Shown here in pieces: positions 1 to 64,000 of a stretch of DNA of 64,000 bases. The notes beneath the pieces are model-generated. The model was not told where the DNA came from, made no database searches, and saw nothing but the letters and a program-made list of their open reading frames with translations. The stretch lies in the NCBI GenBank assembly GCA_964016885.1, contig OZ024740.1, positions 176,762,001-176,826,000 on the forward strand, in the 5' to 3' direction. Every line of letters starts with the position of its first letter. Positions within the stretch are counted from its first letter, which is position 1. The translations under genes were made by a program, and so were the position numbers. The stretch comes from Eledone cirrhosa (lineage: Eukaryota).

Positions 1-13
1 ATCACAAGATACG

Positions 14-20
14 TATAAAA
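14..20 (+). promoter_or_regulatory. TATA-like element upstream of Val-CAC (all units)
   Basis: TATAAAA at -38..-32 from the tRNA 5' end; position is compatible with TFIIIB, but the background is AT-rich. Confidence 0.3.
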
Positions 21-51
21 GAAAGTTATTCGATATCGAGAAAAGGAAATT

Positions 52-124
52 GGTTCCATAGTGTAGTGGTTATCACGTCTGCTTCACACGCGGATGGCCG
101 CGAGTTCGAAACTCGCTGGACCCT
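52..124 (+). tRNA. trnV: tRNA-Val(CAC), unit 1
   Basis: Cloverleaf, anticodon CAC at 85-87; T3.C70 acceptor mismatch. Confidence 0.7.
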
Positions 125-132
125 TTATTACA

Positions 133-277
133 ATATTTTTAATCTACAGTAGCTCTTCTAATTGATGAGTACCCATATAATTTTAATCTACACTAGCTCT
201 TCTAAGACATGAGTGCCCATATAATTTTAAATTACACCAAGTCTTTCAAGCCATCAGTGTCCATATACTTGTCAATC
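133..277 (+). repeat. 44-bp minisatellite, 3 copies plus a partial copy (every unit; 2 copies in units 31-32)
   Basis: ATA(T/A)TTTTAA(TC/AT)TACA...CCAT at 133, 177, 221. Confidence 0.9.
136..140 (+). terminator. Pol III oligo-T terminator for Val-CAC (representative)
   Basis: T5 run 12 nt after the gene. Confidence 0.55.
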
Positions 278-337
278 AATAATACAGATTAATGTCAGTA
301 AATGCGTTTAAAATTATGTGAGAAAGTGACTAGTTTT

Positions 338-410
338 GCTTACATAGTTTAGTGATTACCACGCCAGATTCACAAGCAGGTGATCGCGATTCCGAAACTT
401 TCTGTAATTC
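338..410 (+). pseudogene. Decayed tRNA-Val(CAC) relic (representative; in every unit)
   Basis: GCTTACA TA GTTT AGTGATTAC CAC G CCAGA TT CAC AA GCAGG TGATC GCGAT TCCGAAA CTTTC TGTAATT aligns without gaps to the CAC gene; stems are broken. Confidence 0.85.
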
Positions 411-886
411 TTGTTTCAATTAAAAACAAACTCCAGTTGTGTCATGATCCTTAGATGCTTAAATATTTTTCCATCTATCAACACGGTAGCTTCAATGTGC
501 AGTGGTGTATATTTTATCCTATACTAGATTTGGGCCGACTTGTGCCATACAACAGTACTGAAGTATTTCCTAAATATATATAAGCGCTAATTAAATTTAG
601 ATTGTTAATGAACTGCTTCCAAATTTCCTCATCATGAAACCAAACGATGGCTTATTACCAAATAAAGCCTTATTAAACATGTTTACATGTCCAGTAAATT
701 AGTGAAAGATGTATAAATGTAGAGGTAGCTGATTAGCCATGTAAATACTACGTTATGAACGATTTTATATATTTAGCATCTACGTCAAGAACTTTGTTTA
801 ACGCATGTCAGCCTAGTTTCAGCATTGGTAAAGTATGTAGCAATGGATATTGACATTGGCAAGGATATGATCAGGAGAAATATCTG

Positions 887-894
887 AAAAAAAA
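887..894 (-). terminator. Pol III oligo-T terminator for Val-TAC (representative)
   Basis: A8 on + (T8 on -) about 10 nt after the gene 3' end. Confidence 0.75.
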
Positions 895-903
895 GGAGTG
901 TCA

Positions 904-976
904 AAGTTGCAGCATGTTTCGAACTCACGACTATCTGCGTGTAAAGGAGATATGAGAACCACTACACCATGGAACC
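904..976 (-). pseudogene. trnV: tRNA-Val(TAC), damaged allele, unit 1
   Basis: TAC loop; lesions in anticodon stem, A21 and acceptor stem. Confidence 0.7.
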
Positions 977-1094
977 ACAGACTTGTTTTAGAACAAATAT
1001 TGCCTCAATACATTTACATTTTATCAATTATGCTGAATTGAAACAAATGTAAATGTATTTGATAAGACAATGTTTCTTCTTTCATTCTTCATCT

Positions 1095-1167
1095 GGTTCC
1101 ATGGTGTAGTGGTTATCACATCTGCTTAACACGCAGAAGGTCGTGAGTTCGAAACTCGCTGGAACCT
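1095..1167 (+). tRNA. trnV: tRNA-Val(AAC), unit 1
   Basis: GGTTCCA/TGGAACC acceptor, TCTGC-TTAACAC-GCAGA, GTTCGAAAC; intact. Confidence 0.9.
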
Positions 1168-1176
1168 CCAATTATC

Positions 1177-1183
1177 TTTTTTT
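1177..1183 (+). terminator. Pol III oligo-T terminator for Val-AAC (representative)
   Basis: T7 run 10 nt after the gene. Confidence 0.75.
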
Positions 1184-1476
1184 CTTTTACTTCTATTTCA
1201 TTTTGTGTTGTGTTTGATAGAATCTCACATATTTCTTCTGACTATCTCCTCGACAATTTCTATATCCAGTACTGTATATTTTACCTTACATATGCTGGAA
1301 CTCTGCTGACCTGTGTTTTACAAAAGTACTTGACGTAGATTCGAAATATTAATAACCAATCATTATATAGTATTTATATTGTTAATCAATTGCTTCCAAA
1401 TTTATACAAGTTTCACTAAATTAACAGAAATATAAACGTGTTTCATAATGCAATATACGTTAGGAAGCAACCGTTT

Positions 1477-1550
1477 GATACAATGTTGTAGTGTGTATCT
1501 CATTTGCAAAAAACACGAGATGATCGCGGATTCGACATTCGCAGCAAACA
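1477..1550 (+). pseudogene. Second decayed tRNA-Val relic (representative; in every unit)
   Basis: GATACAATGTTGTAGTGTGTATCTCATTTGC...TGATCGCGGATTCGA(A/C)ATTCGCAGCAAAC aligns to GGTTCCATGGTGTAGTGGTTATCACATCTGC...GGTCGTGAGTTCGAAACTCGCTGGAACC; anticodon loop eroded. Confidence 0.75.
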
Positions 1551-1937
1551 CTCTTAATTTTCAATCTGAATAAATAATATATTTATTTACATTTTTCATA
1601 TCTTGCGTCATTTTAGTTGTTAATGAGGATTGAATATTTTAAAGTTATTGAAAAACACATGTTATACAGTAGGTTTGAAAACAAAATATATTTGTTCCTA
1701 TGTTCCAGAATAGAACATATTTGTAGAAATGATTGCCTAAATATGTCCGACCATGTGCTAAACAATGACAATCATAATTTAGAAAGAAATTGCTCCTTAT
1801 AAACTTATTTAGTTTGATAATCTTCAAACAAGCTTTTTTCTGTGTAGATTGTACATGTAAGTATTAGTGAAGTGAAATATTTCAAAATCACAAGATACGT
1901 ATAAAAGAAAGTTATTCGATATCGAGAAAAGGAAATT

Positions 1938-2010
1938 GGTTCCATAGTGTAGTGGTTATCACGTCTGCTTCACACGCGGAAGGTCGCGAGTTCGAAACTC
2001 GCTGGAGCCC
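1938..2010 (+). tRNA. trnV: tRNA-Val(CAC), unit 2
   Basis: Intact cloverleaf. Confidence 0.85.
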
Positions 2011-2788
2011 TTATTACAATATTTTAATCTACAGTAGCTCTTCTAATTCATGAGTGCCCATATCATTTTAATCTACACTAGCTCTTCTAAGACATGAGTG
2101 CCCATATAATTTTAAATTACACTAGGTCTTTCAAGCGATCAGTGTCCATATATTTGTCAATCAATAATACAGATTAATGTCAGTAAATGCGTTTAAAATT
2201 ATGTGAGAAAGTGACTAGTTTTGCTTACATAGTTTAGTGATTACCACGCCAGATTCACAAGCAGGAGATCGCGATTCCGAAACTTTCTGTAATTCTTGTT
2301 TCAATTAAAAACAATCTCCAGTTGTGTCATGATCCTTAGATGCTTAAATATTTTTCCATCTATCAACACGGTAGCTTCAATGTGCAGTGGTGTATATTTT
2401 ATCCTATACTAGATTTGGGCTGACTTGTGCCATACAACAGTACTGAAGTATTTCCTAAATATATATAACCGCTAATTAAATTTAGATTGTTAATGAACTG
2501 CTTCCAAATTTCCTCATCATGAAACCAATCGATGGCTTATTACCAAATATAGCCTTATTAAACATGTTTACATGTCCAGTAAATTAGTGAAAGATGTATA
2601 AATGTAGAGGTAGCTGATTAGCCATGTAAATACTACGTTATGAACGATTTTATATATTTAGCATCTACGTCAAGAACTTTGTTTAACGCATGTCAGCCTA
2701 GTTTCAGCATTGGTAAAGTATGTAGCAATGGATATTGACATTGGCAAGGATATGATCAGGAGAAATATCTGAAAAAAAAGGAGTGTCA

Positions 2789-2861
2789 AAGTTCCAGCAT
2801 GTTTCGAACTCACGACCATCTGCGTGTAAAGCAGATATGATAACCGCTACACCATTGAACC
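2789..2861 (-). tRNA. trnV: tRNA-Val(TAC), unit 2
   Basis: TAC loop; C6A acceptor mismatch, weak T-stem. Confidence 0.55.
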
Positions 2862-2979
2862 ACAGACTTGTTTTAGAACAAATATTGCCTCAATACATTT
2901 ACATTTTATCAATTATGCTGAATTGAAACAAATGTAAATGTATTTGATAAGACAATGTTTCTTCTTTCATTCTTCATCT

Positions 2980-3052
2980 GGTTCCATGGTGTAGTGGTTA
3001 TCACATCTGCTTAACACGCAGAAGGTCGTGAGTTCGAAACTCGCTGGAACCT
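2980..3052 (+). tRNA. trnV: tRNA-Val(AAC), unit 2
   Basis: Intact. Confidence 0.9.
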
Positions 3053-3824
3053 TCAATTATCTTTTTTTTTGTTTTACTTCTATTTCATTTTGTGTTGTGT
3101 TTGATAGAATCTCACATATTTCTTCTGACTATCTCCTCGACAATTTCTATATCCAGTACTGTATATTTTACCTTACATATGCTGGAACTCTGCTGACCTG
3201 TGTTTTACAAAAGTACTTGACGTAGATTCGAAATATTAATAACCAATCAATATATAGTATTTATATTGTTAATCAACTGCTTCCAAATTTATACAACTTT
3301 CACTAAATTAACAGAAATATAAACGTGTTTCATAATGCAATATATGTTAGGAAGCAACCGTTTGATACAATGTTGTAGTGTGTATCTCATTTGCAAGAAA
3401 CACGAGATGATCGCGGATTCGAAATTCGCAGCAAACACTCTTAATTTTCAATCTGAATAAATAATATATTTATTTACATTTTTCATACCTTGCGTCATTT
3501 TAGTTGTCAATGAGGATTGAATACTTCAATGTTATTGAAAAACACATGTTATACAGTAGGCTTGAAAATAAAATATATTTGTTCCTATGTTCCAGAATAG
3601 AACATATTTGTAGAAATGATTGCCTAAATATGTCCAACCATGTGCTAAACAATGACAATCATAATTTAGAAAGAAATTGCTCTTTATAAACATATTTAGT
3701 TTGATAATCTACACACAAGCCTTTTTCTGTGTAGATTGTACATATAAATATTAGTGAAGTGAAATATTTCAAAATCACAAGATACGTATAAAAGAAAGTT
3801 ATTCGATATCGAGAAAAGGAAATT

Positions 3825-3897
3825 GGTTCCATAGTGTAGTGGTTATCACGTCTGCTTCACACGCGGAAGGTCGCGAGTTCGAGACTCGCTCGAGACT
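3825..3897 (+). pseudogene. trnV: tRNA-Val(CAC), broken acceptor, unit 3
   Basis: 3' strand TCGAGAC gives two mismatches. Confidence 0.65.
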
Positions 3898-4677
3898 TTA
3901 TTAATATATTTTTACTCTACAGTAGCTCTTCTAATTCCTGAGTACCCATATAATTTTAATCTACACTAGCTCTTCTAAGACATGAGTGCCCATATAATTT
4001 TAAATTACACTAGGTCTTTCAAGCCATCAGTGTCCATATATTTGTCAATCAATAATACAGATTAATGTCAGTAAATGCGTTTAAAATTATGTGAGAAAGT
4101 GACTAGTTTTGCTTACATAGTTTAGTGATTACCACAACAGATTCACAAGCAGGAGATCGCGATTCCGAAACTTTCTGTAATTCTTGTTTCAATTAAAAAC
4201 AATCTCCAGTTGTGTCATGATCCTTAGATGCTTAAATATTTTTCCATCTATCAACACGGTAGCTTCAATGTGCAGTGGTGTATATTTTATCCTATACTAG
4301 ATTTGGGCTGACTTGTGCCATACAACAGTACTGAAGTATTTCCTAAATATATATAACCGCTAATTAAATTTAGATTGTTAATGAACTGCTTCCAAATTTC
4401 CTCATCATGACACCAAACGATGGCTTATTACCAAATATAGCCTTATTAAACATGTTTACATGTCCAGTAAATTAGTGAAAGATGTATAAATGTAGAGGTA
4501 GCTGATTAGCCATGTAAATACTACGTTATGAACGATTTTATATATTTAGCATCTACGTCAAGAACTTTGTTTAACGCACATCAGCCTAGTTTCAGCATTG
4601 GTAAAGTATGTAGCAATGGATATTGACATTGGCAAGGAAATGATCAGCAGAAATATCTGAAAAAAAAAGGAGTGTCA

Positions 4678-4750
4678 AAGTTCCAGCATGTTTCGAACTC
4701 ACGACCATCTGCGTGTAAAGCAGATATGATAACCACTACACCATTGAACC
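4678..4750 (-). tRNA. trnV: tRNA-Val(TAC), unit 3
   Basis: C6A mismatch, weak T-stem. Confidence 0.55.
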
Positions 4751-4868
4751 ACAGACTTGCTTTAGAACAAATATTGCCTCAATACATTTACATGTTATCA
4801 ATTATGCTGAATTGAAACAAATGTAAATATATTTGGTAAGACAATGTTTCTTCATTCATTCTTCATCT

Positions 4869-4941
4869 GGTTCCATGGTGTAGTGGTTATCACATCTGCT
4901 TAACACGCAGAAGGTCGTGAGTTCGCAACTCGCTGGAACCT
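4869..4941 (+). tRNA. trnV: tRNA-Val(AAC), unit 3
   Basis: A58C B-box lesion. Confidence 0.7.
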
Positions 4942-5713
4942 TCAATTATCTTTTTTTTTGTTTTACTTCTATTTCATTTTGTGTTGTGTTTGATAGAATC
5001 TCACATATTTCTTCTGACTATCTCCTCGACAATTTCTATATCCAGTAATGTATATTTTACCTTACATATGCTGGAACTCTGCTGACCTGTGTTTTACAAA
5101 AGTACTTGACGTAGATTCGAAATATTAATAACCAATCAATATATAGTATTTATATTGTTAATCAACTGCTTCCAAATTTATACAACTTTCACTAAATTAA
5201 CAGAAATATAAACGTGTTTCATAATGCAATATATGTTAGGAAGCAACCGTTTGATACAATGTTGTAGTGTGTATCTCATTTGCAAGAAACACGAGATGAT
5301 CGCGGATTCGAAATTCGCAGCAAACACTCTTAATTTTCAATCTGAATAAATAATATATTTATTTACATTTTTCATACCTTGCGTCATTTTAGTTGTCAAT
5401 GAGGATTGAATACTTCAATGTTATTGAAAAACACATGTTATACAGTAGGCTTGAAAATAAAATATATTTGTTCCTATGTTCCAGAATAGAACATATTTGT
5501 AGAAATGATTGCCTAAATATGTCCAACCATGTGCTAAACAATGACAATCATAATTTAGAAAGAAATTGCTCTTTATAAACATATTTAGTTTGATAATCTA
5601 CACACAAGCCTTTTTCTGTGTAGATTGTACATATAAATATTAGTGAAGTGAAATATTTCAAAATCACAAGATACGTATAAAAGAAAGTTATTCGATATCG
5701 AGAAAAGGAAATT

Positions 5714-5786
5714 GGTTCCATAGTGTAGTGGTTATCACGTCTGCTTCACACGCGGAAGGTCGCGAGTTCGAGACTCGCTCGAGACT
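5714..5786 (+). pseudogene. trnV: tRNA-Val(CAC), broken acceptor, unit 4
   Basis: TCGAGAC 3' strand. Confidence 0.65.
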
Positions 5787-6565
5787 TTATTAATATATTT
5801 TTACTCTACAGTAGCTCTTCTAATTCCTGAGTACCCATATAATTTTAATCTACACTAGCTCTTCTAAGACATGAGTGCCCATATAATTTTAATTTACACT
5901 AGGTCTTTCAAGCCATCAGTGTCCATATATTTGTCAATCAATAATACAGATTAATGTCAGTAAATGCGTTTAAAATTATGTGAGAAAGTGACTAGTTTTG
6001 CTTACATAGTTTAGTGATTACCACAACAGATTCACAAGCAGGAGATCGCGATTCCGAAACTTTCTGTAATTCTTGTTTCAATTAAAAACAATCTCCAGTT
6101 GTGTCATGATCCTTAGATGCTTAAATATTTTTCCATCTATCAACACGGTAGCTTCAATGTGCAGTGGTGTATATTTTATCCTATACTAGATTTGGGCTGA
6201 CTTGTGCCATACAACAGTACTGAAGTATTTCCTAAATATATATAACCGCTAATTAAATTTAGATTGTTAATGAACTGCTTCCAAATTTCCTCATCATGAA
6301 ACCAAACGATGGCTTATTACCAAATATAGCCTTATTAAACATGTTTACATGTCCAGTAAATTAGTGAAAGATGTATAAATGTAGAGGTAGCTGATTAGCC
6401 ATGTAAATACTACGTTATGAACGATTTTATATATTTAGCATCTACGTCAAGAACTTTGTTTAACGCACATCAGCCTAGTTTCAGCATTGGTAAAGTATGT
6501 AGCAATGGATATTGACATTGGCAAGGAAATGATCAGCAGAAATATCTGAAAAAAAAGGAGTGTCA

Positions 6566-6638
6566 AAGTTCCAGCATGTTTCGAACTCACGACCATCTGC
6601 GTGTAAAGCAGATATGATAACCACTACACCATTGAACC
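6566..6638 (-). tRNA. trnV: tRNA-Val(TAC), unit 4
   Basis: C6A mismatch, weak T-stem. Confidence 0.55.
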
Positions 6639-6756
6639 ACAGACTTGTTTTAGAACAAATATTGCCTCAATACATTTACATGTTATCAATTATGCTGAAT
6701 TGAAACAAATGTAAATGTATTTGGTAAGACAATGTTTCTTCATTCATTCTTCATCT

Positions 6757-6829
6757 GGTTCCATGGTGTAGTGGTTATCACATCTGCTTAACACGCAGAA
6801 GGTCGTGAGTTCGAAACTCGCTGGTACCT
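6757..6829 (+). tRNA. trnV: tRNA-Val(AAC), unit 4
   Basis: T4.T69 mismatch. Confidence 0.8.
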
Positions 6830-7600
6830 TCAATTATCTTTTTTTTGTTTTACTTCTATTTCATTTTGTGTTGTGTTTGATAGAATCTCACATATTTCTT
6901 CTGACTATCTCCTCGACAATTTCTATATCCAGTACTGTATATTTTACCTTACATATGCTGGAACTCTGCTGACCTGTGTTTTACAAAAGTACTTGACGTA
7001 GATTCGAAATATTAATAACCAATCAATATATAGTATTTATATTGTTAATCAACTGCTTCCAAATTTATACAACTTTCACTAAATTAACAGAAATATAAAC
7101 GTGTTTCATAATGCAATATATGTTAGGAAGCAACCGTTTGATACAATGTTGTAGTGCGTATCTCATTTGCAAGAAACACGAGATGATCGCGGATTCGAAA
7201 TTCGCAGCAAACACTCTTAATTTTCAATCTGAATAAATAATATATTTATTTACATTTTTCATACATTGCGTCATTTTAGTTGTCAATGAGGATTGAATAC
7301 TTCAATGTTATTGAAAAACACATGTTATACAGTAGGCTTGAAAATAAAATATATTTGTTCCTATGTTCCAGAATAGAACATATTTGTAGAAATGATTGCC
7401 TAAATATGTCCAACCATGTGCTAAACAATGACAATCATAATTTAGAAAGAAATTGCTCTTTATAAACATATTTAGTTTGATAATCTACACACAAGCCTTT
7501 TTCTGTGTAGATTGTACATATAAATATTAGTGAAGTGAAATATTTCAAAATCACAAGATACGTATAAAAGAAAGTTATTCGATATCGAGAAAAGGAAATT

Positions 7601-7673
7601 GGTTCCATAGTGTAGTGGTTATGACGTCTGCTTCACACGCGGAAGGTCGCGAGTTCGAGACTCGCTCGAGACT
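7601..7673 (+). pseudogene. trnV: tRNA-Val(CAC), broken acceptor, unit 5
   Basis: TCGAGAC plus D-stem C23G. Confidence 0.7.
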
Positions 7674-8452
7674 TTATTAATATATTTTTACACTACAGTA
7701 GCTCTTCTAATTCCTGAGTACCCATATAATTTTAATCTACACTAGCTCTTCTAAGACATGAGTGCCCATATAATTTTAAATTACACTAGGTCTTTCAAGC
7801 CATCAGTGTCCATATATTTGTCAATCAATAATACAGATTAATGTCAGTAAATGCGTTTAAAATTATGTGAGAAAGTGACTAGTTTTGCTTACATAGTTTA
7901 GTGATTACCACAACAGATTCACAAGCAGGAGATCGCGATTCCGAAACTTTCTGTAATTCTTGTTTCAATTAAAAACAATCTCCAGTTGTGTCATGATCCT
8001 TAGATGCTTAAATATTTTTCCATCTATCAACACGGTAGCTTCAATGTGCAGTGGTGTATATTTTATCCTATACTAGATTTGGGCCGACTTGTGCCATACA
8101 ACAGTACTGAAGTATTTCCTAAATATATATAACCGCTAATAAAATTTAGATTGTTAATGAACTGCTTCCAAATTTCCTCATCATGAAACCAAACGATGGC
8201 ATATTACCAAATATAGCCTTATTAAACATGTTTACATGTGCAGTAAATTAGTGAAAGATGTATAAATGTAGAGGTAGCTGATTAGCCATGTAAATACTAC
8301 GTTATGAACGATTTTATATATTTAGCGTCTACGTCAAGAACTTTGTTTAACGCACATCAGCCTAGTTTCAGCATTGGTAAAGTATGTAGCAATGGATATT
8401 GACATTGGCAAGGAAATGATCAGCAGAAATATCTGAAAAAAAAGGAGTGTCA

Positions 8453-8525
8453 AAGTTCCAGCATGTTTCGAACTCACGACCATCTGCGTGTAAAGCAGAT
8501 ATGATAACCACTACACCATGGAACC
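8453..8525 (-). tRNA. trnV: tRNA-Val(TAC), unit 5
   Basis: Array-consensus TAC copy; weak T-stem. Confidence 0.7.
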
Positions 8526-8643
8526 ACAGACTTGTTTTCGGACAAATATTGCCTCAATACATTTACATTTTATCAATTTTGCTGAATTGAAACAAATGTA
8601 AATATATTTGATCAGACAATGTTTCTTGTTTCATTCTTCATCT

Positions 8644-8716
8644 GGTTCCATGGTGTAGTGGTTATCACATCTGCTTAACACGCAGAAGGTCGTGAGTTCG
8701 AAATTCGCTGGAACCT
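8644..8716 (+). tRNA. trnV: tRNA-Val(AAC), unit 5
   Basis: C61T. Confidence 0.78.
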
Positions 8717-9489
8717 TCAATTATCTTTTTTTTTGTTTTACTTCTATTTGATTTTGTGTTGTGTTTGATAGAATCTCACATATTTCTTCTGACTATCTCC
8801 TCGACAATTTCTATATCCAGTACTGTATATTTTACCTATCATATGCTGGAACTCTGGTGCCCTGTGTTTTACAAAAGTACTTGACGTAGATTCGAAATAT
8901 TAATAACCAATCATTATATAGTATTTATATTGTTAATCAATTGCTTCCAAATTTATACAAGTTTCACTAAATTAACAGAAATATAATCGTGTTTCATAAT
9001 GCAATATACGTTAGGAAGCAACCGTTTGATACAATGTTGTAGTGTGTATCTCATTTGCAAAAAACACGAGATGATCGCGGATTCGAAATTCGCAGCAAAC
9101 ACTCTTAATTTTCAATCTGAATAAATAATATATTTATTTACATTTTTCATATCTTGCGTCATTTTAGTTGTCAATGAGGATTGAATACTTTTAACGTTAT
9201 TGAAAAACACATGTTATACAGTAGGTTTGAAAATAAAATATATTTGTTCCTATGTTCCAGAATAGAACATATTTGTAGAAATGATTGCCTAAATATGTCC
9301 GACCATGTGCTAAACAATGACAATCATAATTTAGAAAGAAATTGCTCCTTATAAACTTATTTAGTTTGATAATCTTCACACAAGCTTTTTTCTGTGTAGA
9401 TTGTACATGTAAGTATTAGTGAAGTGAAATATTTCAAAATCACAAGATACGTATAAAAGAAAGTTATTCGATATCGAGAAAAGGAAATT

Positions 9490-9562
9490 GGTTCCATAGT
9501 GTAGTGATTATCACGTCTGCTTCACACGCGGATGGTCGCGAGTTGGAAACTCGCTGGACCCT
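9490..9562 (+). pseudogene. trnV: tRNA-Val(CAC), A/B-box mutant, unit 6
   Basis: G19A, C56G, acceptor mismatch. Confidence 0.7.
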
Positions 9563-10341
9563 TTATTACAATATTTTTAATCTACAGTAGCTCTTCTAAT
9601 TGATGAGTACCCATATAATTTTAATCTACACTAGCTCTTCTAAGACATGAGTGCCCATATAATTTTGAATTACACTAGGTCTTTCAAGCGATCAGTGTCC
9701 ATATATTTGTCAATCAATAATACAGATTAATGTCAGTAAATGCGTTTAAAATTATGTGAGAAAGTGACTAGTTTTGCTTACATAGTTTAGTGATTACCAC
9801 GCCAGATTCACAAGCAGGAGATCGCGATTCCGAAACTTTCTGTAATTCTTGTTTCAATTAAAAACAATCTCCAGTTGTGTCATGATCCTTAGATGCTTAA
9901 ATATTTTTCCATCTATCAACACGGTAGCTTCAATGTGCAGTGGTGTATATTTTATCCTATACTAGATTTGGGCTGACTTGTGCCATACAACAGTACTGAA
10001 GTATTTCCTAAATATATATAACCGCTAATTAAATTTAGATTGTTAATGAACTGCTTCCAAATTTCCTCATCATGAAACCAAACGATGGCTTATTACCAAA
10101 TATAGCCTTATTAAACATGTTTACATGTCCAGTAAATTAGTGAAAGATGTATAAATGTAGAGGTAGCTGATTAGCCATGTAAATACTACGTTATGAACGA
10201 TTTTATATATTTAGCATCTACGTCAAGAACTTTGTTTAACGCATGTCAGCCTAGTTTCAGCATTGGTAAAGTATGTAGCAATGGATATTGACATTGGCAA
10301 GGATATGATCAGGAGAAATATCTGAAAAAAAAGGAGTGTCA

Positions 10342-10414
10342 AAGTTCCAGCATGTTTCGAACTCACGACCATCTGCGTGTAAAGCAGATATGATAACCAC
10401 TACACCATTGAACC
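10342..10414 (-). tRNA. trnV: tRNA-Val(TAC), unit 6
   Basis: C6A mismatch. Confidence 0.55.
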
Positions 10415-10532
10415 ACAGACTTGTTTTAGAACAAATATTGCCTCAATACATTTACATGTTATCAATTATGCTGAATTGAAACAAATGTAAATGTATTTGG
10501 TAAGACAATGTTTCTTCATTCATTCTTCATCT

Positions 10533-10605
10533 GGTTCCATGGTGTAGTGGTTATCACATCTGCTTAACACGCAGAAGGTCGTGAGTTCGAAACTCGCTGG
10601 TACCT
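10533..10605 (+). tRNA. trnV: tRNA-Val(AAC), unit 6
   Basis: T4.T69 mismatch. Confidence 0.8.
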
Positions 10606-11376
10606 TCAATTATCTTTTTTTTGTTTTACTTCTATTTCATTTTGTGTTGTGTTTGATAGAATCTCACATATTTCTTCTGACTATCTCCTCGACAATTTCT
10701 ATATCCAGTACTGTATATTTTACCTTACATATGCTGGAACTCTGCTGACCTCTGTTTTACAAAAGTACTTGACGTAGATTCGAAATATTAATAACCAATC
10801 AATATATAGTATTTATATTGTTAATCAACTGCTTCCAAATTTATACAACTTTCACTAAATTAACAGAAATATAAACGTGTTTCATAATGCAATATATGTT
10901 AGGAAGCAACCGTTTGATACAATGTTGTAGTGCGTATCTCATTTGCAAGAAACACGAGATGATCGCGGATTCGAAATTCGCAGCAAACACTCTTAATTTT
11001 CAATCTGAATAAATAATATATTTATTTACATTTTTCATACATTGCGTCATTTTAGTTGTCAATGAGGATTGAATACTTCAATGTTATTGAAAAACACATG
11101 TTATACAGTAGGCTTGAAAATAAAATATATTTGTTCCTATGTTCCAGAATAGAACATATTTGTAGAAATGATTGCCTAAATATGTCCAACCATGTGCTAA
11201 ACAATGACAATCATAATTTAGAAAGAAATTGCTCTTTATAAACATATTTAGTTTGATAATCTACACACAAGCCTTTTTCTGTGTAGATTGTACATATAAA
11301 TATTAGTGAAGTGAAATATTTCAAAATCACAAGATACGTATAAAAGAAAGTTATTCGATATCGAGAAAAGGAAATT

Positions 11377-11449
11377 GGTTCCATAGTGTAGTGGTTATCA
11401 CGTCTGCTTCACACGCGGAAGGTCGCGAGTTCGAGACTCGCTCGAGACT
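11377..11449 (+). pseudogene. trnV: tRNA-Val(CAC), broken acceptor, unit 7
   Basis: TCGAGAC 3' strand. Confidence 0.65.
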
Positions 11450-12228
11450 TTATTAATATATTTTTACACTACAGTAGCTCTTCTAATTCCTGAGTACCCA
11501 TATAATTTTAATCTACACTAGCTCTTCTAAGACATGAGTGCCCATATAATTTTAAATTACACTAGGTCTTTCAAGCCATCAGTGTCCATATATTTGTCAA
11601 TCAATAATACAGATTAATGTCAGTAAATGCGTTTAAAATTATGTGAGAAAGTGACTAGTTTTGCTTACATAGTTTAGTGATTACCACAACAGATTCACAA
11701 GCAGGAGATCGCGATTCCGAAACTTTCTGTAATTCTTGTTTCAATTAAAAACAATCTCCAGTTGTGTCATGATCCTTAGATGCTTAAATATTTTTCCATC
11801 TATCAACACGGTAGCTTCAATGTGCAGTGGTGTATATTTTATCCTATACTAGATTTGGGCCGACTTGTGCCATACAACAGTACTGAAGTATTTCCTAAAT
11901 ATATATAACCGCTAATAAAATTTAGATTGTTAATGAACTGCTTCCAAATTTCCTCATCATGAAACCAAACGATGGCATATTACCAAATATAGCCTTATTA
12001 AACATGTTTACATGTGCAGTAAATTAGTGAAAGATGTATAAATGTAGAGGTAGCAGATTAGCCATGTAAATACTACGTTATGAACGATTTTATATATTTA
12101 GCGTCTACGTCAAGAACTTTGTTTAACGCACATCAGCCTAGTTTCAGCATTGGTAAAGTATGTAGCAATGGATATTGACATTGGCAAGGAAATGATCAGC
12201 AGAAATATCTGAAAAAAAAGGAGTGTCA

Positions 12229-12301
12229 AAGTTCCAGCATGTTTCGAACTCACGACCATCTGCGTGTAAAGCAGATATGATAACCACTACACCATGGAAC
12301 C
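12229..12301 (-). tRNA. trnV: tRNA-Val(TAC), unit 7
   Basis: Array-consensus copy. Confidence 0.7.
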
Positions 12302-12419
12302 ACAGACTTGTTTTCGGACAAATATTGCCTCAATACATTTACATATTATCAATTTTGCTGAATTGAAACAAATGTAAATATATTTGATCAGACAATGTTT
12401 CTTGTTTCATTCTTCATCT

Positions 12420-12492
12420 GGTTCCATGGTGTAGTGGTTATCACATCTGCTTAACACGCAGAAGGTCGTGAGTTCGAAATTCGCTGGAACCT
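12420..12492 (+). tRNA. trnV: tRNA-Val(AAC), unit 7
   Basis: C61T. Confidence 0.78.
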
Positions 12493-13265
12493 TCAATTAT
12501 CTTTTTTTTTGTTTTACTTCTATTTGATTTTGTGTTGTGTTTGATAGAATCTCACATATTTCTTCTGACTATCTCCTCGACAATTTCTATATCCAGTACT
12601 GTATATTTTACCTATCATATGCTGGAACTCTGGTGCCCTGTGTTTTACAAAAGTACTTGACGTAGATTCGAAATATTAATAACCAATCATTATATAGTAT
12701 TTATATTGTTAATCAATTGCTTCCAAATTTATACAAGTTTCACTAAATTAACAGAAATATAATCGTGTTTCATAATGCAATATACGTTAGGAAGCAACCG
12801 TTTGATACAATGTTGTAGTGTGTATCTCATTTGCAAAAAACACGAGATGATCGCGGATTCGAAATTCGCAGCAAACACTCTTAATTTTCAATCTGAATAA
12901 ATAATATATTTATTTACATTTTTCATATCTTGCGTCATTTTAGTTGTCAATGAGGATTGAATACTTTTAACGTTATTGAAAAACACATGTTATACAGTAG
13001 GTTTGAAAATAAAATATATTTGTTCCTATGTTCCAGAATAGAACATATTTGTAGAAATGATTGCCTAAATATGTCCGACCATGTGCTAAACAATGACAAT
13101 CATAATTTAGAAAGAAATTGCTCCTTATAAACTTATTTAGTTTGATAATCTTCACACAAGCTTTTTTCTGTGTAGATTGTACATGTAAGTATTAGTGAAG
13201 TGAAATATTTCAAAATCACAAGATACGTATAAAAGAAAGTTATTCGATATCGAGAAAAGGAAATT

Positions 13266-13338
13266 GGTTCCATAGTGTAGTGATTATCACGTCTGCTTCA
13301 CACGCGGATGGTCGCGAGTTGGAAACTCGCTGGACCCT
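13266..13338 (+). pseudogene. trnV: tRNA-Val(CAC), A/B-box mutant, unit 8
   Basis: G19A, C56G. Confidence 0.7.
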
Positions 13339-14115
13339 TTATTACAATATTTTTAATCTACAGTAGCTCTTCTAATTGATGAGTACCCATATAATTTTAA
13401 TCTACACTAGCTCTTCTAAGACATGAGTGCCCATATAATTTTAAATTACACTAGGTCTTTCAAGCGATCAGTGTCCATATATTTGTCAATCAATAATACA
13501 GATTAATGTCAGTAAATGCGTTTAAAATTATGTGAGAAAGTGACTAGTTTTGCTTACATAGTTTAGTGATTACCACGCCAGATTCACAAGCAGGAGATCG
13601 CGATTCCGAAACTTTCTGTAATTCTTGTTTCAATTAAAAACAAACTCCAGTTGTATCATGATCCTTAGATGCTTAAATATTTTCCATCTATCAACACGGT
13701 GGCTTCAATGTGCAGTGGTGTATATTTTATCCTATACTAGATTTGGGCCGACTTGTGCCATACAACAGTACTGAAGTATTTCCTAAATATATATAACCGC
13801 TAATTAAGTTTAGATTGTTAATGAACTGCTTCCAAATTTCCTCATCATGAAACCAAACGATGGTTTATTACCAAATATAGCCTTATTAAACATGTTTACA
13901 TGTCCAGTAAATTAGTGAAAGATGTATAAATGTAGAGGTAGCTGATTAGCCATGTAAATACTACGTTATGAACGATTTTATATATTTAGCATCTACGTCA
14001 AAACTTTGTTTAACGCATGTCAGCCTAGTTTCAGCATTGGTAAAGTATGTAGCAATGGATATTGACATTGGCAAGGATATGATCTGGAGAAATATCTGAA
14101 AAAAAAGGAGTGTCA

Positions 14116-14188
14116 AAGTTCCAGCATGTTTCGAACTCACGACCATCTGCGTGTAAAGCAGATATGATAAACACTACACCATGGAACC
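14116..14188 (-). tRNA. trnV: tRNA-Val(TAC), unit 8
   Basis: G19T D-loop lesion. Confidence 0.55.
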
Positions 14189-14306
14189 ACAGACTTGTTT
14201 TAGAACAAATATTGCCTCAATACATTTACATTTTATCAATTATGCTGAATTGAAACAAATGTAAATGTATTTGATAAGACAATGTTTCTTCTTTCATTCT
14301 TCATCT

Positions 14307-14379
14307 GGTTCCATGGTGTAGTGGTTATCACATCTGCTTAACACGCAGAAGGTCGTGAGTTCGAAACTCGCTGGAACCT
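14307..14379 (+). tRNA. trnV: tRNA-Val(AAC), unit 8
   Basis: Intact. Confidence 0.9.
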
Positions 14380-15141
14380 TCAATTATCTTTTATTCTATT
14401 TCATTTTGTGTTGCGTTTCATAGAATCTCACATATTTCTTCTGACTATCTCCTCGACAATTTCTATATCCAGTACTGTATATTTTACCTATCATATGCTG
14501 GAACTCTGCTGACCTGTGTTTTACAAAAGTACTTGACGTAGATTCGAAATATTAATAACCAATCATTATATAGTATTTATATTGTTAATCAATTGCTTCC
14601 AAATTTATACAAGTTTCACTAAATTAACAGAAATATAAACGTGTTTCATAATGCAATATACGTTAGGAAGCAACCGTTTGATACAATGTTGTAGTGTGTA
14701 TCTCATTTGCAAAAAACACGAGATGATCGCGGATTCGAAATTCGCAGCAAACACTCTTAATTTTCAATCTGAATAAATAATATATTTATTTACATTTTTC
14801 ATATCTTGCGTCATTTTAGTTGTCAATGAGGATTGAATACTTTTAATGTTATTGAAAATCACATGTTATACAGTAGGTTTGAAAATAAAATATATTTGTT
14901 CCTATGTTCCAGAATAGAACATATTTGTAGAAATAATTGCCTAAATATGTCCGACCATGTGCTAAACAATGACAATCATAATTTAGAAAGAAATTGCTCT
15001 TTATAAACATATTTAGTTTGATAATCTACACACAAGCTTTTTTCTGTGTAGATTGTACATATAAATATTAGTGAAGTGAAATATTTCAAAATCACAAGAT
15101 ACGTATAAAAGAAAGTTATTCGATATCGAGAAAAGGAAATT

Positions 15142-15214
15142 GGTTCCATAGTGTAGTGGTTATCACGTCTGCTTCACACGCGGAAGGTCGCGAGTTCGAA
15201 ACTCGCTGGAGCCT
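15142..15214 (+). tRNA. trnV: tRNA-Val(CAC), unit 9
   Basis: Intact. Confidence 0.85.
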
Positions 15215-15994
15215 TTATTACAATATTTTTAATCTACAGTAGCTCTTCTAATTCATGAGTACCCATATAATTTTAATTATACACTAGCTCTTCTAAGACA
15301 TGAGTGCCCATATAATTTTAAATTACACTAGGTCTTTCAAGCCATCAGTGTCCATATAATTGTCCATCAATAATACAGATCAATGTCAGTAAATGCGTTT
15401 AAAATTATGTGAGAAAGTGACTAGTTTTGCTTACATAGTTTAGTGATTACCACGCCAGATTCACAAGCAGGAGATCGCGATTCCGAAACTTTCTGTAACT
15501 CTTGTTTCAATTAAAAACAAACTCCAGTTGTGTCATGATCCTTAGATGCTTAAATATTTTTCCATCTATCAACACGGTAGCTTCAATGTGCAGTGGTGTA
15601 TATTTTATCCTATACTAGATTTGGGCCGACTTGTGCCATACAACAGTACTGAAGTATTTCCTAAATATATATAAGCGCTAATTAAATTTAGATTGTTAAT
15701 GAACTTCTTCCAAATTTCCTCATCATGAAACCAAACGATGGCTTATTACCAAATATAGCCTTATTAAACATGTTTACATGTCCAGTAAATTAGTGAAATA
15801 TGTATAAATGTAGAGGTAGCTGATTAGCCATGTAAATACCACGTTATGAACGATTTTATATATTTAGCATCGACGTCAAGAACTTTGTTTAACGCATGAC
15901 AGCCTAGTTTCAGCATTGGTAAAGTATGTAGCAATGGATATTGACATTGGCAAGGATATGATCAGGAGAAATATCTGAAAAAAAAGGAGTGTCA

Positions 15995-16067
15995 AAGATC
16001 CAGCATGTTTCGAACTCACGACCATCTGCGTGTAAAGCAGATATGATAACCACTACACCATGGAACC
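15995..16067 (-). tRNA. trnV: tRNA-Val(TAC), unit 9
   Basis: Acceptor T3.T70 mismatch. Confidence 0.55.
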
Positions 16068-16185
16068 ACAGACTTGTTTTAGAACAAATATTGCCTCAAT
16101 ACATTTACATGTTATCAATTATGCTGAATTGAAACAAATGTAAATGTCTTTGATAAGACAATGTTTCTTCCTTCATTCTTCATCT

Positions 16186-16258
16186 GGTTCCATGGTGTAG
16201 TGGTTATCACATCTGCTTAACACGCAGAAGGTCGTGAGTTCGAAACTCGCTGGAACCT
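16186..16258 (+). tRNA. trnV: tRNA-Val(AAC), unit 9
   Basis: Intact. Confidence 0.9.
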
Positions 16259-17029
16259 TCAATTATCTTTTTTTGTTTTACTTCTATTTCATTTTGTGTT
16301 GTGTTTCATAGAATCTCACATATTTCTTCTGACTATCTCCTCGACAATTTCTATATCCAGTACTGTATATTTTCCCTATCATATGCTGGAACTCTGCTGA
16401 CCTGTGTTTTACACATGTACTTGACGTAGATTCGAAATATTAATAACCAATCATTATATAGTATTTATATTGTTAATGAACTGCTTCCAAATTTATACAA
16501 CTTTCACTAAATTAACAGAAATATAAACGTGTTTCATAATGCAATATACGTTAGGAAGCAACCGTTTGATACAATGTTGTAGTGTGTATCTCATTTGCAA
16601 AAAACACGAGATGATCGCGGATTCGAAATTCGCAGCAAACACTCTTAATTTTCAATCTGAATAAATAATATATTTATTTACATTTTTCATATCTTGCGTC
16701 ATTTTAGTTGTCAATGAGGATTGAATACTTTTAATGTTATTGAAAATCACATGTTATACAGTAGGTTTGAAAATAAAATATATTTGTTCCTATGTTCCAG
16801 AATAGAACATATTTGTAGAAATAATTGCCTAAATATGTCCGACCATGTGCTAAACAATGAAAATCATAATTTAGAAAGAAATTGCTCTTTATAAACATAT
16901 TTAGTTTGATAATCTACACACAAGCTTTTTTCTGTGTAGATTGTACATATAAATATTAGTGAAGTGAAATATTTCAAAATCACAAGATACGTATAAAAGA
17001 AAGTTATTCGATATCGAGAAAAGGAAATT

Positions 17030-17102
17030 GGTTCCATAGTGTAGTGGTTATCACGTCTGCTTCACACGCGGAAGGTCGCGAGTTCGAAACTCGCTGGAGC
17101 CT
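17030..17102 (+). tRNA. trnV: tRNA-Val(CAC), unit 10
   Basis: Intact. Confidence 0.85.
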
Positions 17103-17882
17103 TTATTACAATATTTTTAATCTACAGTAGCTCTTCTAATTCATGAGTACCCATATAATTTTAATTATACACTAGCTCTTCTAAGACATGAGTGCCCATA
17201 TAATTTTAAATTACACTAGGTCTTTCAAGCCATCAGTGTCCATATAATTGTCAATCAATAATACAGATCAATGTCAGTAAATGCGTTTAAAATTATGTGA
17301 GAAAGTGACTAGTTTTGCTTACATAGTTTAGTGATTACCACGCCAGATTCACAAGCAGGAGATCGCGATTCCGAAACTTTCTGTAACTCTTGTTTCAATT
17401 AAAAACAAACTCCAGTTGTGTCATGATCCTTAGATGCTTAAATATTTTTCCATCTATCAACACGGTAGCTTCAATGTGCAGTGGTGTATATTTTATCCTA
17501 TACTAGATTTGGGCCGACTTGTGCCATACAACAGTACTGAAGTATTTCCTAAATATATATAAGCGCTAATTAAATTTAGATTGTTAATGAACTTCTTCCA
17601 AATTTCCTCATCATGAAACCAAACGATGGCTTATTACCAAATATAGCCTTATTAAACATGTTTACATGTCCAGTAAATTAGTGAAATATGTATAAATGTA
17701 GAGGTAGCTGATTAGCCATGTAAATACCACGTTATGAACGATTTTATATATTTAGCATCGACGTCAAGAACTTTGTTTAACGCATGACAGCCTAGTTTCA
17801 GCATTGGTAAAGTATGTAGCAATGGATATTGACATTGGCAAGGATATGATCAGGAGAAATATCTGAAAAAAAAGGAGTGTCA

Positions 17883-17955
17883 AAGATCCAGAATGTTTCG
17901 AACTCACGACCATCTGCGTGTAAAGCAGATATGATAACCACTACACCATGGAACC
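17883..17955 (-). pseudogene. trnV: tRNA-Val(TAC), damaged, unit 10
   Basis: Acceptor mismatch and an extra T-stem mismatch. Confidence 0.6.
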
Positions 17956-18073
17956 ACAGACTTGTTTTAGAACAAATATTGCCTCAATACATTTACATGT
18001 TATCAATTATGCTGAATTGAAACAAATGTAAATGTCTTTGATAAGACAATGTTTCTTCCTTCATTCTTCATCT

Positions 18074-18146
18074 GGTTCCATGGTGTAGTGGTTATCACAT
18101 CTGCTTAACACGCAGAAGGTCGTGAGTTCGAAACTCGCTGGAACCT
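18074..18146 (+). tRNA. trnV: tRNA-Val(AAC), unit 10
   Basis: Intact. Confidence 0.9.
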
Positions 18147-18916
18147 TCAATTAACTTTTTTTGTTTTACTTCTATTTCATTTTGTGTTGTGTTTCATAGA
18201 ATCTCACATATTTCTTCTGACTATCTCCTCGACAATTTCTATATCCAGTACTGTATATTTTCCCTATCATATGCTGGAACTCTGCTGACCTGTGTTTTAC
18301 ACATGTACTTGACGTAGATTCGAAATATTAATAACCAATCATTATATAGTATTTATATTGTTAATGAACTGCTTCCAAATTTATACAACTTTCACTAAAT
18401 TAACAGAAATATAAACGTGTTTCATAATGCAATATACGTTAGGAAGCAACCGTTTGATACAATGTTGTAGTGTGTATCTCATTTGCAAAAAACACGAGAT
18501 GATCGCGGATTCGAAATTCGCAGCAAACACTCTTAATTTTCAATCTGAATAAATAATATATTTATTTACATTTTTCATATCTTGCGTCATTTTAGTTGTT
18601 AATGAGGATTGAATATTTTAATGTTATTGAAAAACACATGTTATACAGTAGGTTTGAAAATAAAATATATTTGTTCCTATGTTCCAGAATAGAACATATT
18701 TGTAGAAATGATTGCCTAAATATGTCCGACCATGTGCTAAACAATGACAATCATAATTTAGAAAGAAATTGCTCCTTATAAACTTATTTAGTTTGATAAT
18801 CTTCACACAAGCTTTTTTCTGTGTAGATTGTACATGTAAGTATTAGTGAAGTGAAATATTTCAAAATCACAAGATACGTATAAAAGAAAGTTATTCGATA
18901 TCGAGAAAAGGAAATT

Positions 18917-18989
18917 GGTTCCATAGTGTAGTGATTATCACGTCTGCTTCACACGCGGATGGCCGCGAGTTCGAAACTCGCTGGACCCT
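18917..18989 (+). tRNA. trnV: tRNA-Val(CAC), unit 11 (possibly pseudogene)
   Basis: G19A and acceptor mismatch. Confidence 0.5.
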
Positions 18990-19768
18990 TTATTACAATA
19001 TTTTTAATCTACAGTAGCTCTTCTAATTGATGAGTACCCATATAATTTTAATCTACACTAGCTCTTCTAAGACATGAGTGCCCATATCATTTTAAATTAC
19101 ACCAAGTCTTTCAAGCCATCAGTGTCCATATACTTGTCAATCAATAATACAGATTAATGTCAGTAAATGCGTTTAAAATTATGTGAGAAAGTGACTAGTT
19201 TTGCTTACATAGTTTAGTGATTACCACGCCAGATTCACAAGCAGGAGATCGCGATTCCGAAACTTTCTGTAATTCTTGTTTCAATTAAAAACAAACTCCA
19301 GTTGTGTCATGATCCTTAGATGCTTAAATATTTTTCCATCTATCAACACGGTAGCTTCAATGTGCAGTGGTGTATATTTCATCCTATACTAGATTTGGGC
19401 CGACTTGTGCCATACAACAGTACTGAAATATTTCCTAAATATATATAACCGCTAATTAAATTTAGATTGTTAATGAACTGCTTCCAAATTTCCTCATCAT
19501 GAAACCAAACGATGGCTTATTACCAAATATAGCCTTATTAAACATGTTTACATGTCCAGTAAATTAATGACAGATGTATAAATGTAGAGGTAGCTGATTA
19601 GCCATGTAAATACCACGTTATGAACGATTTTATATATTTAGCATCTACGTCAAGAACTTTGTTTAACGCATGTCAGCCTAGTGTCAGCATTGGTAAAGTA
19701 TGTAGCAATGGATATTGACATTGGCAAGGATATGATCAGGAGAAATATCTGAAAAAAAAGGAGTGTCA

Positions 19769-19841
19769 AAGTTCCAGCATGTTTCGAACTCACGACCATC
19801 TGCGTGTAAAGCAGATATGATAACCACTACACCATGGAACC
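19769..19841 (-). tRNA. trnV: tRNA-Val(TAC), unit 11
   Basis: Array-consensus copy. Confidence 0.7.
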
Positions 19842-19959
19842 AGAGACTTGTTTTAGAACAAATATTGCCTCAATACATTTACATTTTATCAATTATGCTG
19901 AATTGAAACAAATGTAAATGTATTTGATAAGACAATGTTTCTTCTTTCATTCTTCATCT

Positions 19960-20032
19960 GGTTCCATGGTGTAGTGGTTATCACATCTGCTTAACACGCA
20001 GAAGGTCGTGAGTTCGTAACTCGCTGGAATCT
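19960..20032 (+). tRNA. trnV: tRNA-Val(AAC), unit 11
   Basis: A58T, G2.T71. Confidence 0.65.
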
Positions 20033-20802
20033 TCAATTATCTTTTTTTGTTTTACTTCTATTTCATTTTGTGTTGTGTTTCATAGAATCTCACATATTTC
20101 TTCTGACTATCTCCTCGACAATTTCTATATCCAGTACTGTATATTTTCCCTATCATATGCTGGAACTCTGCTGACCTGTGTTTTACACATGTACTTGACG
20201 TAGATTCGAAATATTAATAACCAATCATTATATAGTATTTATATTGTTAATGAACTGCTTCCAAATTTATACAACTTTCACTAAATTAACAGAAATATAA
20301 ACGTGTTTCATAATGCAATATATGTTAGGAAGCAACCGTTTGATACAATGTTGTAGTGTGTATCTCATTTGCAAAAAACTCGAGATGATCGCGGATTCGA
20401 AATTCGCAGCAAACACTCTTAAATTTCAATCTGAATAAATTATATATTTATTTACATTTTTCATATCTTGCGTCATTTTAGTTGTCAATGAGGATTGAAT
20501 ACATTAATGTTATTGAAAAACACATGTTATACAGTAGGTTTGAAAATAAAATATATTTGTTCCTATGTTCCAGAATAGAACATATTTGTAGAAATGATTA
20601 CCTAAATATGTCTGACCATGTGCTAAACAATGATAATCATAATTTAGAAAGAAATTGCTCTTTATAAACATATTTAGTTTGATAATCTACACACAAGCTT
20701 TTTTCTGTGTAGATTGTACATATAAATATTAGTGAAGTGAAATATTTCAAAATCACAAGATACGTATAAAAGAAAGTTATTCGATATCGAGAAAAGGAAA
20801 TT

Positions 20803-20875
20803 GGTTCCATAGTGTAGTGGTTATCACGTCTGCTTCACACGCGGATGGCCGCGAGTTCGAAACTCGCTGGACCCT
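20803..20875 (+). tRNA. trnV: tRNA-Val(CAC), unit 12
   Basis: As unit 1. Confidence 0.7.
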
Positions 20876-21654
20876 TTATTACAATATTTTTAATCTACAG
20901 TAGCTCTTCTAATTGATGAGTACCCATATAATTTTAATCTACACTAGCTCTTCTAAGACATGAGTGCCCATATAATTTTAAATTACACCAAGTCTTTCAA
21001 GCCATCAGTGTCCATATACTTGTCAATCAATAATACAGATTAATGTCAGTAAATGCGTTTAAAATTATGTGAGAAAGTGACTAGTTTTGCTTACATAGTT
21101 TAGTGATTACCACGCCAGATTAACAAGCAGGTGATCGCGATTCCGAAACTTTCTGTAATTCTTGTTTCAATTAAAAACAAACTCCAGTTGTGTCATGATC
21201 CTTAGATGCTTAAATATTTTTCCATCTATCAACACGGTAGCTTCAATGTGCAGTGGTGTATATTTTATCCTATACTAGATTTGGGCCGACTTGTGCCATA
21301 CAACAGTACTGAAGTATTTCCTAAATATATATAAGCGCTAATTAAATTTAGATTGTTAATGAACTGCTTCCAAATTTCCTCATCATGAAACCAAACGATG
21401 GCTTATTACCAAATAAAGCCTTATTAAACATGTTTACATGTCCAGTAAATTAGTGAAAGATGTATAAATGTAGAGGTAGCTGATTAGCCATGTAAATACT
21501 ACGTTATGAACGATTTTATATATTTAGCATCTACGTCAAGAACTTTGTTTAACGCATGTCAGCCTAGTTTCAGCATTGGTAAAGTATGTAGCAATGGATA
21601 TTGACATTGGCAAGGATATGATCAGGAGAAATATCTGAAAAAAAAGGAGTGTCA

Positions 21655-21727
21655 AAGTTGCAGCATGTTTCGAACTCACGACTATCTGCGTGTAAAGGAG
21701 ATATGAGAACCACTACACCATGGAACC
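21655..21727 (-). pseudogene. trnV: tRNA-Val(TAC), damaged allele, unit 12
   Basis: Same lesions as unit 1. Confidence 0.7.
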
Positions 21728-21845
21728 ACAGACTTGTTTTAGAACAAATATTGCCTCAATACATTTACATTTTATCAATTATGCTGAATTGAAACAAATG
21801 TAAATGTATTTGATAAGACAATGTTTCTTCTTTCATTCTTCATCT

Positions 21846-21918
21846 GGTTCCATGGTGTAGTGGTTATCACATCTGCTTAACACGCAGAAGGTCGTGAGTT
21901 CGAAACTCGCTGGAACCT
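21846..21918 (+). tRNA. trnV: tRNA-Val(AAC), unit 12
   Basis: Intact. Confidence 0.9.
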
Positions 21919-22688
21919 CCAATTATCTTTTTTTCTTTTACTTCTATTTCATTTTGTGTTGTGTTTGATAGAATCTCACATATTTCTTCTGACTATCTCC
22001 TCGACAATTTCTATATCCAGTACTGTATATTTTACCTTACATATGCTGGAACTCTGCTGACCTGTGTTTTACAAAAGTACTTGACGTAGATTCGAAATAT
22101 TAATAACCAATCATTATATAGTATTTATATTGTTAATCAATTGCTTCCAAATTTATACAAGTTTCACTAAATTAACAGAAATATAAACGTGTTTCATAAT
22201 GCAATATACGTTAGGAAGCAACCGTTTGATACAATGTTGTAGTGTGTATCTCATTTGCAAAAAACACGAGATGATCGCGGATTCGACATTCGCAGCAAAC
22301 ACTCTTAATTTTCAATCTGAATAAATAATATATTTATTTACATTTTTCATATCTTGCGTCATTTTAGTTGTTAATGAGGATTGAATATTTTAAAGTTATT
22401 GAAAAACACATGTTATACAGTAGGTTTGAAAACAAAATATATTTGTTCCTATGTTCCAGAATAGAACATATTTGTAGAAATGATTGCCTAAATATGTCCG
22501 ACCATGTGCTAAACAATGACAATCATAATTTAGAAAGAAATTGCTCCTTATAAACTTATTTAGTTTGATAATCTTCAAACAAGCTTTTTTCTGTGTAGAT
22601 TGTACATGTAAGTATTAGTGAAGTGAAATATTTCAAAATCACAAGATACGTATAAAAGAAAGTTATTCGATATCGAGAAAAGGAAATT

Positions 22689-22761
22689 GGTTCCATAGTG
22701 TAGTGGTTATCACGTCTGCTTCACACGCGGAAGGTCGCGAGTTCGAAACTCGCTGGAGCCC
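22689..22761 (+). tRNA. trnV: tRNA-Val(CAC), unit 13
   Basis: Intact. Confidence 0.85.
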
Positions 22762-23539
22762 TTATTACAATATTTTAATCTACAGTAGCTCTTCTAATTC
22801 ATGAGTGCCCATATCATTTTAATCTACACTAGCTCTTCTAAGACATGAGTGCCCATATAATTTTAAATTACACTAGGTCTTTCAAGCGATCAGTGTCCAT
22901 ATATTTGTCAATCAATAATACAGATTAATGTCAGTAAATGCGTTTAAAATTATGTGAGAAAGTGACTAGTTTTGCTTACATAGTTTAGTGATTACCACGC
23001 CAGATTCACAAGCAGGAGATCGCGATTCCGAAACTTTCTGTAATTCTTGTTTCAATTAAAAACAATCTCCAGTTGTGTCATGATCCTTAGATGCTTAAAT
23101 ATTTTTCCATCTATCAACACGGTAGCTTCAATGTGCAGTGGTGTATATTTTATCCTATACTAGATTTGGGCTGACTTGTGCCATACAACAGTACTGAAGT
23201 ATTTCCTAAATATATATAACCGCTAATTAAATTTAGATTGTTAATGAACTGCTTCCAAATTTCCTCATCATGAAACCAATCGATGGCTTATTACCAAATA
23301 TAGCCTTATTAAACATGTTTACATGTCCAGTAAATTAGTGAAAGATGTATAAATGTAGAGGTAGCTGATTAGCCATGTAAATACTACGTTATGAACGATT
23401 TTATATATTTAGCATCTACGTCAAGAACTTTGTTTAACGCATGTCAGCCTAGTTTCAGCATTGGTAAAGTATGTAGCAATGGATATTGACATTGGCAAGG
23501 ATATGATCAGGAGAAATATCTGAAAAAAAAGGAGTGTCA

Positions 23540-23612
23540 AAGTTCCAGCATGTTTCGAACTCACGACCATCTGCGTGTAAAGCAGATATGATAACCGCTA
23601 CACCATTGAACC
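23540..23612 (-). tRNA. trnV: tRNA-Val(TAC), unit 13
   Basis: C6A mismatch. Confidence 0.55.
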
Positions 23613-23730
23613 ACAGACTTGTTTTAGAACAAATATTGCCTCAATACATTTACATTTTATCAATTATGCTGAATTGAAACAAATGTAAATGTATTTGATA
23701 AGACAATGTTTCTTCTTTCATTCTTCATCT

Positions 23731-23803
23731 GGTTCCATGGTGTAGTGGTTATCACATCTGCTTAACACGCAGAAGGTCGTGAGTTCGAAACTCGCTGGAA
23801 CCT
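23731..23803 (+). tRNA. trnV: tRNA-Val(AAC), unit 13
   Basis: Intact. Confidence 0.9.
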
Positions 23804-24575
23804 TCAATTATCTTTTTTTTTGTTTTACTTCTATTTCATTTTGTGTTGTGTTTGATAGAATCTCACATATTTCTTCTGACTATCTCCTCGACAATTTCTA
23901 TATCCAGTACTGTATATTTTACCTTACATATGCTGGAACTCTGCTGACCTGTGTTTTACAAAAGTACTTGACGTAGATTCGAAATATTAATAATCAATCA
24001 ATATATAGTATTTATATTGTTAATCAACTGCTTCCAAATTTATACAACTTTCACTAAATTAACAGAAATATAAACGTGTTTCATAATGCAATATATGTTA
24101 GGAAGCAACCGTTTGATACAATGTTGTAGTGTGTATCTCATTTGCAAGAAACACGAGATGATCGCGGATTCGAAATTCGCAGCAAACACTCTTAATTTTC
24201 AATCTGAATAAATAATATATTTATTTACATTTTTCATACCTTGCGTCATTTTAGTTGTCAATGAGGATTGAATACTTCAATGTTATTGAAAAACACATGT
24301 TATACAGTAGGCTTGAAAATAAAATATATTTGTTCCTATGTTCCAGAATAGAACATATTTGTAGAAATGATTGCCTAAATATGTCCAACCATGTGCTAAA
24401 CAATGACAATCATAATTTAGAAAGAAATTGCTCTTTATAAACATATTTAGTTTGATAATCTACACACAAGCCTTTTTCTGTGTAGATTGTACATATAAAT
24501 ATTAGTGAAGTGAAATATTTCAAAATCACAAGATACGTATAAAAGAAAGTTATTCGATATCGAGAAAAGGAAATT

Positions 24576-24648
24576 GGTTCCATAGTGTAGTGGTTATCAC
24601 GTCTGCTTCACACGCGGAAGGTCGCGAGTTCGAGACTCGCTCGAGACT
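24576..24648 (+). pseudogene. trnV: tRNA-Val(CAC), broken acceptor, unit 14
   Basis: TCGAGAC 3' strand. Confidence 0.65.
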
Positions 24649-25428
24649 TTATTAATATATTTTTACTCTACAGTAGCTCTTCTAATTCCTGAGTACCCAT
24701 ATAATTTTAATCTACACTAGCTCTTCTAAGACATGAGTGCCCATATAATTTTAAATTACACTAGGTCTTTCAAGCCATCAGTGTCCATATATTTGTCAAT
24801 CAATAATACAGATTAATGTCAGTAAATGCGTTTAAAATTATGTGAGAAAGTGACTAGTTTTGCTTACATAGTTTAGTGATTACCACAACAGATTCACAAG
24901 CAGGAGATCGCGATTCCGAAACTTTCTGTAATTCTTGTTTCAATTAAAAACAATCTCCAGTTGTGTCATGATCCTTAGATGCTTAAATATTTTTCCATCT
25001 ATCAACACGGTAGCTTCAATGTGCAGTGGTGTATATTTTATCCTATACTAGATTTGGGCTGACTTGTGCCATACAACAGTACTGAAGTATTTCCTAAATA
25101 TATATAACCGCTAATTAAATTTAGATTGTTAATGAACTGCTTCCAAATTTCCTCATCATGACACCAAACGATGGCTTATTACCAAATATAGCCTTATTAA
25201 ACATGTTTACATGTCCAGTAAATTAGTGAAAGATGTATAAATGTAGAGGTAGCTGATTAGCCATGTAAATACTACGTTATGAACGATTTTATATATTTAG
25301 CATCTACGTCAAGAACTTTGTTTAACGCACATCAGCCTAGTTTCAGCATTGGTAAAGTATGTAGCAATGGATATTGACATTGGCAAGGAAATGATCAGCA
25401 GAAATATCTGAAAAAAAAAGGAGTGTCA

Positions 25429-25501
25429 AAGTTCCAGCATGTTTCGAACTCACGACCATCTGCGTGTAAAGCAGATATGATAACCACTACACCATGGAAC
25501 C
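25429..25501 (-). tRNA. trnV: tRNA-Val(TAC), unit 14
   Basis: Array-consensus copy. Confidence 0.7.
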
Positions 25502-25619
25502 ACAGACTTGCTTTAGAACAAATATTGCCTCAATACATTTACATGTTATCAATTATGCTGAATTGAAACAAATGTAAATATATTTGGTAAGACAATGTTT
25601 CTTCATTCATTCTTCATCT

Positions 25620-25692
25620 GGTTCCATGGTGTAGTGGTTATCACATCTGCTTAACACGCAGAAGGTCGTGAGTTCGCAACTCGCTGGAACCT
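25620..25692 (+). tRNA. trnV: tRNA-Val(AAC), unit 14
   Basis: A58C. Confidence 0.7.
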
Positions 25693-26464
25693 TCAATTAT
25701 CTTTTTTTTTGTTTTACTTCTATTTCATTTTGTGTTGTGTTTGATAGAATCTCACATATTTCTTCTGACTATCTCCTCGACAATTTCTATATCCAGTAAT
25801 GTATATTTTACCTTACATATGCTGGAACTCTGCTGACCTGTGTTTTACAAAAGTACTTGACGTAGATTCGAAATATTAATAACCAATCAATATATAGTAT
25901 TTATATTGTTAATCAACTGCTTCCAAATTTATACAACTTTCACTAAATTAACAGAAATATAAACGTGTTTCATAATGCAATATATGTTAGGAAGCAACCG
26001 TTTGATACAATGTTGTAGTGTGTATCTCATTTGCAAGAAACACGAGATGATCGCGGATTCGAAATTCGCAGCAAACACTCTTAATTTTCAATCTGAATAA
26101 ATAATATATTTATTTACATTTTTCATACCTTGCGTCATTTTAGTTGTCAATGAGGATTGAATACTTCAATGTTATTGAAAAACACATGTTATACAGTAGG
26201 CTTGAAAATAAAATATATTTGTTCCTATGTTCCAGAATAGAACATATTTGTAGAAATGATTGCCTAAATATGTCCAACCATGTGCTAAACAATGACAATC
26301 ATAATTTAGAAAGAAATTGCTCTTTATAAACATATTTAGTTTGATAATCTACACACAAGCCTTTTTCTGTGTAGATTGTACATATAAATATTAGTGAAGT
26401 GAAATATTTCAAAATCACAAGATACGTATAAAAGAAAGTTATTCGATATCGAGAAAAGGAAATT

Positions 26465-26537
26465 GGTTCCATAGTGTAGTGGTTATCACGTCTGCTTCAC
26501 ACGCGGAAGGTCGCGAGTTCGAGACTCGCTCGAGACT
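26465..26537 (+). pseudogene. trnV: tRNA-Val(CAC), broken acceptor, unit 15
   Basis: TCGAGAC 3' strand. Confidence 0.65.
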
Positions 26538-27316
26538 TTATTAATATATTTTTACTCTACAGTAGCTCTTCTAATTCCTGAGTACCCATATAATTTTAAT
26601 CTACACTAGCTCTTCTAAGACATGAGTGCCCATATAATTTTAATTTACACTAGGTCTTTCAAGCCATCAGTGTCCATATATTTGTCAATCAATAATACAG
26701 ATTAATGTCAGTAAATGCGTTTAAAATTATGTGAGAAAGTGACTAGTTTTGCTTACATAGTTTAGTGATTACCACAACAGATTCACAAGCAGGAGATCGC
26801 GATTCCGAAACTTTCTGTAATTCTTGTTTCAATTAAAAACAATCTCCAGTTGTGTCATGATCCTTAGATGCTTAAATATTTTTCCATCTATCAACACGGT
26901 AGCTTCAATGTGCAGTGGTGTATATTTTATCCTATACTAGATTTGGGCTGACTTGTGCCATACAACAGTACTGAAGTATTTCCTAAATATATATAACCGC
27001 TAATTAAATTTAGATTGTTAATGAACTGCTTCCAAATTTCCTCATCATGAAACCAAACGATGGCTTATTACCAAATATAGCCTTATTAAACATGTTTACA
27101 TGTCCAGTAAATTAGTGAAAGATGTATAAATGTAGAGGTAGCTGATTAGCCATGTAAATACTACGTTATGAACGATTTTATATATTTAGCATCTACGTCA
27201 AGAACTTTGTTTAACGCACATCAGCCTAGTTTCAGCATTGGTAAAGTATGTAGCAATGGATATTGACATTGGCAAGGAAATGATCAGCAGAAATATCTGA
27301 AAAAAAAGGAGTGTCA

Positions 27317-27389
27317 AAGTTCCAGCATGTTTCGAACTCACGACCATCTGCGTGTAAAGCAGATATGATAACCACTACACCATTGAACC
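27317..27389 (-). tRNA. trnV: tRNA-Val(TAC), unit 15
   Basis: C6A mismatch. Confidence 0.55.
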
Positions 27390-27507
27390 ACAGACTTGTT
27401 TTAGAACAAATATTGCCTCAATACATTTACATGTTATCAATTATGCTGAATTGAAACAAATGTAAATGTATTTGGTAAGACAATGTTTCTTCATTCATTC
27501 TTCATCT

Positions 27508-27580
27508 GGTTCCATGGTGTAGTGGTTATCACATCTGCTTAACACGCAGAAGGTCGTGAGTTCGAAACTCGCTGGTACCT
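27508..27580 (+). tRNA. trnV: tRNA-Val(AAC), unit 15
   Basis: T4.T69 mismatch. Confidence 0.8.
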
Positions 27581-28351
27581 TCAATTATCTTTTTTTTGTT
27601 TTACTTCTATTTCATTTTGTGTTGTGTTTGATAGAATCTCACATATTTCTTCTGACTATCTCCTCGACAATTTCTATATCCAGTACTGTATATTTTACCT
27701 TACATATGCTGGAACTCTGCTGACCTGTGTTTTACAAAAGTACTTGACGTAGATTCGAAATATTAATAACCAATCAATATATAGTATTTATATTGTTAAT
27801 CAACTGCTTCCAAATTTATACAACTTTCACTAAATTAACAGAAATATAAACGTGTTTCATAATGCAATATATGTTAGGAAGCAACCGTTTGATACAATGT
27901 TGTAGTGCGTATCTCATTTGCAAGAAACACGAGATGATCGCGGATTCGAAATTCGCAGCAAACACTCTTAATTTTCAATCTGAATAAATAATATATTTAT
28001 TTACATTTTTCATACATTGCGTCATTTTAGTTGTCAATGAGGATTGAATACTTCAATGTTATTGAAAAACACATGTTATACAGTAGGCTTGAAAATAAAA
28101 TATATTTGTTCCTATGTTCCAGAATAGAACATATTTGTAGAAATGATTGCCTAAATATGTCCAACCATGTGCTAAACAATGACAATCATAATTTAGAAAG
28201 AAATTGCTCTTTATAAACATATTTAGTTTGATAATCTACACACAAGCCTTTTTCTGTGTAGATTGTACATATAAATATTAGTGAAGTGAAATATTTCAAA
28301 ATCACAAGATACGTATAAAAGAAAGTTATTCGATATCGAGAAAAGGAAATT

Positions 28352-28424
28352 GGTTCCATAGTGTAGTGGTTATGACGTCTGCTTCACACGCGGAAGGTCG
28401 CGAGTTCGAGACTCGCTCGAGACT
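28352..28424 (+). pseudogene. trnV: tRNA-Val(CAC), broken acceptor, unit 16
   Basis: TCGAGAC plus C23G. Confidence 0.7.
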
Positions 28425-29203
28425 TTATTAATATATTTTTACACTACAGTAGCTCTTCTAATTCCTGAGTACCCATATAATTTTAATCTACACTAGCTCT
28501 TCTAAGACATGAGTGCCCATATAATTTTAATTTACACTAGGTCTTTCAAGCCATCAGTGTCCATATATTTGTCAATCAATAATACAGATTAATGTCAGTA
28601 AATGCGTTTAAAATTATGTGAGAAAGTGACTAGTTTTGCTTACATAGTTTAGTGATTACCACAACAGATTCACAAGCAGGAGATCGCGATTCCGAAACTT
28701 TCTGTAATTCTTGTTTCAATTAAAAACAATCTCCAGTTGTGTCATGATCCTTAGATGCTTAAATATTTTTCCATCTATCAACACGGTAGCTTCAATGTGC
28801 AGTGGTGTATATTTTATCCTATACTAGATTTGGGCCGACTTGTGCCATACAACAGTACTGAAGTATTTCCTAAATATATATAACCGCTAATAAAATTTAG
28901 ATTGTTAATGAACTGCTTCCAAATTTCCTCATCATGAAACCAAACGATGGCATATTACCAAATATAGCCTTATTAAACATGTTTACATGTGCAGTAAATT
29001 AGTGAAAGATGTATAAATGTAGAGGTAGCTGATTAGCCATGTAAATACTACGTTATGAACGATTTTATATATTTAGCGTCTACGTCAAGAACTTTGTTTA
29101 ACGCACATCAGCCTAGTTTCAGCATTGGTAAAGTATGTAGCAATGGATATTGACATTGGCAAGGAAATGATCAGCAGAAATATCTGAAAAAAAAGGAGTG
29201 TCA

Positions 29204-29276
29204 AAGTTCCAGCATGTTTCGAACTCACGACCATCTGCGTGTAAAGCAGATATGATAACCACTACACCATGGAACC
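29204..29276 (-). tRNA. trnV: tRNA-Val(TAC), unit 16
   Basis: Array-consensus copy. Confidence 0.7.
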
Positions 29277-29394
29277 ACAGACTTGTTTTCGGACAAATAT
29301 TGCCTCAATACATTTACATTTTATCAATTTTGCTGAATTGAAACAAATGTAAATATATTTGATCAGACAATGTTTCTTGTTTCATTCTTCATCT

Positions 29395-29467
29395 GGTTCC
29401 ATGGTGTAGTGGTTATCACATCTGCTTAACACGCAGAAGGTCGTGAGTTCGAAATTCGCTGGAACCT
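29395..29467 (+). tRNA. trnV: tRNA-Val(AAC), unit 16
   Basis: C61T. Confidence 0.78.
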
Positions 29468-30240
29468 TCAATTATCTTTTTTTTTGTTTTACTTCTATTT
29501 GATTTTGTGTTGTGTTTGATAGAATCTCACATATTTCTTCTGACTATCTCCTCGACAATTTCTATATCCAGTACTGTATATTTTACCTATCATATGCTGG
29601 AACTCTGGTGCCCTGTGTTTTACAAAAGTACTTGACGTAGATTCGAAATATTAATAACCAATCATTATATAGTATTTATATTGTTAATCAATTGCTTCCA
29701 AATTTATACAAGTTTCACTAAATTAACAGAAATATAATCGTGTTTCATAATGCAATATACGTTAGGAAGCAACCGTTTGATACAATGTTGTAGTGTGTAT
29801 CTCATTTGCAAAAAACACGAGATGATCGCGGATTCGAAATTCGCAGCAAACACTCTTAATTTTCAATCTGAATAAATAATATATTTATTTACATTTTTCA
29901 TATCTTGCGTCATTTTAGTTGTCAATGAGGATTGAATACTTTTAACGTTATTGAAAAACACATGTTATACAGTAGGTTTGAAAATAAAATATATTTGTTC
30001 CTATGTTCCAGAATAGAACATATTTGTAGAAATGATTGCCTAAATATGTCCGACCATGTGCTAAACAATGACAATCATAATTTAGAAAGAAATTGCTCCT
30101 TATAAACTTATTTAGTTTGATAATCTTCACACAAGCTTTTTTCTGTGTAGATTGTACATGTAAGTATTAGTGAAGTGAAATATTTCAAAATCACAAGATA
30201 CGTATAAAAGAAAGTTATTCGATATCGAGAAAAGGAAATT

Positions 30241-30313
30241 GGTTCCATAGTGTAGTGATTATCACGTCTGCTTCACACGCGGATGGTCGCGAGTTGGAAA
30301 CTCGCTGGACCCT
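30241..30313 (+). pseudogene. trnV: tRNA-Val(CAC), A/B-box mutant, unit 17
   Basis: G19A, C56G. Confidence 0.7.
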
Positions 30314-31092
30314 TTATTACAATATTTTTAATCTACAGTAGCTCTTCTAATTGATGAGTACCCATATAATTTTAATCTACACTAGCTCTTCTAAGACATG
30401 AGTGCCCATATAATTTTGAATTACACTAGGTCTTTCAAGCGATCAGTGTCCATATATTTGTCAATCAATAATACAGATTAATGTCAGTAAATGCGTTTAA
30501 AATTATGTGAGAAAGTGACTAGTTTTGCTTACATAGTTTAGTGATTACCACGCCAGATTCACAAGCAGGAGATCGCGATTCCGAAACTTTCTGTAATTCT
30601 TGTTTCAATTAAAAACAATCTCCAGTTGTGTCATGATCCTTAGATGCTTAAATATTTTTCCATCTATCAACACGGTAGCTTCAATGTGCAGTGGTGTATA
30701 TTTTATCCTATACTAGATTTGGGCTGACTTGTGCCATACAACAGTACTGAAGTATTTCCTAAATATATATAACCGCTAATTAAATTTAGATTGTTAATGA
30801 ACTGCTTCCAAATTTCCTCATCATGAAACCAAACGATGGCTTATTACCAAATATAGCCTTATTAAACATGTTTACATGTCCAGTAAATTAGTGAAAGATG
30901 TATAAATGTAGAGGTAGCTGATTAGCCATGTAAATACTACGTTATGAACGATTTTATATATTTAGCATCTACGTCAAGAACTTTGTTTAACGCATGTCAG
31001 CCTAGTTTCAGCATTGGTAAAGTATGTAGCAATGGATATTGACATTGGCAAGGATATGATCAGGAGAAATATCTGAAAAAAAAGGAGTGTCA

Positions 31093-31165
31093 AAGTTCCA
31101 GCATGTTTCGAACTCACGACCATCTGCGTGTAAAGCAGATATGATAACCACTACACCATTGAACC
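31093..31165 (-). tRNA. trnV: tRNA-Val(TAC), unit 17
   Basis: C6A mismatch. Confidence 0.55.
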
Positions 31166-31283
31166 ACAGACTTGTTTTAGAACAAATATTGCCTCAATAC
31201 ATTTACATGTTATCAATTATGCTGAATTGAAACAAATGTAAATGTATTTGGTAAGACAATGTTTCTTCATTCATTCTTCATCT

Positions 31284-31356
31284 GGTTCCATGGTGTAGTG
31301 GTTATCACATCTGCTTAACACGCAGAAGGTCGTGAGTTCGAAACTCGCTGGTACCT
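31284..31356 (+). tRNA. trnV: tRNA-Val(AAC), unit 17
   Basis: T4.T69 mismatch. Confidence 0.8.
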
Positions 31357-32127
31357 TCAATTATCTTTTTTTTGTTTTACTTCTATTTCATTTTGTGTTG
31401 TGTTTGATAGAATCTCACATATTTCTTCTGACTATCTCCTCGACAATTTCTATATCCAGTACTGTATATTTTACCTTACATATGCTGGAACTCTGCTGAC
31501 CTCTGTTTTACAAAAGTACTTGACGTAGATTCGAAATATTAATAACCAATCAATATATAGTATTTATATTGTTAATCAACTGCTTCCAAATTTATACAAC
31601 TTTCACTAAATTAACAGAAATATAAACGTGTTTCATAATGCAATATATGTTAGGAAGCAACCGTTTGATACAATGTTGTAGTGCGTATCTCATTTGCAAG
31701 AAACACGAGATGATCGCGGATTCGAAATTCGCAGCAAACACTCTTAATTTTCAATCTGAATAAATAATATATTTATTTACATTTTTCATACATTGCGTCA
31801 TTTTAGTTGTCAATGAGGATTGAATACTTCAATGTTATTGAAAAACACATGTTATACAGTAGGCTTGAAAATAAAATATATTTGTTCCTATGTTCCAGAA
31901 TAGAACATATTTGTAGAAATGATTGCCTAAATATGTCCAACCATGTGCTAAACAATGACAATCATAATTTAGAAAGAAATTGCTCTTTATAAACATATTT
32001 AGTTTGATAATCTACACACAAGCCTTTTTCTGTGTAGATTGTACATATAAATATTAGTGAAGTGAAATATTTCAAAATCACAAGATACGTATAAAAGAAA
32101 GTTATTCGATATCGAGAAAAGGAAATT

Positions 32128-32200
32128 GGTTCCATAGTGTAGTGGTTATCACGTCTGCTTCACACGCGGAAGGTCGCGAGTTCGAGACTCGCTCGAGACT
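32128..32200 (+). pseudogene. trnV: tRNA-Val(CAC), broken acceptor, unit 18
   Basis: TCGAGAC 3' strand. Confidence 0.65.
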
Positions 32201-32979
32201 TTATTAATATATTTTTACACTACAGTAGCTCTTCTAATTCCTGAGTACCCATATAATTTTAATCTACACTAGCTCTTCTAAGACATGAGTGCCCATATAA
32301 TTTTAAATTACACTAGGTCTTTCAAGCCATCAGTGTCCATATATTTGTCAATCAATAATACAGATTAATGTCAGTAAATGCGTTTAAAATTATGTGAGAA
32401 AGTGACTAGTTTTGCTTACATAGTTTAGTGATTACCACAACAGATTCACAAGCAGGAGATCGCGATTCCGAAACTTTCTGTAATTCTTGTTTCAATTAAA
32501 AACAATCTCCAGTTGTGTCATGATCCTTAGATGCTTAAATATTTTTCCATCTATCAACACGGTAGCTTCAATGTGCAGTGGTGTATATTTTATCCTATAC
32601 TAGATTTGGGCCGACTTGTGCCATACAACAGTACTGAAGTATTTCCTAAATATATATAACCGCTAATAAAATTTAGATTGTTAATGAACTGCTTCCAAAT
32701 TTCCTCATCATGAAACCAAACGATGGCATATTACCAAATATAGCCTTATTAAACATGTTTACATGTGCAGTAAATTAGTGAAAGATGTATAAATGTAGAG
32801 GTAGCAGATTAGCCATGTAAATACTACGTTATGAACGATTTTATATATTTAGCGTCTACGTCAAGAACTTTGTTTAACGCACATCAGCCTAGTTTCAGCA
32901 TTGGTAAAGTATGTAGCAATGGATATTGACATTGGCAAGGAAATGATCAGCAGAAATATCTGAAAAAAAAGGAGTGTCA

Positions 32980-33052
32980 AAGTTCCAGCATGTTTCGAAC
33001 TCACGACCATCTGCGTGTAAAGCAGATATGATAACCACTACACCATGGAACC
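32980..33052 (-). tRNA. trnV: tRNA-Val(TAC), unit 18
   Basis: Array-consensus copy. Confidence 0.7.
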
Positions 33053-33170
33053 ACAGACTTGTTTTCGGACAAATATTGCCTCAATACATTTACATTTTAT
33101 CAATTTTGCTGAATTGAAACAAATGTAAATATATTTGATCAGACAATGTTTCTTGTTTCATTCTTCATCT

Positions 33171-33243
33171 GGTTCCATGGTGTAGTGGTTATCACATCTG
33201 CTTAACACGCAGAAGGTCGTGAGTTCGAAATTCGCTGGAACCT
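33171..33243 (+). tRNA. trnV: tRNA-Val(AAC), unit 18
   Basis: C61T. Confidence 0.78.
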
Positions 33244-34016
33244 TCAATTATCTTTTTTTTTGTTTTACTTCTATTTGATTTTGTGTTGTGTTTGATAGAA
33301 TCTCACATATTTCTTCTGACTATCTCCTCGACAATTTCTATATCCAGTACTGTATATTTTACCTATCATATGCTGGAACTCTGGTGCCCTGTGTTTTACA
33401 AAAGTACTTGACGTAGATTCGAAATATTAATAACCAATCATTATATAGTATTTATATTGTTAATCAATTGCTTCCAAATTTATACAAGTTTCACTAAATT
33501 AACAGAAATATAATCGTGTTTCATAATGCAATATACGTTAGGAAGCAACCGTTTGATACAATGTTGTAGTGTGTATCTCATTTGCAAAAAACACGAGATG
33601 ATCGCGGATTCGAAATTCGCAGCAAACACTCTTAATTTTCAATCTGAATAAATAATATATTTATTTACATTTTTCATATCTTGCGTCATTTTAGTTGTCA
33701 ATGAGGATTGAATACTTTTAACGTTATTGAAAAACACATGTTATACAGTAGGTTTGAAAATAAAATATATTTGTTCCTATGTTCCAGAATAGAACATATT
33801 TGTAGAAATGATTGCCTAAATATGTCCGACCATGTGCTAAACAATGACAATCATAATTTAGAAAGAAATTGCTCCTTATAAACTTATTTAGTTTGATAAT
33901 CTTCACACAAGCTTTTTTCTGTGTAGATTGTACATGTAAGTATTAGTGAAGTGAAATATTTCAAAATCACAAGATACGTATAAAAGAAAGTTATTCGATA
34001 TCGAGAAAAGGAAATT

Positions 34017-34089
34017 GGTTCCATAGTGTAGTGATTATCACGTCTGCTTCACACGCGGATGGTCGCGAGTTGGAAACTCGCTGGACCCT
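34017..34089 (+). pseudogene. trnV: tRNA-Val(CAC), A/B-box mutant, unit 19
   Basis: G19A, C56G. Confidence 0.7.
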
Positions 34090-34868
34090 TTATTACAATA
34101 TTTTTAATCTACAGTAGCTCTTCTAATTGATGAGTACCCATATAATTTTAATCTACACTAGCTCTTCTAAGACATGAGTGCCCATATAATTTTGAATTAC
34201 ACTAGGTCTTTCAAGCGATCAGTGTCCATATATTTGTCAATCAATAATACAGATTAATGTCAGTAAATGCGTTTAAAATTATGTGAGAAAGTGACTAGTT
34301 TTGCTTACATAGTTTAGTGATTACCACGCCAGATTCACAAGCAGGAGATCGCGATTCCGAAACTTTCTGTAATTCTTGTTTCAATTAAAAACAATCTCCA
34401 GTTGTGTCATGATCCTTAGATGCTTAAATATTTTTCCATCTATCAACACGGTAGCTTCAATGTGCAGTGGTGTATATTTTATCCTATACTAGATTTGGGC
34501 TGACTTGTGCCATACAACAGTACTGAAGTATTTCCTAAATATATATAACCGCTAATTAAATTTAGATTGTTAATGAACTGCTTCCAAATTTCCTCATCAT
34601 GAAACCAAACGATGGCTTATTACCAAATATAGCCTTATTAAACATGTTTACATGTCCAGTAAATTAGTGAAAGATGTATAAATGTAGAGGTAGCTGATTA
34701 GCCATGTAAATACTACGTTATGAACGATTTTATATATTTAGCATCTACGTCAAGAACTTTGTTTAACGCATGTCAGCCTAGTTTCAGCATTGGTAAAGTA
34801 TGTAGCAATGGATATTGACATTGGCAAGGATATGATCAGGAGAAATATCTGAAAAAAAAGGAGTGTCA

Positions 34869-34941
34869 AAGTTCCAGCATGTTTCGAACTCACGACCATC
34901 TGCGTGTAAAGCAGATATGATAACCGCTACACCATTGAACC
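34869..34941 (-). tRNA. trnV: tRNA-Val(TAC), unit 19
   Basis: C6A mismatch (unit-2 allele). Confidence 0.55.
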
Positions 34942-35059
34942 ACAGACTTGTTTTAGAACAAATATTGCCTCAATACATTTACATTTTATCAATTATGCTG
35001 AATTGAAACAAATGTAAATGTATTTGATAAGACAATGTTTCTTCTTTCATTCTTCATCT

Positions 35060-35132
35060 GGTTCCATGGTGTAGTGGTTATCACATCTGCTTAACACGCA
35101 GAAGGTCGTGAGTTCGAAACTCGCTGGAACCT
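35060..35132 (+). tRNA. trnV: tRNA-Val(AAC), unit 19
   Basis: Intact. Confidence 0.9.
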
Positions 35133-35904
35133 TCAATTATCTTTTTTTTTGTTTTACTTCTATTTCATTTTGTGTTGTGTTTGATAGAATCTCACATATT
35201 TCTTCTGACTATCTCCTCGACAATTTCTATATCCAGTACTGTATATTTTACCTTACATATGCTGGAACTCTGCTGACCTGTGTTTTACAAAAGTACTTGA
35301 CGTAGATTCGAAATATTAATAACCAATCAATATATAGTATTTATATTGTTAATCAACTGCTTCCAAATTTATACAACTTTCACTAAATTAACAGAAATAT
35401 AAACGTGTTTCATAATGCAATATATGTTAGGAAGCAACCGTTTGATACAATGTTGTAGTGTGTATCTCATTTGCAAGAAACACGAGATGATCGCGGATTC
35501 GAAATTCGCAGCAAACACTCTTAATTTTCAATCTGAATAAATAATATATTTATTTACATTTTTCATACCTTGCGTCATTTTAGTTGTCAATGAGGATTGA
35601 ATACTTCAATGTTATTGAAAAACACATGTTATACAGTAGGCTTGAAAATAAAATATATTTGTTCCTATGTTCCAGAATAGAACATATTTGTAGAAATGAT
35701 TGCCTAAATATGTCCAACCATGTGCTAAACAATGACAATCATAATTTAGAAAGAAATTGCTCTTTATAAACATATTTAGTTTGATAATCTACACACAAGC
35801 CTTTTTCTGTGTAGATTGTACATATAAATATTAGTGAAGAGAAATATTTCAAAATCACAAGATACGTATAAAAGAAAGTTATTCGATATCGAGAAAAGGA
35901 AATT

Positions 35905-35977
35905 GGTTCCATAGTGTAGTGGTTATCACGTCTGCTTCACACGCGGAAGGTCGCGAGTTCGAGACTCGCTCGAGACT
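35905..35977 (+). pseudogene. trnV: tRNA-Val(CAC), broken acceptor, unit 20
   Basis: TCGAGAC 3' strand. Confidence 0.65.
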
Positions 35978-36756
35978 TTATTAATATATTTTTACTCTAC
36001 AGTAGCTCTTCTAATTCCTGAGCACCCATATAATTTTAATCTACACTAGCTCTTCTAAGACATGAGTGCCCATATAATTTTAAATTACACTAGGTCTTTC
36101 AAGCCATCAGTGTCCATATATTTGTCAATCAATAATACAGATTAATGTCAGTAAATGCGTTTAAAATTATGTGAGAAAGTGACTAGTTTTGCTTACATAG
36201 TTTAGTGATTACCACAACAGATTCACAAGCAGGAGATCGCGATTCCGAAACTTTCTGTAATTCTTGTTTCAATTAAAAACAATCTCCAGTTGTGTCATGA
36301 TCCTTAGATGCTTAAATATTTTTCCATCTATCAACACGGTAGCTTCAATGTGCAGTGGTGTATATTTTATCCTATACTAGATTTGGGCTGACTTGTGCCA
36401 TACAACAGTACTGAAGTATTTCCTAAATATATATAACCGCTAATTAAATTTAGATTGTTAATGAACTGCTTCCAAATTTCCTCATCATGACACCAAACGA
36501 TGGCTTATTACCAAATATAGCCTTATTAAACATGTTTACATGTCCAGTAAATTAGTGAAAGATGTATAAATGTAGAGGTAGCTGATTAGCCATGTAAATA
36601 CTACGTTATGAACGATTTTATATATTTAGCATCTACGTCAAGAACTTTGTTTAACGCACATCAGCCTAGTTTCAGCATTGGTAAAGTATGTAGCAATGGA
36701 TATTGACATTGGCAAGGAAATGATCAGCAGAAATATCTGAAAAAAAAGGAGTGTCA

Positions 36757-36829
36757 AAGTTCCAGCATGTTTCGAACTCCCGACCATCTGCGTGTAAAGC
36801 AGATATGATAACCACTACACCATTGAACC
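36757..36829 (-). pseudogene. trnV: tRNA-Val(TAC), damaged, unit 20
   Basis: C6A plus an extra T-stem mismatch. Confidence 0.6.
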
Positions 36830-36947
36830 ACAGACTTGTTTTAGAACAAATATTGCCTCAATACATTTACATGTTATCAATTATGCTGAATTGAAACAAA
36901 TGTAAATGTATTTGGTAAGACAATGTTTCTTCATTCATTCTTCATCT

Positions 36948-37020
36948 GGTTCCATGGTGTAGTGGTTATCACATCTGCTTAACACGCAGAAGGTCGTGAG
37001 TTCGAAACTCGCTGGTACCT
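36948..37020 (+). tRNA. trnV: tRNA-Val(AAC), unit 20
   Basis: T4.T69 mismatch. Confidence 0.8.
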
Positions 37021-37791
37021 TCAATTATCTTTTTTTTGTTTTACTTCTATTTCATTTTGTGTTGTGTTTGATAGAATCTCACATATTTCTTCTGACTATC
37101 TCCTCGACAATTTCTATATCCAGTACTGTATATTTTACCTTACATATGCTGGAACTCTGCTGACCTGTGTTTTACAAAAGTACTTGACGTAGATTCGAAA
37201 TATTAATAACCAATCAATATATAGTATTTATATTGTTAATCAACTGCTTCCAAATTTATACAACTTTCACTAAATTAACAGAAATATAAACGTGTTTCAT
37301 AATGCAATATATGTTAGGAAGCAACCGTTTGATACAATGTTGTAGTGCGTATCTCATTTGCAAGAAACACGAGATGATCGCGGATTCGAAATTCGCAGCA
37401 AACACTCTTAATTTTCAATCTGAATAAATAATATATTTATTTACATTTTTCATACATTGCGTCATTTTAGTTGTCAATGAGGATTGAATACTTCAATGTT
37501 ATTGAAAAACACATGTTATACAGTAGGCTTGAAAATAAAATATATTTGTTCCTATGTTCCAGAATAGAACATATTTGTAGAAATGATTGCCTAAATATGT
37601 CCAACCATGTGCTAAACAATGACAATCATAATTTAGAAAGAAATTGCTCTTTATAAACATATTTAGTTTGATAATCTACACACAAGCCTTTTTCTGTGTA
37701 GATTGTACATATAAATATTAGTGAAGTGAAATATTTCAAAATCACAAGATACGTATAAAAGAAAGTTATTCGATATCGAGAAAAGGAAATT

Positions 37792-37864
37792 GGTTCCATA
37801 GTGTAGTGGTTATCACGTCTGCTTCACACGCGGAAGGTCGCGAGTTCGAGACTCGCTCGAGACT
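37792..37864 (+). pseudogene. trnV: tRNA-Val(CAC), broken acceptor, unit 21
   Basis: TCGAGAC 3' strand. Confidence 0.65.
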
Positions 37865-38644
37865 TTATTAATATATTTTTACACTACAGTAGCTCTTCTA
37901 ATTCCTGAGTACCCATATAATTTTAATCTACACTAGCTCTTCTAAGACATGAGTGCCCATATAATTTTAAATTACACTAGGTCTTTCAAGCCATCAGTGT
38001 CCATATATTTGTCAATCAATAATACAGATTAATGTCAGTAAATGCGTTTAAAATTATGTGAGAAAGTGACTAGTTTTGCTTACATAGTTTAGTGATTACC
38101 ACAACAGATTCACAAGCAGGAGATCGCGATTCCGAAACTTTCTGTAATTCTTGTTTCAATTAAAAACAATCTCCAGTTGTGTCATGATCCTTAGATGCTT
38201 AAATATTTTTCCATCTATCAACACGGTAGCTTCAATGTGCAGTGGTGTATATTTTATCCTATACTAGATTTGGGCCGACTTGTGCCATACAACAGTACTG
38301 AAGTATTTCCTAAATATATATAACCGCTAATTAAATTTAGATTGTTAATGAACTGCTTCCAAATTTCCTCATCATGAAACCAAACGATGGCTTATTACCA
38401 AATATAGCCTTATTAAACATGTTTACATGTGCAGTAAATTAGTGAAAGATGTATAAATGTAGAGGTAGCTGATTAGCCATGTAAATACTACGTTATGAAC
38501 GATTTTATATATTTAGCGTCTACGTCAAGAACTTTGTTTAACGCACATCAGCCTAGTTTCAGCATTGGTAAAGTATGTAGCAATGGATATTGACATTGGC
38601 AAGGAAATGATCAGCAGAAATATCTGAAAAAAAAAGGAGTGTCA

Positions 38645-38717
38645 AAGTTACAGCATGTTTCGAACTCACGACCATCTGCGTGTAAACCAGATATGATAAC
38701 CACTACACCATGGAACC
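38645..38717 (-). pseudogene. trnV: tRNA-Val(TAC), damaged, unit 21
   Basis: C31G and acceptor mismatch. Confidence 0.65.
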
Positions 38718-38835
38718 ACAGACTTGTTTTCGAACAAATATTGCCTCAATACATTTACATTTTATCAATTTTGCTGAATTGAAACAAATGTAAATATATT
38801 TGATCAGACAATGTTTCTTGTTTCATTCTTCATCT

Positions 38836-38908
38836 GGTTCCATGGTGTAGTGGTTATCACATCTGCTTAACACGCAGAAGGTCGTGAGTTCGAAATTCGC
38901 TGGAACCT
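38836..38908 (+). tRNA. trnV: tRNA-Val(AAC), unit 21
   Basis: C61T. Confidence 0.78.
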
Positions 38909-39680
38909 TCAATTATCTTTTTTTTGTTTTACTTCTATTTCATTTTGTGTTGTGTTTGATAGAATCTCACATATTTCTTCTGACTATCTCCTCGACAATT
39001 TCTATATCCAGTACTGTATATTTTACCTTACATATGCTGGAACTCTGCTGACCTGTGTTTTACAAAAGTACTTGACGTAGATTCGAAATATTAATAACCA
39101 ATCATTATCTAGTATTTATATTGTTAATCAACTGCTTCCAAATTTATACAACTTTCACTAACTTAACAGAAATATAAACGTGTTTCATAATGCAATATAT
39201 GTTAGGAAGCAACCGTTTGATACAATGTTGTAGTGTGTATCTCATTTGCAAGAAACACGAGATGATCGCGGATTCGAAATTCGCAGCAAACACTCTTAAC
39301 TTACAATCTGAATAAATAATATATTTATTTACATTTTTCATATCTTGCGTCATTTTAGTTGTCAATGAGGATTGAATACTTTTAATGTTATTGAAAAACA
39401 CATGTTATACAGTAGGTTTGAAAATAAAATATATTTGTTCCTATGTTCCAGAATAGAACATATTGGTAGAAATGATTGCCTAAATATGTCCGACCATGTT
39501 CTAAACAATGACAATCATAATTTAGAAAGAAATTGCTCTTTATAAACATATTTAGTTTGATAATCTACACACAAGCTTTTTTCTGTGTAGATTGTACATG
39601 TAAGTATTAGTGAAGTGAAACATTTCAAAATCACAAGATACGTATAAAAGAAAGTTATTCGATATCGAGAAAAGGAAATT

Positions 39681-39753
39681 GGTTCCATAGTGTAGTGGTT
39701 ATCACGTCTGCTTCACACGCGGAAGGTCGCGAGTTCGAAACTCGCTGGAGCCT
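39681..39753 (+). tRNA. trnV: tRNA-Val(CAC), unit 22
   Basis: Intact. Confidence 0.85.
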
Positions 39754-40522
39754 TTATTACAATATTTTTAATCTACAGTAGCTCTTCTAATTCATGAGTG
39801 CCCATATCATTTTAATCTACACTAGCTCTTCTAAGACATGCGTGCCCATATAATTTTAAATTACACTAGGTCTTTCAAGCGATCAGTGTCCATATATTTG
39901 TCAATCAATAATACAGATTAATGTCAGTAAATGCGTTTAAAATTATGTGAGAAAGTGACTAGTTTTGCTTACATAGTTTAGTGATTACCACAACAGATTC
40001 ACAAGCAGGAGATCGCGATTCCGAAACTTTCTGTAATTCTTGTTTCAATTAAAAACAAACTCCAGTTGTGTCATGATCCTTAGATGCTTAAATATTTTTC
40101 CATCTATCAACTCGGTAGCTTCAATGTGCAGTGGTGTATATTTTATCCTATACTAGATTTGGGCCGACTTGTGCCATACAACATTACTGAAGTATTTCCT
40201 AAATATATATAAGCGCTAATTAAATTTAGATTGTTAATGAACTGCTTCCAAATTTCCTCATCATGATGGCTTATTACCAAATAAAGCCTTATTAAACATG
40301 TTTACATGTCCAGTAAATTAGTGAAAGATGTATAAATGTAGAGGTAGCTGATTAGCCATGTAAATACCACGTTATGAACGATTTTATATATTTAGCATCT
40401 ACGTCAAGAACTTTGTTTAACGCATGTCAGCCTAGTTTCAGCATTGGTAAAGTATGTAGCAATGGATATTGACATTGGCAAGGATATGATCAGGAGAAAT
40501 ATCTGAAAAAAAAGGAGTGTCA

Positions 40523-40595
40523 AAGTTGCAGCATGTTTCGAACTCACGACTATCTGCGTGTAAAGGAGATATGAGAACCACTACACCATGGAACC
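40523..40595 (-). pseudogene. trnV: tRNA-Val(TAC), damaged allele, unit 22
   Basis: Same lesions as units 1 and 12. Confidence 0.7.
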
Positions 40596-40713
40596 ACAGA
40601 CTTGTTTTAGAACAAATATTGCCTCAATACATTTACATTTTATGAATTATGCTGAATTGAAACAAATGTAAATGTATTTGATAAGACAATGTTTCTTCTT
40701 TCATTCTTCATCT

Positions 40714-40786
40714 GGTTCCATGGTGTAGTGGTTATCACATCTGCTTAACACGCAGAAGGTCGTGAGTTCGAAACTCGCTGGAACCT
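40714..40786 (+). tRNA. trnV: tRNA-Val(AAC), unit 22
   Basis: Intact. Confidence 0.9.
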
Positions 40787-41557
40787 CCAATTATCTGTTT
40801 TTCTTTTACTTCTATTTCATTTTGTGTTGTGTTTGATAGAATCTCACATATTTCTTCTGACTATCTACTCGACAATTTCTATATCCAGTACTGTATATTT
40901 TACCTTACATATGCTGGAATTCTGCTGACCTGTGTTTTACAAAAGTACTTGACGTAGATTCGAAATATTAATAACCAATCATTATATAGTATTTATATTG
41001 TTAATCAACTGCTTCCAAATTTATACAACTTTCACTAAATTAACAGAAATATAAACGTGTTTCATAATGCATTATATGTTAGGAAGCAAGCGTTTGATAC
41101 AATGTTGTAGTGTGTATCTCATTCGCAAAAAACACGAGATGATCGCGGATTCGAAATTTGCAGCAAACACTCTTAATTTACAACCTGAATAAATAATATA
41201 TTTATTTACATTTTTCATATCTTGCGTCATTTTAGTTGTCAATGAGGATTGAATACTTTTAATGTTATAGAAAAACATATGTTATACAGTCGGTTTGTAA
41301 ATAAAATATATTTGTTCCTATGGGCCAGAATAGAACATATTTGTAGAAATGATTGCCTAAATATGTCCGACCATGTTCTAAACAATGACAATCATAATTT
41401 AGAAAGAAATTGCTCTTTATAAACATATTTAGTTTGATAATCTACACACAAGCTTTTTTCTGTGTAGATTGTACATGTAAGTATTAGTGAAGTGAAACAT
41501 TTCAAAATCACAAGATACGTATAAAAGAAAGTTATTCGATGTCGAGAAAAGGAAATT

Positions 41558-41630
41558 GGTTCCATAGTGTAGTGGTTATCACGTCTGCTTCACACGCGGA
41601 ATGTCGCGAGTTCGAAACTCGCTGGAGCCT
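41558..41630 (+). tRNA. trnV: tRNA-Val(CAC), unit 23
   Basis: Intact except a variable-loop G>T. Confidence 0.8.
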
Positions 41631-42410
41631 TTATTACAATATTTTTAATCTACAGTAGCTCTTCTAATTCATGAGTGCCCATATCATTTTAATCTACACT
41701 AGCTCTTCTAAGACATGAGTGCCCATATAATTTTAAATTACACTAGGTCTTTCAAGCCATCAGTGTCCATATATTTGTCAATCAATAATACAGATTAATG
41801 TCAGTAAATGCGTTTCAAATTATGTGAGAAAGTGACTAGTTTTGCTTACATAGTTTAGTGATTACCACGCCAGATTCACAAGCAGGAGATCGCGATTCCG
41901 AAACTTTCTGTAATTCTTGTTTAAATTAAAAACAATCTCCAGTTGTGTCATGATCCTTATATGCTTAAATATTTTTCCATCTATCAATACGGTAGCTTCA
42001 ATGTGCAGTGGTGTATATTTTATCCTATACTAGATTTGGGCCGACTTGTGCCATACAACAGTACTGAAGTATTTCCTAAATATATATAACCGCTAATAAA
42101 ATTTAGATTGTTAATGAACTGCTTCCAAATTTCCACATCATGAAACCAAACGATGGCTTATTACCAAATAAAGCCTTATCAAACATGTTTACATGTCCAG
42201 TAAATTAGTGAAAGATGTATAAATGTAGAGGTAGCTGATTAGCCATGTAAATACTACGTTATGAACGATTTTATATATTTAGCGTCTACGTCAAGAACTT
42301 TGTTTAACGCACATCAGCCTAGTTTCAGCATTGGTAAAGTATGTAGCAATGGATATTGACATTGGCAAGGATATGATCAGGAGAAATATCTGAAAAAAAA
42401 AGGAGTGTCA

Positions 42411-42483
42411 AAGTTCCAGCATATTTCGAACTCATGACCATCTGCGTGTAAAGCAGATATGATAACCACTACACCATGGAACC
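42411..42483 (-). pseudogene. trnV: tRNA-Val(TAC), damaged, unit 23
   Basis: G49A and C61T further break the T-stem. Confidence 0.6.
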
Positions 42484-42601
42484 ACAGACTTGTTTTAGAA
42501 CAAATATTGCCTCAATACATTTACATTTCATCAATTATGCTGAATTGAAACAAATGTAAATGTATTTGATAAGACAATGTTTCTTGTTTCATTCTTCATC
42601 T

Positions 42602-42674
42602 GGTTCCATGGTGTAGTGGTTATCACATCTGCTTAACACGCAGAAGGTCGTGAGTTCGAAACTCGCTGGAACCT
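42602..42674 (+). tRNA. trnV: tRNA-Val(AAC), unit 23
   Basis: Intact. Confidence 0.9.
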
Positions 42675-43436
42675 TCAATTATCTTTTTTTCTATTTCATT
42701 TTGTGTTGTGTTTGATAGAATCTCACATATTTCTTCTGACTATCTCCTCGACAATTTCTATATCCAGTACTGTATATTTTACCTTACATATGCTGGAATT
42801 CTGCTGACCTGTGTTTTACAAAAGTACTTGACGTAGATTCGAAATATTAATAACCAATCATTATATAGTATTTATATTGTTAATCAACTGCTTCCAAATT
42901 TATACAACTTTCACTAAATTAACAGAAATATAAACGTGTTTCATAATGCATTATATGTTAGGAAGCAAGCGTTTGATACAATGTTGTAGTGTGTATCTCA
43001 TTCGCAAAAAACACGAGATGATCGCGGATTCGAAATTTGCAGCAAACACTCTTAATTTACAACCTGAATAAATAATATATTTATTTACATTTTTCATATC
43101 TTGCGCCATTTTAGTTGTCAATGAGGATTGAATACTTTTAATGTTATAGAAAAACACATGTTATACAGTAGGTTTGAAAATAAAATATATTTGTTCCTAT
43201 GTGCCAGAATAGAACATATTTGTAGAAATGATTGCCTAAATATGTCCGACCATGTTCTAAACAATGACAATCATAATTTAGAAAGAAATTGCTCTTTATA
43301 AACATATTTAGTTTGATAATCTACACACAAGCTTTTTTCTGTGTAGATTGTACATGTAAGTATTAGTGAAGTGAAACATTTCAAAATCACAAGATACGTA
43401 TAAAAGAAAGTTATTCGATATCGAGAAAAGGAAATT

Positions 43437-43508
43437 GGTTCCATAGTGTAGTGGTTATCACGTCTGCTTCACACGCGGAAGGTCGCGAGTTGAAACTCGC
43501 TGGAGCCT
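43437..43508 (+). pseudogene. trnV: tRNA-Val(CAC), C56 deletion, unit 24
   Basis: T-loop reads GTTGAAAC. Confidence 0.65.
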
Positions 43509-44287
43509 TTATTACAATATTTTTAATCTACAGTAGCTCTTCTAATTCATGAGTACCCATATAATTTTAATCTACACTAGCTCTTCTAAGACATGAGTGC
43601 CCATATAATTTTAAATTACACTAGGTCTTTCAAGCCATCAGTGTCCATATATTTATCAATCAATAATACAGATTAATGTCAGTAAATGCGTTTAAAATTA
43701 TGTGAGAAAGTGACTAGTTTTGCTTACATAGTTTAGTGATTACCACGCCAGATTCACAAGCAGGAGATCGCGATTCCGAAACTTTCTGTAATCCTTGTTT
43801 CAATTAAAAACAAACTCCAGTTGTGTCGTGATCCTTAGATGCTTAAATATTTTTCCATCTATCAACACGGTAGCTTCAATATGCAGTGGTGTATATTTTA
43901 TCCTATACTAGATTTGGGCCGACTTGTGCCATACAACAGTACTGAAGTATTTCCTAAATATATATAAGCGCTAATTAAATTTAGATTGTTAATGAACTGC
44001 TTCCAAATTTCCTCATCATGAAACCAAACGATGGCTTATTACCAAATATAGCCTTATTAAACATGTTTACATGTCCAGTAAATTAGTGAAAGATGTATAA
44101 ATGTAGAGGTAGCCGATTAGCCATGTAAATACTACGTTATGAACGATTTTATATATTTAGCATCGACGTCAAGAACTTTGTTTAACGCATGTCAGCCTAG
44201 TTTCAGCATTGGTAAAGTATGTAGCAATGGATATTGACATTGGCAAGGATATGATCAGGAGAAATATCTGAAAAAAAAGGAGTGTCA

Positions 44288-44360
44288 AAGTTCCAGCATG
44301 TTTCGAACTCACGACCATCTGCGTGTTAAGCAGATATGATAACCACTACACCATGGAACC
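44288..44360 (-). tRNA. trnV: TAC-position gene with anticodon AAC, unit 24
   Basis: + strand GCGTGTTAAGCAGA = TCTGC TT AAC AC GC. Confidence 0.7.
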
Positions 44361-44478
44361 ACAGACTTGTTTTAGAACAATTATTGCCTCAATACATTTA
44401 CATTTTATCAATTATGCTGAATTGAAACAAATGTAAATGTATTTGATAAGACAATGTTTCTTCACTCATTCTTCATCT

Positions 44479-44551
44479 GGTTCCATGGTGTAGTGGTTAT
44501 CACATCTGTTTAACACACAGAAGGTCGTGAGTTCGAAACTCGCTGGAATCT
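44479..44551 (+). tRNA. trnV: tRNA-Val(AAC), unit 24
   Basis: Compensatory T31-A39; G2.T71. Confidence 0.85.
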
Positions 44552-45318
44552 TCAATTATCTTTTTTTCTTTTACTTCTATTTCATTTTGTGTTGTGTTTG
44601 ATAGAATCTCACATATTTCTTCTGACTATCTCCTCGACAATTTCTATATCCAGTACTGTATATTTTACCTTACATATGCTGGAACTCGGCTGACCTGTGT
44701 TTTACAAAATTTGAAGTAGATTCGAAATATTAATAACCAATCATTATCTAGTATTTATATTGTTAATCAACTGCTTCCAAATTTATACAACTTTCACTAA
44801 ATTAACAGAAATATAAACGTGTTTCATAATGCAATATATGTTAGGAAGCAACCGTTTGATACAATGTTGTAGTGTGTATCTCATTTGCAAAAAACACGAG
44901 ATGATCGTGGATTCGAAATTCGCAGCAAACACTCTTAATTTGCAATCTGAATAAATAATATATTTATTTACATTTTTCATATCTTGCGTCATTTTAGTTG
45001 TCAATGAGGATTGAATACCTTTAATGTTATTGAAAAACACATGTTATACAGTAGGTTTGAAAATAAGATATATTTGCTCCAATGTTCCAGAATAGAACAT
45101 ATTGGTAGAAATGATTACCTAAATATGTCCGACCATGTGCTAAACAATGACAATCATAATTTAGAAAGAAATTGCTCTTTATAATCATATTTAGTTTGAT
45201 AACTACACACAAGCTTTTTTCTGTGTAGATTGTACATGTAAGTATTAGTGAAGTGAAATATTTCAAAATCACAAGATACGTATAAAAGAAAGTTATTCGA
45301 TATCGAGAAAAGGAAATC

Positions 45319-45391
45319 GGTTCCGTAGTGTAGTGGTTATCACGTCTGCTTCACACGCGGAAGGTCGCGAGTTCGAAACTCGCTGGAGCCT
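45319..45391 (+). tRNA. trnV: tRNA-Val(CAC), unit 25
   Basis: G7.T66 wobble, otherwise intact. Confidence 0.8.
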
Positions 45392-46169
45392 TTATTACAA
45401 TATTTTTAATCTACAGTAGCTCTTCTAATTCATGAGTGCCCATATCATTTTAATCTACACTAGCTCTTCTAAGACATGAGTGCCCATATAATTTTAAATT
45501 ACACTAGGTCTTTCAAGCCATCAGTGTCCATATAATTGTCAATCAATAATACAGATTAATGTCAGTAAATGCGTTTAAAATTATGTGAGAAAGTGACTAG
45601 TTTTGCTTACATAGTTTAGTGATTACCACGCCAGATTCACAAGCAGGAGAACGCGATTCCGAAACTTTCTGTAATTCTTGTTTCAATTAAAAGCAAACTC
45701 CAGTTGTGTCATGATCCTTAGATGCTTAAATAATTTTCCATCTATCAACACGGTAGCTTCAATGTGCAGTGGTGTATATTTTAGACTATACTAGATTTTG
45801 GCCGACTTGTGCCATACAACAGTACTGAAGTATTTCCTAAATATATATAAGCGCTAATTAAATTTAGATTGTTAATGAACTGCTTCCAAATTTCCTCATC
45901 ATGAAACCAAACGATGGCTTATTACCAAATATAGCCTTATTAAACATGTTTACATGTCCAGTAAATTAGTGAAAGATGTATAAATGTAGAGATAGCCGAT
46001 TAGCCATGTAAATACCACGTTATGAACGATTTTATATATTTAGCATCTACGTCAAGAACTTTGTTTAACGCATGTCAGCCTAGTTTCAGCATTGGTAAAG
46101 TATGTAGCAATGGATATTGACATTGGCAAGGATATGATCCGGAGAAATATCTGAAAAAAAGGAGTGTCA

Positions 46170-46242
46170 AAGTTCCAGCATGTTTTGAACTCACGACCAT
46201 CTGCGTGTAAAGCAGATATGATAACCACTACACCATGGAACC
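46170..46242 (-). tRNA. trnV: tRNA-Val(TAC), unit 25
   Basis: G57A (tolerated purine). Confidence 0.65.
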
Positions 46243-46360
46243 ACAGACTTGTTTTAGAACAATTATTGCCTCAATACATTTACATTTTATCAATTATGCT
46301 GAATTGAAACAAATGTAAATGTATTTGATAAGACAATGTTTCTTCACTCATTCTTCATCT

Positions 46361-46433
46361 GGTTCCATGGTGTAGTGGTTATCACATCTGTTTAACACAC
46401 AGAAGGTCGTGAGTTCGAAACTCGCTGGAACCT
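46361..46433 (+). tRNA. trnV: tRNA-Val(AAC), unit 25
   Basis: Compensatory T31-A39; intact. Confidence 0.9.
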
Positions 46434-47204
46434 TCAATTATCTTTTTTTGTTTTACTTCTATTTCATTTTGTGTTGTGTTTGATAGAATCTCACATATTT
46501 CTTCTGACTATCTCCTCGACAATTTCTATATCCAATACTGTATATTTTACCTTGCATATGCTGGAACTCTGCTGACCTGTGTTTTACAAAAGTACTTGAC
46601 GTAGATTCGAAATATTAATAACTAATCATTATATAGTATTTATATTGTTAATCAACTGCTTCCAAATTTATACAACTTTCACTAAATTAACAGAAATATA
46701 AACGTGTTTCATAATGCAATATATGTTAGGAAGCAACCGTTTGATACAATGTTGTAGTGTGTATCTCATTCGCAAAAAACACGAGATGATCGCGGATTCG
46801 AAATTTGCAGCAAACACTCTTAATTTACAATCTGAATAAATAATATATCTATTTACATTTTTCATATCTTGCGTCATTTTAGTTGTCAATGAGGATTGAA
46901 TACTTTTAATGTTATTGAAAAACACATGTTATACAGTAGGTTTGAAAATAAAATATATTTGTTCCTATGTTCCAGAATAGAACATATTTGTAGAAATGAT
47001 TGCCTAAATATGTCCGACCATGTGCTAAACAATGACAATCATAATTTAGAAAGAAATTGCTCTTTATAAACATATTTAGTTTGATAATCTACACACAAGT
47101 TTTTTTCTGTATAGATTGTACATATAAATATTAGTGAAGTGAAATATTTCAAGATCACAAGATACGTATAAAAGAAAGTTATTCGATGTCGAGAAAAGGA
47201 AATT

Positions 47205-47276
47205 GGTTCCATAGTGTAGTGGTTATCACGTCTGCTTCACACGCGGAAGGTCGCGAGTTGAAACTCGCTGGAGCCT
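47205..47276 (+). pseudogene. trnV: tRNA-Val(CAC), C56 deletion, unit 26
   Basis: T-loop reads GTTGAAAC. Confidence 0.65.
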
Positions 47277-48055
47277 TTATTACAATATTTTTAATCTACA
47301 GTAGCTCTTCTAATTCATGAGTACCCATATAATTTTAATCTACACTAGCTCTTCTAAGACATGAGTGCCCATATAATTTTAAATTACACTAGGTCTTTCA
47401 AGCCATCAGTGTCCATATATTTATCAATCAATAATACAGATTAATGTCAGTAAATGCGTTTAAAATTATGTGAGAAAGTGACTAGTTTTGCTTACATAGT
47501 TTAGTGATTACCACGCCAGATTCACAAGCAGGAGATCGCGATTCCGAAACTTTCTGTAATCCTTGTTTCAATTAAAAACAAACTCCAGTTGTGTCGTGAT
47601 CCTTAGATGCTTAAATATTTTTCCATCTATCAACACGGTACCTTCAATATGCAGTGGTGTATATTTTATCCTATACTAGATTTGGGCCGACTTGTGCCAT
47701 ACAACAGTACTGAAGTATTTCCTAAATATATATAAGCGCTAATTAAATTTAGATTGTTAATGAACTGCTTCCAAATTTCCTCATCATGAAACCAAACGAT
47801 GGCTTATTACCAAATATAGCCTTATTAAACATGTTTACATGTCCAGTAAATTAGTGAAAGATGTATAAATGTAGAGGTAGCCGATTAGCCATGTAAATAC
47901 TACGTTATGAACGATTTTATATATTTAGCATCGACGTCAAGAACTTTGTTTAACGCATGTCAGCCTAGTTTCAGCATTGGTAAAGTATGTAGCAATGGAT
48001 ATTGACATTGGCAAGGATATGATCAGGAGAAATATCTGAAAAAAAAGGAGTGTCA

Positions 48056-48128
48056 AAGTTCCAGCATGTTTCGAACTCACGACCATCTGCGTGTTAAGCA
48101 GATATGATAACCACTACACCATGGAACC
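48056..48128 (-). tRNA. trnV: TAC-position gene with anticodon AAC, unit 26
   Basis: + strand GCGTGTTAAGCAGA. Confidence 0.7.
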
Positions 48129-48246
48129 ACAGACTTGTTTTAGAACAATTATTGCCTCAATACATTTACATTTTATCAATTATGCTGAATTGAAACAAAT
48201 GTAAATGTATTTGATAAGACAATGTTTCTTCACTCATTCTTCATCT

Positions 48247-48319
48247 GGTTCCATGGTGTAGTGGTTATCACATCTGTTTAACACACAGAAGGTCGTGAGT
48301 TCGAAACTCGCTGGAATCT
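48247..48319 (+). tRNA. trnV: tRNA-Val(AAC), unit 26
   Basis: Compensatory T31-A39; G2.T71. Confidence 0.85.
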
Positions 48320-49087
48320 TCAATTATCTTTTTTTCTTTTACTTCTATTTCATTTTGTGTTGTGTTTGATAGAATCTCACATATTTCTTCTGACTATCTC
48401 CTCGACAATTTCTATATCCAGTACTGTATATTTTACCTTACATATGCTGGAACTCGGCTGACCTGTGTTTTACAAAACTTGAAGTAGATTCGAAATATTA
48501 ATAACCAATCATTATCTAGTATTTATATTGTTAATCAACTGCTTCCAAATTTATACAACTTTCACTAAATTAACAGAAATATAAACGTGTTTCATAATGC
48601 AATATATGTTAGGAAGCAACCGTTTGATACAATGTTGTAGTGTGTATCTCATTCGCAAAAAACACGAGATGATCGCGGATTCGAAATTTGCAGCAAACAC
48701 TCTTAATTTACAATCTGAATAAATAATATATTTATTTACATTTTTCATATCTTGCGTCATTTTAGTTGTCAATGAGGATTGAATACTTTTAATGTTATTG
48801 AAAAACACATGTTATACAGTAGGTTTGAAAATAAAATATATTTGTTCCTATGTTCCAGAATAGAACATATTTGTAGAAATGATTGCCTAAATATGTCCGA
48901 CCATGTGCTAAACAATGACAATCATAATTTAGAAAGAAATTGCTCTTTATAAACATATTTAGTTTGATAATCTACACACAAGTTTTTTTCTGTGTAGATT
49001 GTACATATAAATATTAGTGAAGTGAAATATTTCAAGATCACAAGATACGTATAAAAGAAAGTTATTCGATGTCGAGAAAAGGAAATT

Positions 49088-49159
49088 GGTTCCATAGTGT
49101 AGTGGTTATCACGTCTGCTTCACACGCGGAAGGTCGCGAGTTGAAACTCGCTGGAGCCT
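49088..49159 (+). pseudogene. trnV: tRNA-Val(CAC), C56 deletion, unit 27
   Basis: T-loop reads GTTGAAAC. Confidence 0.65.
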
Positions 49160-49937
49160 TTATTACAATATTTTTAATCTACAGTAGCTCTTCTAATTCA
49201 TGAGTACCCATATAATTTTAATCTGCACTAGCTCTTCTAAGACATGAGTGCCCATATAATTTTAAATTACACTAGGTCTTTCAAGCCATCAGTGTCCATA
49301 TATTTATCAATCAATAATACAGATTAATGTCAGTAAATGCGTTTAAAATTATGTGAGAATGTGACTATTTTGCTTACATAGTTTAGTGATTACTACGCCA
49401 GATTCACAAGCAGGAGATCGCGATTCCGAAACTTTCTGTAATCCTTGTTTCAATTAAAAACAAACTCCAGTTGTGTCATGATCCTTAGATGCTTAAATAT
49501 TTTTCCATCTATCAACACGGTAGCTTCAATGTGCAGTGGTGTATATTTTATCCTATACTAGATTTGGGCCGACTTGTGCCATACAACAGTACTGAAGTAT
49601 TTCCTAAATATATATAACCGCTAATTAAATTCAGATTGTTAATGAACTGCTTCCAAATTTCCTCATCATGAAACCAAACGATGGCTTATTACCAAATATA
49701 GCCTTATCAAACATGTTTACATGTCCAGTAAATTAATGAAAGATGTATAAATGTAGAGGTAGCTGATTAGCCATGTAAATACTACGTTATGAACGATTTT
49801 ATATATTTAGCATCTACGTCAAGAACTTTGTTTAACGCATGTCAGCCTAGTTTCAGCATTGGTAAAGTATGTAGCAATGGATATTGACATTGGCAAGGAT
49901 ATGATCTGGAGAAATATCTGAAAAAAAAGGAGTGTCA

Positions 49938-50010
49938 AAGTTCCAGCATGTTTCGAACTCACGACCATCTGCGTGTAAAGCAGATATGATAACCACTACA
50001 CCATGGAACC
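49938..50010 (-). tRNA. trnV: tRNA-Val(TAC), unit 27
   Basis: Array-consensus copy. Confidence 0.7.
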
Positions 50011-50128
50011 ACAGACTTGTTTTAGAACAAATATTGCCTCAATACATTTACATTTTATCAATTATGCTGAATTGAAACAAATGTAAATGTATTTGATAAG
50101 ACAATGTTTCTTGTTTCATTCTTCATCT

Positions 50129-50201
50129 GGTTCCATGGTGTAGTGGTTATCACATCTGCTTAACACGCAGAAGGTCGTGAGTTCGAAACTCGCTGGAACC
50201 T
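50129..50201 (+). tRNA. trnV: tRNA-Val(AAC), unit 27
   Basis: Intact. Confidence 0.9.
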
Positions 50202-50971
50202 TCATTTATCTTTTTTTCTTTTACTTCTATTTCATTTTGTGTTGTGTTTGATAGAATCTCACATATTTCTTCTGACTATCTCCTCGACAATTTCTATATC
50301 CAGTACTGTATATTTTACCTTACATATGCTGGAACTCTGCTGACCTGTGTTTTACAAAAGTACTTGACGTAGATTCAAAATATTAATAACCAATCATTAT
50401 ATAGTATTTATATTGTTAATCAACTGCTTCCAAATTTATACAACTTTCACTAAATTAACAGAAATATAAACGTGTTTCATAATGCAATATATGTTAGGAA
50501 GCAACCGTTTGATACAATGTTGTAGTGTGTATCTCATGCGCAAAAAACACGAGATGATCGCGGATTCGAAATTTGCAGCAAACACTCTTAATTTACAATC
50601 TGAATAAATAATATATTTATTTACATTTTTCATATCTTGCGTCATTTTAGTTGTCAATGAGGATTGAATACTTTTAATGTTATTGAAAAACACATGTTAT
50701 ACAGTAGGTTTGAAAATAAAATATATTTGCTCCTATGTTCCAGAATAGAACATATTGGTAGAAATGATTACCTAAATATGTCCGACCATGTGCTAAACAA
50801 TGACAATCATAATTTAGAAAGAAATTTCTCTTTATAAACATATTTAGTTTGATAACTACACACAAGCTTTTTTCTGTGTAGATTGTACATGTAAGTATTA
50901 GTGAAGTGAAATATTTCAAAATCACAAGATACGTATAAAAGAAAGTTATTCGATATCGAGAAAAGGAAATC

Positions 50972-51044
50972 GGTTCCATAGTGTAGTGGTTATCACGTCT
51001 GCTTCACACGCGGAGGGTCGCGAGTTCGGAACTTGCTGGAGCCT
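50972..51044 (+). tRNA. trnV: tRNA-Val(CAC), unit 28 (possibly pseudogene)
   Basis: A58G, C63T. Confidence 0.55.
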
Positions 51045-51823
51045 TTATTACAATATTTTTAATCTACAGTAGCTCTTCTAATTCATGAGTGCCCATATAA
51101 TTTTAATCTACACTAGCTCTTCTAAGACATGAGTGCCCATATAATTTTAAATTACACTACGTCTTTCAAGCCATCAGTGTCCATATAATTGTCAATCAAT
51201 AATACAGATTAATGTCAGTAAATGCGTTTAAAATTATGTGAGAAAGTGACTAGTTTTGCTTACATAGTTTAGTGATTACCATGCCAGATTCACAAGCAGG
51301 AGATCGCGATTCCGAAACTTTCTGTAATCCTTATTTCAATTAAAAACAAACTCCAGTTGTGTCATGATCCTTAGATGCTTAAATAATTTTCTATCTATCA
51401 ACTCGGTCGCTTCAATGTGCAGTGGTGTATATTTTATCCTATACTAGATTTGGGCCGACTTGTGCCATACAACAGTACTGAAGTATTTCCTAAATATATA
51501 TAAGCGCTAATTAAATTTAGATTGTGAATGAACTGCTTCCAAATTTCCTCATCATGAAACCAAACGATGGCTTATTACCAATTATAGCCTTATCAAACAT
51601 GTTTACATGTCCAGTAAATTAGTGAAAGATGTATAAATGTAGAGGTAGCTGATTAGCCATGTAAATACTACGTTATGAACGATTTTATATATTTAGCATC
51701 TACGTCAAGAACTTTGTTTAACGCATGTCAGCCTAGTTTCAGCATTGGTAAAGTATGTAGCAATGGATATTGACATTGGCAAGGATATGATCTGGAGAAA
51801 TATCTGAAAAAAAAGGAGTGTCA

Positions 51824-51896
51824 AAGTTCCCGCATGTTTCGAACTCACGACCATCTGCGTGTAAAGCAGATATGATAACCACTACACCATGGAACC
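51824..51896 (-). tRNA. trnV: tRNA-Val(TAC), unit 28
   Basis: A7.G66 mismatch. Confidence 0.55.
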
Positions 51897-52014
51897 ACAG
51901 ACTTGTTTTAGAACAAATATTGCCTCAATACATTTACATTTTATCAATTATGCTGAATTGAAACAAATGTAAATGTATTTGATAAGACAATGTTTCTTCA
52001 TTCATTCTTCATCT

Positions 52015-52087
52015 GGTTCCATGGTGTAGTGGTTATCACATCTGCTTAACACGCAGAAGGTCGTGAGTTCGAAACTCGCTGGAACAT
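52015..52087 (+). tRNA. trnV: tRNA-Val(AAC), unit 28
   Basis: G1.A72 mismatch. Confidence 0.75.
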
Positions 52088-52858
52088 TCATTTATTTTTT
52101 TTTCTTTTACTTCTATTTCATTTTGTGTTGTGTTTGATAGAATCTCACATATTTCTTCTGACTATCTCCTCGACAATTTCTATATCCAGTACTGTATATT
52201 TTACCTTGCATATGCTGGAACTCTGCTGACCTGTGTTTTACAAAAGTACTTGACGTAGATTCGAAATATTAATAACCAATCATTATATAGTATTTATATT
52301 GTTAATCAACTGCTTCCAAATTTGTACAACTTTCACTAAATTAACAGAAATATAAACGTGTTTCATAATGCAATATATGTTAGGAAGCAACCGTTTGATA
52401 CAATGTTGTAGTGTGTATCTCATTCGCAAAAAACACGAGATGATCGCGGATTCGAAATTTGAAGCAAACACTCTTAATTTACAATCTGAATAAATAATAT
52501 ATTTATTTACATTTTTCATATCTTGCGTCATTTTAGTTGTCAATGAGGATTGAATACTTTTAATGTTATTGAAAAACACATGTTATACAGTAGGTTTGAA
52601 AATAAAATATATTTGTTCCTATGTTCCAGAATAGAACATATTTGTAGAAATGATTGCCTAAATATGTCCGACCATGTGCTAAACAATGACAATCATAATT
52701 TAGAAAGAAATTGCTCTTTATAAACATATTTAGTTTGATAATCAACACACAAGCTTTTTTCTGTGTAGATTGTACATATAAATATTAGTGAACTGAAATA
52801 TTTCAAGATCACAAGATACGTATAAAAGAAAGTTATTCGATGTCGAGAAAAGGAAATT

Positions 52859-52930
52859 GGTTCCATAGTGTAGTGGTTATCACGTCTGCTTCACACGCGG
52901 AAGGTCGCGAGTTGAAACTCGCTGGAGCCT
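52859..52930 (+). pseudogene. trnV: tRNA-Val(CAC), C56 deletion, unit 29
   Basis: T-loop reads GTTGAAAC. Confidence 0.65.
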
Positions 52931-53709
52931 TTATTACAATATTTTTAATCTACAGTAGCTCTTCTAATTCATGAGTACCCATATAATTTTAATCTACACT
53001 AGCTCTTCTAAGACATGAGTGCCCATATAATTTTAAATTACACTAGGTCTTTCAAGCCATCAGTGTCCATATATTTATCAATCAATAATACAGATTAATG
53101 TCAGTAAATGCGTTTAAAATTATGTGAGAATGTGACTAGTTTTGCTTACATAGTTTAGTGATTACCACGCCAGATTCACAAGAAGGAGATCGCGATTCCG
53201 AAACTTTCTGTAATCCTTGTTTCAATTAAAAACAAACTCCAGTTGTGTCATGATCCTTAGATGCTTAAATATTTTTCCATCTATCAACACGGTAGCTTCA
53301 ATGTGCAGTGGTGTATATTTTATCCTATACTAGATTTGGGCCGACTTGTGCCATACAACAGTACTGAAGTATTTCCTAAATATATATAACCGCTAATTAA
53401 ATTCAGATTGTTAATGAACTGCTTCCGAATTTCCTCATCATGAAACCAAACGATGGCTTATTACCAAATATAGCCTTATCAAACATGTTTACATGTCCAG
53501 TAAATTAGTGAAAGATGTATAAATGTAGAGGTAGCTGATTAGCCATGTAAATACTACGTTATGAACGATTTTATATATTTAGCATCTACGTCAAGAACTT
53601 TGTTTAACGCATGTCAGCCTAGTTTCAGCATTGGTAAAGTATGTAGCAATGGATATTGACATTGGCAAGGATATGATCTGGAGAAATATCTGAAAAAAAA
53701 GGAGTGTCA

Positions 53710-53782
53710 ATGTTCCAGCATGTTTCGAACTCACGACCATCTGCGTGTAAAGCAGATATGATAACCACTACACCATGGAACC
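53710..53782 (-). tRNA. trnV: tRNA-Val(TAC), unit 29
   Basis: G1.A72 mismatch. Confidence 0.55.
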
Positions 53783-53900
53783 ACAGACTTGTTTTAGAAC
53801 AAATATTGCCTCAATACATTTACATTTTATCAATTATGCTGAATTGAAACAAATGTAAATGTATTTGAGAAGACAATGTTTCTTGTTTCATTCTTCATCT

Positions 53901-53973
53901 GGTTCCATGGTGTAGTGGTTATCACATCTGCTTAACACGCAAAAGGTCGTGAGTTCGAAACTCGCTGGAACCT
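53901..53973 (+). tRNA. trnV: tRNA-Val(AAC), unit 29
   Basis: G42A anticodon-stem mismatch. Confidence 0.75.
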
Positions 53974-54736
53974 TCATTTATCTTTTACTTCTATTTCATT
54001 TTGTGTTGTGTTTGATAGAATCTCACATATTTCTTCTGACTATCTCCTCGACAATTTCTATATCCAGTACTGTATATTTTACCTTGCATATGCTGGAACT
54101 CTGCTGACCTGTGTTTTACAAAAGTACTTGACGTAGATTCGAAATATTAATAACCAATCATTATATAGTATTTATATTGTTAATCAACTGCTTCCAAATT
54201 TGTACAACTTTCACTAAATTAACAGAAATATAAACGTGTTTCATAATGCAATATATGTTAGGAAGCAACCGTTTGATACAATGTTGTAGTGTGTATCTCA
54301 TTCGCAAAAAACACGAGATGATCGCGGATTCGAAATTTGCAGCAAACACTCTTAATTTACAATCTGAATAAATAATATATTTATTTACATTTTTCATATC
54401 TTGCGACATTTTAGTTGTCAATGAGGATTGAATACTTTTAATGTTATTGAAAAACACATGTTATACAGTAGGTTTGAAAATAAAATATATTTGTTCCTAT
54501 GTTCCAGAATAGAACATATTTGTAGAAATGATTGCCTAAATATGTCCGACCATGTGCTAAACAATGACAATCATAATTTAGAAAGAAATTGCTCTTTATA
54601 AACATATTTAGTTTGATAATCAACACACAAGCTTTTTTCTGTGTAGATTGTACATATAAATATTAGTGAAGTGAAATATTTCAAGATCACAAGATACGTA
54701 TAAAAGAAAGTTATTCGATGTCGAGAAAAGGAAATT

Positions 54737-54808
54737 GGTTCCATAGTGTAGTGGTTATCACGTCTGCTTCACACGCGGAAGGTCGCGAGTTGAAACTCGC
54801 TGGAGCCT
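54737..54808 (+). pseudogene. trnV: tRNA-Val(CAC), C56 deletion, unit 30
   Basis: T-loop reads GTTGAAAC. Confidence 0.65.
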
Positions 54809-55587
54809 TTATTACAATATTTTTAATCTACAGTAGCTCTTCTAATTCATGAGTACCCATATAATTTTAATCTACACTAGCTCTTCTAAGACATGAGTGC
54901 CCATATAATTTTAAATTACACTAGGTCTTTCAAGCCATCAGTGTCCATATATTTATCAATCAATAATACAGATTAATGTCAGCAAATGCGTTTAAAATTA
55001 TGAGAGAATGTGACTAGTTTTGCTTACATAGTTTAGTGATTACCACGCCAGATTCACAAGAAGGAGATCGCGATTCCGAAACTTTCTGTAATCCTTGTTT
55101 CAAATAAAAACAAACTCCAGTTGTGTCATGATCCTTAGATGCTTAAATATTTTTCCATCTATCAACACGGTAGCTTCAATGTGCAGAGGTGTATATTTTA
55201 TCCTATACTAGATTTGGGCCGACTTGTGCCATACAACAGTACTGAAGTATTTCCTAAATATATATAACCGCTAATTAAATTCAGATTGTTAATGAACTGC
55301 TTCCAAATTTCCTCATCATGAAACCAAACGATGGCTTATTACCAAATATAGCCTTATCAAACATGTTTACATGTCCAGTAAATTAGTGAAAGATGTATAA
55401 ATGTAGAGGTAGCTGATTAGCCATGTAAATACTACGTTATGAACGATTTTATATATTTAGCATCTACGTCAAGAACTTTGTTTAACGCATGTCAGCCTAG
55501 TTTCAGCATTGGTAAAGTATGTAGCAATGGATATTGACATTGGCAAGGATATGATCTGGAGAAATATCTGAAAAAAAAGGAGTGTCA

Positions 55588-55660
55588 ATGTTCCAGCATG
55601 TTTCGAACTCACGACCATCTGCGTGTAAAGCAGATATGATAACCACTACACCATGGAACC
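55588..55660 (-). tRNA. trnV: tRNA-Val(TAC), unit 30
   Basis: G1.A72 mismatch. Confidence 0.55.
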
Positions 55661-55778
55661 ACAGACTTGTTTTAGAACAAATATTGCCTCAATACATTTA
55701 CATTTTATCAATTATGCTGAATTGAAACAAATGTAAATGTATTTGATAAGACAATGTTTCTTGTTTCATTCTTCATCT

Positions 55779-55851
55779 GGTTCCATGGTGTAGTTGTTAT
55801 CACATCTGCTTAACACGCAGAAGGTCGTGAGTTCGAAACTCGCTGGAACCT
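55779..55851 (+). tRNA. trnV: tRNA-Val(AAC), unit 30
   Basis: G18T A-box lesion. Confidence 0.7.
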
Positions 55852-56623
55852 TCAATTATCTTTTTTTCTTTTACTTCTATTTCATTTTGTGTTGTGTTTG
55901 ATAGAATCTCACATATTTCTTCTGACTATCTCCTCGACAATTTCTATATCCAGTACTGTATATTTTACCTTCCCTATGCTGGAACTCTGCTGACCTGTGT
56001 TTTACAAATGTACTTGACGTAGATTCGAAATATTAATAACCAATCATTATATAGTATTTATATTGTTAATCAACTTGTTCCAAATTTATACAACTTTCAC
56101 TAAATTAACAGAAATATAAACGTGTTTCATAATGCAATATATGTTAGGAAGCAACCGTTTGATACAATGTTGTAGTGTGTATCTCATTTGCAAAAAACAC
56201 GAGATGATCGCGGATTCGAAATTCGCAGCAAACACTCTTAATTTACAATCTGAATAAATAATATATTTATTTACATTTTTCATATCTTGCTTAATTGTAG
56301 TTGTCAATGAGGATTGAATACTTTTAATGTTATTGAAAAACACATGTTATACAGTAGGTTTGAAAATAAAATATATTTGTTCGTATGTTCCAGAATAGAA
56401 CATATTTGTAGAAATGATTGCCTAAATATGTCCGACCATGTGCTAAACAATGACAATCATAATTTAGAAAGAAATTGCTCTTTATAAACATATTTAGTTT
56501 GATAATCTACACACAAGCTTTTTTCTGTGTAGATTGTACATATAAATATTAATGAAGTGAAACATTTCAAAATCACAAGATACGTATAAAAGAAAGTTAT
56601 TCGATATCGAGAAAAAGGAAATT

Positions 56624-56697
56624 GGTTCCATAGCGTACTGGTTATCACGTCTGCTTAAACACGCGGAAGGTCGCGAGTTCGAAACTCGCTGGAGCCT
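56624..56697 (+). pseudogene. trnV: CAC-position gene with 8-nt anticodon loop TTAAACAC, unit 31
   Basis: TCTGC TTAAACAC GCGGA; G15C, T11C. Confidence 0.6.
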
Positions 56698-57432
56698 TTA
56701 TTACAATATTTTTAATCTACACTAGCTCTTCTAAGACATGAGTGCCCATATAATTTTAAATTACACTAGGTCTTTCAAGCCATCAGTGTCCATATATTTG
56801 TCAATCAATAATACAGATCAATGTCAGTAAATGCGTTTAAAATTATGTGAGAAAGTGACTAGTTTTGCTTACATAGTTTAGTGATTACCACGCCAGATTC
56901 ACAAGCAGGAGATCGCGATTCCGAAACTTTCTGTAATCCTTGTTTCAATTAAAAACAAACTCCAGTTGTGTCATGATCCTTAGATGCTTAAATAATTTTC
57001 CATCTATCAACACGGTAGCTTCAATGTGCAGTGGTGTATATTTTATCCTATACTAGATTTGGGCCGACTTGTGCCATACAACAGTACTGAAATATTTCCT
57101 AAATATATATAACCGCTAATTAAATTTAGATTGTTAATGAACTGCTTCCAAATTTCCTCATCATGAAACCAAACGATGGCTTATTACCAAATATAGCCTT
57201 ATTAAACATGTTTACATGTCCAGTAAATTAGTGAAAGATGTATAAATGTAGAGGTAGCTGATTAGCCATGTAAATACTACGTTATGAACGATTTTATACA
57301 TTTAGCATCTGCGTCAAGAAATTTGTTTAACGTATGTCAGCCTAGTTTCAGCATTGCTAAAGTATGTAGCAATGGATATTGACATTGGCAAGGATATGAT
57401 CAGGAGAAATATCTGAAAAAAAAGGAGTGTCA

Positions 57433-57505
57433 AAGTTCCCGCATTTTTCGAACTCACGACCATCTGCGTGTAAAGCAGATATGATAACCACTACACCATG
57501 GAACC
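57433..57505 (-). pseudogene. trnV: tRNA-Val(TAC), damaged, unit 31
   Basis: C61A, A7.G66. Confidence 0.65.
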
Positions 57506-57623
57506 ACAGACTTGTTTTAGAATAAATATTGCCTCAATACATTTACATTTTGTCAATTATGCTGAATTGAAACAAATGTAAATATATTTGATAAGACAAT
57601 GTTTCTTCTTTCATTCTTCATCT

Positions 57624-57696
57624 GGTTCCATGGTGTAGTGGTTATCACATCTGCTTAACACGCAGAAGGTGGTGAGTTCGAAACTCGCTGGAACCT
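57624..57696 (+). tRNA. trnV: tRNA-Val(AAC), unit 31
   Basis: C48G. Confidence 0.78.
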
Positions 57697-58467
57697 TCAA
57701 TTATCTTTTTTTCTTTTACTTCTATTTCATTTTGTGTTGTGTTTGATAGAATCTCACATATTTCTTCTGACTATCTCCTCGACAATTTCTATATCCAGTA
57801 CTGTATATTTTACCTTCCCTATGCTGGAACTCTGCTGACCTGTGTTTTACAAATGTACTTGACGTAGATTCGAAATATTAATAACCAATCATTATATAGT
57901 ATTTATATTGTTAATCAACTTGTTCCAAATTTATACAACTTTCACTAAATTAACAGAAATATAAACGTGTTTCATAATGCAATATATGTTAGGAAGCAAC
58001 CGTTTGATACAATGTTGTAGTGTGTATCTCATTTGCAAAAAACACGAGATGATCGCGGATTCGAAATTCGCAGCAAACACTCTTAATTTACAATCTGAAT
58101 AAATAATATATTTATTTACATTTTTCATATCTTGCTTCATTGTAGTTGTCAATGAGGATTGAATACTTTTAATGTTATTGAAAAACACATGTTATACAGT
58201 AGGTTTGAAAATAAAATATATTTGTTCGTATGTTCCAGAATAGAACATATTTGTAGAAATGATTGCCTAAATATGTCCGACCATGTGCTAAACAATGACA
58301 ATCATAATTTAGAAAGAAATTGCTCTTTATAAACATATTTAGTTTGATAATCTACACACAAGCTTTTTTCTGTGTAGATTGTACATATAAATATTAATGA
58401 AGTGAAACATTTCAAAATCACAAGATACGTATAAAAGAAAGTTATTCGATATCGAGAAAAGGAAATT

Positions 58468-58541
58468 GGTTCCATAGTGTACTGGTTATCACGTCTGCTT
58501 AAACACGCGGAAGGTCGCGAGTTCGAAACTTGCTGGAGCCT
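58468..58541 (+). pseudogene. trnV: CAC-position gene with 8-nt anticodon loop TTAAACAC, unit 32
   Basis: TCTGC TTAAACAC GCGGA; G15C. Confidence 0.6.
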
Positions 58542-59276
58542 TTATTACAATATTTGTAATCTACACTAGCTCTTCTAAGACATGAGTGCCCATATAATTT
58601 TAAATTACACTAGGTCTTTCAAGCCATCAGTGTCCATATATTTGTCAATCAATAATACAGATCAATGTCAGTAAATGCGTTTAAAATTATGTGAGAAAGT
58701 GACTAGTTTTGCTTACATAGTTTAGTGATTACCACGCCAGATTCACAAGCAGGAGATCGCGATTCCGAAACTTTCTGTAATCCTTGTTTCAATTAAAAAC
58801 AAACTCCAGTTGTGTCATGATCCTTAGATGCTTAAATAATTTTCCATCTATCAACACGGTAGCTTCTATGTGCAGTGGTGTATATTTTATCCTATACTAG
58901 ATTTGGGCCGACTTGTGCCATACAACAGTAGTGAAATATTTCCTAAATATATATAACCGCTAATTAAATTTAGATTGTTAATGAACTGCTTCCAAATTTC
59001 CTCATCATGAAACCAAACGATGGCTTATTACCAAATATAGCCTTATTAAACATGTTTACATGTCCAGTAAATTAGTGAAAGATGTATAAATGTAGAGGTT
59101 ACTGATTAGCCATGTAAATACTACGTTATGAACGATTTTATACATTTAGCATCTGCGTCAAGAAATTTGTTTAACGTATGTCAGCCTAGTTTCAGCATTG
59201 GTAAAGTATATAGCAATGGATATTGACATTGGCAATGATATGACCAGGAGAAATATCTGAAAAAAAAGGAGTGTCA

Positions 59277-59349
59277 AAGTTCCCGCATGTTTCGAACTCA
59301 CGACCATCTGCGTGTAAAGCAGATATGATAACCACTACACCATGGAACC
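59277..59349 (-). tRNA. trnV: tRNA-Val(TAC), unit 32
   Basis: A7.G66 mismatch. Confidence 0.55.
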
Positions 59350-59467
59350 ACAGACCTGTTTTAGAACAAATATTGCCTCAATACATTTACATTTTATCAA
59401 TTATGCTGAATTGAAACAAATGTAAATATATTTGATAAGACAATGTTTCTTCTTTCATTCTTCATCT

Positions 59468-59540
59468 GGTTCCATGGTGTAGTGGTTATCACATCTGCTT
59501 AACACGCAGAAGGTCGTGAGTTCGAAACTCGCTGGAACCT
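59468..59540 (+). tRNA. trnV: tRNA-Val(AAC), unit 32
   Basis: Intact. Confidence 0.9.
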
Positions 59541-60310
59541 TCAATTATCTTTTTTTCTTTTACTTCTATTTCATTTTATGTTGTGTTTGATAGAATCTCA
59601 CATATTTCTTCTGACTATCTCCTCGACAATTTCTATATCCAGTACTGTATATTTTCCCTATCATATGCTGGAACTCTGCTGACCTGTGTTTTACAAAAGT
59701 ACTTGACGTAGATTCGAAATATTAATAACCAATCATTATATAGTATGTATATTGTTAATCAACTGCTTCCAAATTTATACAACTTTCACTAAATTAACAG
59801 AAATATAAACGTGTTTCATAATGCAATATATGTTAGGAAGCAACCGTTTGATACAATGTTGTAGTGTGTATCTCATTTGCAAAAAACTCGAGATGATCGC
59901 GGATTCGAAATTCGCAGCAAACACTCTTAAATTTCAATCTGAATAAATTATATATTTATTTACATTTTTCATATCTTGCGTCATTTTAGTTGTCAATGAG
60001 GATTGAATACATTAATGTTATTGAAAAACACATGTTATACAGTAGGTTTGAAAATAAAATATATTTGTTCCTATGTTCCAGAATAGAACATATTTGTAGA
60101 AATGATTACCTAAATATGTCTGACCATGTGCTAAACAATGATAATCATAATTTAGAAAGAAATTGCTCTTTATAAACATATTTAGTTTGATAATCTACAC
60201 ACAAGCTTTTTTCTGTGTAGATTGTACATATAAATATTAGTGAAGTGAAATATTTCAAAATCACAAGATACGTATAAAAGAAAGTTATTCGATATCGAGA
60301 AAAGGAAATT

Positions 60311-60383
60311 GGTTCCATAGTGTAGTGGTTATCACGTCTGCTTCACACGCGGAAGGTCGCGAGTTCGAAACTCGCTGGAGCCT
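60311..60383 (+). tRNA. trnV: tRNA-Val(CAC), unit 33
   Basis: Intact. Confidence 0.85.
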
Positions 60384-61161
60384 TTATTACAATATTTTAC
60401 TCTACAGTAGCTCTTCTAATTCATGAGTACCCATATAATTTTAATCTACACTAGCTCTTCTAAGACATGAGTGCCCATATAATTTTAAATTACACTAGGT
60501 CTTTCAAGCCATCAGTGTCCATATAATTGTCAATCAATAATACAGATCAATGTCAGTAAATGCGTTTATAATTATGTGAGAAAGTGACTAGCTTTGCTTA
60601 TATAATTTAGTGATTACCACGCCAGATTCACAAGCAGGAGATCGCCATTCCGAAACTTTCTGTAATCCTTGTTTCAATTAAAAACAAACTCCAGTTGTGT
60701 CATGATCCTTAGATGCTTAAATATTTTTCCATCTATCAACACGGTAGCTTCAATGTGCAGTGGTGTATATTTTATCCTATACTAGATTTGGGCCGACTTG
60801 TGCCATACAACAGTACTGAAGTATTTCCTAAATATATATAACCGCTAATTAAATTTAGATTGTTAATGAACTGCTTCCAAATTTCCTCATCATGAAACCA
60901 AACGATGGCTTATTACCAAATATAGCCTTATTAAACATGTTTACATGTCCAGTAAATTAGTGAAAGATGTATAAATGTAGAGGTAGCTGATTAGCCATGT
61001 AAATACTACGTTATGAACGATTTTATATATTTAGCGTCTACGTCAAGAACTTTGTTTAACGCATGTCAGCCTAGTTTCAGCATTGGTAAAGTATGTAGCA
61101 ATGGATATTGACATTGGCAAGGATATGATCAGGAGAAATATCTGAAAAAAAAGGAGTGTCA

Positions 61162-61234
61162 AAGTTCCAGCATGTTTCGAACTCACGACCATCTGCGTGT
61201 AAAGCAGATATGATAACCACTACACCATGGAACC
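61162..61234 (-). tRNA. trnV: tRNA-Val(TAC), unit 33
   Basis: Array-consensus copy. Confidence 0.7.
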
Positions 61235-61352
61235 ACAGACTTGTTTTAAAACAAATATTGCCTCAATACATTTACATTTTATCAATTATGCTGAATTGAA
61301 ACAAATGTAAATGTATTTGATAAGACAATGTTTCTTCTTTCATTCTTCATAT

Positions 61353-61425
61353 GGTTCCATGGTGTAGTGGTTATCACATCTGCTTAACACGCAGAAGGTG
61401 GTGAGTTCGAAACTCGCTGGAACCT
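61353..61425 (+). tRNA. trnV: tRNA-Val(AAC), unit 33
   Basis: C48G. Confidence 0.78.
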
Positions 61426-62195
61426 TCAATTATCTTTTTTTCTTTTACTTCTATTTCATTTTGTGTTGTGTTTGATAGAATCTCACATATTTCATCTGAC
61501 TATCCCATCGACAATTTCTATATCCAGTACTGTATATTTTACCTTACATATGCTGGAACTCTGCTGACCTGTGTTTTACAAAAGTACTTGACGTAGATTC
61601 GAAATATTAATAACCAATCATTATATAGTATTTATATTGTTAATCAACTGCTTCCAAATTTATACAACTTTCACTAAATTAACAGAAATATAAACGTGTT
61701 TCATAATGCAATATATGTTAGGAAGCAACCGTTTGATACAATGTTGTAGTGTGTATCTCATTTGCAAAAAACTCGAGATGATCGCGGATTCGAAATTCGC
61801 AGCAAACACTCTTAAATTTCAATCTGAATAAATTATATATTTATTTACATTTTTCATATCTTGCGTCATTTTAGTTGTCAATGAGGATTGAATACATTAA
61901 TGTTATTGAAAAACACATGTTATACAGTAGGTTTGAAAATAAAATATATTTGTTCCTATGTTCCAGAATAGAACATATTTGTAAAAATGATTACCTAAAT
62001 ATGTCCGACCATGTGCTAAACAATGATAATCATAATTTAGAAAGAAATTGCTCTTTATAAACATATTTAGTTTGATAATCTACACACAAGCTTTTTTCTG
62101 TGTAGATTGTACATATAAATATTAGTGAAGTGAAATATTTCAAAATCACAAGATACGTATAAAAGAAAGTTATTCGATATCGAGAAAAGGAAATT

Positions 62196-62268
62196 GGTTC
62201 CATAGTGTAGTGGTTATCACGTCTGCTTCACACGCGGAAGGTCGCGAGTTCGAAACTCGCTGGAGCCT
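62196..62268 (+). tRNA. trnV: tRNA-Val(CAC), unit 34
   Basis: Intact. Confidence 0.85.
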
Positions 62269-63047
62269 TTATTACAATATTTTACTCTACAGTAGCTCTT
62301 CTAATTCATGAGTACCCATATAATTTTAATCTACACTAGCTCTTCTAAGACATGAGTGCCCATATAATTTTAAATTACACTAGGTCTTTCAAGCCATCAG
62401 TGTCCATATAATTGTCAATCAATAATACAGATCAATGTCAGTAAATGCGTTTATAATTATGTGAGAAAGTGACTAGCTTTGCTTATATAATTTAGTGATT
62501 ACCACGCCAGATTCACAAGCAGGAGATCGCCATTCCGAAACTTTCTGTAATCCTTGTTTCAATTAAAAACAAACTCCAGTTGTGTCATGATCCTTAGATG
62601 CTTAAATATTTTTCCATCTATCAACACGGTAGCTTCAATGTGCAGTGGTGTATATTTTATCCTATACTAGATTTGGGCCGACTTGTGCCATACAACAGTA
62701 CTGAAGTATTTCCTAAATATATATAACCGCTAATTAAATTTAGATTGTTAATGAACTGCTTCCAAATTTCCTCATCATGAAACCAAACGATGGCTTATTA
62801 CCAAATATAGCCTTATTAAACATGTTTACATGTCCAGTAAATTAGTGAAAGATATATAAATGTAGAGGTAGCTGATTAGCCATGTAAATACTACGTTATG
62901 AACGATTTTATATATTTAGCATCAACGTGAAGAACATAGTTTAACGCATGTCAGCCTAGTTTCAGCATTGGTAAAGTATGTAGCAATGGATATTGACATT
63001 GGCAATGATATGATCAGGAGAAATATCTGAAAAAAAAAGGAGTGTCA

Positions 63048-63120
63048 AAGTTCCAGCATGTTTCGAACTCACGACCATCTGCGTGTAAAGCAGATATGAT
63101 AACCACTACACCATGGAACC
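63048..63120 (-). tRNA. trnV: tRNA-Val(TAC), unit 34
   Basis: Array-consensus copy. Confidence 0.7.
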
Positions 63121-63238
63121 ACAGACTTGTTTTAGAACAAATATTGCCTCAATACATTTACATTTTATCAATTATGCTGAATTGAAACAAATGTAAATGT
63201 ATTTGATAAGACAATGTTTCTTCTTTCATTCTTCATCT

Positions 63239-63311
63239 GGTTCCATGGTGTAGTGGTTATCACATCTGCTTAACACGCAGAAGGTCGTGAGTTCGAAACT
63301 CGCTGGAACCT
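63239..63311 (+). tRNA. trnV: tRNA-Val(AAC), unit 34
   Basis: Intact. Confidence 0.9.
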
Positions 63312-64000
63312 TCAATTATCTTTTTTTCTATTTCATTTTGTGTTGTGTTTGATAGAATCTCACATATTTCATCTGACTATCCCATCGACAATTTCTATAT
63401 CCAGTACTGTATATTTTACCTTACATATGCTGGAACTCTGCTGACCTGTGTTTTACAAAAGTACTTGACGTAGATTCGAAATATTAATAACCAATCATTA
63501 TATAGTATTTATATTGTTAATCAACTGCTTCCAAATTTATACAACTTTCACTAAATTAACAGAAATATAAACGTGTTTCATAATGCAATATATGTTAGGA
63601 AGCAACCGTTTGATACAATGTTGTAGTGTGTATCTCATTTGCAAAAAACTCGAGATGATCGCGGATTCGAAATTCGCAGCAAACACTCTTAAATTTCAAT
63701 CTGAATAAATTATATATTTATTTACATTTTTCATATCTTGCGTCATTTTAGTTGTCAATGAGGATTGAATACATTAATGTTATTGAAAAACACATGTTAT
63801 ACAGTAGGTTTGAAAATAAAATATATTTGTTCCTATGTTCCAGAATAGAACATATTTGTAGAAATGATTACCTAAATATGTCTGACCATGTGCTAAACAA
63901 TGATAATCATAATTTAGAAAGAAATTGCTCTTTATAAACATATTTAGTTTGATAATCTACACACAAGCTTTTTTCTGTGTAGATTGTACATATAAATATT

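Follow-up and report, generated by a model that had tools for sequence, protein, structure and literature searches.

The window analyzed here, a stretch of 64,000 nucleotides, lies inside a larger tandem array. We consider it probable, at roughly 70%, that a single family of valine tRNA genes gave rise to this array and that its transcription continues in part, in a genome that holds several tRNA arrays sorted by type. Judged from its sequence, it is likely an ordinary birth-and-death tRNA gene cluster, partly working and partly decaying, and not a valine-specific device.

Architecture and Extent of the Array

The original prediction of 34 head-to-tail units in the window was confirmed, with unit lengths of 1,843–1,889 bp. 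The 102 slots, ordered as Val-CAC(+), Val-TAC(−), and Val-AAC(+) in each unit, were also recovered as predicted. GAC and non-Val anticodons in a 7-nt loop were absent inside the 64-kb window, and the array overran both window ends, again as had been claimed. The array contains 63 full units of 1.89 kb, 34 of which fall in the window (12..64000). The whole array occupies C1:176,748,863-176,867,494, in which the window corresponds to C1:176,762,001-176,826,000; these 63 units of ~1,887 bp make up 118.6 kb at an interstitial position of a 443-Mb contig. The unit is AT-rich (32% GC), and the mean pairwise difference between units is 2.65% for the 34 in the window and ~2.7% for all 63. The best Rfam tRNA score was 62 bits (E 5e-12), which is far beyond chance. 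A 44-bp repeat of approximately three copies is located behind the CAC slot (2021..2152 of the forward strand in unit 2), of which two copies are present in unit 31. Units 12–18 (20763..34000) are only 0.0–0.1% different from units 1–7, with a period of 20,751 bp (11 units), ascribed to either a recent block duplication or a duplication in the assembly. Within this one assembly, such a near-identical duplication of 11 units suggests a recent change in copy number.

All 40 spacer-probe matches that were scored, from 203 candidates, fell in this array. A tRNA-derived SINE was also considered and rejected, as these scored matches are not dispersed and the genes are full cloverleaf genes with terminators, found in clusters. 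The array is flanked on both sides by decayed Val copies. Six long ORFs scanned in the flanks consisted of two reverse-transcriptase ORFs and four without a Pfam match, and no host gene was identified among these six.

The Slots of One Unit and Their Condition

Each unit was originally thought to carry a complete set of Val isoacceptors. The three slots are indeed present, but they do not constitute a clean isoacceptor cassette; all belong to one gene family with differences at the wobble base. ARAGORN called 99 of the 102 window slots and missed three TAC slots that were too damaged, in units 1, 12, and 22; the one in unit 1 scored 26.6 bits, below the Rfam cut-off of 29 bits. A35 and C36 occupy a 7-nt anticodon loop in 100 of the 102 slots, and the remaining two, the CAC slots of units 31 and 32, have an 8-nt loop. 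The TAC slot carries an AAC anticodon in units 24 and 26, C56 is absent from the CAC slot of units 24, 26, 27, 29, and 30, and two switches to TGC (the Ala anticodon) were detected on Val bodies in the array, outside the window.

The Val-AAC slot (2980..3052, + strand, in unit 2) has a majority sequence identical to a family body found at multiple loci. It is intact in 42/63 units (15/34 in the window), and a T-run terminator is located 7–11 bp downstream in 63/63. The Val-CAC slot (17030..17102, + strand, in unit 10) forms a cloverleaf; it has five differences from the family body, including U3.G70 and U29.G41 wobbles, and is intact in 29/63 units (9/34 in the window). The Val-TAC slot (8453..8525, − strand, in unit 5) possesses A and B boxes and a T-run terminator. 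It exhibits an A52.A62 mismatch in the T-stem in 63/63 units and G1.U72 in the majority, and its lowest-energy fold is not a cloverleaf. The invariant bases of the internal Pol III promoter boxes are kept in most copies, and a run of at least four T is located within 12 bp of 186/189 slots. The original prediction missed a fourth copy, a decayed Val gene detected in 34/34 window units (2223..2295, + strand, in unit 2), which begins ~285 bp downstream of the first base of the CAC slot. It has no cloverleaf (fold z 0.16) and varies at the background rate. Because the A52.A62 mismatch sits in every TAC slot, three strictly intact genes are found in 0/34 window units. When this mismatch is forgiven, the number rises to 3/34, and 13/63 units of the full array have three sound slots, while 11/63 are without any intact slot.

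Probable Origin of the Unit from One Gene Family

The AAC genes of this array and the TAC and CAC genes of a second Val array exhibited no difference besides base 34. The TAC and AAC slots are separated by a head-to-head spacer of 118 bp (2862..2979), which contains both 5' flanks and forms a palindrome that has since decayed (75% over 96 bp). This pair is the center of an old inverted duplication (2526..3364) with 68% identity over 894 columns. In addition, the decayed copy with its flank (2222-2511) is a 66% direct paralogue of the AAC gene with its flank (2979-3290). The unit is pieced together from four paralogous modules, each a gene with its flank; one of these modules is inverted and one is decayed. 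Conversion between slots was rejected as a source of the body variation, as only 11/86 minor alleles match the majority of another slot.

These features can be accommodated by a scheme in which local duplication and inversion of a Val gene would have generated the head-to-head pair, and changes of the wobble base would have led to the three anticodons. One 1.89-kb piece would then have been amplified by unequal exchange with the state of each slot carried along, that is, a pristine AAC, a slightly drifted CAC, a damaged TAC, and a dead fourth copy. RNA polymerase III would use the internal A and B boxes together with the T-run terminators, and transcription would raise the local mutation rate. 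Selection on any single copy is proposed to be weak because the copies are many; given weak selection and transcription-raised mutation, the intact AAC, and perhaps CAC, copies may therefore supply tRNA while the others decay.

Other tRNA Arrays in the Genome

The predicted specificity for valine was not upheld, as other isotypes have similar arrays among those sampled (Val, Pro, Thr, and Asp/Glu out of the 20). The second Val array gave 182/187 ARAGORN calls as Val, and the same slot carries AAC or CAC in irregular order. A Pro-only array consists of a 1.91-kb unit with one TGG(−) and two AGG(+) genes, for which 148/148 calls in 100 kb were Pro. An Asp/Glu array contains 135 units of 1.34 kb (275/276 calls Asp/Glu), and 69/80 calls were Thr in a Thr cluster. 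ARAGORN calls were taken without introns, since the intron-allowed mode generated many false calls. The Rfam genome search scored 63 candidates and hence does not represent a census, and a Lys motif gave one hit, which is uninformative on Lys arrays. Exact matches to the AAC 3'-half numbered 55 genome-wide, with 34 in this array, and a G7-type Val family gave 13 hits with no AAC among them. On these sequence matches, this array is likely a main source of inosine-34 Val tRNA.

One might speculate that all three isoacceptors were favored together by selection for valine dosage, perhaps for one tissue or stage. Three anticodons do occur in almost every unit, the two large Val arrays gave 192 (this array) and 182 Val calls, and a tissue-specific tRNA cluster provides a precedent (PMC12308677). 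However, every TAC slot is damaged, few units (13/63) are sound even with the mismatch forgiven, and the Pro, Thr, and Asp/Glu arrays are similar; the irregular AAC/CAC order of the second Val array also opposes this idea, and tandem duplication is known to produce neighbors of the same amino acid with different anticodons (PMC12652284). We give such a selected cassette only a very slim chance, the lowest of the alternatives weighed here. The dosage idea survives in a weak form because this array holds most of the exact family-type AAC matches.

Sequence Evidence on Constraint and Transcription

The AAC module was compared with its 96 homologous modules in the second Val array; the body differs by 3.5% and the flanks by 25–31%, which points to long-term constraint on this body. 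Within the array, it is not more conserved than the spacer: 22 alleles were counted against 21.2 expected, and its pi of 1.81% versus 2.71% is at the 12th percentile of spacer windows. As a check, the divergence of bodies was compared with that of spacers: from unit to unit, the bodies proved at least as variable as the spacers, a result that, like the arrays of other isotypes, speaks against a special valine cassette. The original prediction would have taken this divergence as a sign of an inert satellite, which is opposed by the constraint on the AAC body and by a surplus of variants immediately 5' of the genes. There, the first 20 bp upstream contained 30 variants against 15.6 expected (1.92-fold), compared with 14 against 15.3 in the next 20 bp and 4 against 5.3 at the decayed copy. 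The same pattern was obtained for the Asp/Glu array (33 vs. 14.3 expected in the inner flank and 12 vs. 13.4 in the next). The Pro array showed a weak excess in both flank segments (inner, 10 vs. 6.5; outer, 10 vs. 6.2). The largest inner 5' excess in the Val array belongs to the damaged TAC slot, and the CAC slot alone showed a non-significant 7 against 5.2. These allele counts represent copies of shared ancestry and not independent mutations, so that Poisson P values are optimistic. C-to-T changes on the sense strand were not enriched in the bodies (7 at 47 C sites vs. 33 at 222). The palindrome was rejected as an explanation for the 5' excess because the outer flanks, which remain at background, lie in the palindrome arms. 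Active tRNA genes are reported to diverge more strongly in their inner 5' flank and to be conserved in the body (PMC6130373), the latter unlike the AAC body within this array. The 5' pattern thus resembles that at transcribed tRNA genes, and the array is probably not inert.

A silent, tRNA-seeded satellite, amplified neutrally and now heterochromatic while smaller clusters provide the working Val tRNAs, is in our view unlikely. It would explain why bodies match or exceed the spacers in variation (allele ratios of 1.53, 1.48, and 1.04), why the TAC slot is damaged in 63/63 units and 11/63 units have no intact slot, and why 21/55 exact AAC 3'-half matches lie outside the array; the Arabidopsis SYY cluster is likewise described as silenced in most tissues (PMC12308677). 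It does not readily explain why the variant excess is limited to the three boxed genes, in their bodies and inner 5' flanks, with none at the decayed copy or in the outer flanks, or why it repeats in the Asp/Glu array. CpG counts of the array also match those of neighboring DNA (220–232 per 10 kb). The uniformly neutral change without long-term constraint that defines an inert satellite was not what was found.

Still less probable is a structural platform, in which the array would persist because it binds TFIIIC/condensin or forms a chromatin boundary, with tRNA production as a by-product. Most slots, including the damaged TAC slot, have an intact B box, and a boundary role was proposed for the human 1q23.3 tRNA repeat (PMC4041453), but B-box positions are no less free to mutate than the rest (variants at C56, A58, and C61), and no conserved spacer stretch was detected by sliding pi within the array or by comparison with the second array.

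For the preferred reading of a partly transcribed cluster, the wider meaning is that tRNA bodies diverging like spacers are not proof of an inert satellite, given that the neighborhood of a tRNA gene mutates more when the gene is transcribed. An array of 63 units with a dead paralogue in each provides a built-in control for such transcription-linked mutation.

The U73 Discriminator and Valine Identity

A73 was present in 0/156 intact Val genes collected genome-wide, of which 152 have U and 4 have C. Its absence is a genome-wide trait and not a mark of this array. Some nematode Val genes are said to end in U likewise, so that the U73 trait would be older and less unusual. A73 is described as a strong Val determinant in eukaryotes (PMC9976931), and its absence was counted against the reading of the array as working genes. 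A Val family with A73 was sought by using the usual animal AAC/CAC anticodon-arm motif, which gave no hits. A body-independent Val motif gave 39 hits, of which 30 were examined; 12 of these 30 were family genes ending in U, and the other 18 were not called by ARAGORN and have failing stems. This motif is blind to G42, to another variable loop, and to intron-bearing genes. ValRS-like exons were located on C10 and C19.

We tentatively note a rewritten Val identity, possible though doubtful, in which every working Val tRNA has U73, a single body swaps its wobble base in arrays, and inosine-34 Val tRNA comes mainly from the array described here. If this is true, the array copies would record germline Pol III activity as a slot-by-slot mutation footprint in one assembly. 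If U73 is kept in mature Val tRNAs, a textbook rule of tRNA identity would have an exception here, and one could test whether ValRS and tRNA-Val have evolved together.

Comparison with Known Systems

Entamoeba tRNA-STR arrays consist of tandem tRNA genes arranged by type, with blocks of short tandem repeats between the genes. The present array is similar in its tandem arrangement by type; it is unlike them in having no STR blocks, only one 3 x 44-bp repeat, and an interstitial position. The human 1q23.3 repeat reportedly mixes amino acids. Like that tRNA VNTR, the array consists of kb-scale head-to-tail tRNA-gene units in tens of copies, but PMC4041453 gives a GC-rich unit of 7.3 kb, a conserved CTCF site, and 9–43 copies, versus an AT-rich 1.89-kb unit, one gene family, and 63 copies here.

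Single-isotype or fixed-triplet units in 27–28 copies, as in the Arabidopsis chromosome 1 tRNA-Pro and Ser-Tyr-Tyr clusters and maize tRNA-Ile (PMC12652284 and PMC12308677), are also similar. Neighbors of the same amino acid with different anticodons are recorded for Pro, Val, Thr, and others (PMC12652284). The present unit departs from these plant clusters in its mixed orientation, in the single body shared by all three Val anticodons, and in its decayed fourth copy. Large homogeneous tDNA clusters with at least 50 members occur in Nematostella and teleosts, and same-amino-acid neighbors dominate in several lineages with local duplication as the favored cause (PMC2888827); section 6 of that paper describes no Val-only unit with three anticodons. 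Gene counts are given in the supplement of PMC13010820. Neither this array nor U73 in animal tRNA-Val appears in a title or abstract among the matches listed.

The unit further resembles isoacceptor remolding, in which anticodons change within one amino-acid family (PMC4981973). The same paper reports that recent alloacceptor switches are mostly pseudogenes, comparable to the two TGC copies found here, and that anticodon subgroups are usually clearly separate sequences, whereas AAC, CAC, and TAC share one body here. As an array, it is ordinary, since amino-acid-sorted tandem tRNA clusters are known, and at least four others were found in this genome.

Structure of the Valine tRNA Array

The window (C1:176,762,001–176,826,000; C-numbers denote contigs) belongs to a 3.0-Gb assembly whose tRNA sequences are those of an animal and whose SINE-like and microsatellite content may resemble that of octopod genomes. 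Alignment of the window resolved 34 units of 1,843–1,889 bp with a mean difference of 2.65%. Contiguous sequence beyond the window extended the array to 63 full units (C1:176,748,863–176,867,494), preceded for ~3 kb and followed for ~11 kb by scrambled and decayed Val copies. Ten units recur almost exactly at an 11-unit period of 20,751 bp (window 1–13,200 versus 20,752–34,000), so that either a block was duplicated recently or the duplication arose in assembly. Of the six long ORFs scanned in the flanks, two encode reverse transcriptase; such ORFs lie on both sides, ~50 kb from the array, and one carries an endonuclease domain and is LINE-like. At C1:176,884,733, an open frame of 1,000 codons gave no Pfam match over its first 422 codons.

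ARAGORN called 99 genes in the window (32 Val-CAC, 29 Val-TAC, 36 Val-AAC, and 2 whose anticodon loop has 8 nt), and all 102 slots (34 units × 3) were visible in the alignment, which bore out the predicted order and strands, CAC(+), TAC(−), AAC(+), and the absence of GAC from the window. A complete Val set had been predicted for each unit; this holds for the slots, but TAC is damaged in units 1, 12, and 22 and replaced by AAC in units 24 and 26. C56 is absent from five CAC slots. In units 31 and 32 (window 56,624–58,541), the anticodon loop of the CAC slot has 8 nt, and ~44 bp are deleted behind that slot. Elsewhere in the array, outside the window, the anticodon has switched to TGC twice and from AAC to TAC once. 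Within the first 8 kb of the window, no Rfam family but tRNA passed the threshold.

The unit consists of one module present several times over. The TAC and AAC slots form a head-to-head pair around a 118-bp spacer, itself a decayed palindrome, and this pair is the centre of an inverted homology (894 columns, 68%). All 34 window units also contain a decayed fourth Val copy that lacks a cloverleaf and whose flank is directly paralogous to that of AAC at 66%. Base 34 aside, the AAC gene has the same sequence as TAC and CAC genes in a second Val array (C1:266,955,333–267,103,599; 266.96–267.10 Mb). From the family body, the Val sequence common to several loci, the CAC and TAC slots taken as examples each depart at 5 positions, and five dispersed Val genes at 7–9. 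When 20 stem pairs and 14 invariant bases were examined over 63 units, 42 AAC genes (29 exactly the family body), 29 CAC genes, and no TAC genes were intact, the last because A52·A62 is fixed. None of the 34 window units had all its three genes strictly intact; forgiving this mismatch raised the number to 3. T-run terminators were located downstream of 186 of 189 slots.

If the three anticodons arose by remolding at the wobble base within one family, the full set would be a by-product, not a designed cassette. A selected Val cassette, to which the presence of all three slots would correspond, is the least probable reading. Starting from the observed modular unit, single gene body, slot states, array size, and sister arrays, we favour birth-and-decay from one Val family, amplified by unequal exchange and putatively transcribed by Pol III (probability about 0.7). 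A Val gene would have been duplicated and inverted locally, followed by wobble-base switches, after which one 1.89-kb piece would have been amplified via unequal exchange; Pol III transcription may have raised the local mutation rate, with selection per copy presumably weak.

Variation and Constraint

The tRNA bodies are not conserved within the array: π in the window was 4.7% for CAC, 3.1% for TAC, and 2.0% for AAC versus 2.6% for the spacer, and composition-adjusted allele ratios over 63 units were 1.53, 1.48, and 1.04, respectively. Constraint is present over a longer time: in comparison with the 96 modules of the second Val array, divergence is 3.5% for the AAC body, 11.4% for the TAC body, and 25–31% for the flanks. 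Exact matches to the AAC 3′-half numbered 55 genome-wide, 34 in the array and 9 in the second array; a G7-type Val motif gave 13 matches, none of them AAC.

The fastest divergence at active tRNA genes is described for the 20 bp upstream (PMC6130373). Using the window definitions of that study, 30 variants were counted in the inner 5′ flanks (20 bp next to the gene) of the three slots versus 15.6 expected, and 14 versus 15.3 in the outer flanks (the next 20 bp), although P values for this excess are optimistic since the units share ancestry. The inner and outer 3′ flanks gave 11 versus 6.6 and 20 versus 18.7, and the decayed fourth copy 4 versus 5.3. The 5′ pattern was repeated in an Asp/Glu array (inner 33 versus 14.3, outer 12 versus 13.4) and not clearly in 43 units of a Pro array (10 versus 6.5, 10 versus 6.2). 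The excess was strongest at the damaged TAC slot and not significant for the CAC slot alone, and no C-to-T enrichment was found in the tRNA bodies. This footprint hints at transcription, as a sign in the sequence rather than a proof.

Bodies diverging as fast as spacers, together with a lack of Pol III occupancy or mature reads, had been named beforehand as the mark of an inert satellite. The lack of conservation within the array agrees with such a silent satellite, but the long-term AAC constraint and the 5′ footprint speak against it, making it unlikely. A structural platform, also offered in the original prediction, is highly unlikely.

Other tRNA Arrays in the Genome

The array is not Val-specific, as arrays or clusters were also found for Thr, Pro, and Asp/Glu among the sampled isotypes (Val, Thr, Pro, Asp/Glu), a sample rather than a genome-wide census; a Lys motif search was uninformative as to Lys arrays. 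The second Val array (182 of 187 calls Val, irregular period) repeats the head-to-head pair, but its plus slot holds AAC in some copies and CAC in others without a regular order; it matches the unit over 548 bp at 83%. It also holds 72 Val-body copies with an AGC (Ala) anticodon, whose decayed bodies all fail the structure test. A dense Thr-AGT cluster occupies C1:243.648–243.700 Mb (69 of 80 calls Thr); it includes some calls with other anticodons, and the one Ile-AAT copy covered end to end has the body of a Thr tRNA. A Pro-only array at C3:235.94–236.15 Mb carries TGG(−) and two AGG(+) per 1.91-kb unit (148 of 148 calls Pro within 100 kb); its unit shifts from ~5.0 to 1.91 kb along the array, with CGG at the far end. 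The Asp-GTC/Glu-TTC array (C3:277.24–277.42 Mb) consists of 135 units of 1.34 kb, each with a head-to-head Glu(−)/Asp(+) pair, with one copy bearing a TTA (stop) anticodon and two CTC. Separately, 10 dispersed copies share one tRNA-like head and a common 3′ tail, with GGC, AGC, GAC, GGT, or GTC at the anticodon position. They are likely a tRNA-derived SINE, which would inflate automatic tRNA counts, including false Val-GAC.

Discriminator Base of the Val Genes

Among 156 intact Val genes from nine regions, including dispersed genes on C2, C9, C14, and C22, 152 have U73, 4 have C73, and none has A73. U73 also occurs in some nematode Val genes. Motif searches of the genome, in which 30 of 39 matches were examined, found no other Val family; an incomplete assembly may hide A73 genes, and base 73 could be changed post-transcriptionally. 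Canonical tRNA-Val is described as keeping A73, which is said to be a strong determinant in eukaryotes, although the base had no effect when wheat-germ ValRS acted on a viral mimic (PMC9976931), and discriminator rules are reported to vary among taxa for other tRNAs (PMC3923123). ValRS-like exons occur at C10:13.418 Mb and C19:22.17–22.19 Mb, and likely belong to the cytosolic and the mitochondrial enzyme, or else to a related synthetase.

Comparison with Known tRNA Clusters

No prior description of this locus was found in the literature searched. Large clusters with same-amino-acid neighbours have been described (PMC2888827), as have tandem units of Pro, Ile, and Ser-Tyr-Tyr tRNA genes and pairs that share an amino acid but differ in anticodon (PMC12652284), isoacceptor remolding (PMC4981973), and tRNA repeats (PMC4041453, PMC12308677). 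The array is a further case of these already known tandem tRNA clusters, in which the U73 trait and the mutation footprint are the features worth following.

What the first reader, a model, noticed from the sequence alone, without database searches (positions are those of the whole stretch)
52..1937. The 1.89-kb unit is a fossil multimer of a ~0.3-0.46-kb 'tRNA-Val + spacer' monomer
Seen: tRNA-like starts at 52(+), 338(+), 976(-), 1095(+), 1477(+) and a stub at 641(-). The spacer after relic 338 (~460-626) aligns directly with the spacer after AAC (~1226-1403), e.g. TTTAGATTGTTAATGAACTGCTTCCAAATTT vs TTTATATTGTTAATCAA(C/T)TGCTTCCAAATTT, and G(C/T)CGACTTGTGCCATACAACAGTACT vs GCTGACCTGTGTTTTACAAAAGTACT. 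A fainter echo follows relic 1477 (CCGACCATGTGCTAAACAA; TATTTAGTTTGATAATC). Inference: three tiers of amplification, from monomer to a five-mer with an inversion to the 1.89-kb array and multi-unit higher-order repeats, similar in layout to alpha-satellite HORs but built from a tRNA gene.
Basis: partly seen in the sequence, partly recalled or inferred. Interest (0 to 1): 0.72.

Follow-up and report, generated by a model that had tools for sequence, protein, structure and literature searches.

The report
Valine tRNA array hiding fold-back palindrome
This is a long tandem array of 1.89-kb units, each patched together from older copies of one valine tRNA gene plus spacer, including an 860-base inverted duplicate; the three intact-looking genes likely gained all three valine anticodons by mutation before the unit was amplified and likely began to decay, a variant of known tRNA gene arrays.

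Summary
Largely confirmed. The window is one array of 33 full 1.89-kb units (mean difference 2.6%). The spacer after relic 338 matches the spacer after the AAC gene (z 25). The echo after relic 1477 is weak (8 of 1000 shuffles); the spacer after the CAC gene shows no homology. Across the palindrome, tRNA bodies are conserved (92%), spacers 76%, inner flanks 56%: the signature of once-transcribed, selected genes. The CAC, AAC and TAC genes descend from one monomer. Among units the bodies are no better conserved than spacers, and many copies are broken. All 99 copies lack the valine determinant A73. The top tier is irregular (one 11-unit duplicate, dimer patches), not a regular alpha-satellite repeat. 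Closest known: the Arabidopsis Ser-Tyr-Tyr array. No like finding in the scan's notes. Organism and expression unknown.

The parts
1..64000 (+). Tandem array of ~1886-bp units (33 full units plus partial ends); no edge inside the window
   Evidence: consensus covers 63,914 of 64,000 bases, no inverted units; mean pairwise difference 2.6%
52..124 (+). T1: tRNA-Val(CAC) gene; U73; T5 run at +12; passes my stem/invariant check in 8 of 33 units
133..267 (+). 44-bp minisatellite, about 3 copies, in place of a recognisable monomer spacer
   Evidence: no homology to other spacers
338..410 (+). T2: tRNA-Val relic of the CAC type (shares A9, G26, C34, C50 with T1); no T4 run within 57 nt
411..626 (+). 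D2: spacer homologous to D4 (150/216) and D3 (122/180)
628..641 (-). T6: 14-nt stub of a tRNA 5' end; outer end of the inverted duplicate (left junction at about 627)
630..1488 (.). 860-bp diverged palindrome, arms 630-1029 and 1036-1488, loop about 1030-1035
642..903 (-). Inverted copy of spacer D4 and upstream region U5 (D3, U6), with internal deletions
   Evidence: score 240 vs 32+-5.3, 0/300; alignment
904..976 (-). T3: tRNA-Val(TAC) gene; A52:A62 mismatch in 33 of 33 units; anticodon AAC in units 24 and 26; T8 run at +10
977..1094 (.). Head-to-head upstream regions of T3 and T4 around the loop, with a perfect 15-bp inverted repeat
1095..1167 (+). T4: tRNA-Val(AAC) gene, best preserved (62.2 bits; passes my check in 17 of 33 units); U73; T12 run at +10
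1168..1476 (+). D4+U5: complete monomer spacer (monomer period 382 bp from 1095 to 1477)
1477..1550 (+). T5: tRNA-Val relic of the AAC type (G9, A26, A34)
1694..1825 (+). Weak colinear echo of the monomer spacer
   Evidence: profile score 23.2, 8 of 1000 shuffles
1..14170 (+). First copy of a near-identical block repeated at 20752-34923 (11-unit offset, 13 mismatches, 2 gaps)

Best explanation
It is a tandem tRNA gene array whose 1.89-kb unit contains diverged copies of one tRNA-Val-plus-spacer monomer and an 860-bp palindrome, likely built in four steps: local tandem duplication of a ~380-bp monomer, a likely fold-back replication event that inserted an inverted copy, anticodon changes likely kept by selection, and later amplification of the whole unit, likely by unequal crossing-over with relaxed selection per copy. 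Step 1 (homology shown, order inferred): four direct monomers, two CAC-type (T1, T2) and two AAC-type (T4, T5). Step 2 (geometry shown, mechanism inferred): synthesis running leftwards through T5, D4 and T4 folded back about 60 bases upstream of T4, recopied ~450 bases (U4, T4, D4, U5, 14 nt of T5), then rejoined the template at the end of D2, with little or no loss. Step 3 (inferred): T1, T3 and T4 stayed transcribed by Pol III and selected while spacers drifted 24-32%, and came to carry CAC, TAC and AAC; T2 and T5 died. Step 4 (pattern shown): the unit was amplified; copies recombine and duplicate in blocks of 1, 2 or 11 units; broken alleles now spread, so today the array likely supplies mostly tRNA-Val(AAC)-like RNA from a subset of copies, if any.
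For: Spacer homology z 13-39. Palindrome and both junctions. T2 sides with T1 at 4 of the 6 sites that set T1 apart from T4 (9, 26, 34, 50); T5 sides with T4 at 5 of 6. Across the arms: body 67/73, spacer 172/225, inner flanks 19/34 (Fisher p 0.004 and 0.02), the pattern reported for active tRNA genes (PMC6130373, passages). Relic T2 vs T4 50/73, same as spacer (p 0.88). All 6 T1-T4 differences keep pairing and A35/C36; 83 of 219 possible changes would, P 0.003. T runs at +10 to +12 after T1, T3, T4. A double change C31-G39 to U31-A39 in T4 of units 24-26 keeps the pair. Among 24 non-redundant units, variant alleles in T1, T3, T4 are 18, 18, 11 vs 12 expected; stems broken in many copies. Four-gamete incompatibility rises from 6% to 38% with distance, as recombination gives. 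Same layout and decay described for Arabidopsis (PMC2886086).
Against: No copy has A73 (0 of 99), which a review calls a conserved valine determinant (PMC9976931, passages); T1 has U3.G70, and a G.U at pair 3 impairs E. coli tRNA-Val (same source). So charging is doubtful. D2 is not significantly farther from D3/D4 than they are from each other (p 0.27, 0.17), so one-step triplication stays open. A pre-existing short inverted repeat at the fold-back point was supported in only 1 of 18 comparisons. The first spacer shows no homology and the fifth only weak homology, so M1 and M5 as full monomers rest mainly on the tRNA bodies. Raised mutation at active tRNA genes could mask selection among units, so 'relaxed' is not clean. 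Flank tests are post hoc with small counts; intact vs relic flanks alone p 0.12.
Confidence: 0.68

Rival explanations
1. One ODIRA-type inverted triplication made T2-D2, T3-D3 and T4-D4 at once from a single monomer; the left palindromic junction was later rearranged.
For: Centre copy inverted between two direct copies, short-loop junction on the right; the three spacers are not significantly unequal in distance; such junctions rearrange and gain spacer (PMC10766186, passages).
Against: T2 groups with T1, not with T3/T4, at 4 diagnostic sites; the inverted piece runs about 85 bases beyond the end of D2 into U5 and T5, which has no third copy.
Confidence: 0.14
2. The tRNA bodies were kept alike by gene conversion among themselves or with tRNA genes elsewhere, and the array has always been a non-functional satellite.
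For: No A73 in 99 copies; T3 mismatched in 33 of 33; no excess conservation among units; single-site matches to paralogues (T3 to AAC in units 24, 26; T1 A44 to T in 7 units); variants in D2/D4 lean toward the paralogue (16 of 29 vs 9.9, p 0.016).
Against: Variants in the palindrome arms do not lean toward the partner (5 of 25 vs 8.6 expected); three distinct bases persist at position 34 only; differences are structure-preserving; inner flanks are over-diverged, which conversion does not predict; terminators kept.
Confidence: 0.1
3. One reading: five monomers, one flipped in place, then a regular alpha-satellite-like higher-order repeat.
For: Five tRNA-derived bodies, one on the minus strand; units 97.4% alike while monomers are 68-75% alike; 7 unit pairs differ at 4 sites or fewer at lag 11.
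Against: An in-place inversion would not leave the same 450 bases on both strands, including U5 and the start of T5. Units 8-11 do not match 19-22 and nothing recurs at lag 22.
Confidence: 0.05
4. The monomer is a tRNA-derived SINE that became a satellite.
For: tRNA head plus ~300-bp body; SINE-derived satellites exist (PMC10702118, abstract).
Against: Complete tRNA bodies with T runs 10-12 nt downstream, which would stop Pol III before the body; upstream sequence is duplicated too; no A-rich tail seen.
Confidence: 0.02
5. The palindrome or the 11-unit duplicate is an assembly artefact.
For: The 11-unit duplicate is 99.89% identical and could be two haplotypes joined in line; for that block alone I put this at about 0.2.
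Against: The palindrome arms are only 69% alike and occur in 33 of 33 units, unlike a fold-back read chimera; units carry structured variation.
Confidence: 0.01

Closest known systems
Arabidopsis thaliana Ser-Tyr-Tyr tRNA array (27 triplet units; Kane et al. 2010, PMC2886086: abstract, first part of Results, one Discussion section read)
   Same: Three tRNA genes per unit; internal tandem duplication before expansion; single and intercalated multi-unit duplications; many non-functional copies; unequal crossing-over and drift proposed.
   Different: Here all genes and relics come from one monomer, one copy is an inverted duplicate, three anticodons differ, base 73 is U, and recombination is seen inside units whereas the Arabidopsis unit was reported as kept intact. 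The Arabidopsis cluster is expressed in root tips (PMC12308677, abstract); expression here is unknown.
Phytophthora infestans monomeric, dimeric and trimeric tRNA arrays (PMC9584435, passages read)
   Same: Large tandem arrays, including units with the same amino acid and different anticodons; monomer units of about 0.5 kb.
   Different: The passages read report no fossil monomers, relics or inverted duplicate inside units.
A. thaliana tRNA-Cys cluster (PMC10701932, abstract), Entamoeba tRNA arrays (PMC2652664, abstract), human 1q23.3 tRNA VNTR (PMC4041453, abstract)
   Same: 0.4-kb gene-plus-spacer monomers with a pseudogene (Cys cluster); multi-gene units with short tandem repeats in spacers (Entamoeba); tens of units (human).
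   Different: Cys cluster has about four units and no higher tier; Entamoeba and human units join unrelated tRNAs.
Inverted duplications and triplications by template switching (ODIRA; PMC10766186, passages read)
   Same: Inverted copy beside direct copies with a short-spacer palindromic junction.
   Different: Here 450 bases, ancient (arms 24% diverged in spacers), one junction asymmetric, and fixed in every unit of an array.
Primate alpha-satellite higher-order repeats (features recalled; only search listings seen)
   Same: Diverged monomers inside a homogeneous larger unit.
   Different: Monomers are genes, unequal in length, not all on one strand; no evidence on centromere role.

Membership tests
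Tandem tRNA gene array (Ser-Tyr-Tyr type) | Head-to-tail units each with several tRNA genes | tested here: met
   99 ARAGORN calls in 34 unit positions
Tandem tRNA gene array (Ser-Tyr-Tyr type) | Unit built by internal duplication before expansion | tested here: met
   spacers 68-75% alike within a unit vs 97.4% between units
Tandem tRNA gene array (Ser-Tyr-Tyr type) | Single and multi-unit duplications, defective copies | tested here: met
Tandem tRNA gene array (Ser-Tyr-Tyr type) | Concerted evolution between species; expression of some copies | not testable with these tools
   no genome held; no relative's locus or RNA data obtained
Eukaryotic tRNA-Val | Cloverleaf, A35 and C36, downstream T run | tested here: met
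   T4 62.2 bits; consensus T1, T3, T4 keep A35, C36; T runs; only 17, 8 and 0 of 33 copies of T4, T1, T3 pass my full check
Eukaryotic tRNA-Val | Discriminator A73 | tested here: not met
   U in 97, C in 2 of 99; determinant per PMC9976931
Alpha-satellite-type higher-order repeat (features recalled) | Diverged monomers inside a near-identical n-mer | tested here: met
   holds for the 1.89-kb unit
Alpha-satellite-type higher-order repeat (features recalled) | Monomers of one length, all head to tail | tested here: not met
   steps of 286-461 bp, one inverted
Alpha-satellite-type higher-order repeat (features recalled) | A fixed multi-unit period repeated many times | tested here: not met
   lag 11: 7 of 22 pairs near-identical; lag 22: 0 of 11; window covers only three such periods
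Alpha-satellite-type higher-order repeat (features recalled) | Centromeric chromatin | not testable with these tools
   no position or chromatin data
ODIRA inverted triplication | Short-spacer palindromes at both junctions | tested here: not met
   right junction yes, left offset by about 85 bases
ODIRA inverted triplication | Three copies of equal age; short inverted repeat at the switch | tested here: inconclusive
SINE-derived satellite | Transcribed-through head, body and tail without upstream flank | tested here: not met
   T runs at +10 to +12; upstream regions homologous

The most novel reading that the evidence does not exclude
In this lineage one tRNA-Val gene rebuilt the whole valine decoding set (AAC, CAC, TAC) by local duplication, fold-back and anticodon change, and these tRNAs work with U73 in place of the near-universal A73, so the lineage's valyl-tRNA synthetase has changed its identity rules; the array is the main valine tRNA locus and a frozen record of that event.
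Probability: 0.15. Interest if true: 0.65.

Novelty: new variant of a known kind. Interest (0 to 1): 0.36.

Why it matters
It is an unusually legible record of how a gene array is born: monomer, inverted duplicate, anticodon change, amplification, decay. The palindrome gives a built-in control, since a live gene and plain spacer split on the same date, and shows conserved bodies with over-diverged flanks. It also warns that tRNA counts from such assemblies include many broken copies. If the U73 genes are charged, valine identity is less fixed than reviews state. Otherwise it is one more tRNA array of a described kind.

Tried and rejected
No whole genome is held, so array edges, other tRNA-Val genes and dispersed monomers could not be examined. 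No read or contig alignment was obtained, so conservation in relatives is open. Two metagenome scans with tRNA T-arm motifs found 0 matches. Scan notes: nothing by place or sequence; word look-ups gave 1 and 8 notes on prokaryotic tRNA-linked relics, none bearing on this. Rfam found only tRNA at gathering score (93 hits); other hits in 1-3900 were far below threshold. No stop-free frame above 76 aa in 1-4000: no coding role. Ongoing arm-to-arm conversion not supported. An old inverted repeat in the monomer: 1 of 18 comparisons. The 44-bp minisatellite as a spacer derivative: not supported. Homology of the regions upstream of T1 and T2 to the other upstream regions: none significant bar one at 8/300; the high global identities for those short AT-rich pieces are not evidence. 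Paper searches for a tRNA-derived satellite or a tRNA array with an internal inverted duplicate listed no such case; the library is open-access only and no supplements were read. PMC3923123 and PMC7919458 (passages) confirm that anticodon shifts are known but gave no valine case in the passages seen.

Full report
What the window is. ARAGORN tRNA genes in a strict cycle: Val-CAC (+), Val-TAC (-), Val-AAC (+). Cutting at the CAC gene gives 33 full units of 1843-1889 bp with a mean pairwise difference of 2.6%; the unit consensus covers 63,914 of 64,000 bases and no unit is inverted. GC is 32% throughout and no stop-free frame exceeds 76 aa in the first 4 kb. An A34 valine anticodon and T runs after the genes point to a eukaryotic Pol III locus (established knowledge, recalled). 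Labels used: T1 52-124, T2 338-410, T3 976-904, T4 1095-1167, T5 1477-1550, T6 641-628; D is spacer downstream of a gene, U the region upstream.

Check of the observation. Relics T2 and T5 beat all 1000 shuffles against T1 and T4. D2 matches D4 (score 145, shuffles 28+-4.6, 0 of 300) and only on the same strand. The echo after T5 is marginal by pairwise, nhmmer and global tests (8-74 of 300) and modest by a profile of the other spacers (0 of 150; 8 of 1000), colinear at 1694-1825; reversed, complemented and reverse-complemented controls score at background. The scoring was my own and the p-values are uncorrected, so I treat it as probable, not shown. D1 has no detectable homology and holds a 44-bp minisatellite.

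The strongest internal match is inverted: window 630-1488 aligns to itself at 626 of 912 columns, E 4e-129. The left arm carries, on the minus strand, an upstream region, T3, a spacer, a second upstream region and a 14-nt tRNA stub; the right arm carries U4, T4, D4, U5 and the start of T5. The arms meet at a loop of about 6 bases some 60 bases upstream of each gene, inside which lies a perfect 15-bp inverted repeat. At the left junction D2 ends at the position matching window 1403 and the inverted copy begins about 85 bases farther along the monomer. The 16 bases left of the loop also align on the plus strand to the D4 end, so almost nothing was lost. An in-place inversion cannot give the same 450 bases on both strands. 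One fold-back with a return to the template explains both junctions (inference). A one-step inverted triplication (PMC10766186, passages) is the main rival: spacer distances do not exclude it (p 0.27 and 0.17), but T2 shares A9, G26, C34 and C50 with T1 rather than T4, which suggests T2-D2 was a separate older monomer.

Function, past. T1, T3 and T4 are 85-92% alike while spacers are 68-75% and relics 62-71%. Across the arms, which split on one date, the body is 67/73, the spacer 172/225 and the inner flanks 19/34 (p 0.004 and 0.02). Conserved bodies with over-diverged inner flanks are what Thornlow et al. report for active tRNA genes (PMC6130373, passages). All six T1-T4 differences keep pairing and A35/C36 (P 0.003), and position 34 takes three states, C, T and A, the usual eukaryotic valine set (recalled). 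Since D2, D3 and D4 are homologous, these anticodons arose within one local family. Anticodon shifts are known (PMC3923123, PMC7919458, passages).

Function, present. Among 24 non-redundant units (9 of 33 dropped as within 4 differences of another) the bodies carry 18, 18 and 11 variant alleles against about 12 expected from the rest of the unit. By my check of 20 stem pairs and 12 invariant bases, 8 of 33 T1, 0 of 33 T3 and 17 of 33 T4 copies are intact. Inner flanks of the three genes hold 23 alleles in 90 sites against 14 expected (p 0.017), relic flanks 13 in 80; the direct contrast is not significant (p 0.12). This fits some continued transcription with weak selection per copy, but raised mutation could mask selection. 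Against charging: base 73 is U in 97 and C in 2 of 99 copies, whereas A73 is described as a conserved valine determinant, though it had no effect for one viral mimic with wheat enzyme (PMC9976931, passages). Arm variants do not lean toward the partner arm (5 of 25 vs 8.6); D2/D4 variants do lean toward the paralogue (16 of 29 vs 9.9, p 0.016), which may be conversion or the consensus not being ancestral.

The top tier. Window 1-14170 recurs at 20752-34923 with 13 mismatches and 2 gaps; shorter near-identical blocks lie at offsets of 1, 2, 3, 5, 9, 13, 14 and 16 units; 7 of 22 pairs are near-identical at lag 11 and 0 of 11 at lag 22. Incompatible site pairs rise from 6% to 38% with distance. 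This is the irregular pattern of unequal crossing-over, not a fixed period; the 11-unit block could also be a haplotype join.

Comparison. The Arabidopsis Ser-Tyr-Tyr array has the same tiers: a doublet made before expansion, the triplet as the unit, intercalated multi-unit duplications, non-functional copies (PMC2886086). P. infestans has dimeric and trimeric arrays, some with one amino acid and different anticodons (PMC9584435). So this works like, and belongs to, tandem tRNA gene arrays. It resembles alpha-satellite repeats only in having diverged monomers inside a uniform unit. What my five searches did not list is a unit made from one monomer with an internal fold-back and all three anticodons; that is the variant. 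Supplements were not read.

Verdict. Observation partly confirmed and extended; interpretation partly supported. Architecture about 0.9, past function about 0.8, fold-back route about 0.6-0.7 given the architecture, whole account 0.68. New variant of a known kind, interest 0.36.

Noticed in passing
window 56624-56697 and 58468-58541 (units 31, 32): T1 has an 8-nt anticodon loop (ARAGORN 'aaac'), a D-loop change and an adjacent deletion of about one 44-bp minisatellite copy; looks like a four-base anticodon but is probably a pseudogene.
   Followed up: no
window 44479, 46361, 48247 (T4 of units 24-26): Double change C31-G39 to U31-A39 that keeps the anticodon-stem pair.
   Followed up: partly
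window 44288-44360 and 48056-48128 (-): T3 anticodon reads AAC instead of TAC in units 24 and 26: a shift still segregating in the array.
   Followed up: partly
window 3692-3751 (about 1804-1863 in unit 1): A second small inverted repeat, 27-nt arms, 78% complementary, 6 nt apart, at the end of the weak spacer echo; possibly another old fold-back.
   Followed up: partly
whole array: Transversions outnumber transitions among unit variants (176 vs 132) and CpG transitions are only mildly raised (0.14 vs 0.09 per site), suggesting little CpG methylation.
   Followed up: no
T1 of units 3-5, 7, 14-16, 18, 20, 21: One haplotype with two broken acceptor-stem pairs and a T-loop change occupies 10 of 33 units.
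   Followed up: partly

Follow-up and report, generated by a model that had tools for sequence, protein, structure and literature searches.

Here, we show that a 64,000-nt stretch of DNA (the window) is filled from position 1 to 64,000 by tandemly repeated valine tRNA genes in which a single gene body, ending in U73 at the discriminator position, carries the anticodons AAC, CAC and TAC. The same body is found on contigs of other species. The account that we consider probable is that the array was built from a U73 body of this kind used for all three anticodons, that its AAC and TAC genes arose by an inverted duplication combined with a change of base 34 and that its copies now drift in a near-neutral manner.

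The array comprises 34 units of 1,843–1,889 bp (unit ~1,886 bp) that run head to tail, each with tRNA genes, and it continues past both window ends with a GC content of ~32% along the full window. Pairwise distance between the 34 units is 2.6% on average, and units 12–18 are a near-unchanged recurrence of units 1–7 (0–1 substitutions), which marks a recent block duplication. Each unit holds, in order, a CAC gene (+), a 44-bp minisatellite, a decayed Val gene (psi1), a 12-nt remnant of another Val gene, a TAC gene (-), an AAC gene (+) and a second decayed Val gene (psi2), as listed for the first unit in Table 1. In the window ARAGORN reports 32 CAC, 29 TAC and 36 AAC genes as well as 2 genes with an AAAC loop of 8 nt, 99 tRNA genes in all, and a motif scan finds the CAC, TAC and AAC slots in all 34 units. 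Above the gathering score of Rfam RF00005 there are 93 window matches, which cover the AAC slot in 34/34 units, the CAC slot in 30/34 and the TAC slot in 29/34. The AAC anticodon and the lack of an encoded CCA are signs of a eukaryotic nuclear locus. In the spacers, the minisatellite behind the CAC gene is shorter in units 31 and 32, and an imperfect 60-bp palindrome (E 0.01) lies upstream of the CAC gene at window positions ~1805–1865 (unit consensus 1794–1853).

Table 1 Features of the valine tRNA array, in window coordinates
Feature	Position	Strand	Remarks
tRNA-Val(CAC) slot	52..124	+	T73; T5 terminator 12 nt downstream; flanks unlike those of the other slots
44-bp minisatellite, ~3 copies per unit	133..267	+	Directly behind the CAC gene
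psi1, decayed Val gene with CAC anticodon	338..410	+	3' flank homologous to the AAC and TAC 3' flanks
12-nt remnant, 5' end of a further Val gene	630..641	-	At inversion breakpoint; mirror of psi2
Old inverted duplication	630..1488	.	TAC gene in one arm, AAC gene in the other
tRNA-Val(TAC) slot	904..976	-	Likely pseudogene; T73
tRNA-Val(AAC) slot	1095..1167	+	Best preserved; T73; long T-run terminator
psi2, decayed Val gene with AAC-like loop	1477..1550	+	382 bp downstream of the AAC gene; its 5' flank and the AAC/TAC 5' flanks are homologous
TAC-slot gene that now reads AAC	44288..44360	-	Unit 24; all five TAC-slot markers kept
Same TAC-to-AAC switch	48056..48128	-	Unit 26, the sister of unit 24; the five TAC-slot markers are likewise retained
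AAC gene in which U31-A39 replaces C31-G39 (compensatory change)	44479..44551, 46361-46433, 48247-48319	+	3/34 units
CAC-slot gene with 8-nt AAAC anticodon loop	56624..56697 and 58468-58541	+	Units 31 and 32

The consensus bodies of the three slots, compared with a masked base 34, differ at 5 (CAC/AAC), 5 (AAC/TAC) and 10 (CAC/TAC) of 73 positions, and this likeness within a unit is well above chance (blastn E 4e-27 and 4e-20). In vertebrates and insects, a body of the kind seen here is that of Val-TAC genes, and the AAC and CAC genes have a separate body. A preliminary description of positions 52–1167 had reported three anticodons on one gene body, and that likeness is confirmed here; the three genes it described are, however, one unit of a window-wide array, and their TAC copy (904–976) is damaged and is missed both by ARAGORN and by Rfam at the gathering score.

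The slots are unequally preserved. All stems are paired and all invariant bases are present in 18/34 AAC copies, 9/34 CAC copies and 0/34 TAC copies. In the T stem of the TAC consensus, A52 and A62 are mismatched and two pairs are G-U; this consensus also has a G1-U72 pair, and in the energy model it gives no cloverleaf, whereas the AAC and CAC consensus sequences fold, the D arm excepted. Rfam scores are 52.9–62.2 bits for AAC and at most 47.7 bits for TAC, and they are used here instead of the tRNAscan-SE bits of which the isoacceptor-shift study PMC3923123 asks at least 50 for both genes. Judged by its sequence, the TAC slot is likely a pseudogene. The AAC and CAC consensus sequences retain the invariant bases of the Pol III A and B boxes, a terminator of T5 or longer lies within 15 nt of the CAC, TAC and AAC slots, and A35, C36 and C38 of eukaryotic cytosolic tRNA-Val are all present. 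Ten of the 34 CAC copies (units 3-5, 7, 14-16, 18, 20 and 21; for example 3825-3897) belong to one common haplotype with a broken acceptor stem, which is spread over the left part of the array.

The relationship between the slots is recorded in their flanks. Self-comparison of the unit reveals an inverted duplication of ~840-860 bp (69% identity over 890 columns, E 6e-113; arms 630-795/1323-1488 and 888-977/1094-1183), in which the TAC and AAC genes stand head to head, 118 bp apart; the two decayed full-length Val copies of each unit are detected by nhmmer at E 3e-11 and 4e-7. When flanks were compared with shuffles, gene bodies excluded, those of TAC and AAC matched on both sides (3' z 23-29, 5' z 8.6-18). 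The 3' flank of psi1 matches the AAC/TAC 3' flanks (z 11-16), with no matching 5' flank, and the 5' flank of psi2 matches the AAC/TAC 5' flanks (z 4.2-6.3); no flank homology was found between the intact CAC slot and the other slots (z <=1.5). Homologous flanks around different anticodons, the mark of an anticodon shift, are thus present on both sides for the TAC/AAC pair, on the 3' side only for psi1 and on neither side for the intact CAC slot. The flanks shared by TAC, AAC and the decayed copies indicate the copying and inversion of a ~380-bp segment, which now carries two or three anticodons.

The copies do not look like a tRNA-derived SINE or Helenus-type element, for which a common head and body, unshared upstream DNA and a degenerate tRNA part would be expected: TAC, AAC and psi2 share their 5' flanks, the terminator follows directly after the gene and the head is a full tRNA. 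With its T5, also found in the TAC genes outside the window (see below), the 12-nt remnant was considered as a possible ancestral TAC gene, an idea given up in view of the C5 in its mirror copy, psi2.

In the TAC/AAC pair the genes are more alike (67/73 positions) than their flanks (240/312; Fisher p 0.003), whereas psi1, compared with AAC, is conserved no better than its own flank (gene 51/71, flank 150/217, p 0.77). An excess in the switched pair and none in psi1 suggests that the pair was long under constraint or was converted, and gene conversion could mimic past constraint here.

Among the present units the picture is different. Counts of distinct derived alleles against the spacer expectation are 18 versus 12.4 (CAC), 19 versus 12.4 (TAC) and 11 versus 12.5 (AAC) in the gene slots, and 13 versus 12.1 (psi1) and 9 versus 11.9 (psi2) in the decayed copies. 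By this comparison we found no purifying selection per copy among array units, the genes being no better conserved than the spacers; the present drift of the array copies is likely close to neutral. In this otherwise signal-free background, U31 and A39 always occur together in the AAC anticodon stems that carry the change; the pair may have come from another isodecoder by conversion.

Base 34 has also changed recently. The TAC-slot genes of two sister units now read AAC (Table 1), and psi1 has gone from CAC to AAC in unit 12, a change at 21089-21161 that is the sole substitution separating unit 12 from unit 1; it could be a sequencing error. All three non-AAC slots (TAC, CAC and psi1) have independently gained A at base 34; the product of the per-allele rates is ~4e-4 (by hand), with ~0.09 such coincidences expected over all sites, and a hotspot in the loop, very short conversion tracts or chance could be responsible.

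These observations bear on an alternative that we judge improbable, namely that the inverted arm received its TAC anticodon by gene conversion from another Val-TAC gene, or more generally that short patches were exchanged by conversion or crossover between near-identical bodies. The bodies are indeed near-identical across anticodons, the derived A34 recurs in every non-AAC slot, psi1 looks chimeric, with CAC-type markers and an AAC-type 3' flank that has no 5' counterpart, and intergenic tRNA conversion has been described (PMC4981973). However, alleles that copy the base of another slot are not in excess (4/48, with 2.6 expected, P 0.27), so that no ongoing conversion between slots is detected in the array and point mutation suffices, and the switched TAC-slot copies keep their own markers at positions 25 and 44, which would confine any tract to <18 nt.

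The body also occurs elsewhere, and an invention of it at this locus is not supported. An exact-pattern scan of metagenome contigs, made with the 5' 43 bases and a non-T base 34 and able to find only this body, returned six loci (L001-L006) on five contigs of two public assemblies; a scan of prokaryotic genomes gave 0 matches. The loci hold nine full Val genes (4 AAC, 3 CAC and 2 TAC) and one truncated AAC copy, with 10 RF00005 matches in all and 59-67 bits for the full genes. With base 34 masked, these full genes differ from their commonest body at 0-3 positions: the CAC gene of L004 equals the four outside AAC genes at 72/72 unmasked positions, and the TAC gene of L005 has one further base different from the commonest body. 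The window slots differ from that body at 4 (AAC), 5 (CAC) and 9 (TAC) positions, and the intact CAC slot shares A9, G26 and C50 with the outside CAC genes. Among nine sequencing runs listed in a word search, three from one sample hold over half of the words and three from other organisms hold small shares (0.05-0.07), which we take as no evidence; no RNA run is among those listed.

No flank homology was found between the outside genes and the window. Among 78 gene pairs tested, homologous flanks across different anticodons occur inside the window only, and the pairs above z 4 (7 downstream and 6 upstream of 78) are either same-anticodon outside pairs or window-internal. The AAC bodies of L005 and L006 are identical within 1.7 kb of surrounding DNA that is only 71% identical, from which we infer purifying selection and, hence, that these U73 genes are functional. 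One outside contig carries CAC(+), TAC(-) and AAC(-) within 2.5 kb (L004 283-355; L005 608-680 and 1471-1543), and a cluster of three Val isoacceptors may be old in the lineage. The order in the window is CAC(+), TAC(-), AAC(+), as against CAC(+), TAC(-), AAC(-) on that contig, and the flanks no longer align. Inverted-repeat elements resembling non-autonomous DNA transposons lie near outside Val genes (L002 1062-1484; L001 2864-2966; L003 1008-1102). The flanks of the outside contigs resemble what we take to be oyster or mussel (bivalve) repeats. Checks of this likeness did not confirm it: a comparison with the supplement of PMC8268682 gave 0 matches, protein searches returned two unnamed hits and later none, and the best Atlas score was 0.87.

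A shared body is also seen in planarians. In Schmidtea mediterranea, 18/19 Val rows of a noisy machine-read table (PMC7962491, supplement 1) show one body across AAC, CAC and TAC. The D arm, anticodon stem and variable region are alike in type to those of the window genes, whereas the acceptor and T stems differ, and in the same noisy table the shared-body rows end in A (10/18), C (5) or ...AT (3), as against T73 here.

Base 73 is T in 100/102 slot copies of the window and C in the other 2, and it is T in 9/9 full and 1/1 truncated outside genes. The search pattern ended at position 43 and thus did not select for base 73, and the outside TAC genes were not selected by the pattern either. Since the AAC genes have a full 7-bp acceptor stem, the register of position 73 is not in doubt, and the A73 of eukaryotic cytosolic tRNA-Val is absent. 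Across 12 gene types T73 is conserved in 12/12, compared with 9, 8 and 10 of 12 for positions 74, 75 and 76; T73 is therefore not clearly more conserved than its neighbours, and a T-rich trailer inherited from a common ancestor can play a part in it. Position 76 is A in 10/12 gene types, with 74 and 75 variable, possibly again through shared descent.

Giege and Eriani 2023 (PMC9976931) give A73 and A35 as eukaryotic Val determinants, with A73 universal in canonical tRNA-Val, and place U73 among the determinants of eukaryotic Cys and Thr. We found no report of U73 in a cytosolic tRNA-Val in the literature, judged mostly from listings, which is no proof of its absence from print or databases. 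Helenus primer-binding sites, considered as a check on mature U73, include no reported Val primer, and the Triops supplement has Val only as a mitochondrial tRNA. A Plasmodium paper on U73 was rejected as a precedent, as it concerns Thr, Lys and Gln and not Val. Perhaps a second Val family with another body and A73 exists among dispersed genes.

The unusual discriminator could be taken to mean that the array is a dead tRNA-derived satellite, with U73 marking non-functional genes. Such a satellite would explain the lack of purifying selection among copies and the low numbers of intact TAC and CAC copies, and A73 is a listed eukaryotic Val determinant (PMC9976931, Table 1). We nevertheless regard it as very unlikely: the outside U73 genes are near-invariant within diverged flanks and score well in Rfam, more than half of the AAC copies in the array are intact and have terminators, and wheat-germ ValRS is described as ignoring base 73 on a viral tRNA-like substrate while reading A35, C36 and C38 (PMC9976931).

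The preliminary description had further proposed a TAC ancestor at this locus from which both AAC and CAC were derived, the rest of the genome keeping the usual separate AAC/CAC body. Part of this stands, in that the TAC/AAC duplication and base-34 change did take place at the locus, that TAC, AAC and a decayed CAC copy have common flanks and that units 24 and 26 show TAC-to-AAC switches of recent date. A local origin of the shared body, however, is not supported: that body already carries AAC and CAC in contigs of other species, amid unrelated flanks, and in planarians, which, as far as these data reach, is the finding that the description itself had set against local recruitment, and the intact CAC slot combines flanks unrelated to the other slots with the three bases typical of outside CAC genes. 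Nor is a TAC ancestor supported: the TAC slot is the most damaged (34/34 copies), and psi2, which has this 5' flank too, looks AAC-like. Recruitment of both anticodons from a local TAC gene thus appears highly improbable to us, and psi2, a single damaged copy, together with the damage to TAC would weakly point to a switch from AAC to TAC.

Hardly credible, finally, is the idea that U73 is genomic only and that a canonical mature tRNA-Val is made by trimming the 3' end back to base 72 and adding an A before CCA: discriminator repair exists for some mitochondrial tRNAs, and T73 stands out little from its T-rich trailer, but no such pathway for cytosolic tRNAs was found in literature listings, and T73 is constant across the 12 gene types, in which base 74 is variable.

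In its homologous flanks, different anticodons and base-34 change, the locus resembles known isoacceptor shifts and tRNA remolding (PMC3923123, PMC4981973). Among known anticodon shifts, those at base 34 are the most frequent, with 39/44 isoacceptor shifts (Rogers and Griffiths-Jones 2014, PMC3923123), and recent remoldings are often found in pseudogenes or decaying copies (Velandia-Huerto et al. 2016, PMC4981973). Unlike in known isoacceptor shifts, the shift here lies between paralogs of one repeat unit and has been multiplied by amplification, with old and new forms side by side. The multi-gene head-to-tail units and the short tandem repeats in their spacers recall the tRNA arrays of Entamoeba (PMC2652664), but, in contrast to those arrays as described there, the unit is Val-only and of one ancestry, several of its genes are decayed, its copies are 2.6% diverged and no per-copy purifying selection is seen. 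The AAC and CAC consensus sequences share A35, C36, C38 and a normal cloverleaf with canonical tRNA-Val but have U73 in place of A73 (PMC9976931). Valylation without A73 is possible in viral tRNA-like structures of the TYMV type, which have A73 or C73 (PMC9976931); unlike those viral RNA ends, the sequences studied here are chromosomal tRNA genes with U73. Tandem tRNA arrays are already known, and local switching is a known process that is only partly applicable here. The wobble switching seen here is a clean example of it, in which old events and very recent ones share a single locus.

On our preferred account, a single body with U73 serving all three anticodons in the lineage, as seen in part in the outside loci, would have been the starting point. 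In the literature, valine identity resides in A35, C36 and C38 and not in base 34, and base 34 is predicted here to be free to change with charging kept. A segment of ~380 bp with one Val gene would then have been duplicated head to tail and afterwards inverted; the homology of the copies is observed, and the order of events is our reconstruction. One copy of the segment would have changed its wobble base, more likely from AAC to TAC than the reverse, and the new TAC gene may have been long constrained or converted before its T stem was lost. The intact CAC gene would have entered the cluster separately. Amplification brought the 1.9-kb cluster to 34 copies or more, with the recent block duplication on top, probably through unequal crossing-over. 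Selection would act on total tRNA dosage and not on single copies, so that pseudogenes and new changes of base 34 would build up.

The U73 valine tRNA family is a lead worth following, and it matters more than the wobble switching. We put forward tentatively, from sequence comparison, that an animal lineage may have placed its whole cytosolic Val set on one interchangeable body and dropped A73 for U73, a proposal that we hold possible without favouring it. GtRNAdb in 2023 contained one mollusc only (PMC10886601), so that such traits of a marine-invertebrate lineage could have escaped notice. NSUN6 reads U73 (PMC6409601), and eukaryotic DTD1 favours U73 on tRNA-Gly (PMC10954443). If the proposal is true, ValRS would ignore or prefer U73, and the enzymes that read U73 (CysRS, ThrRS, NSUN6 and eukaryotic DTD1) would have had to adjust, with side effects plausible. 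The array would then be a visible record of anticodon swaps on a single body, and a lineage with U73 valine tRNAs would offer a natural test of how the discriminator rule can be rewired in the animal cytosol.
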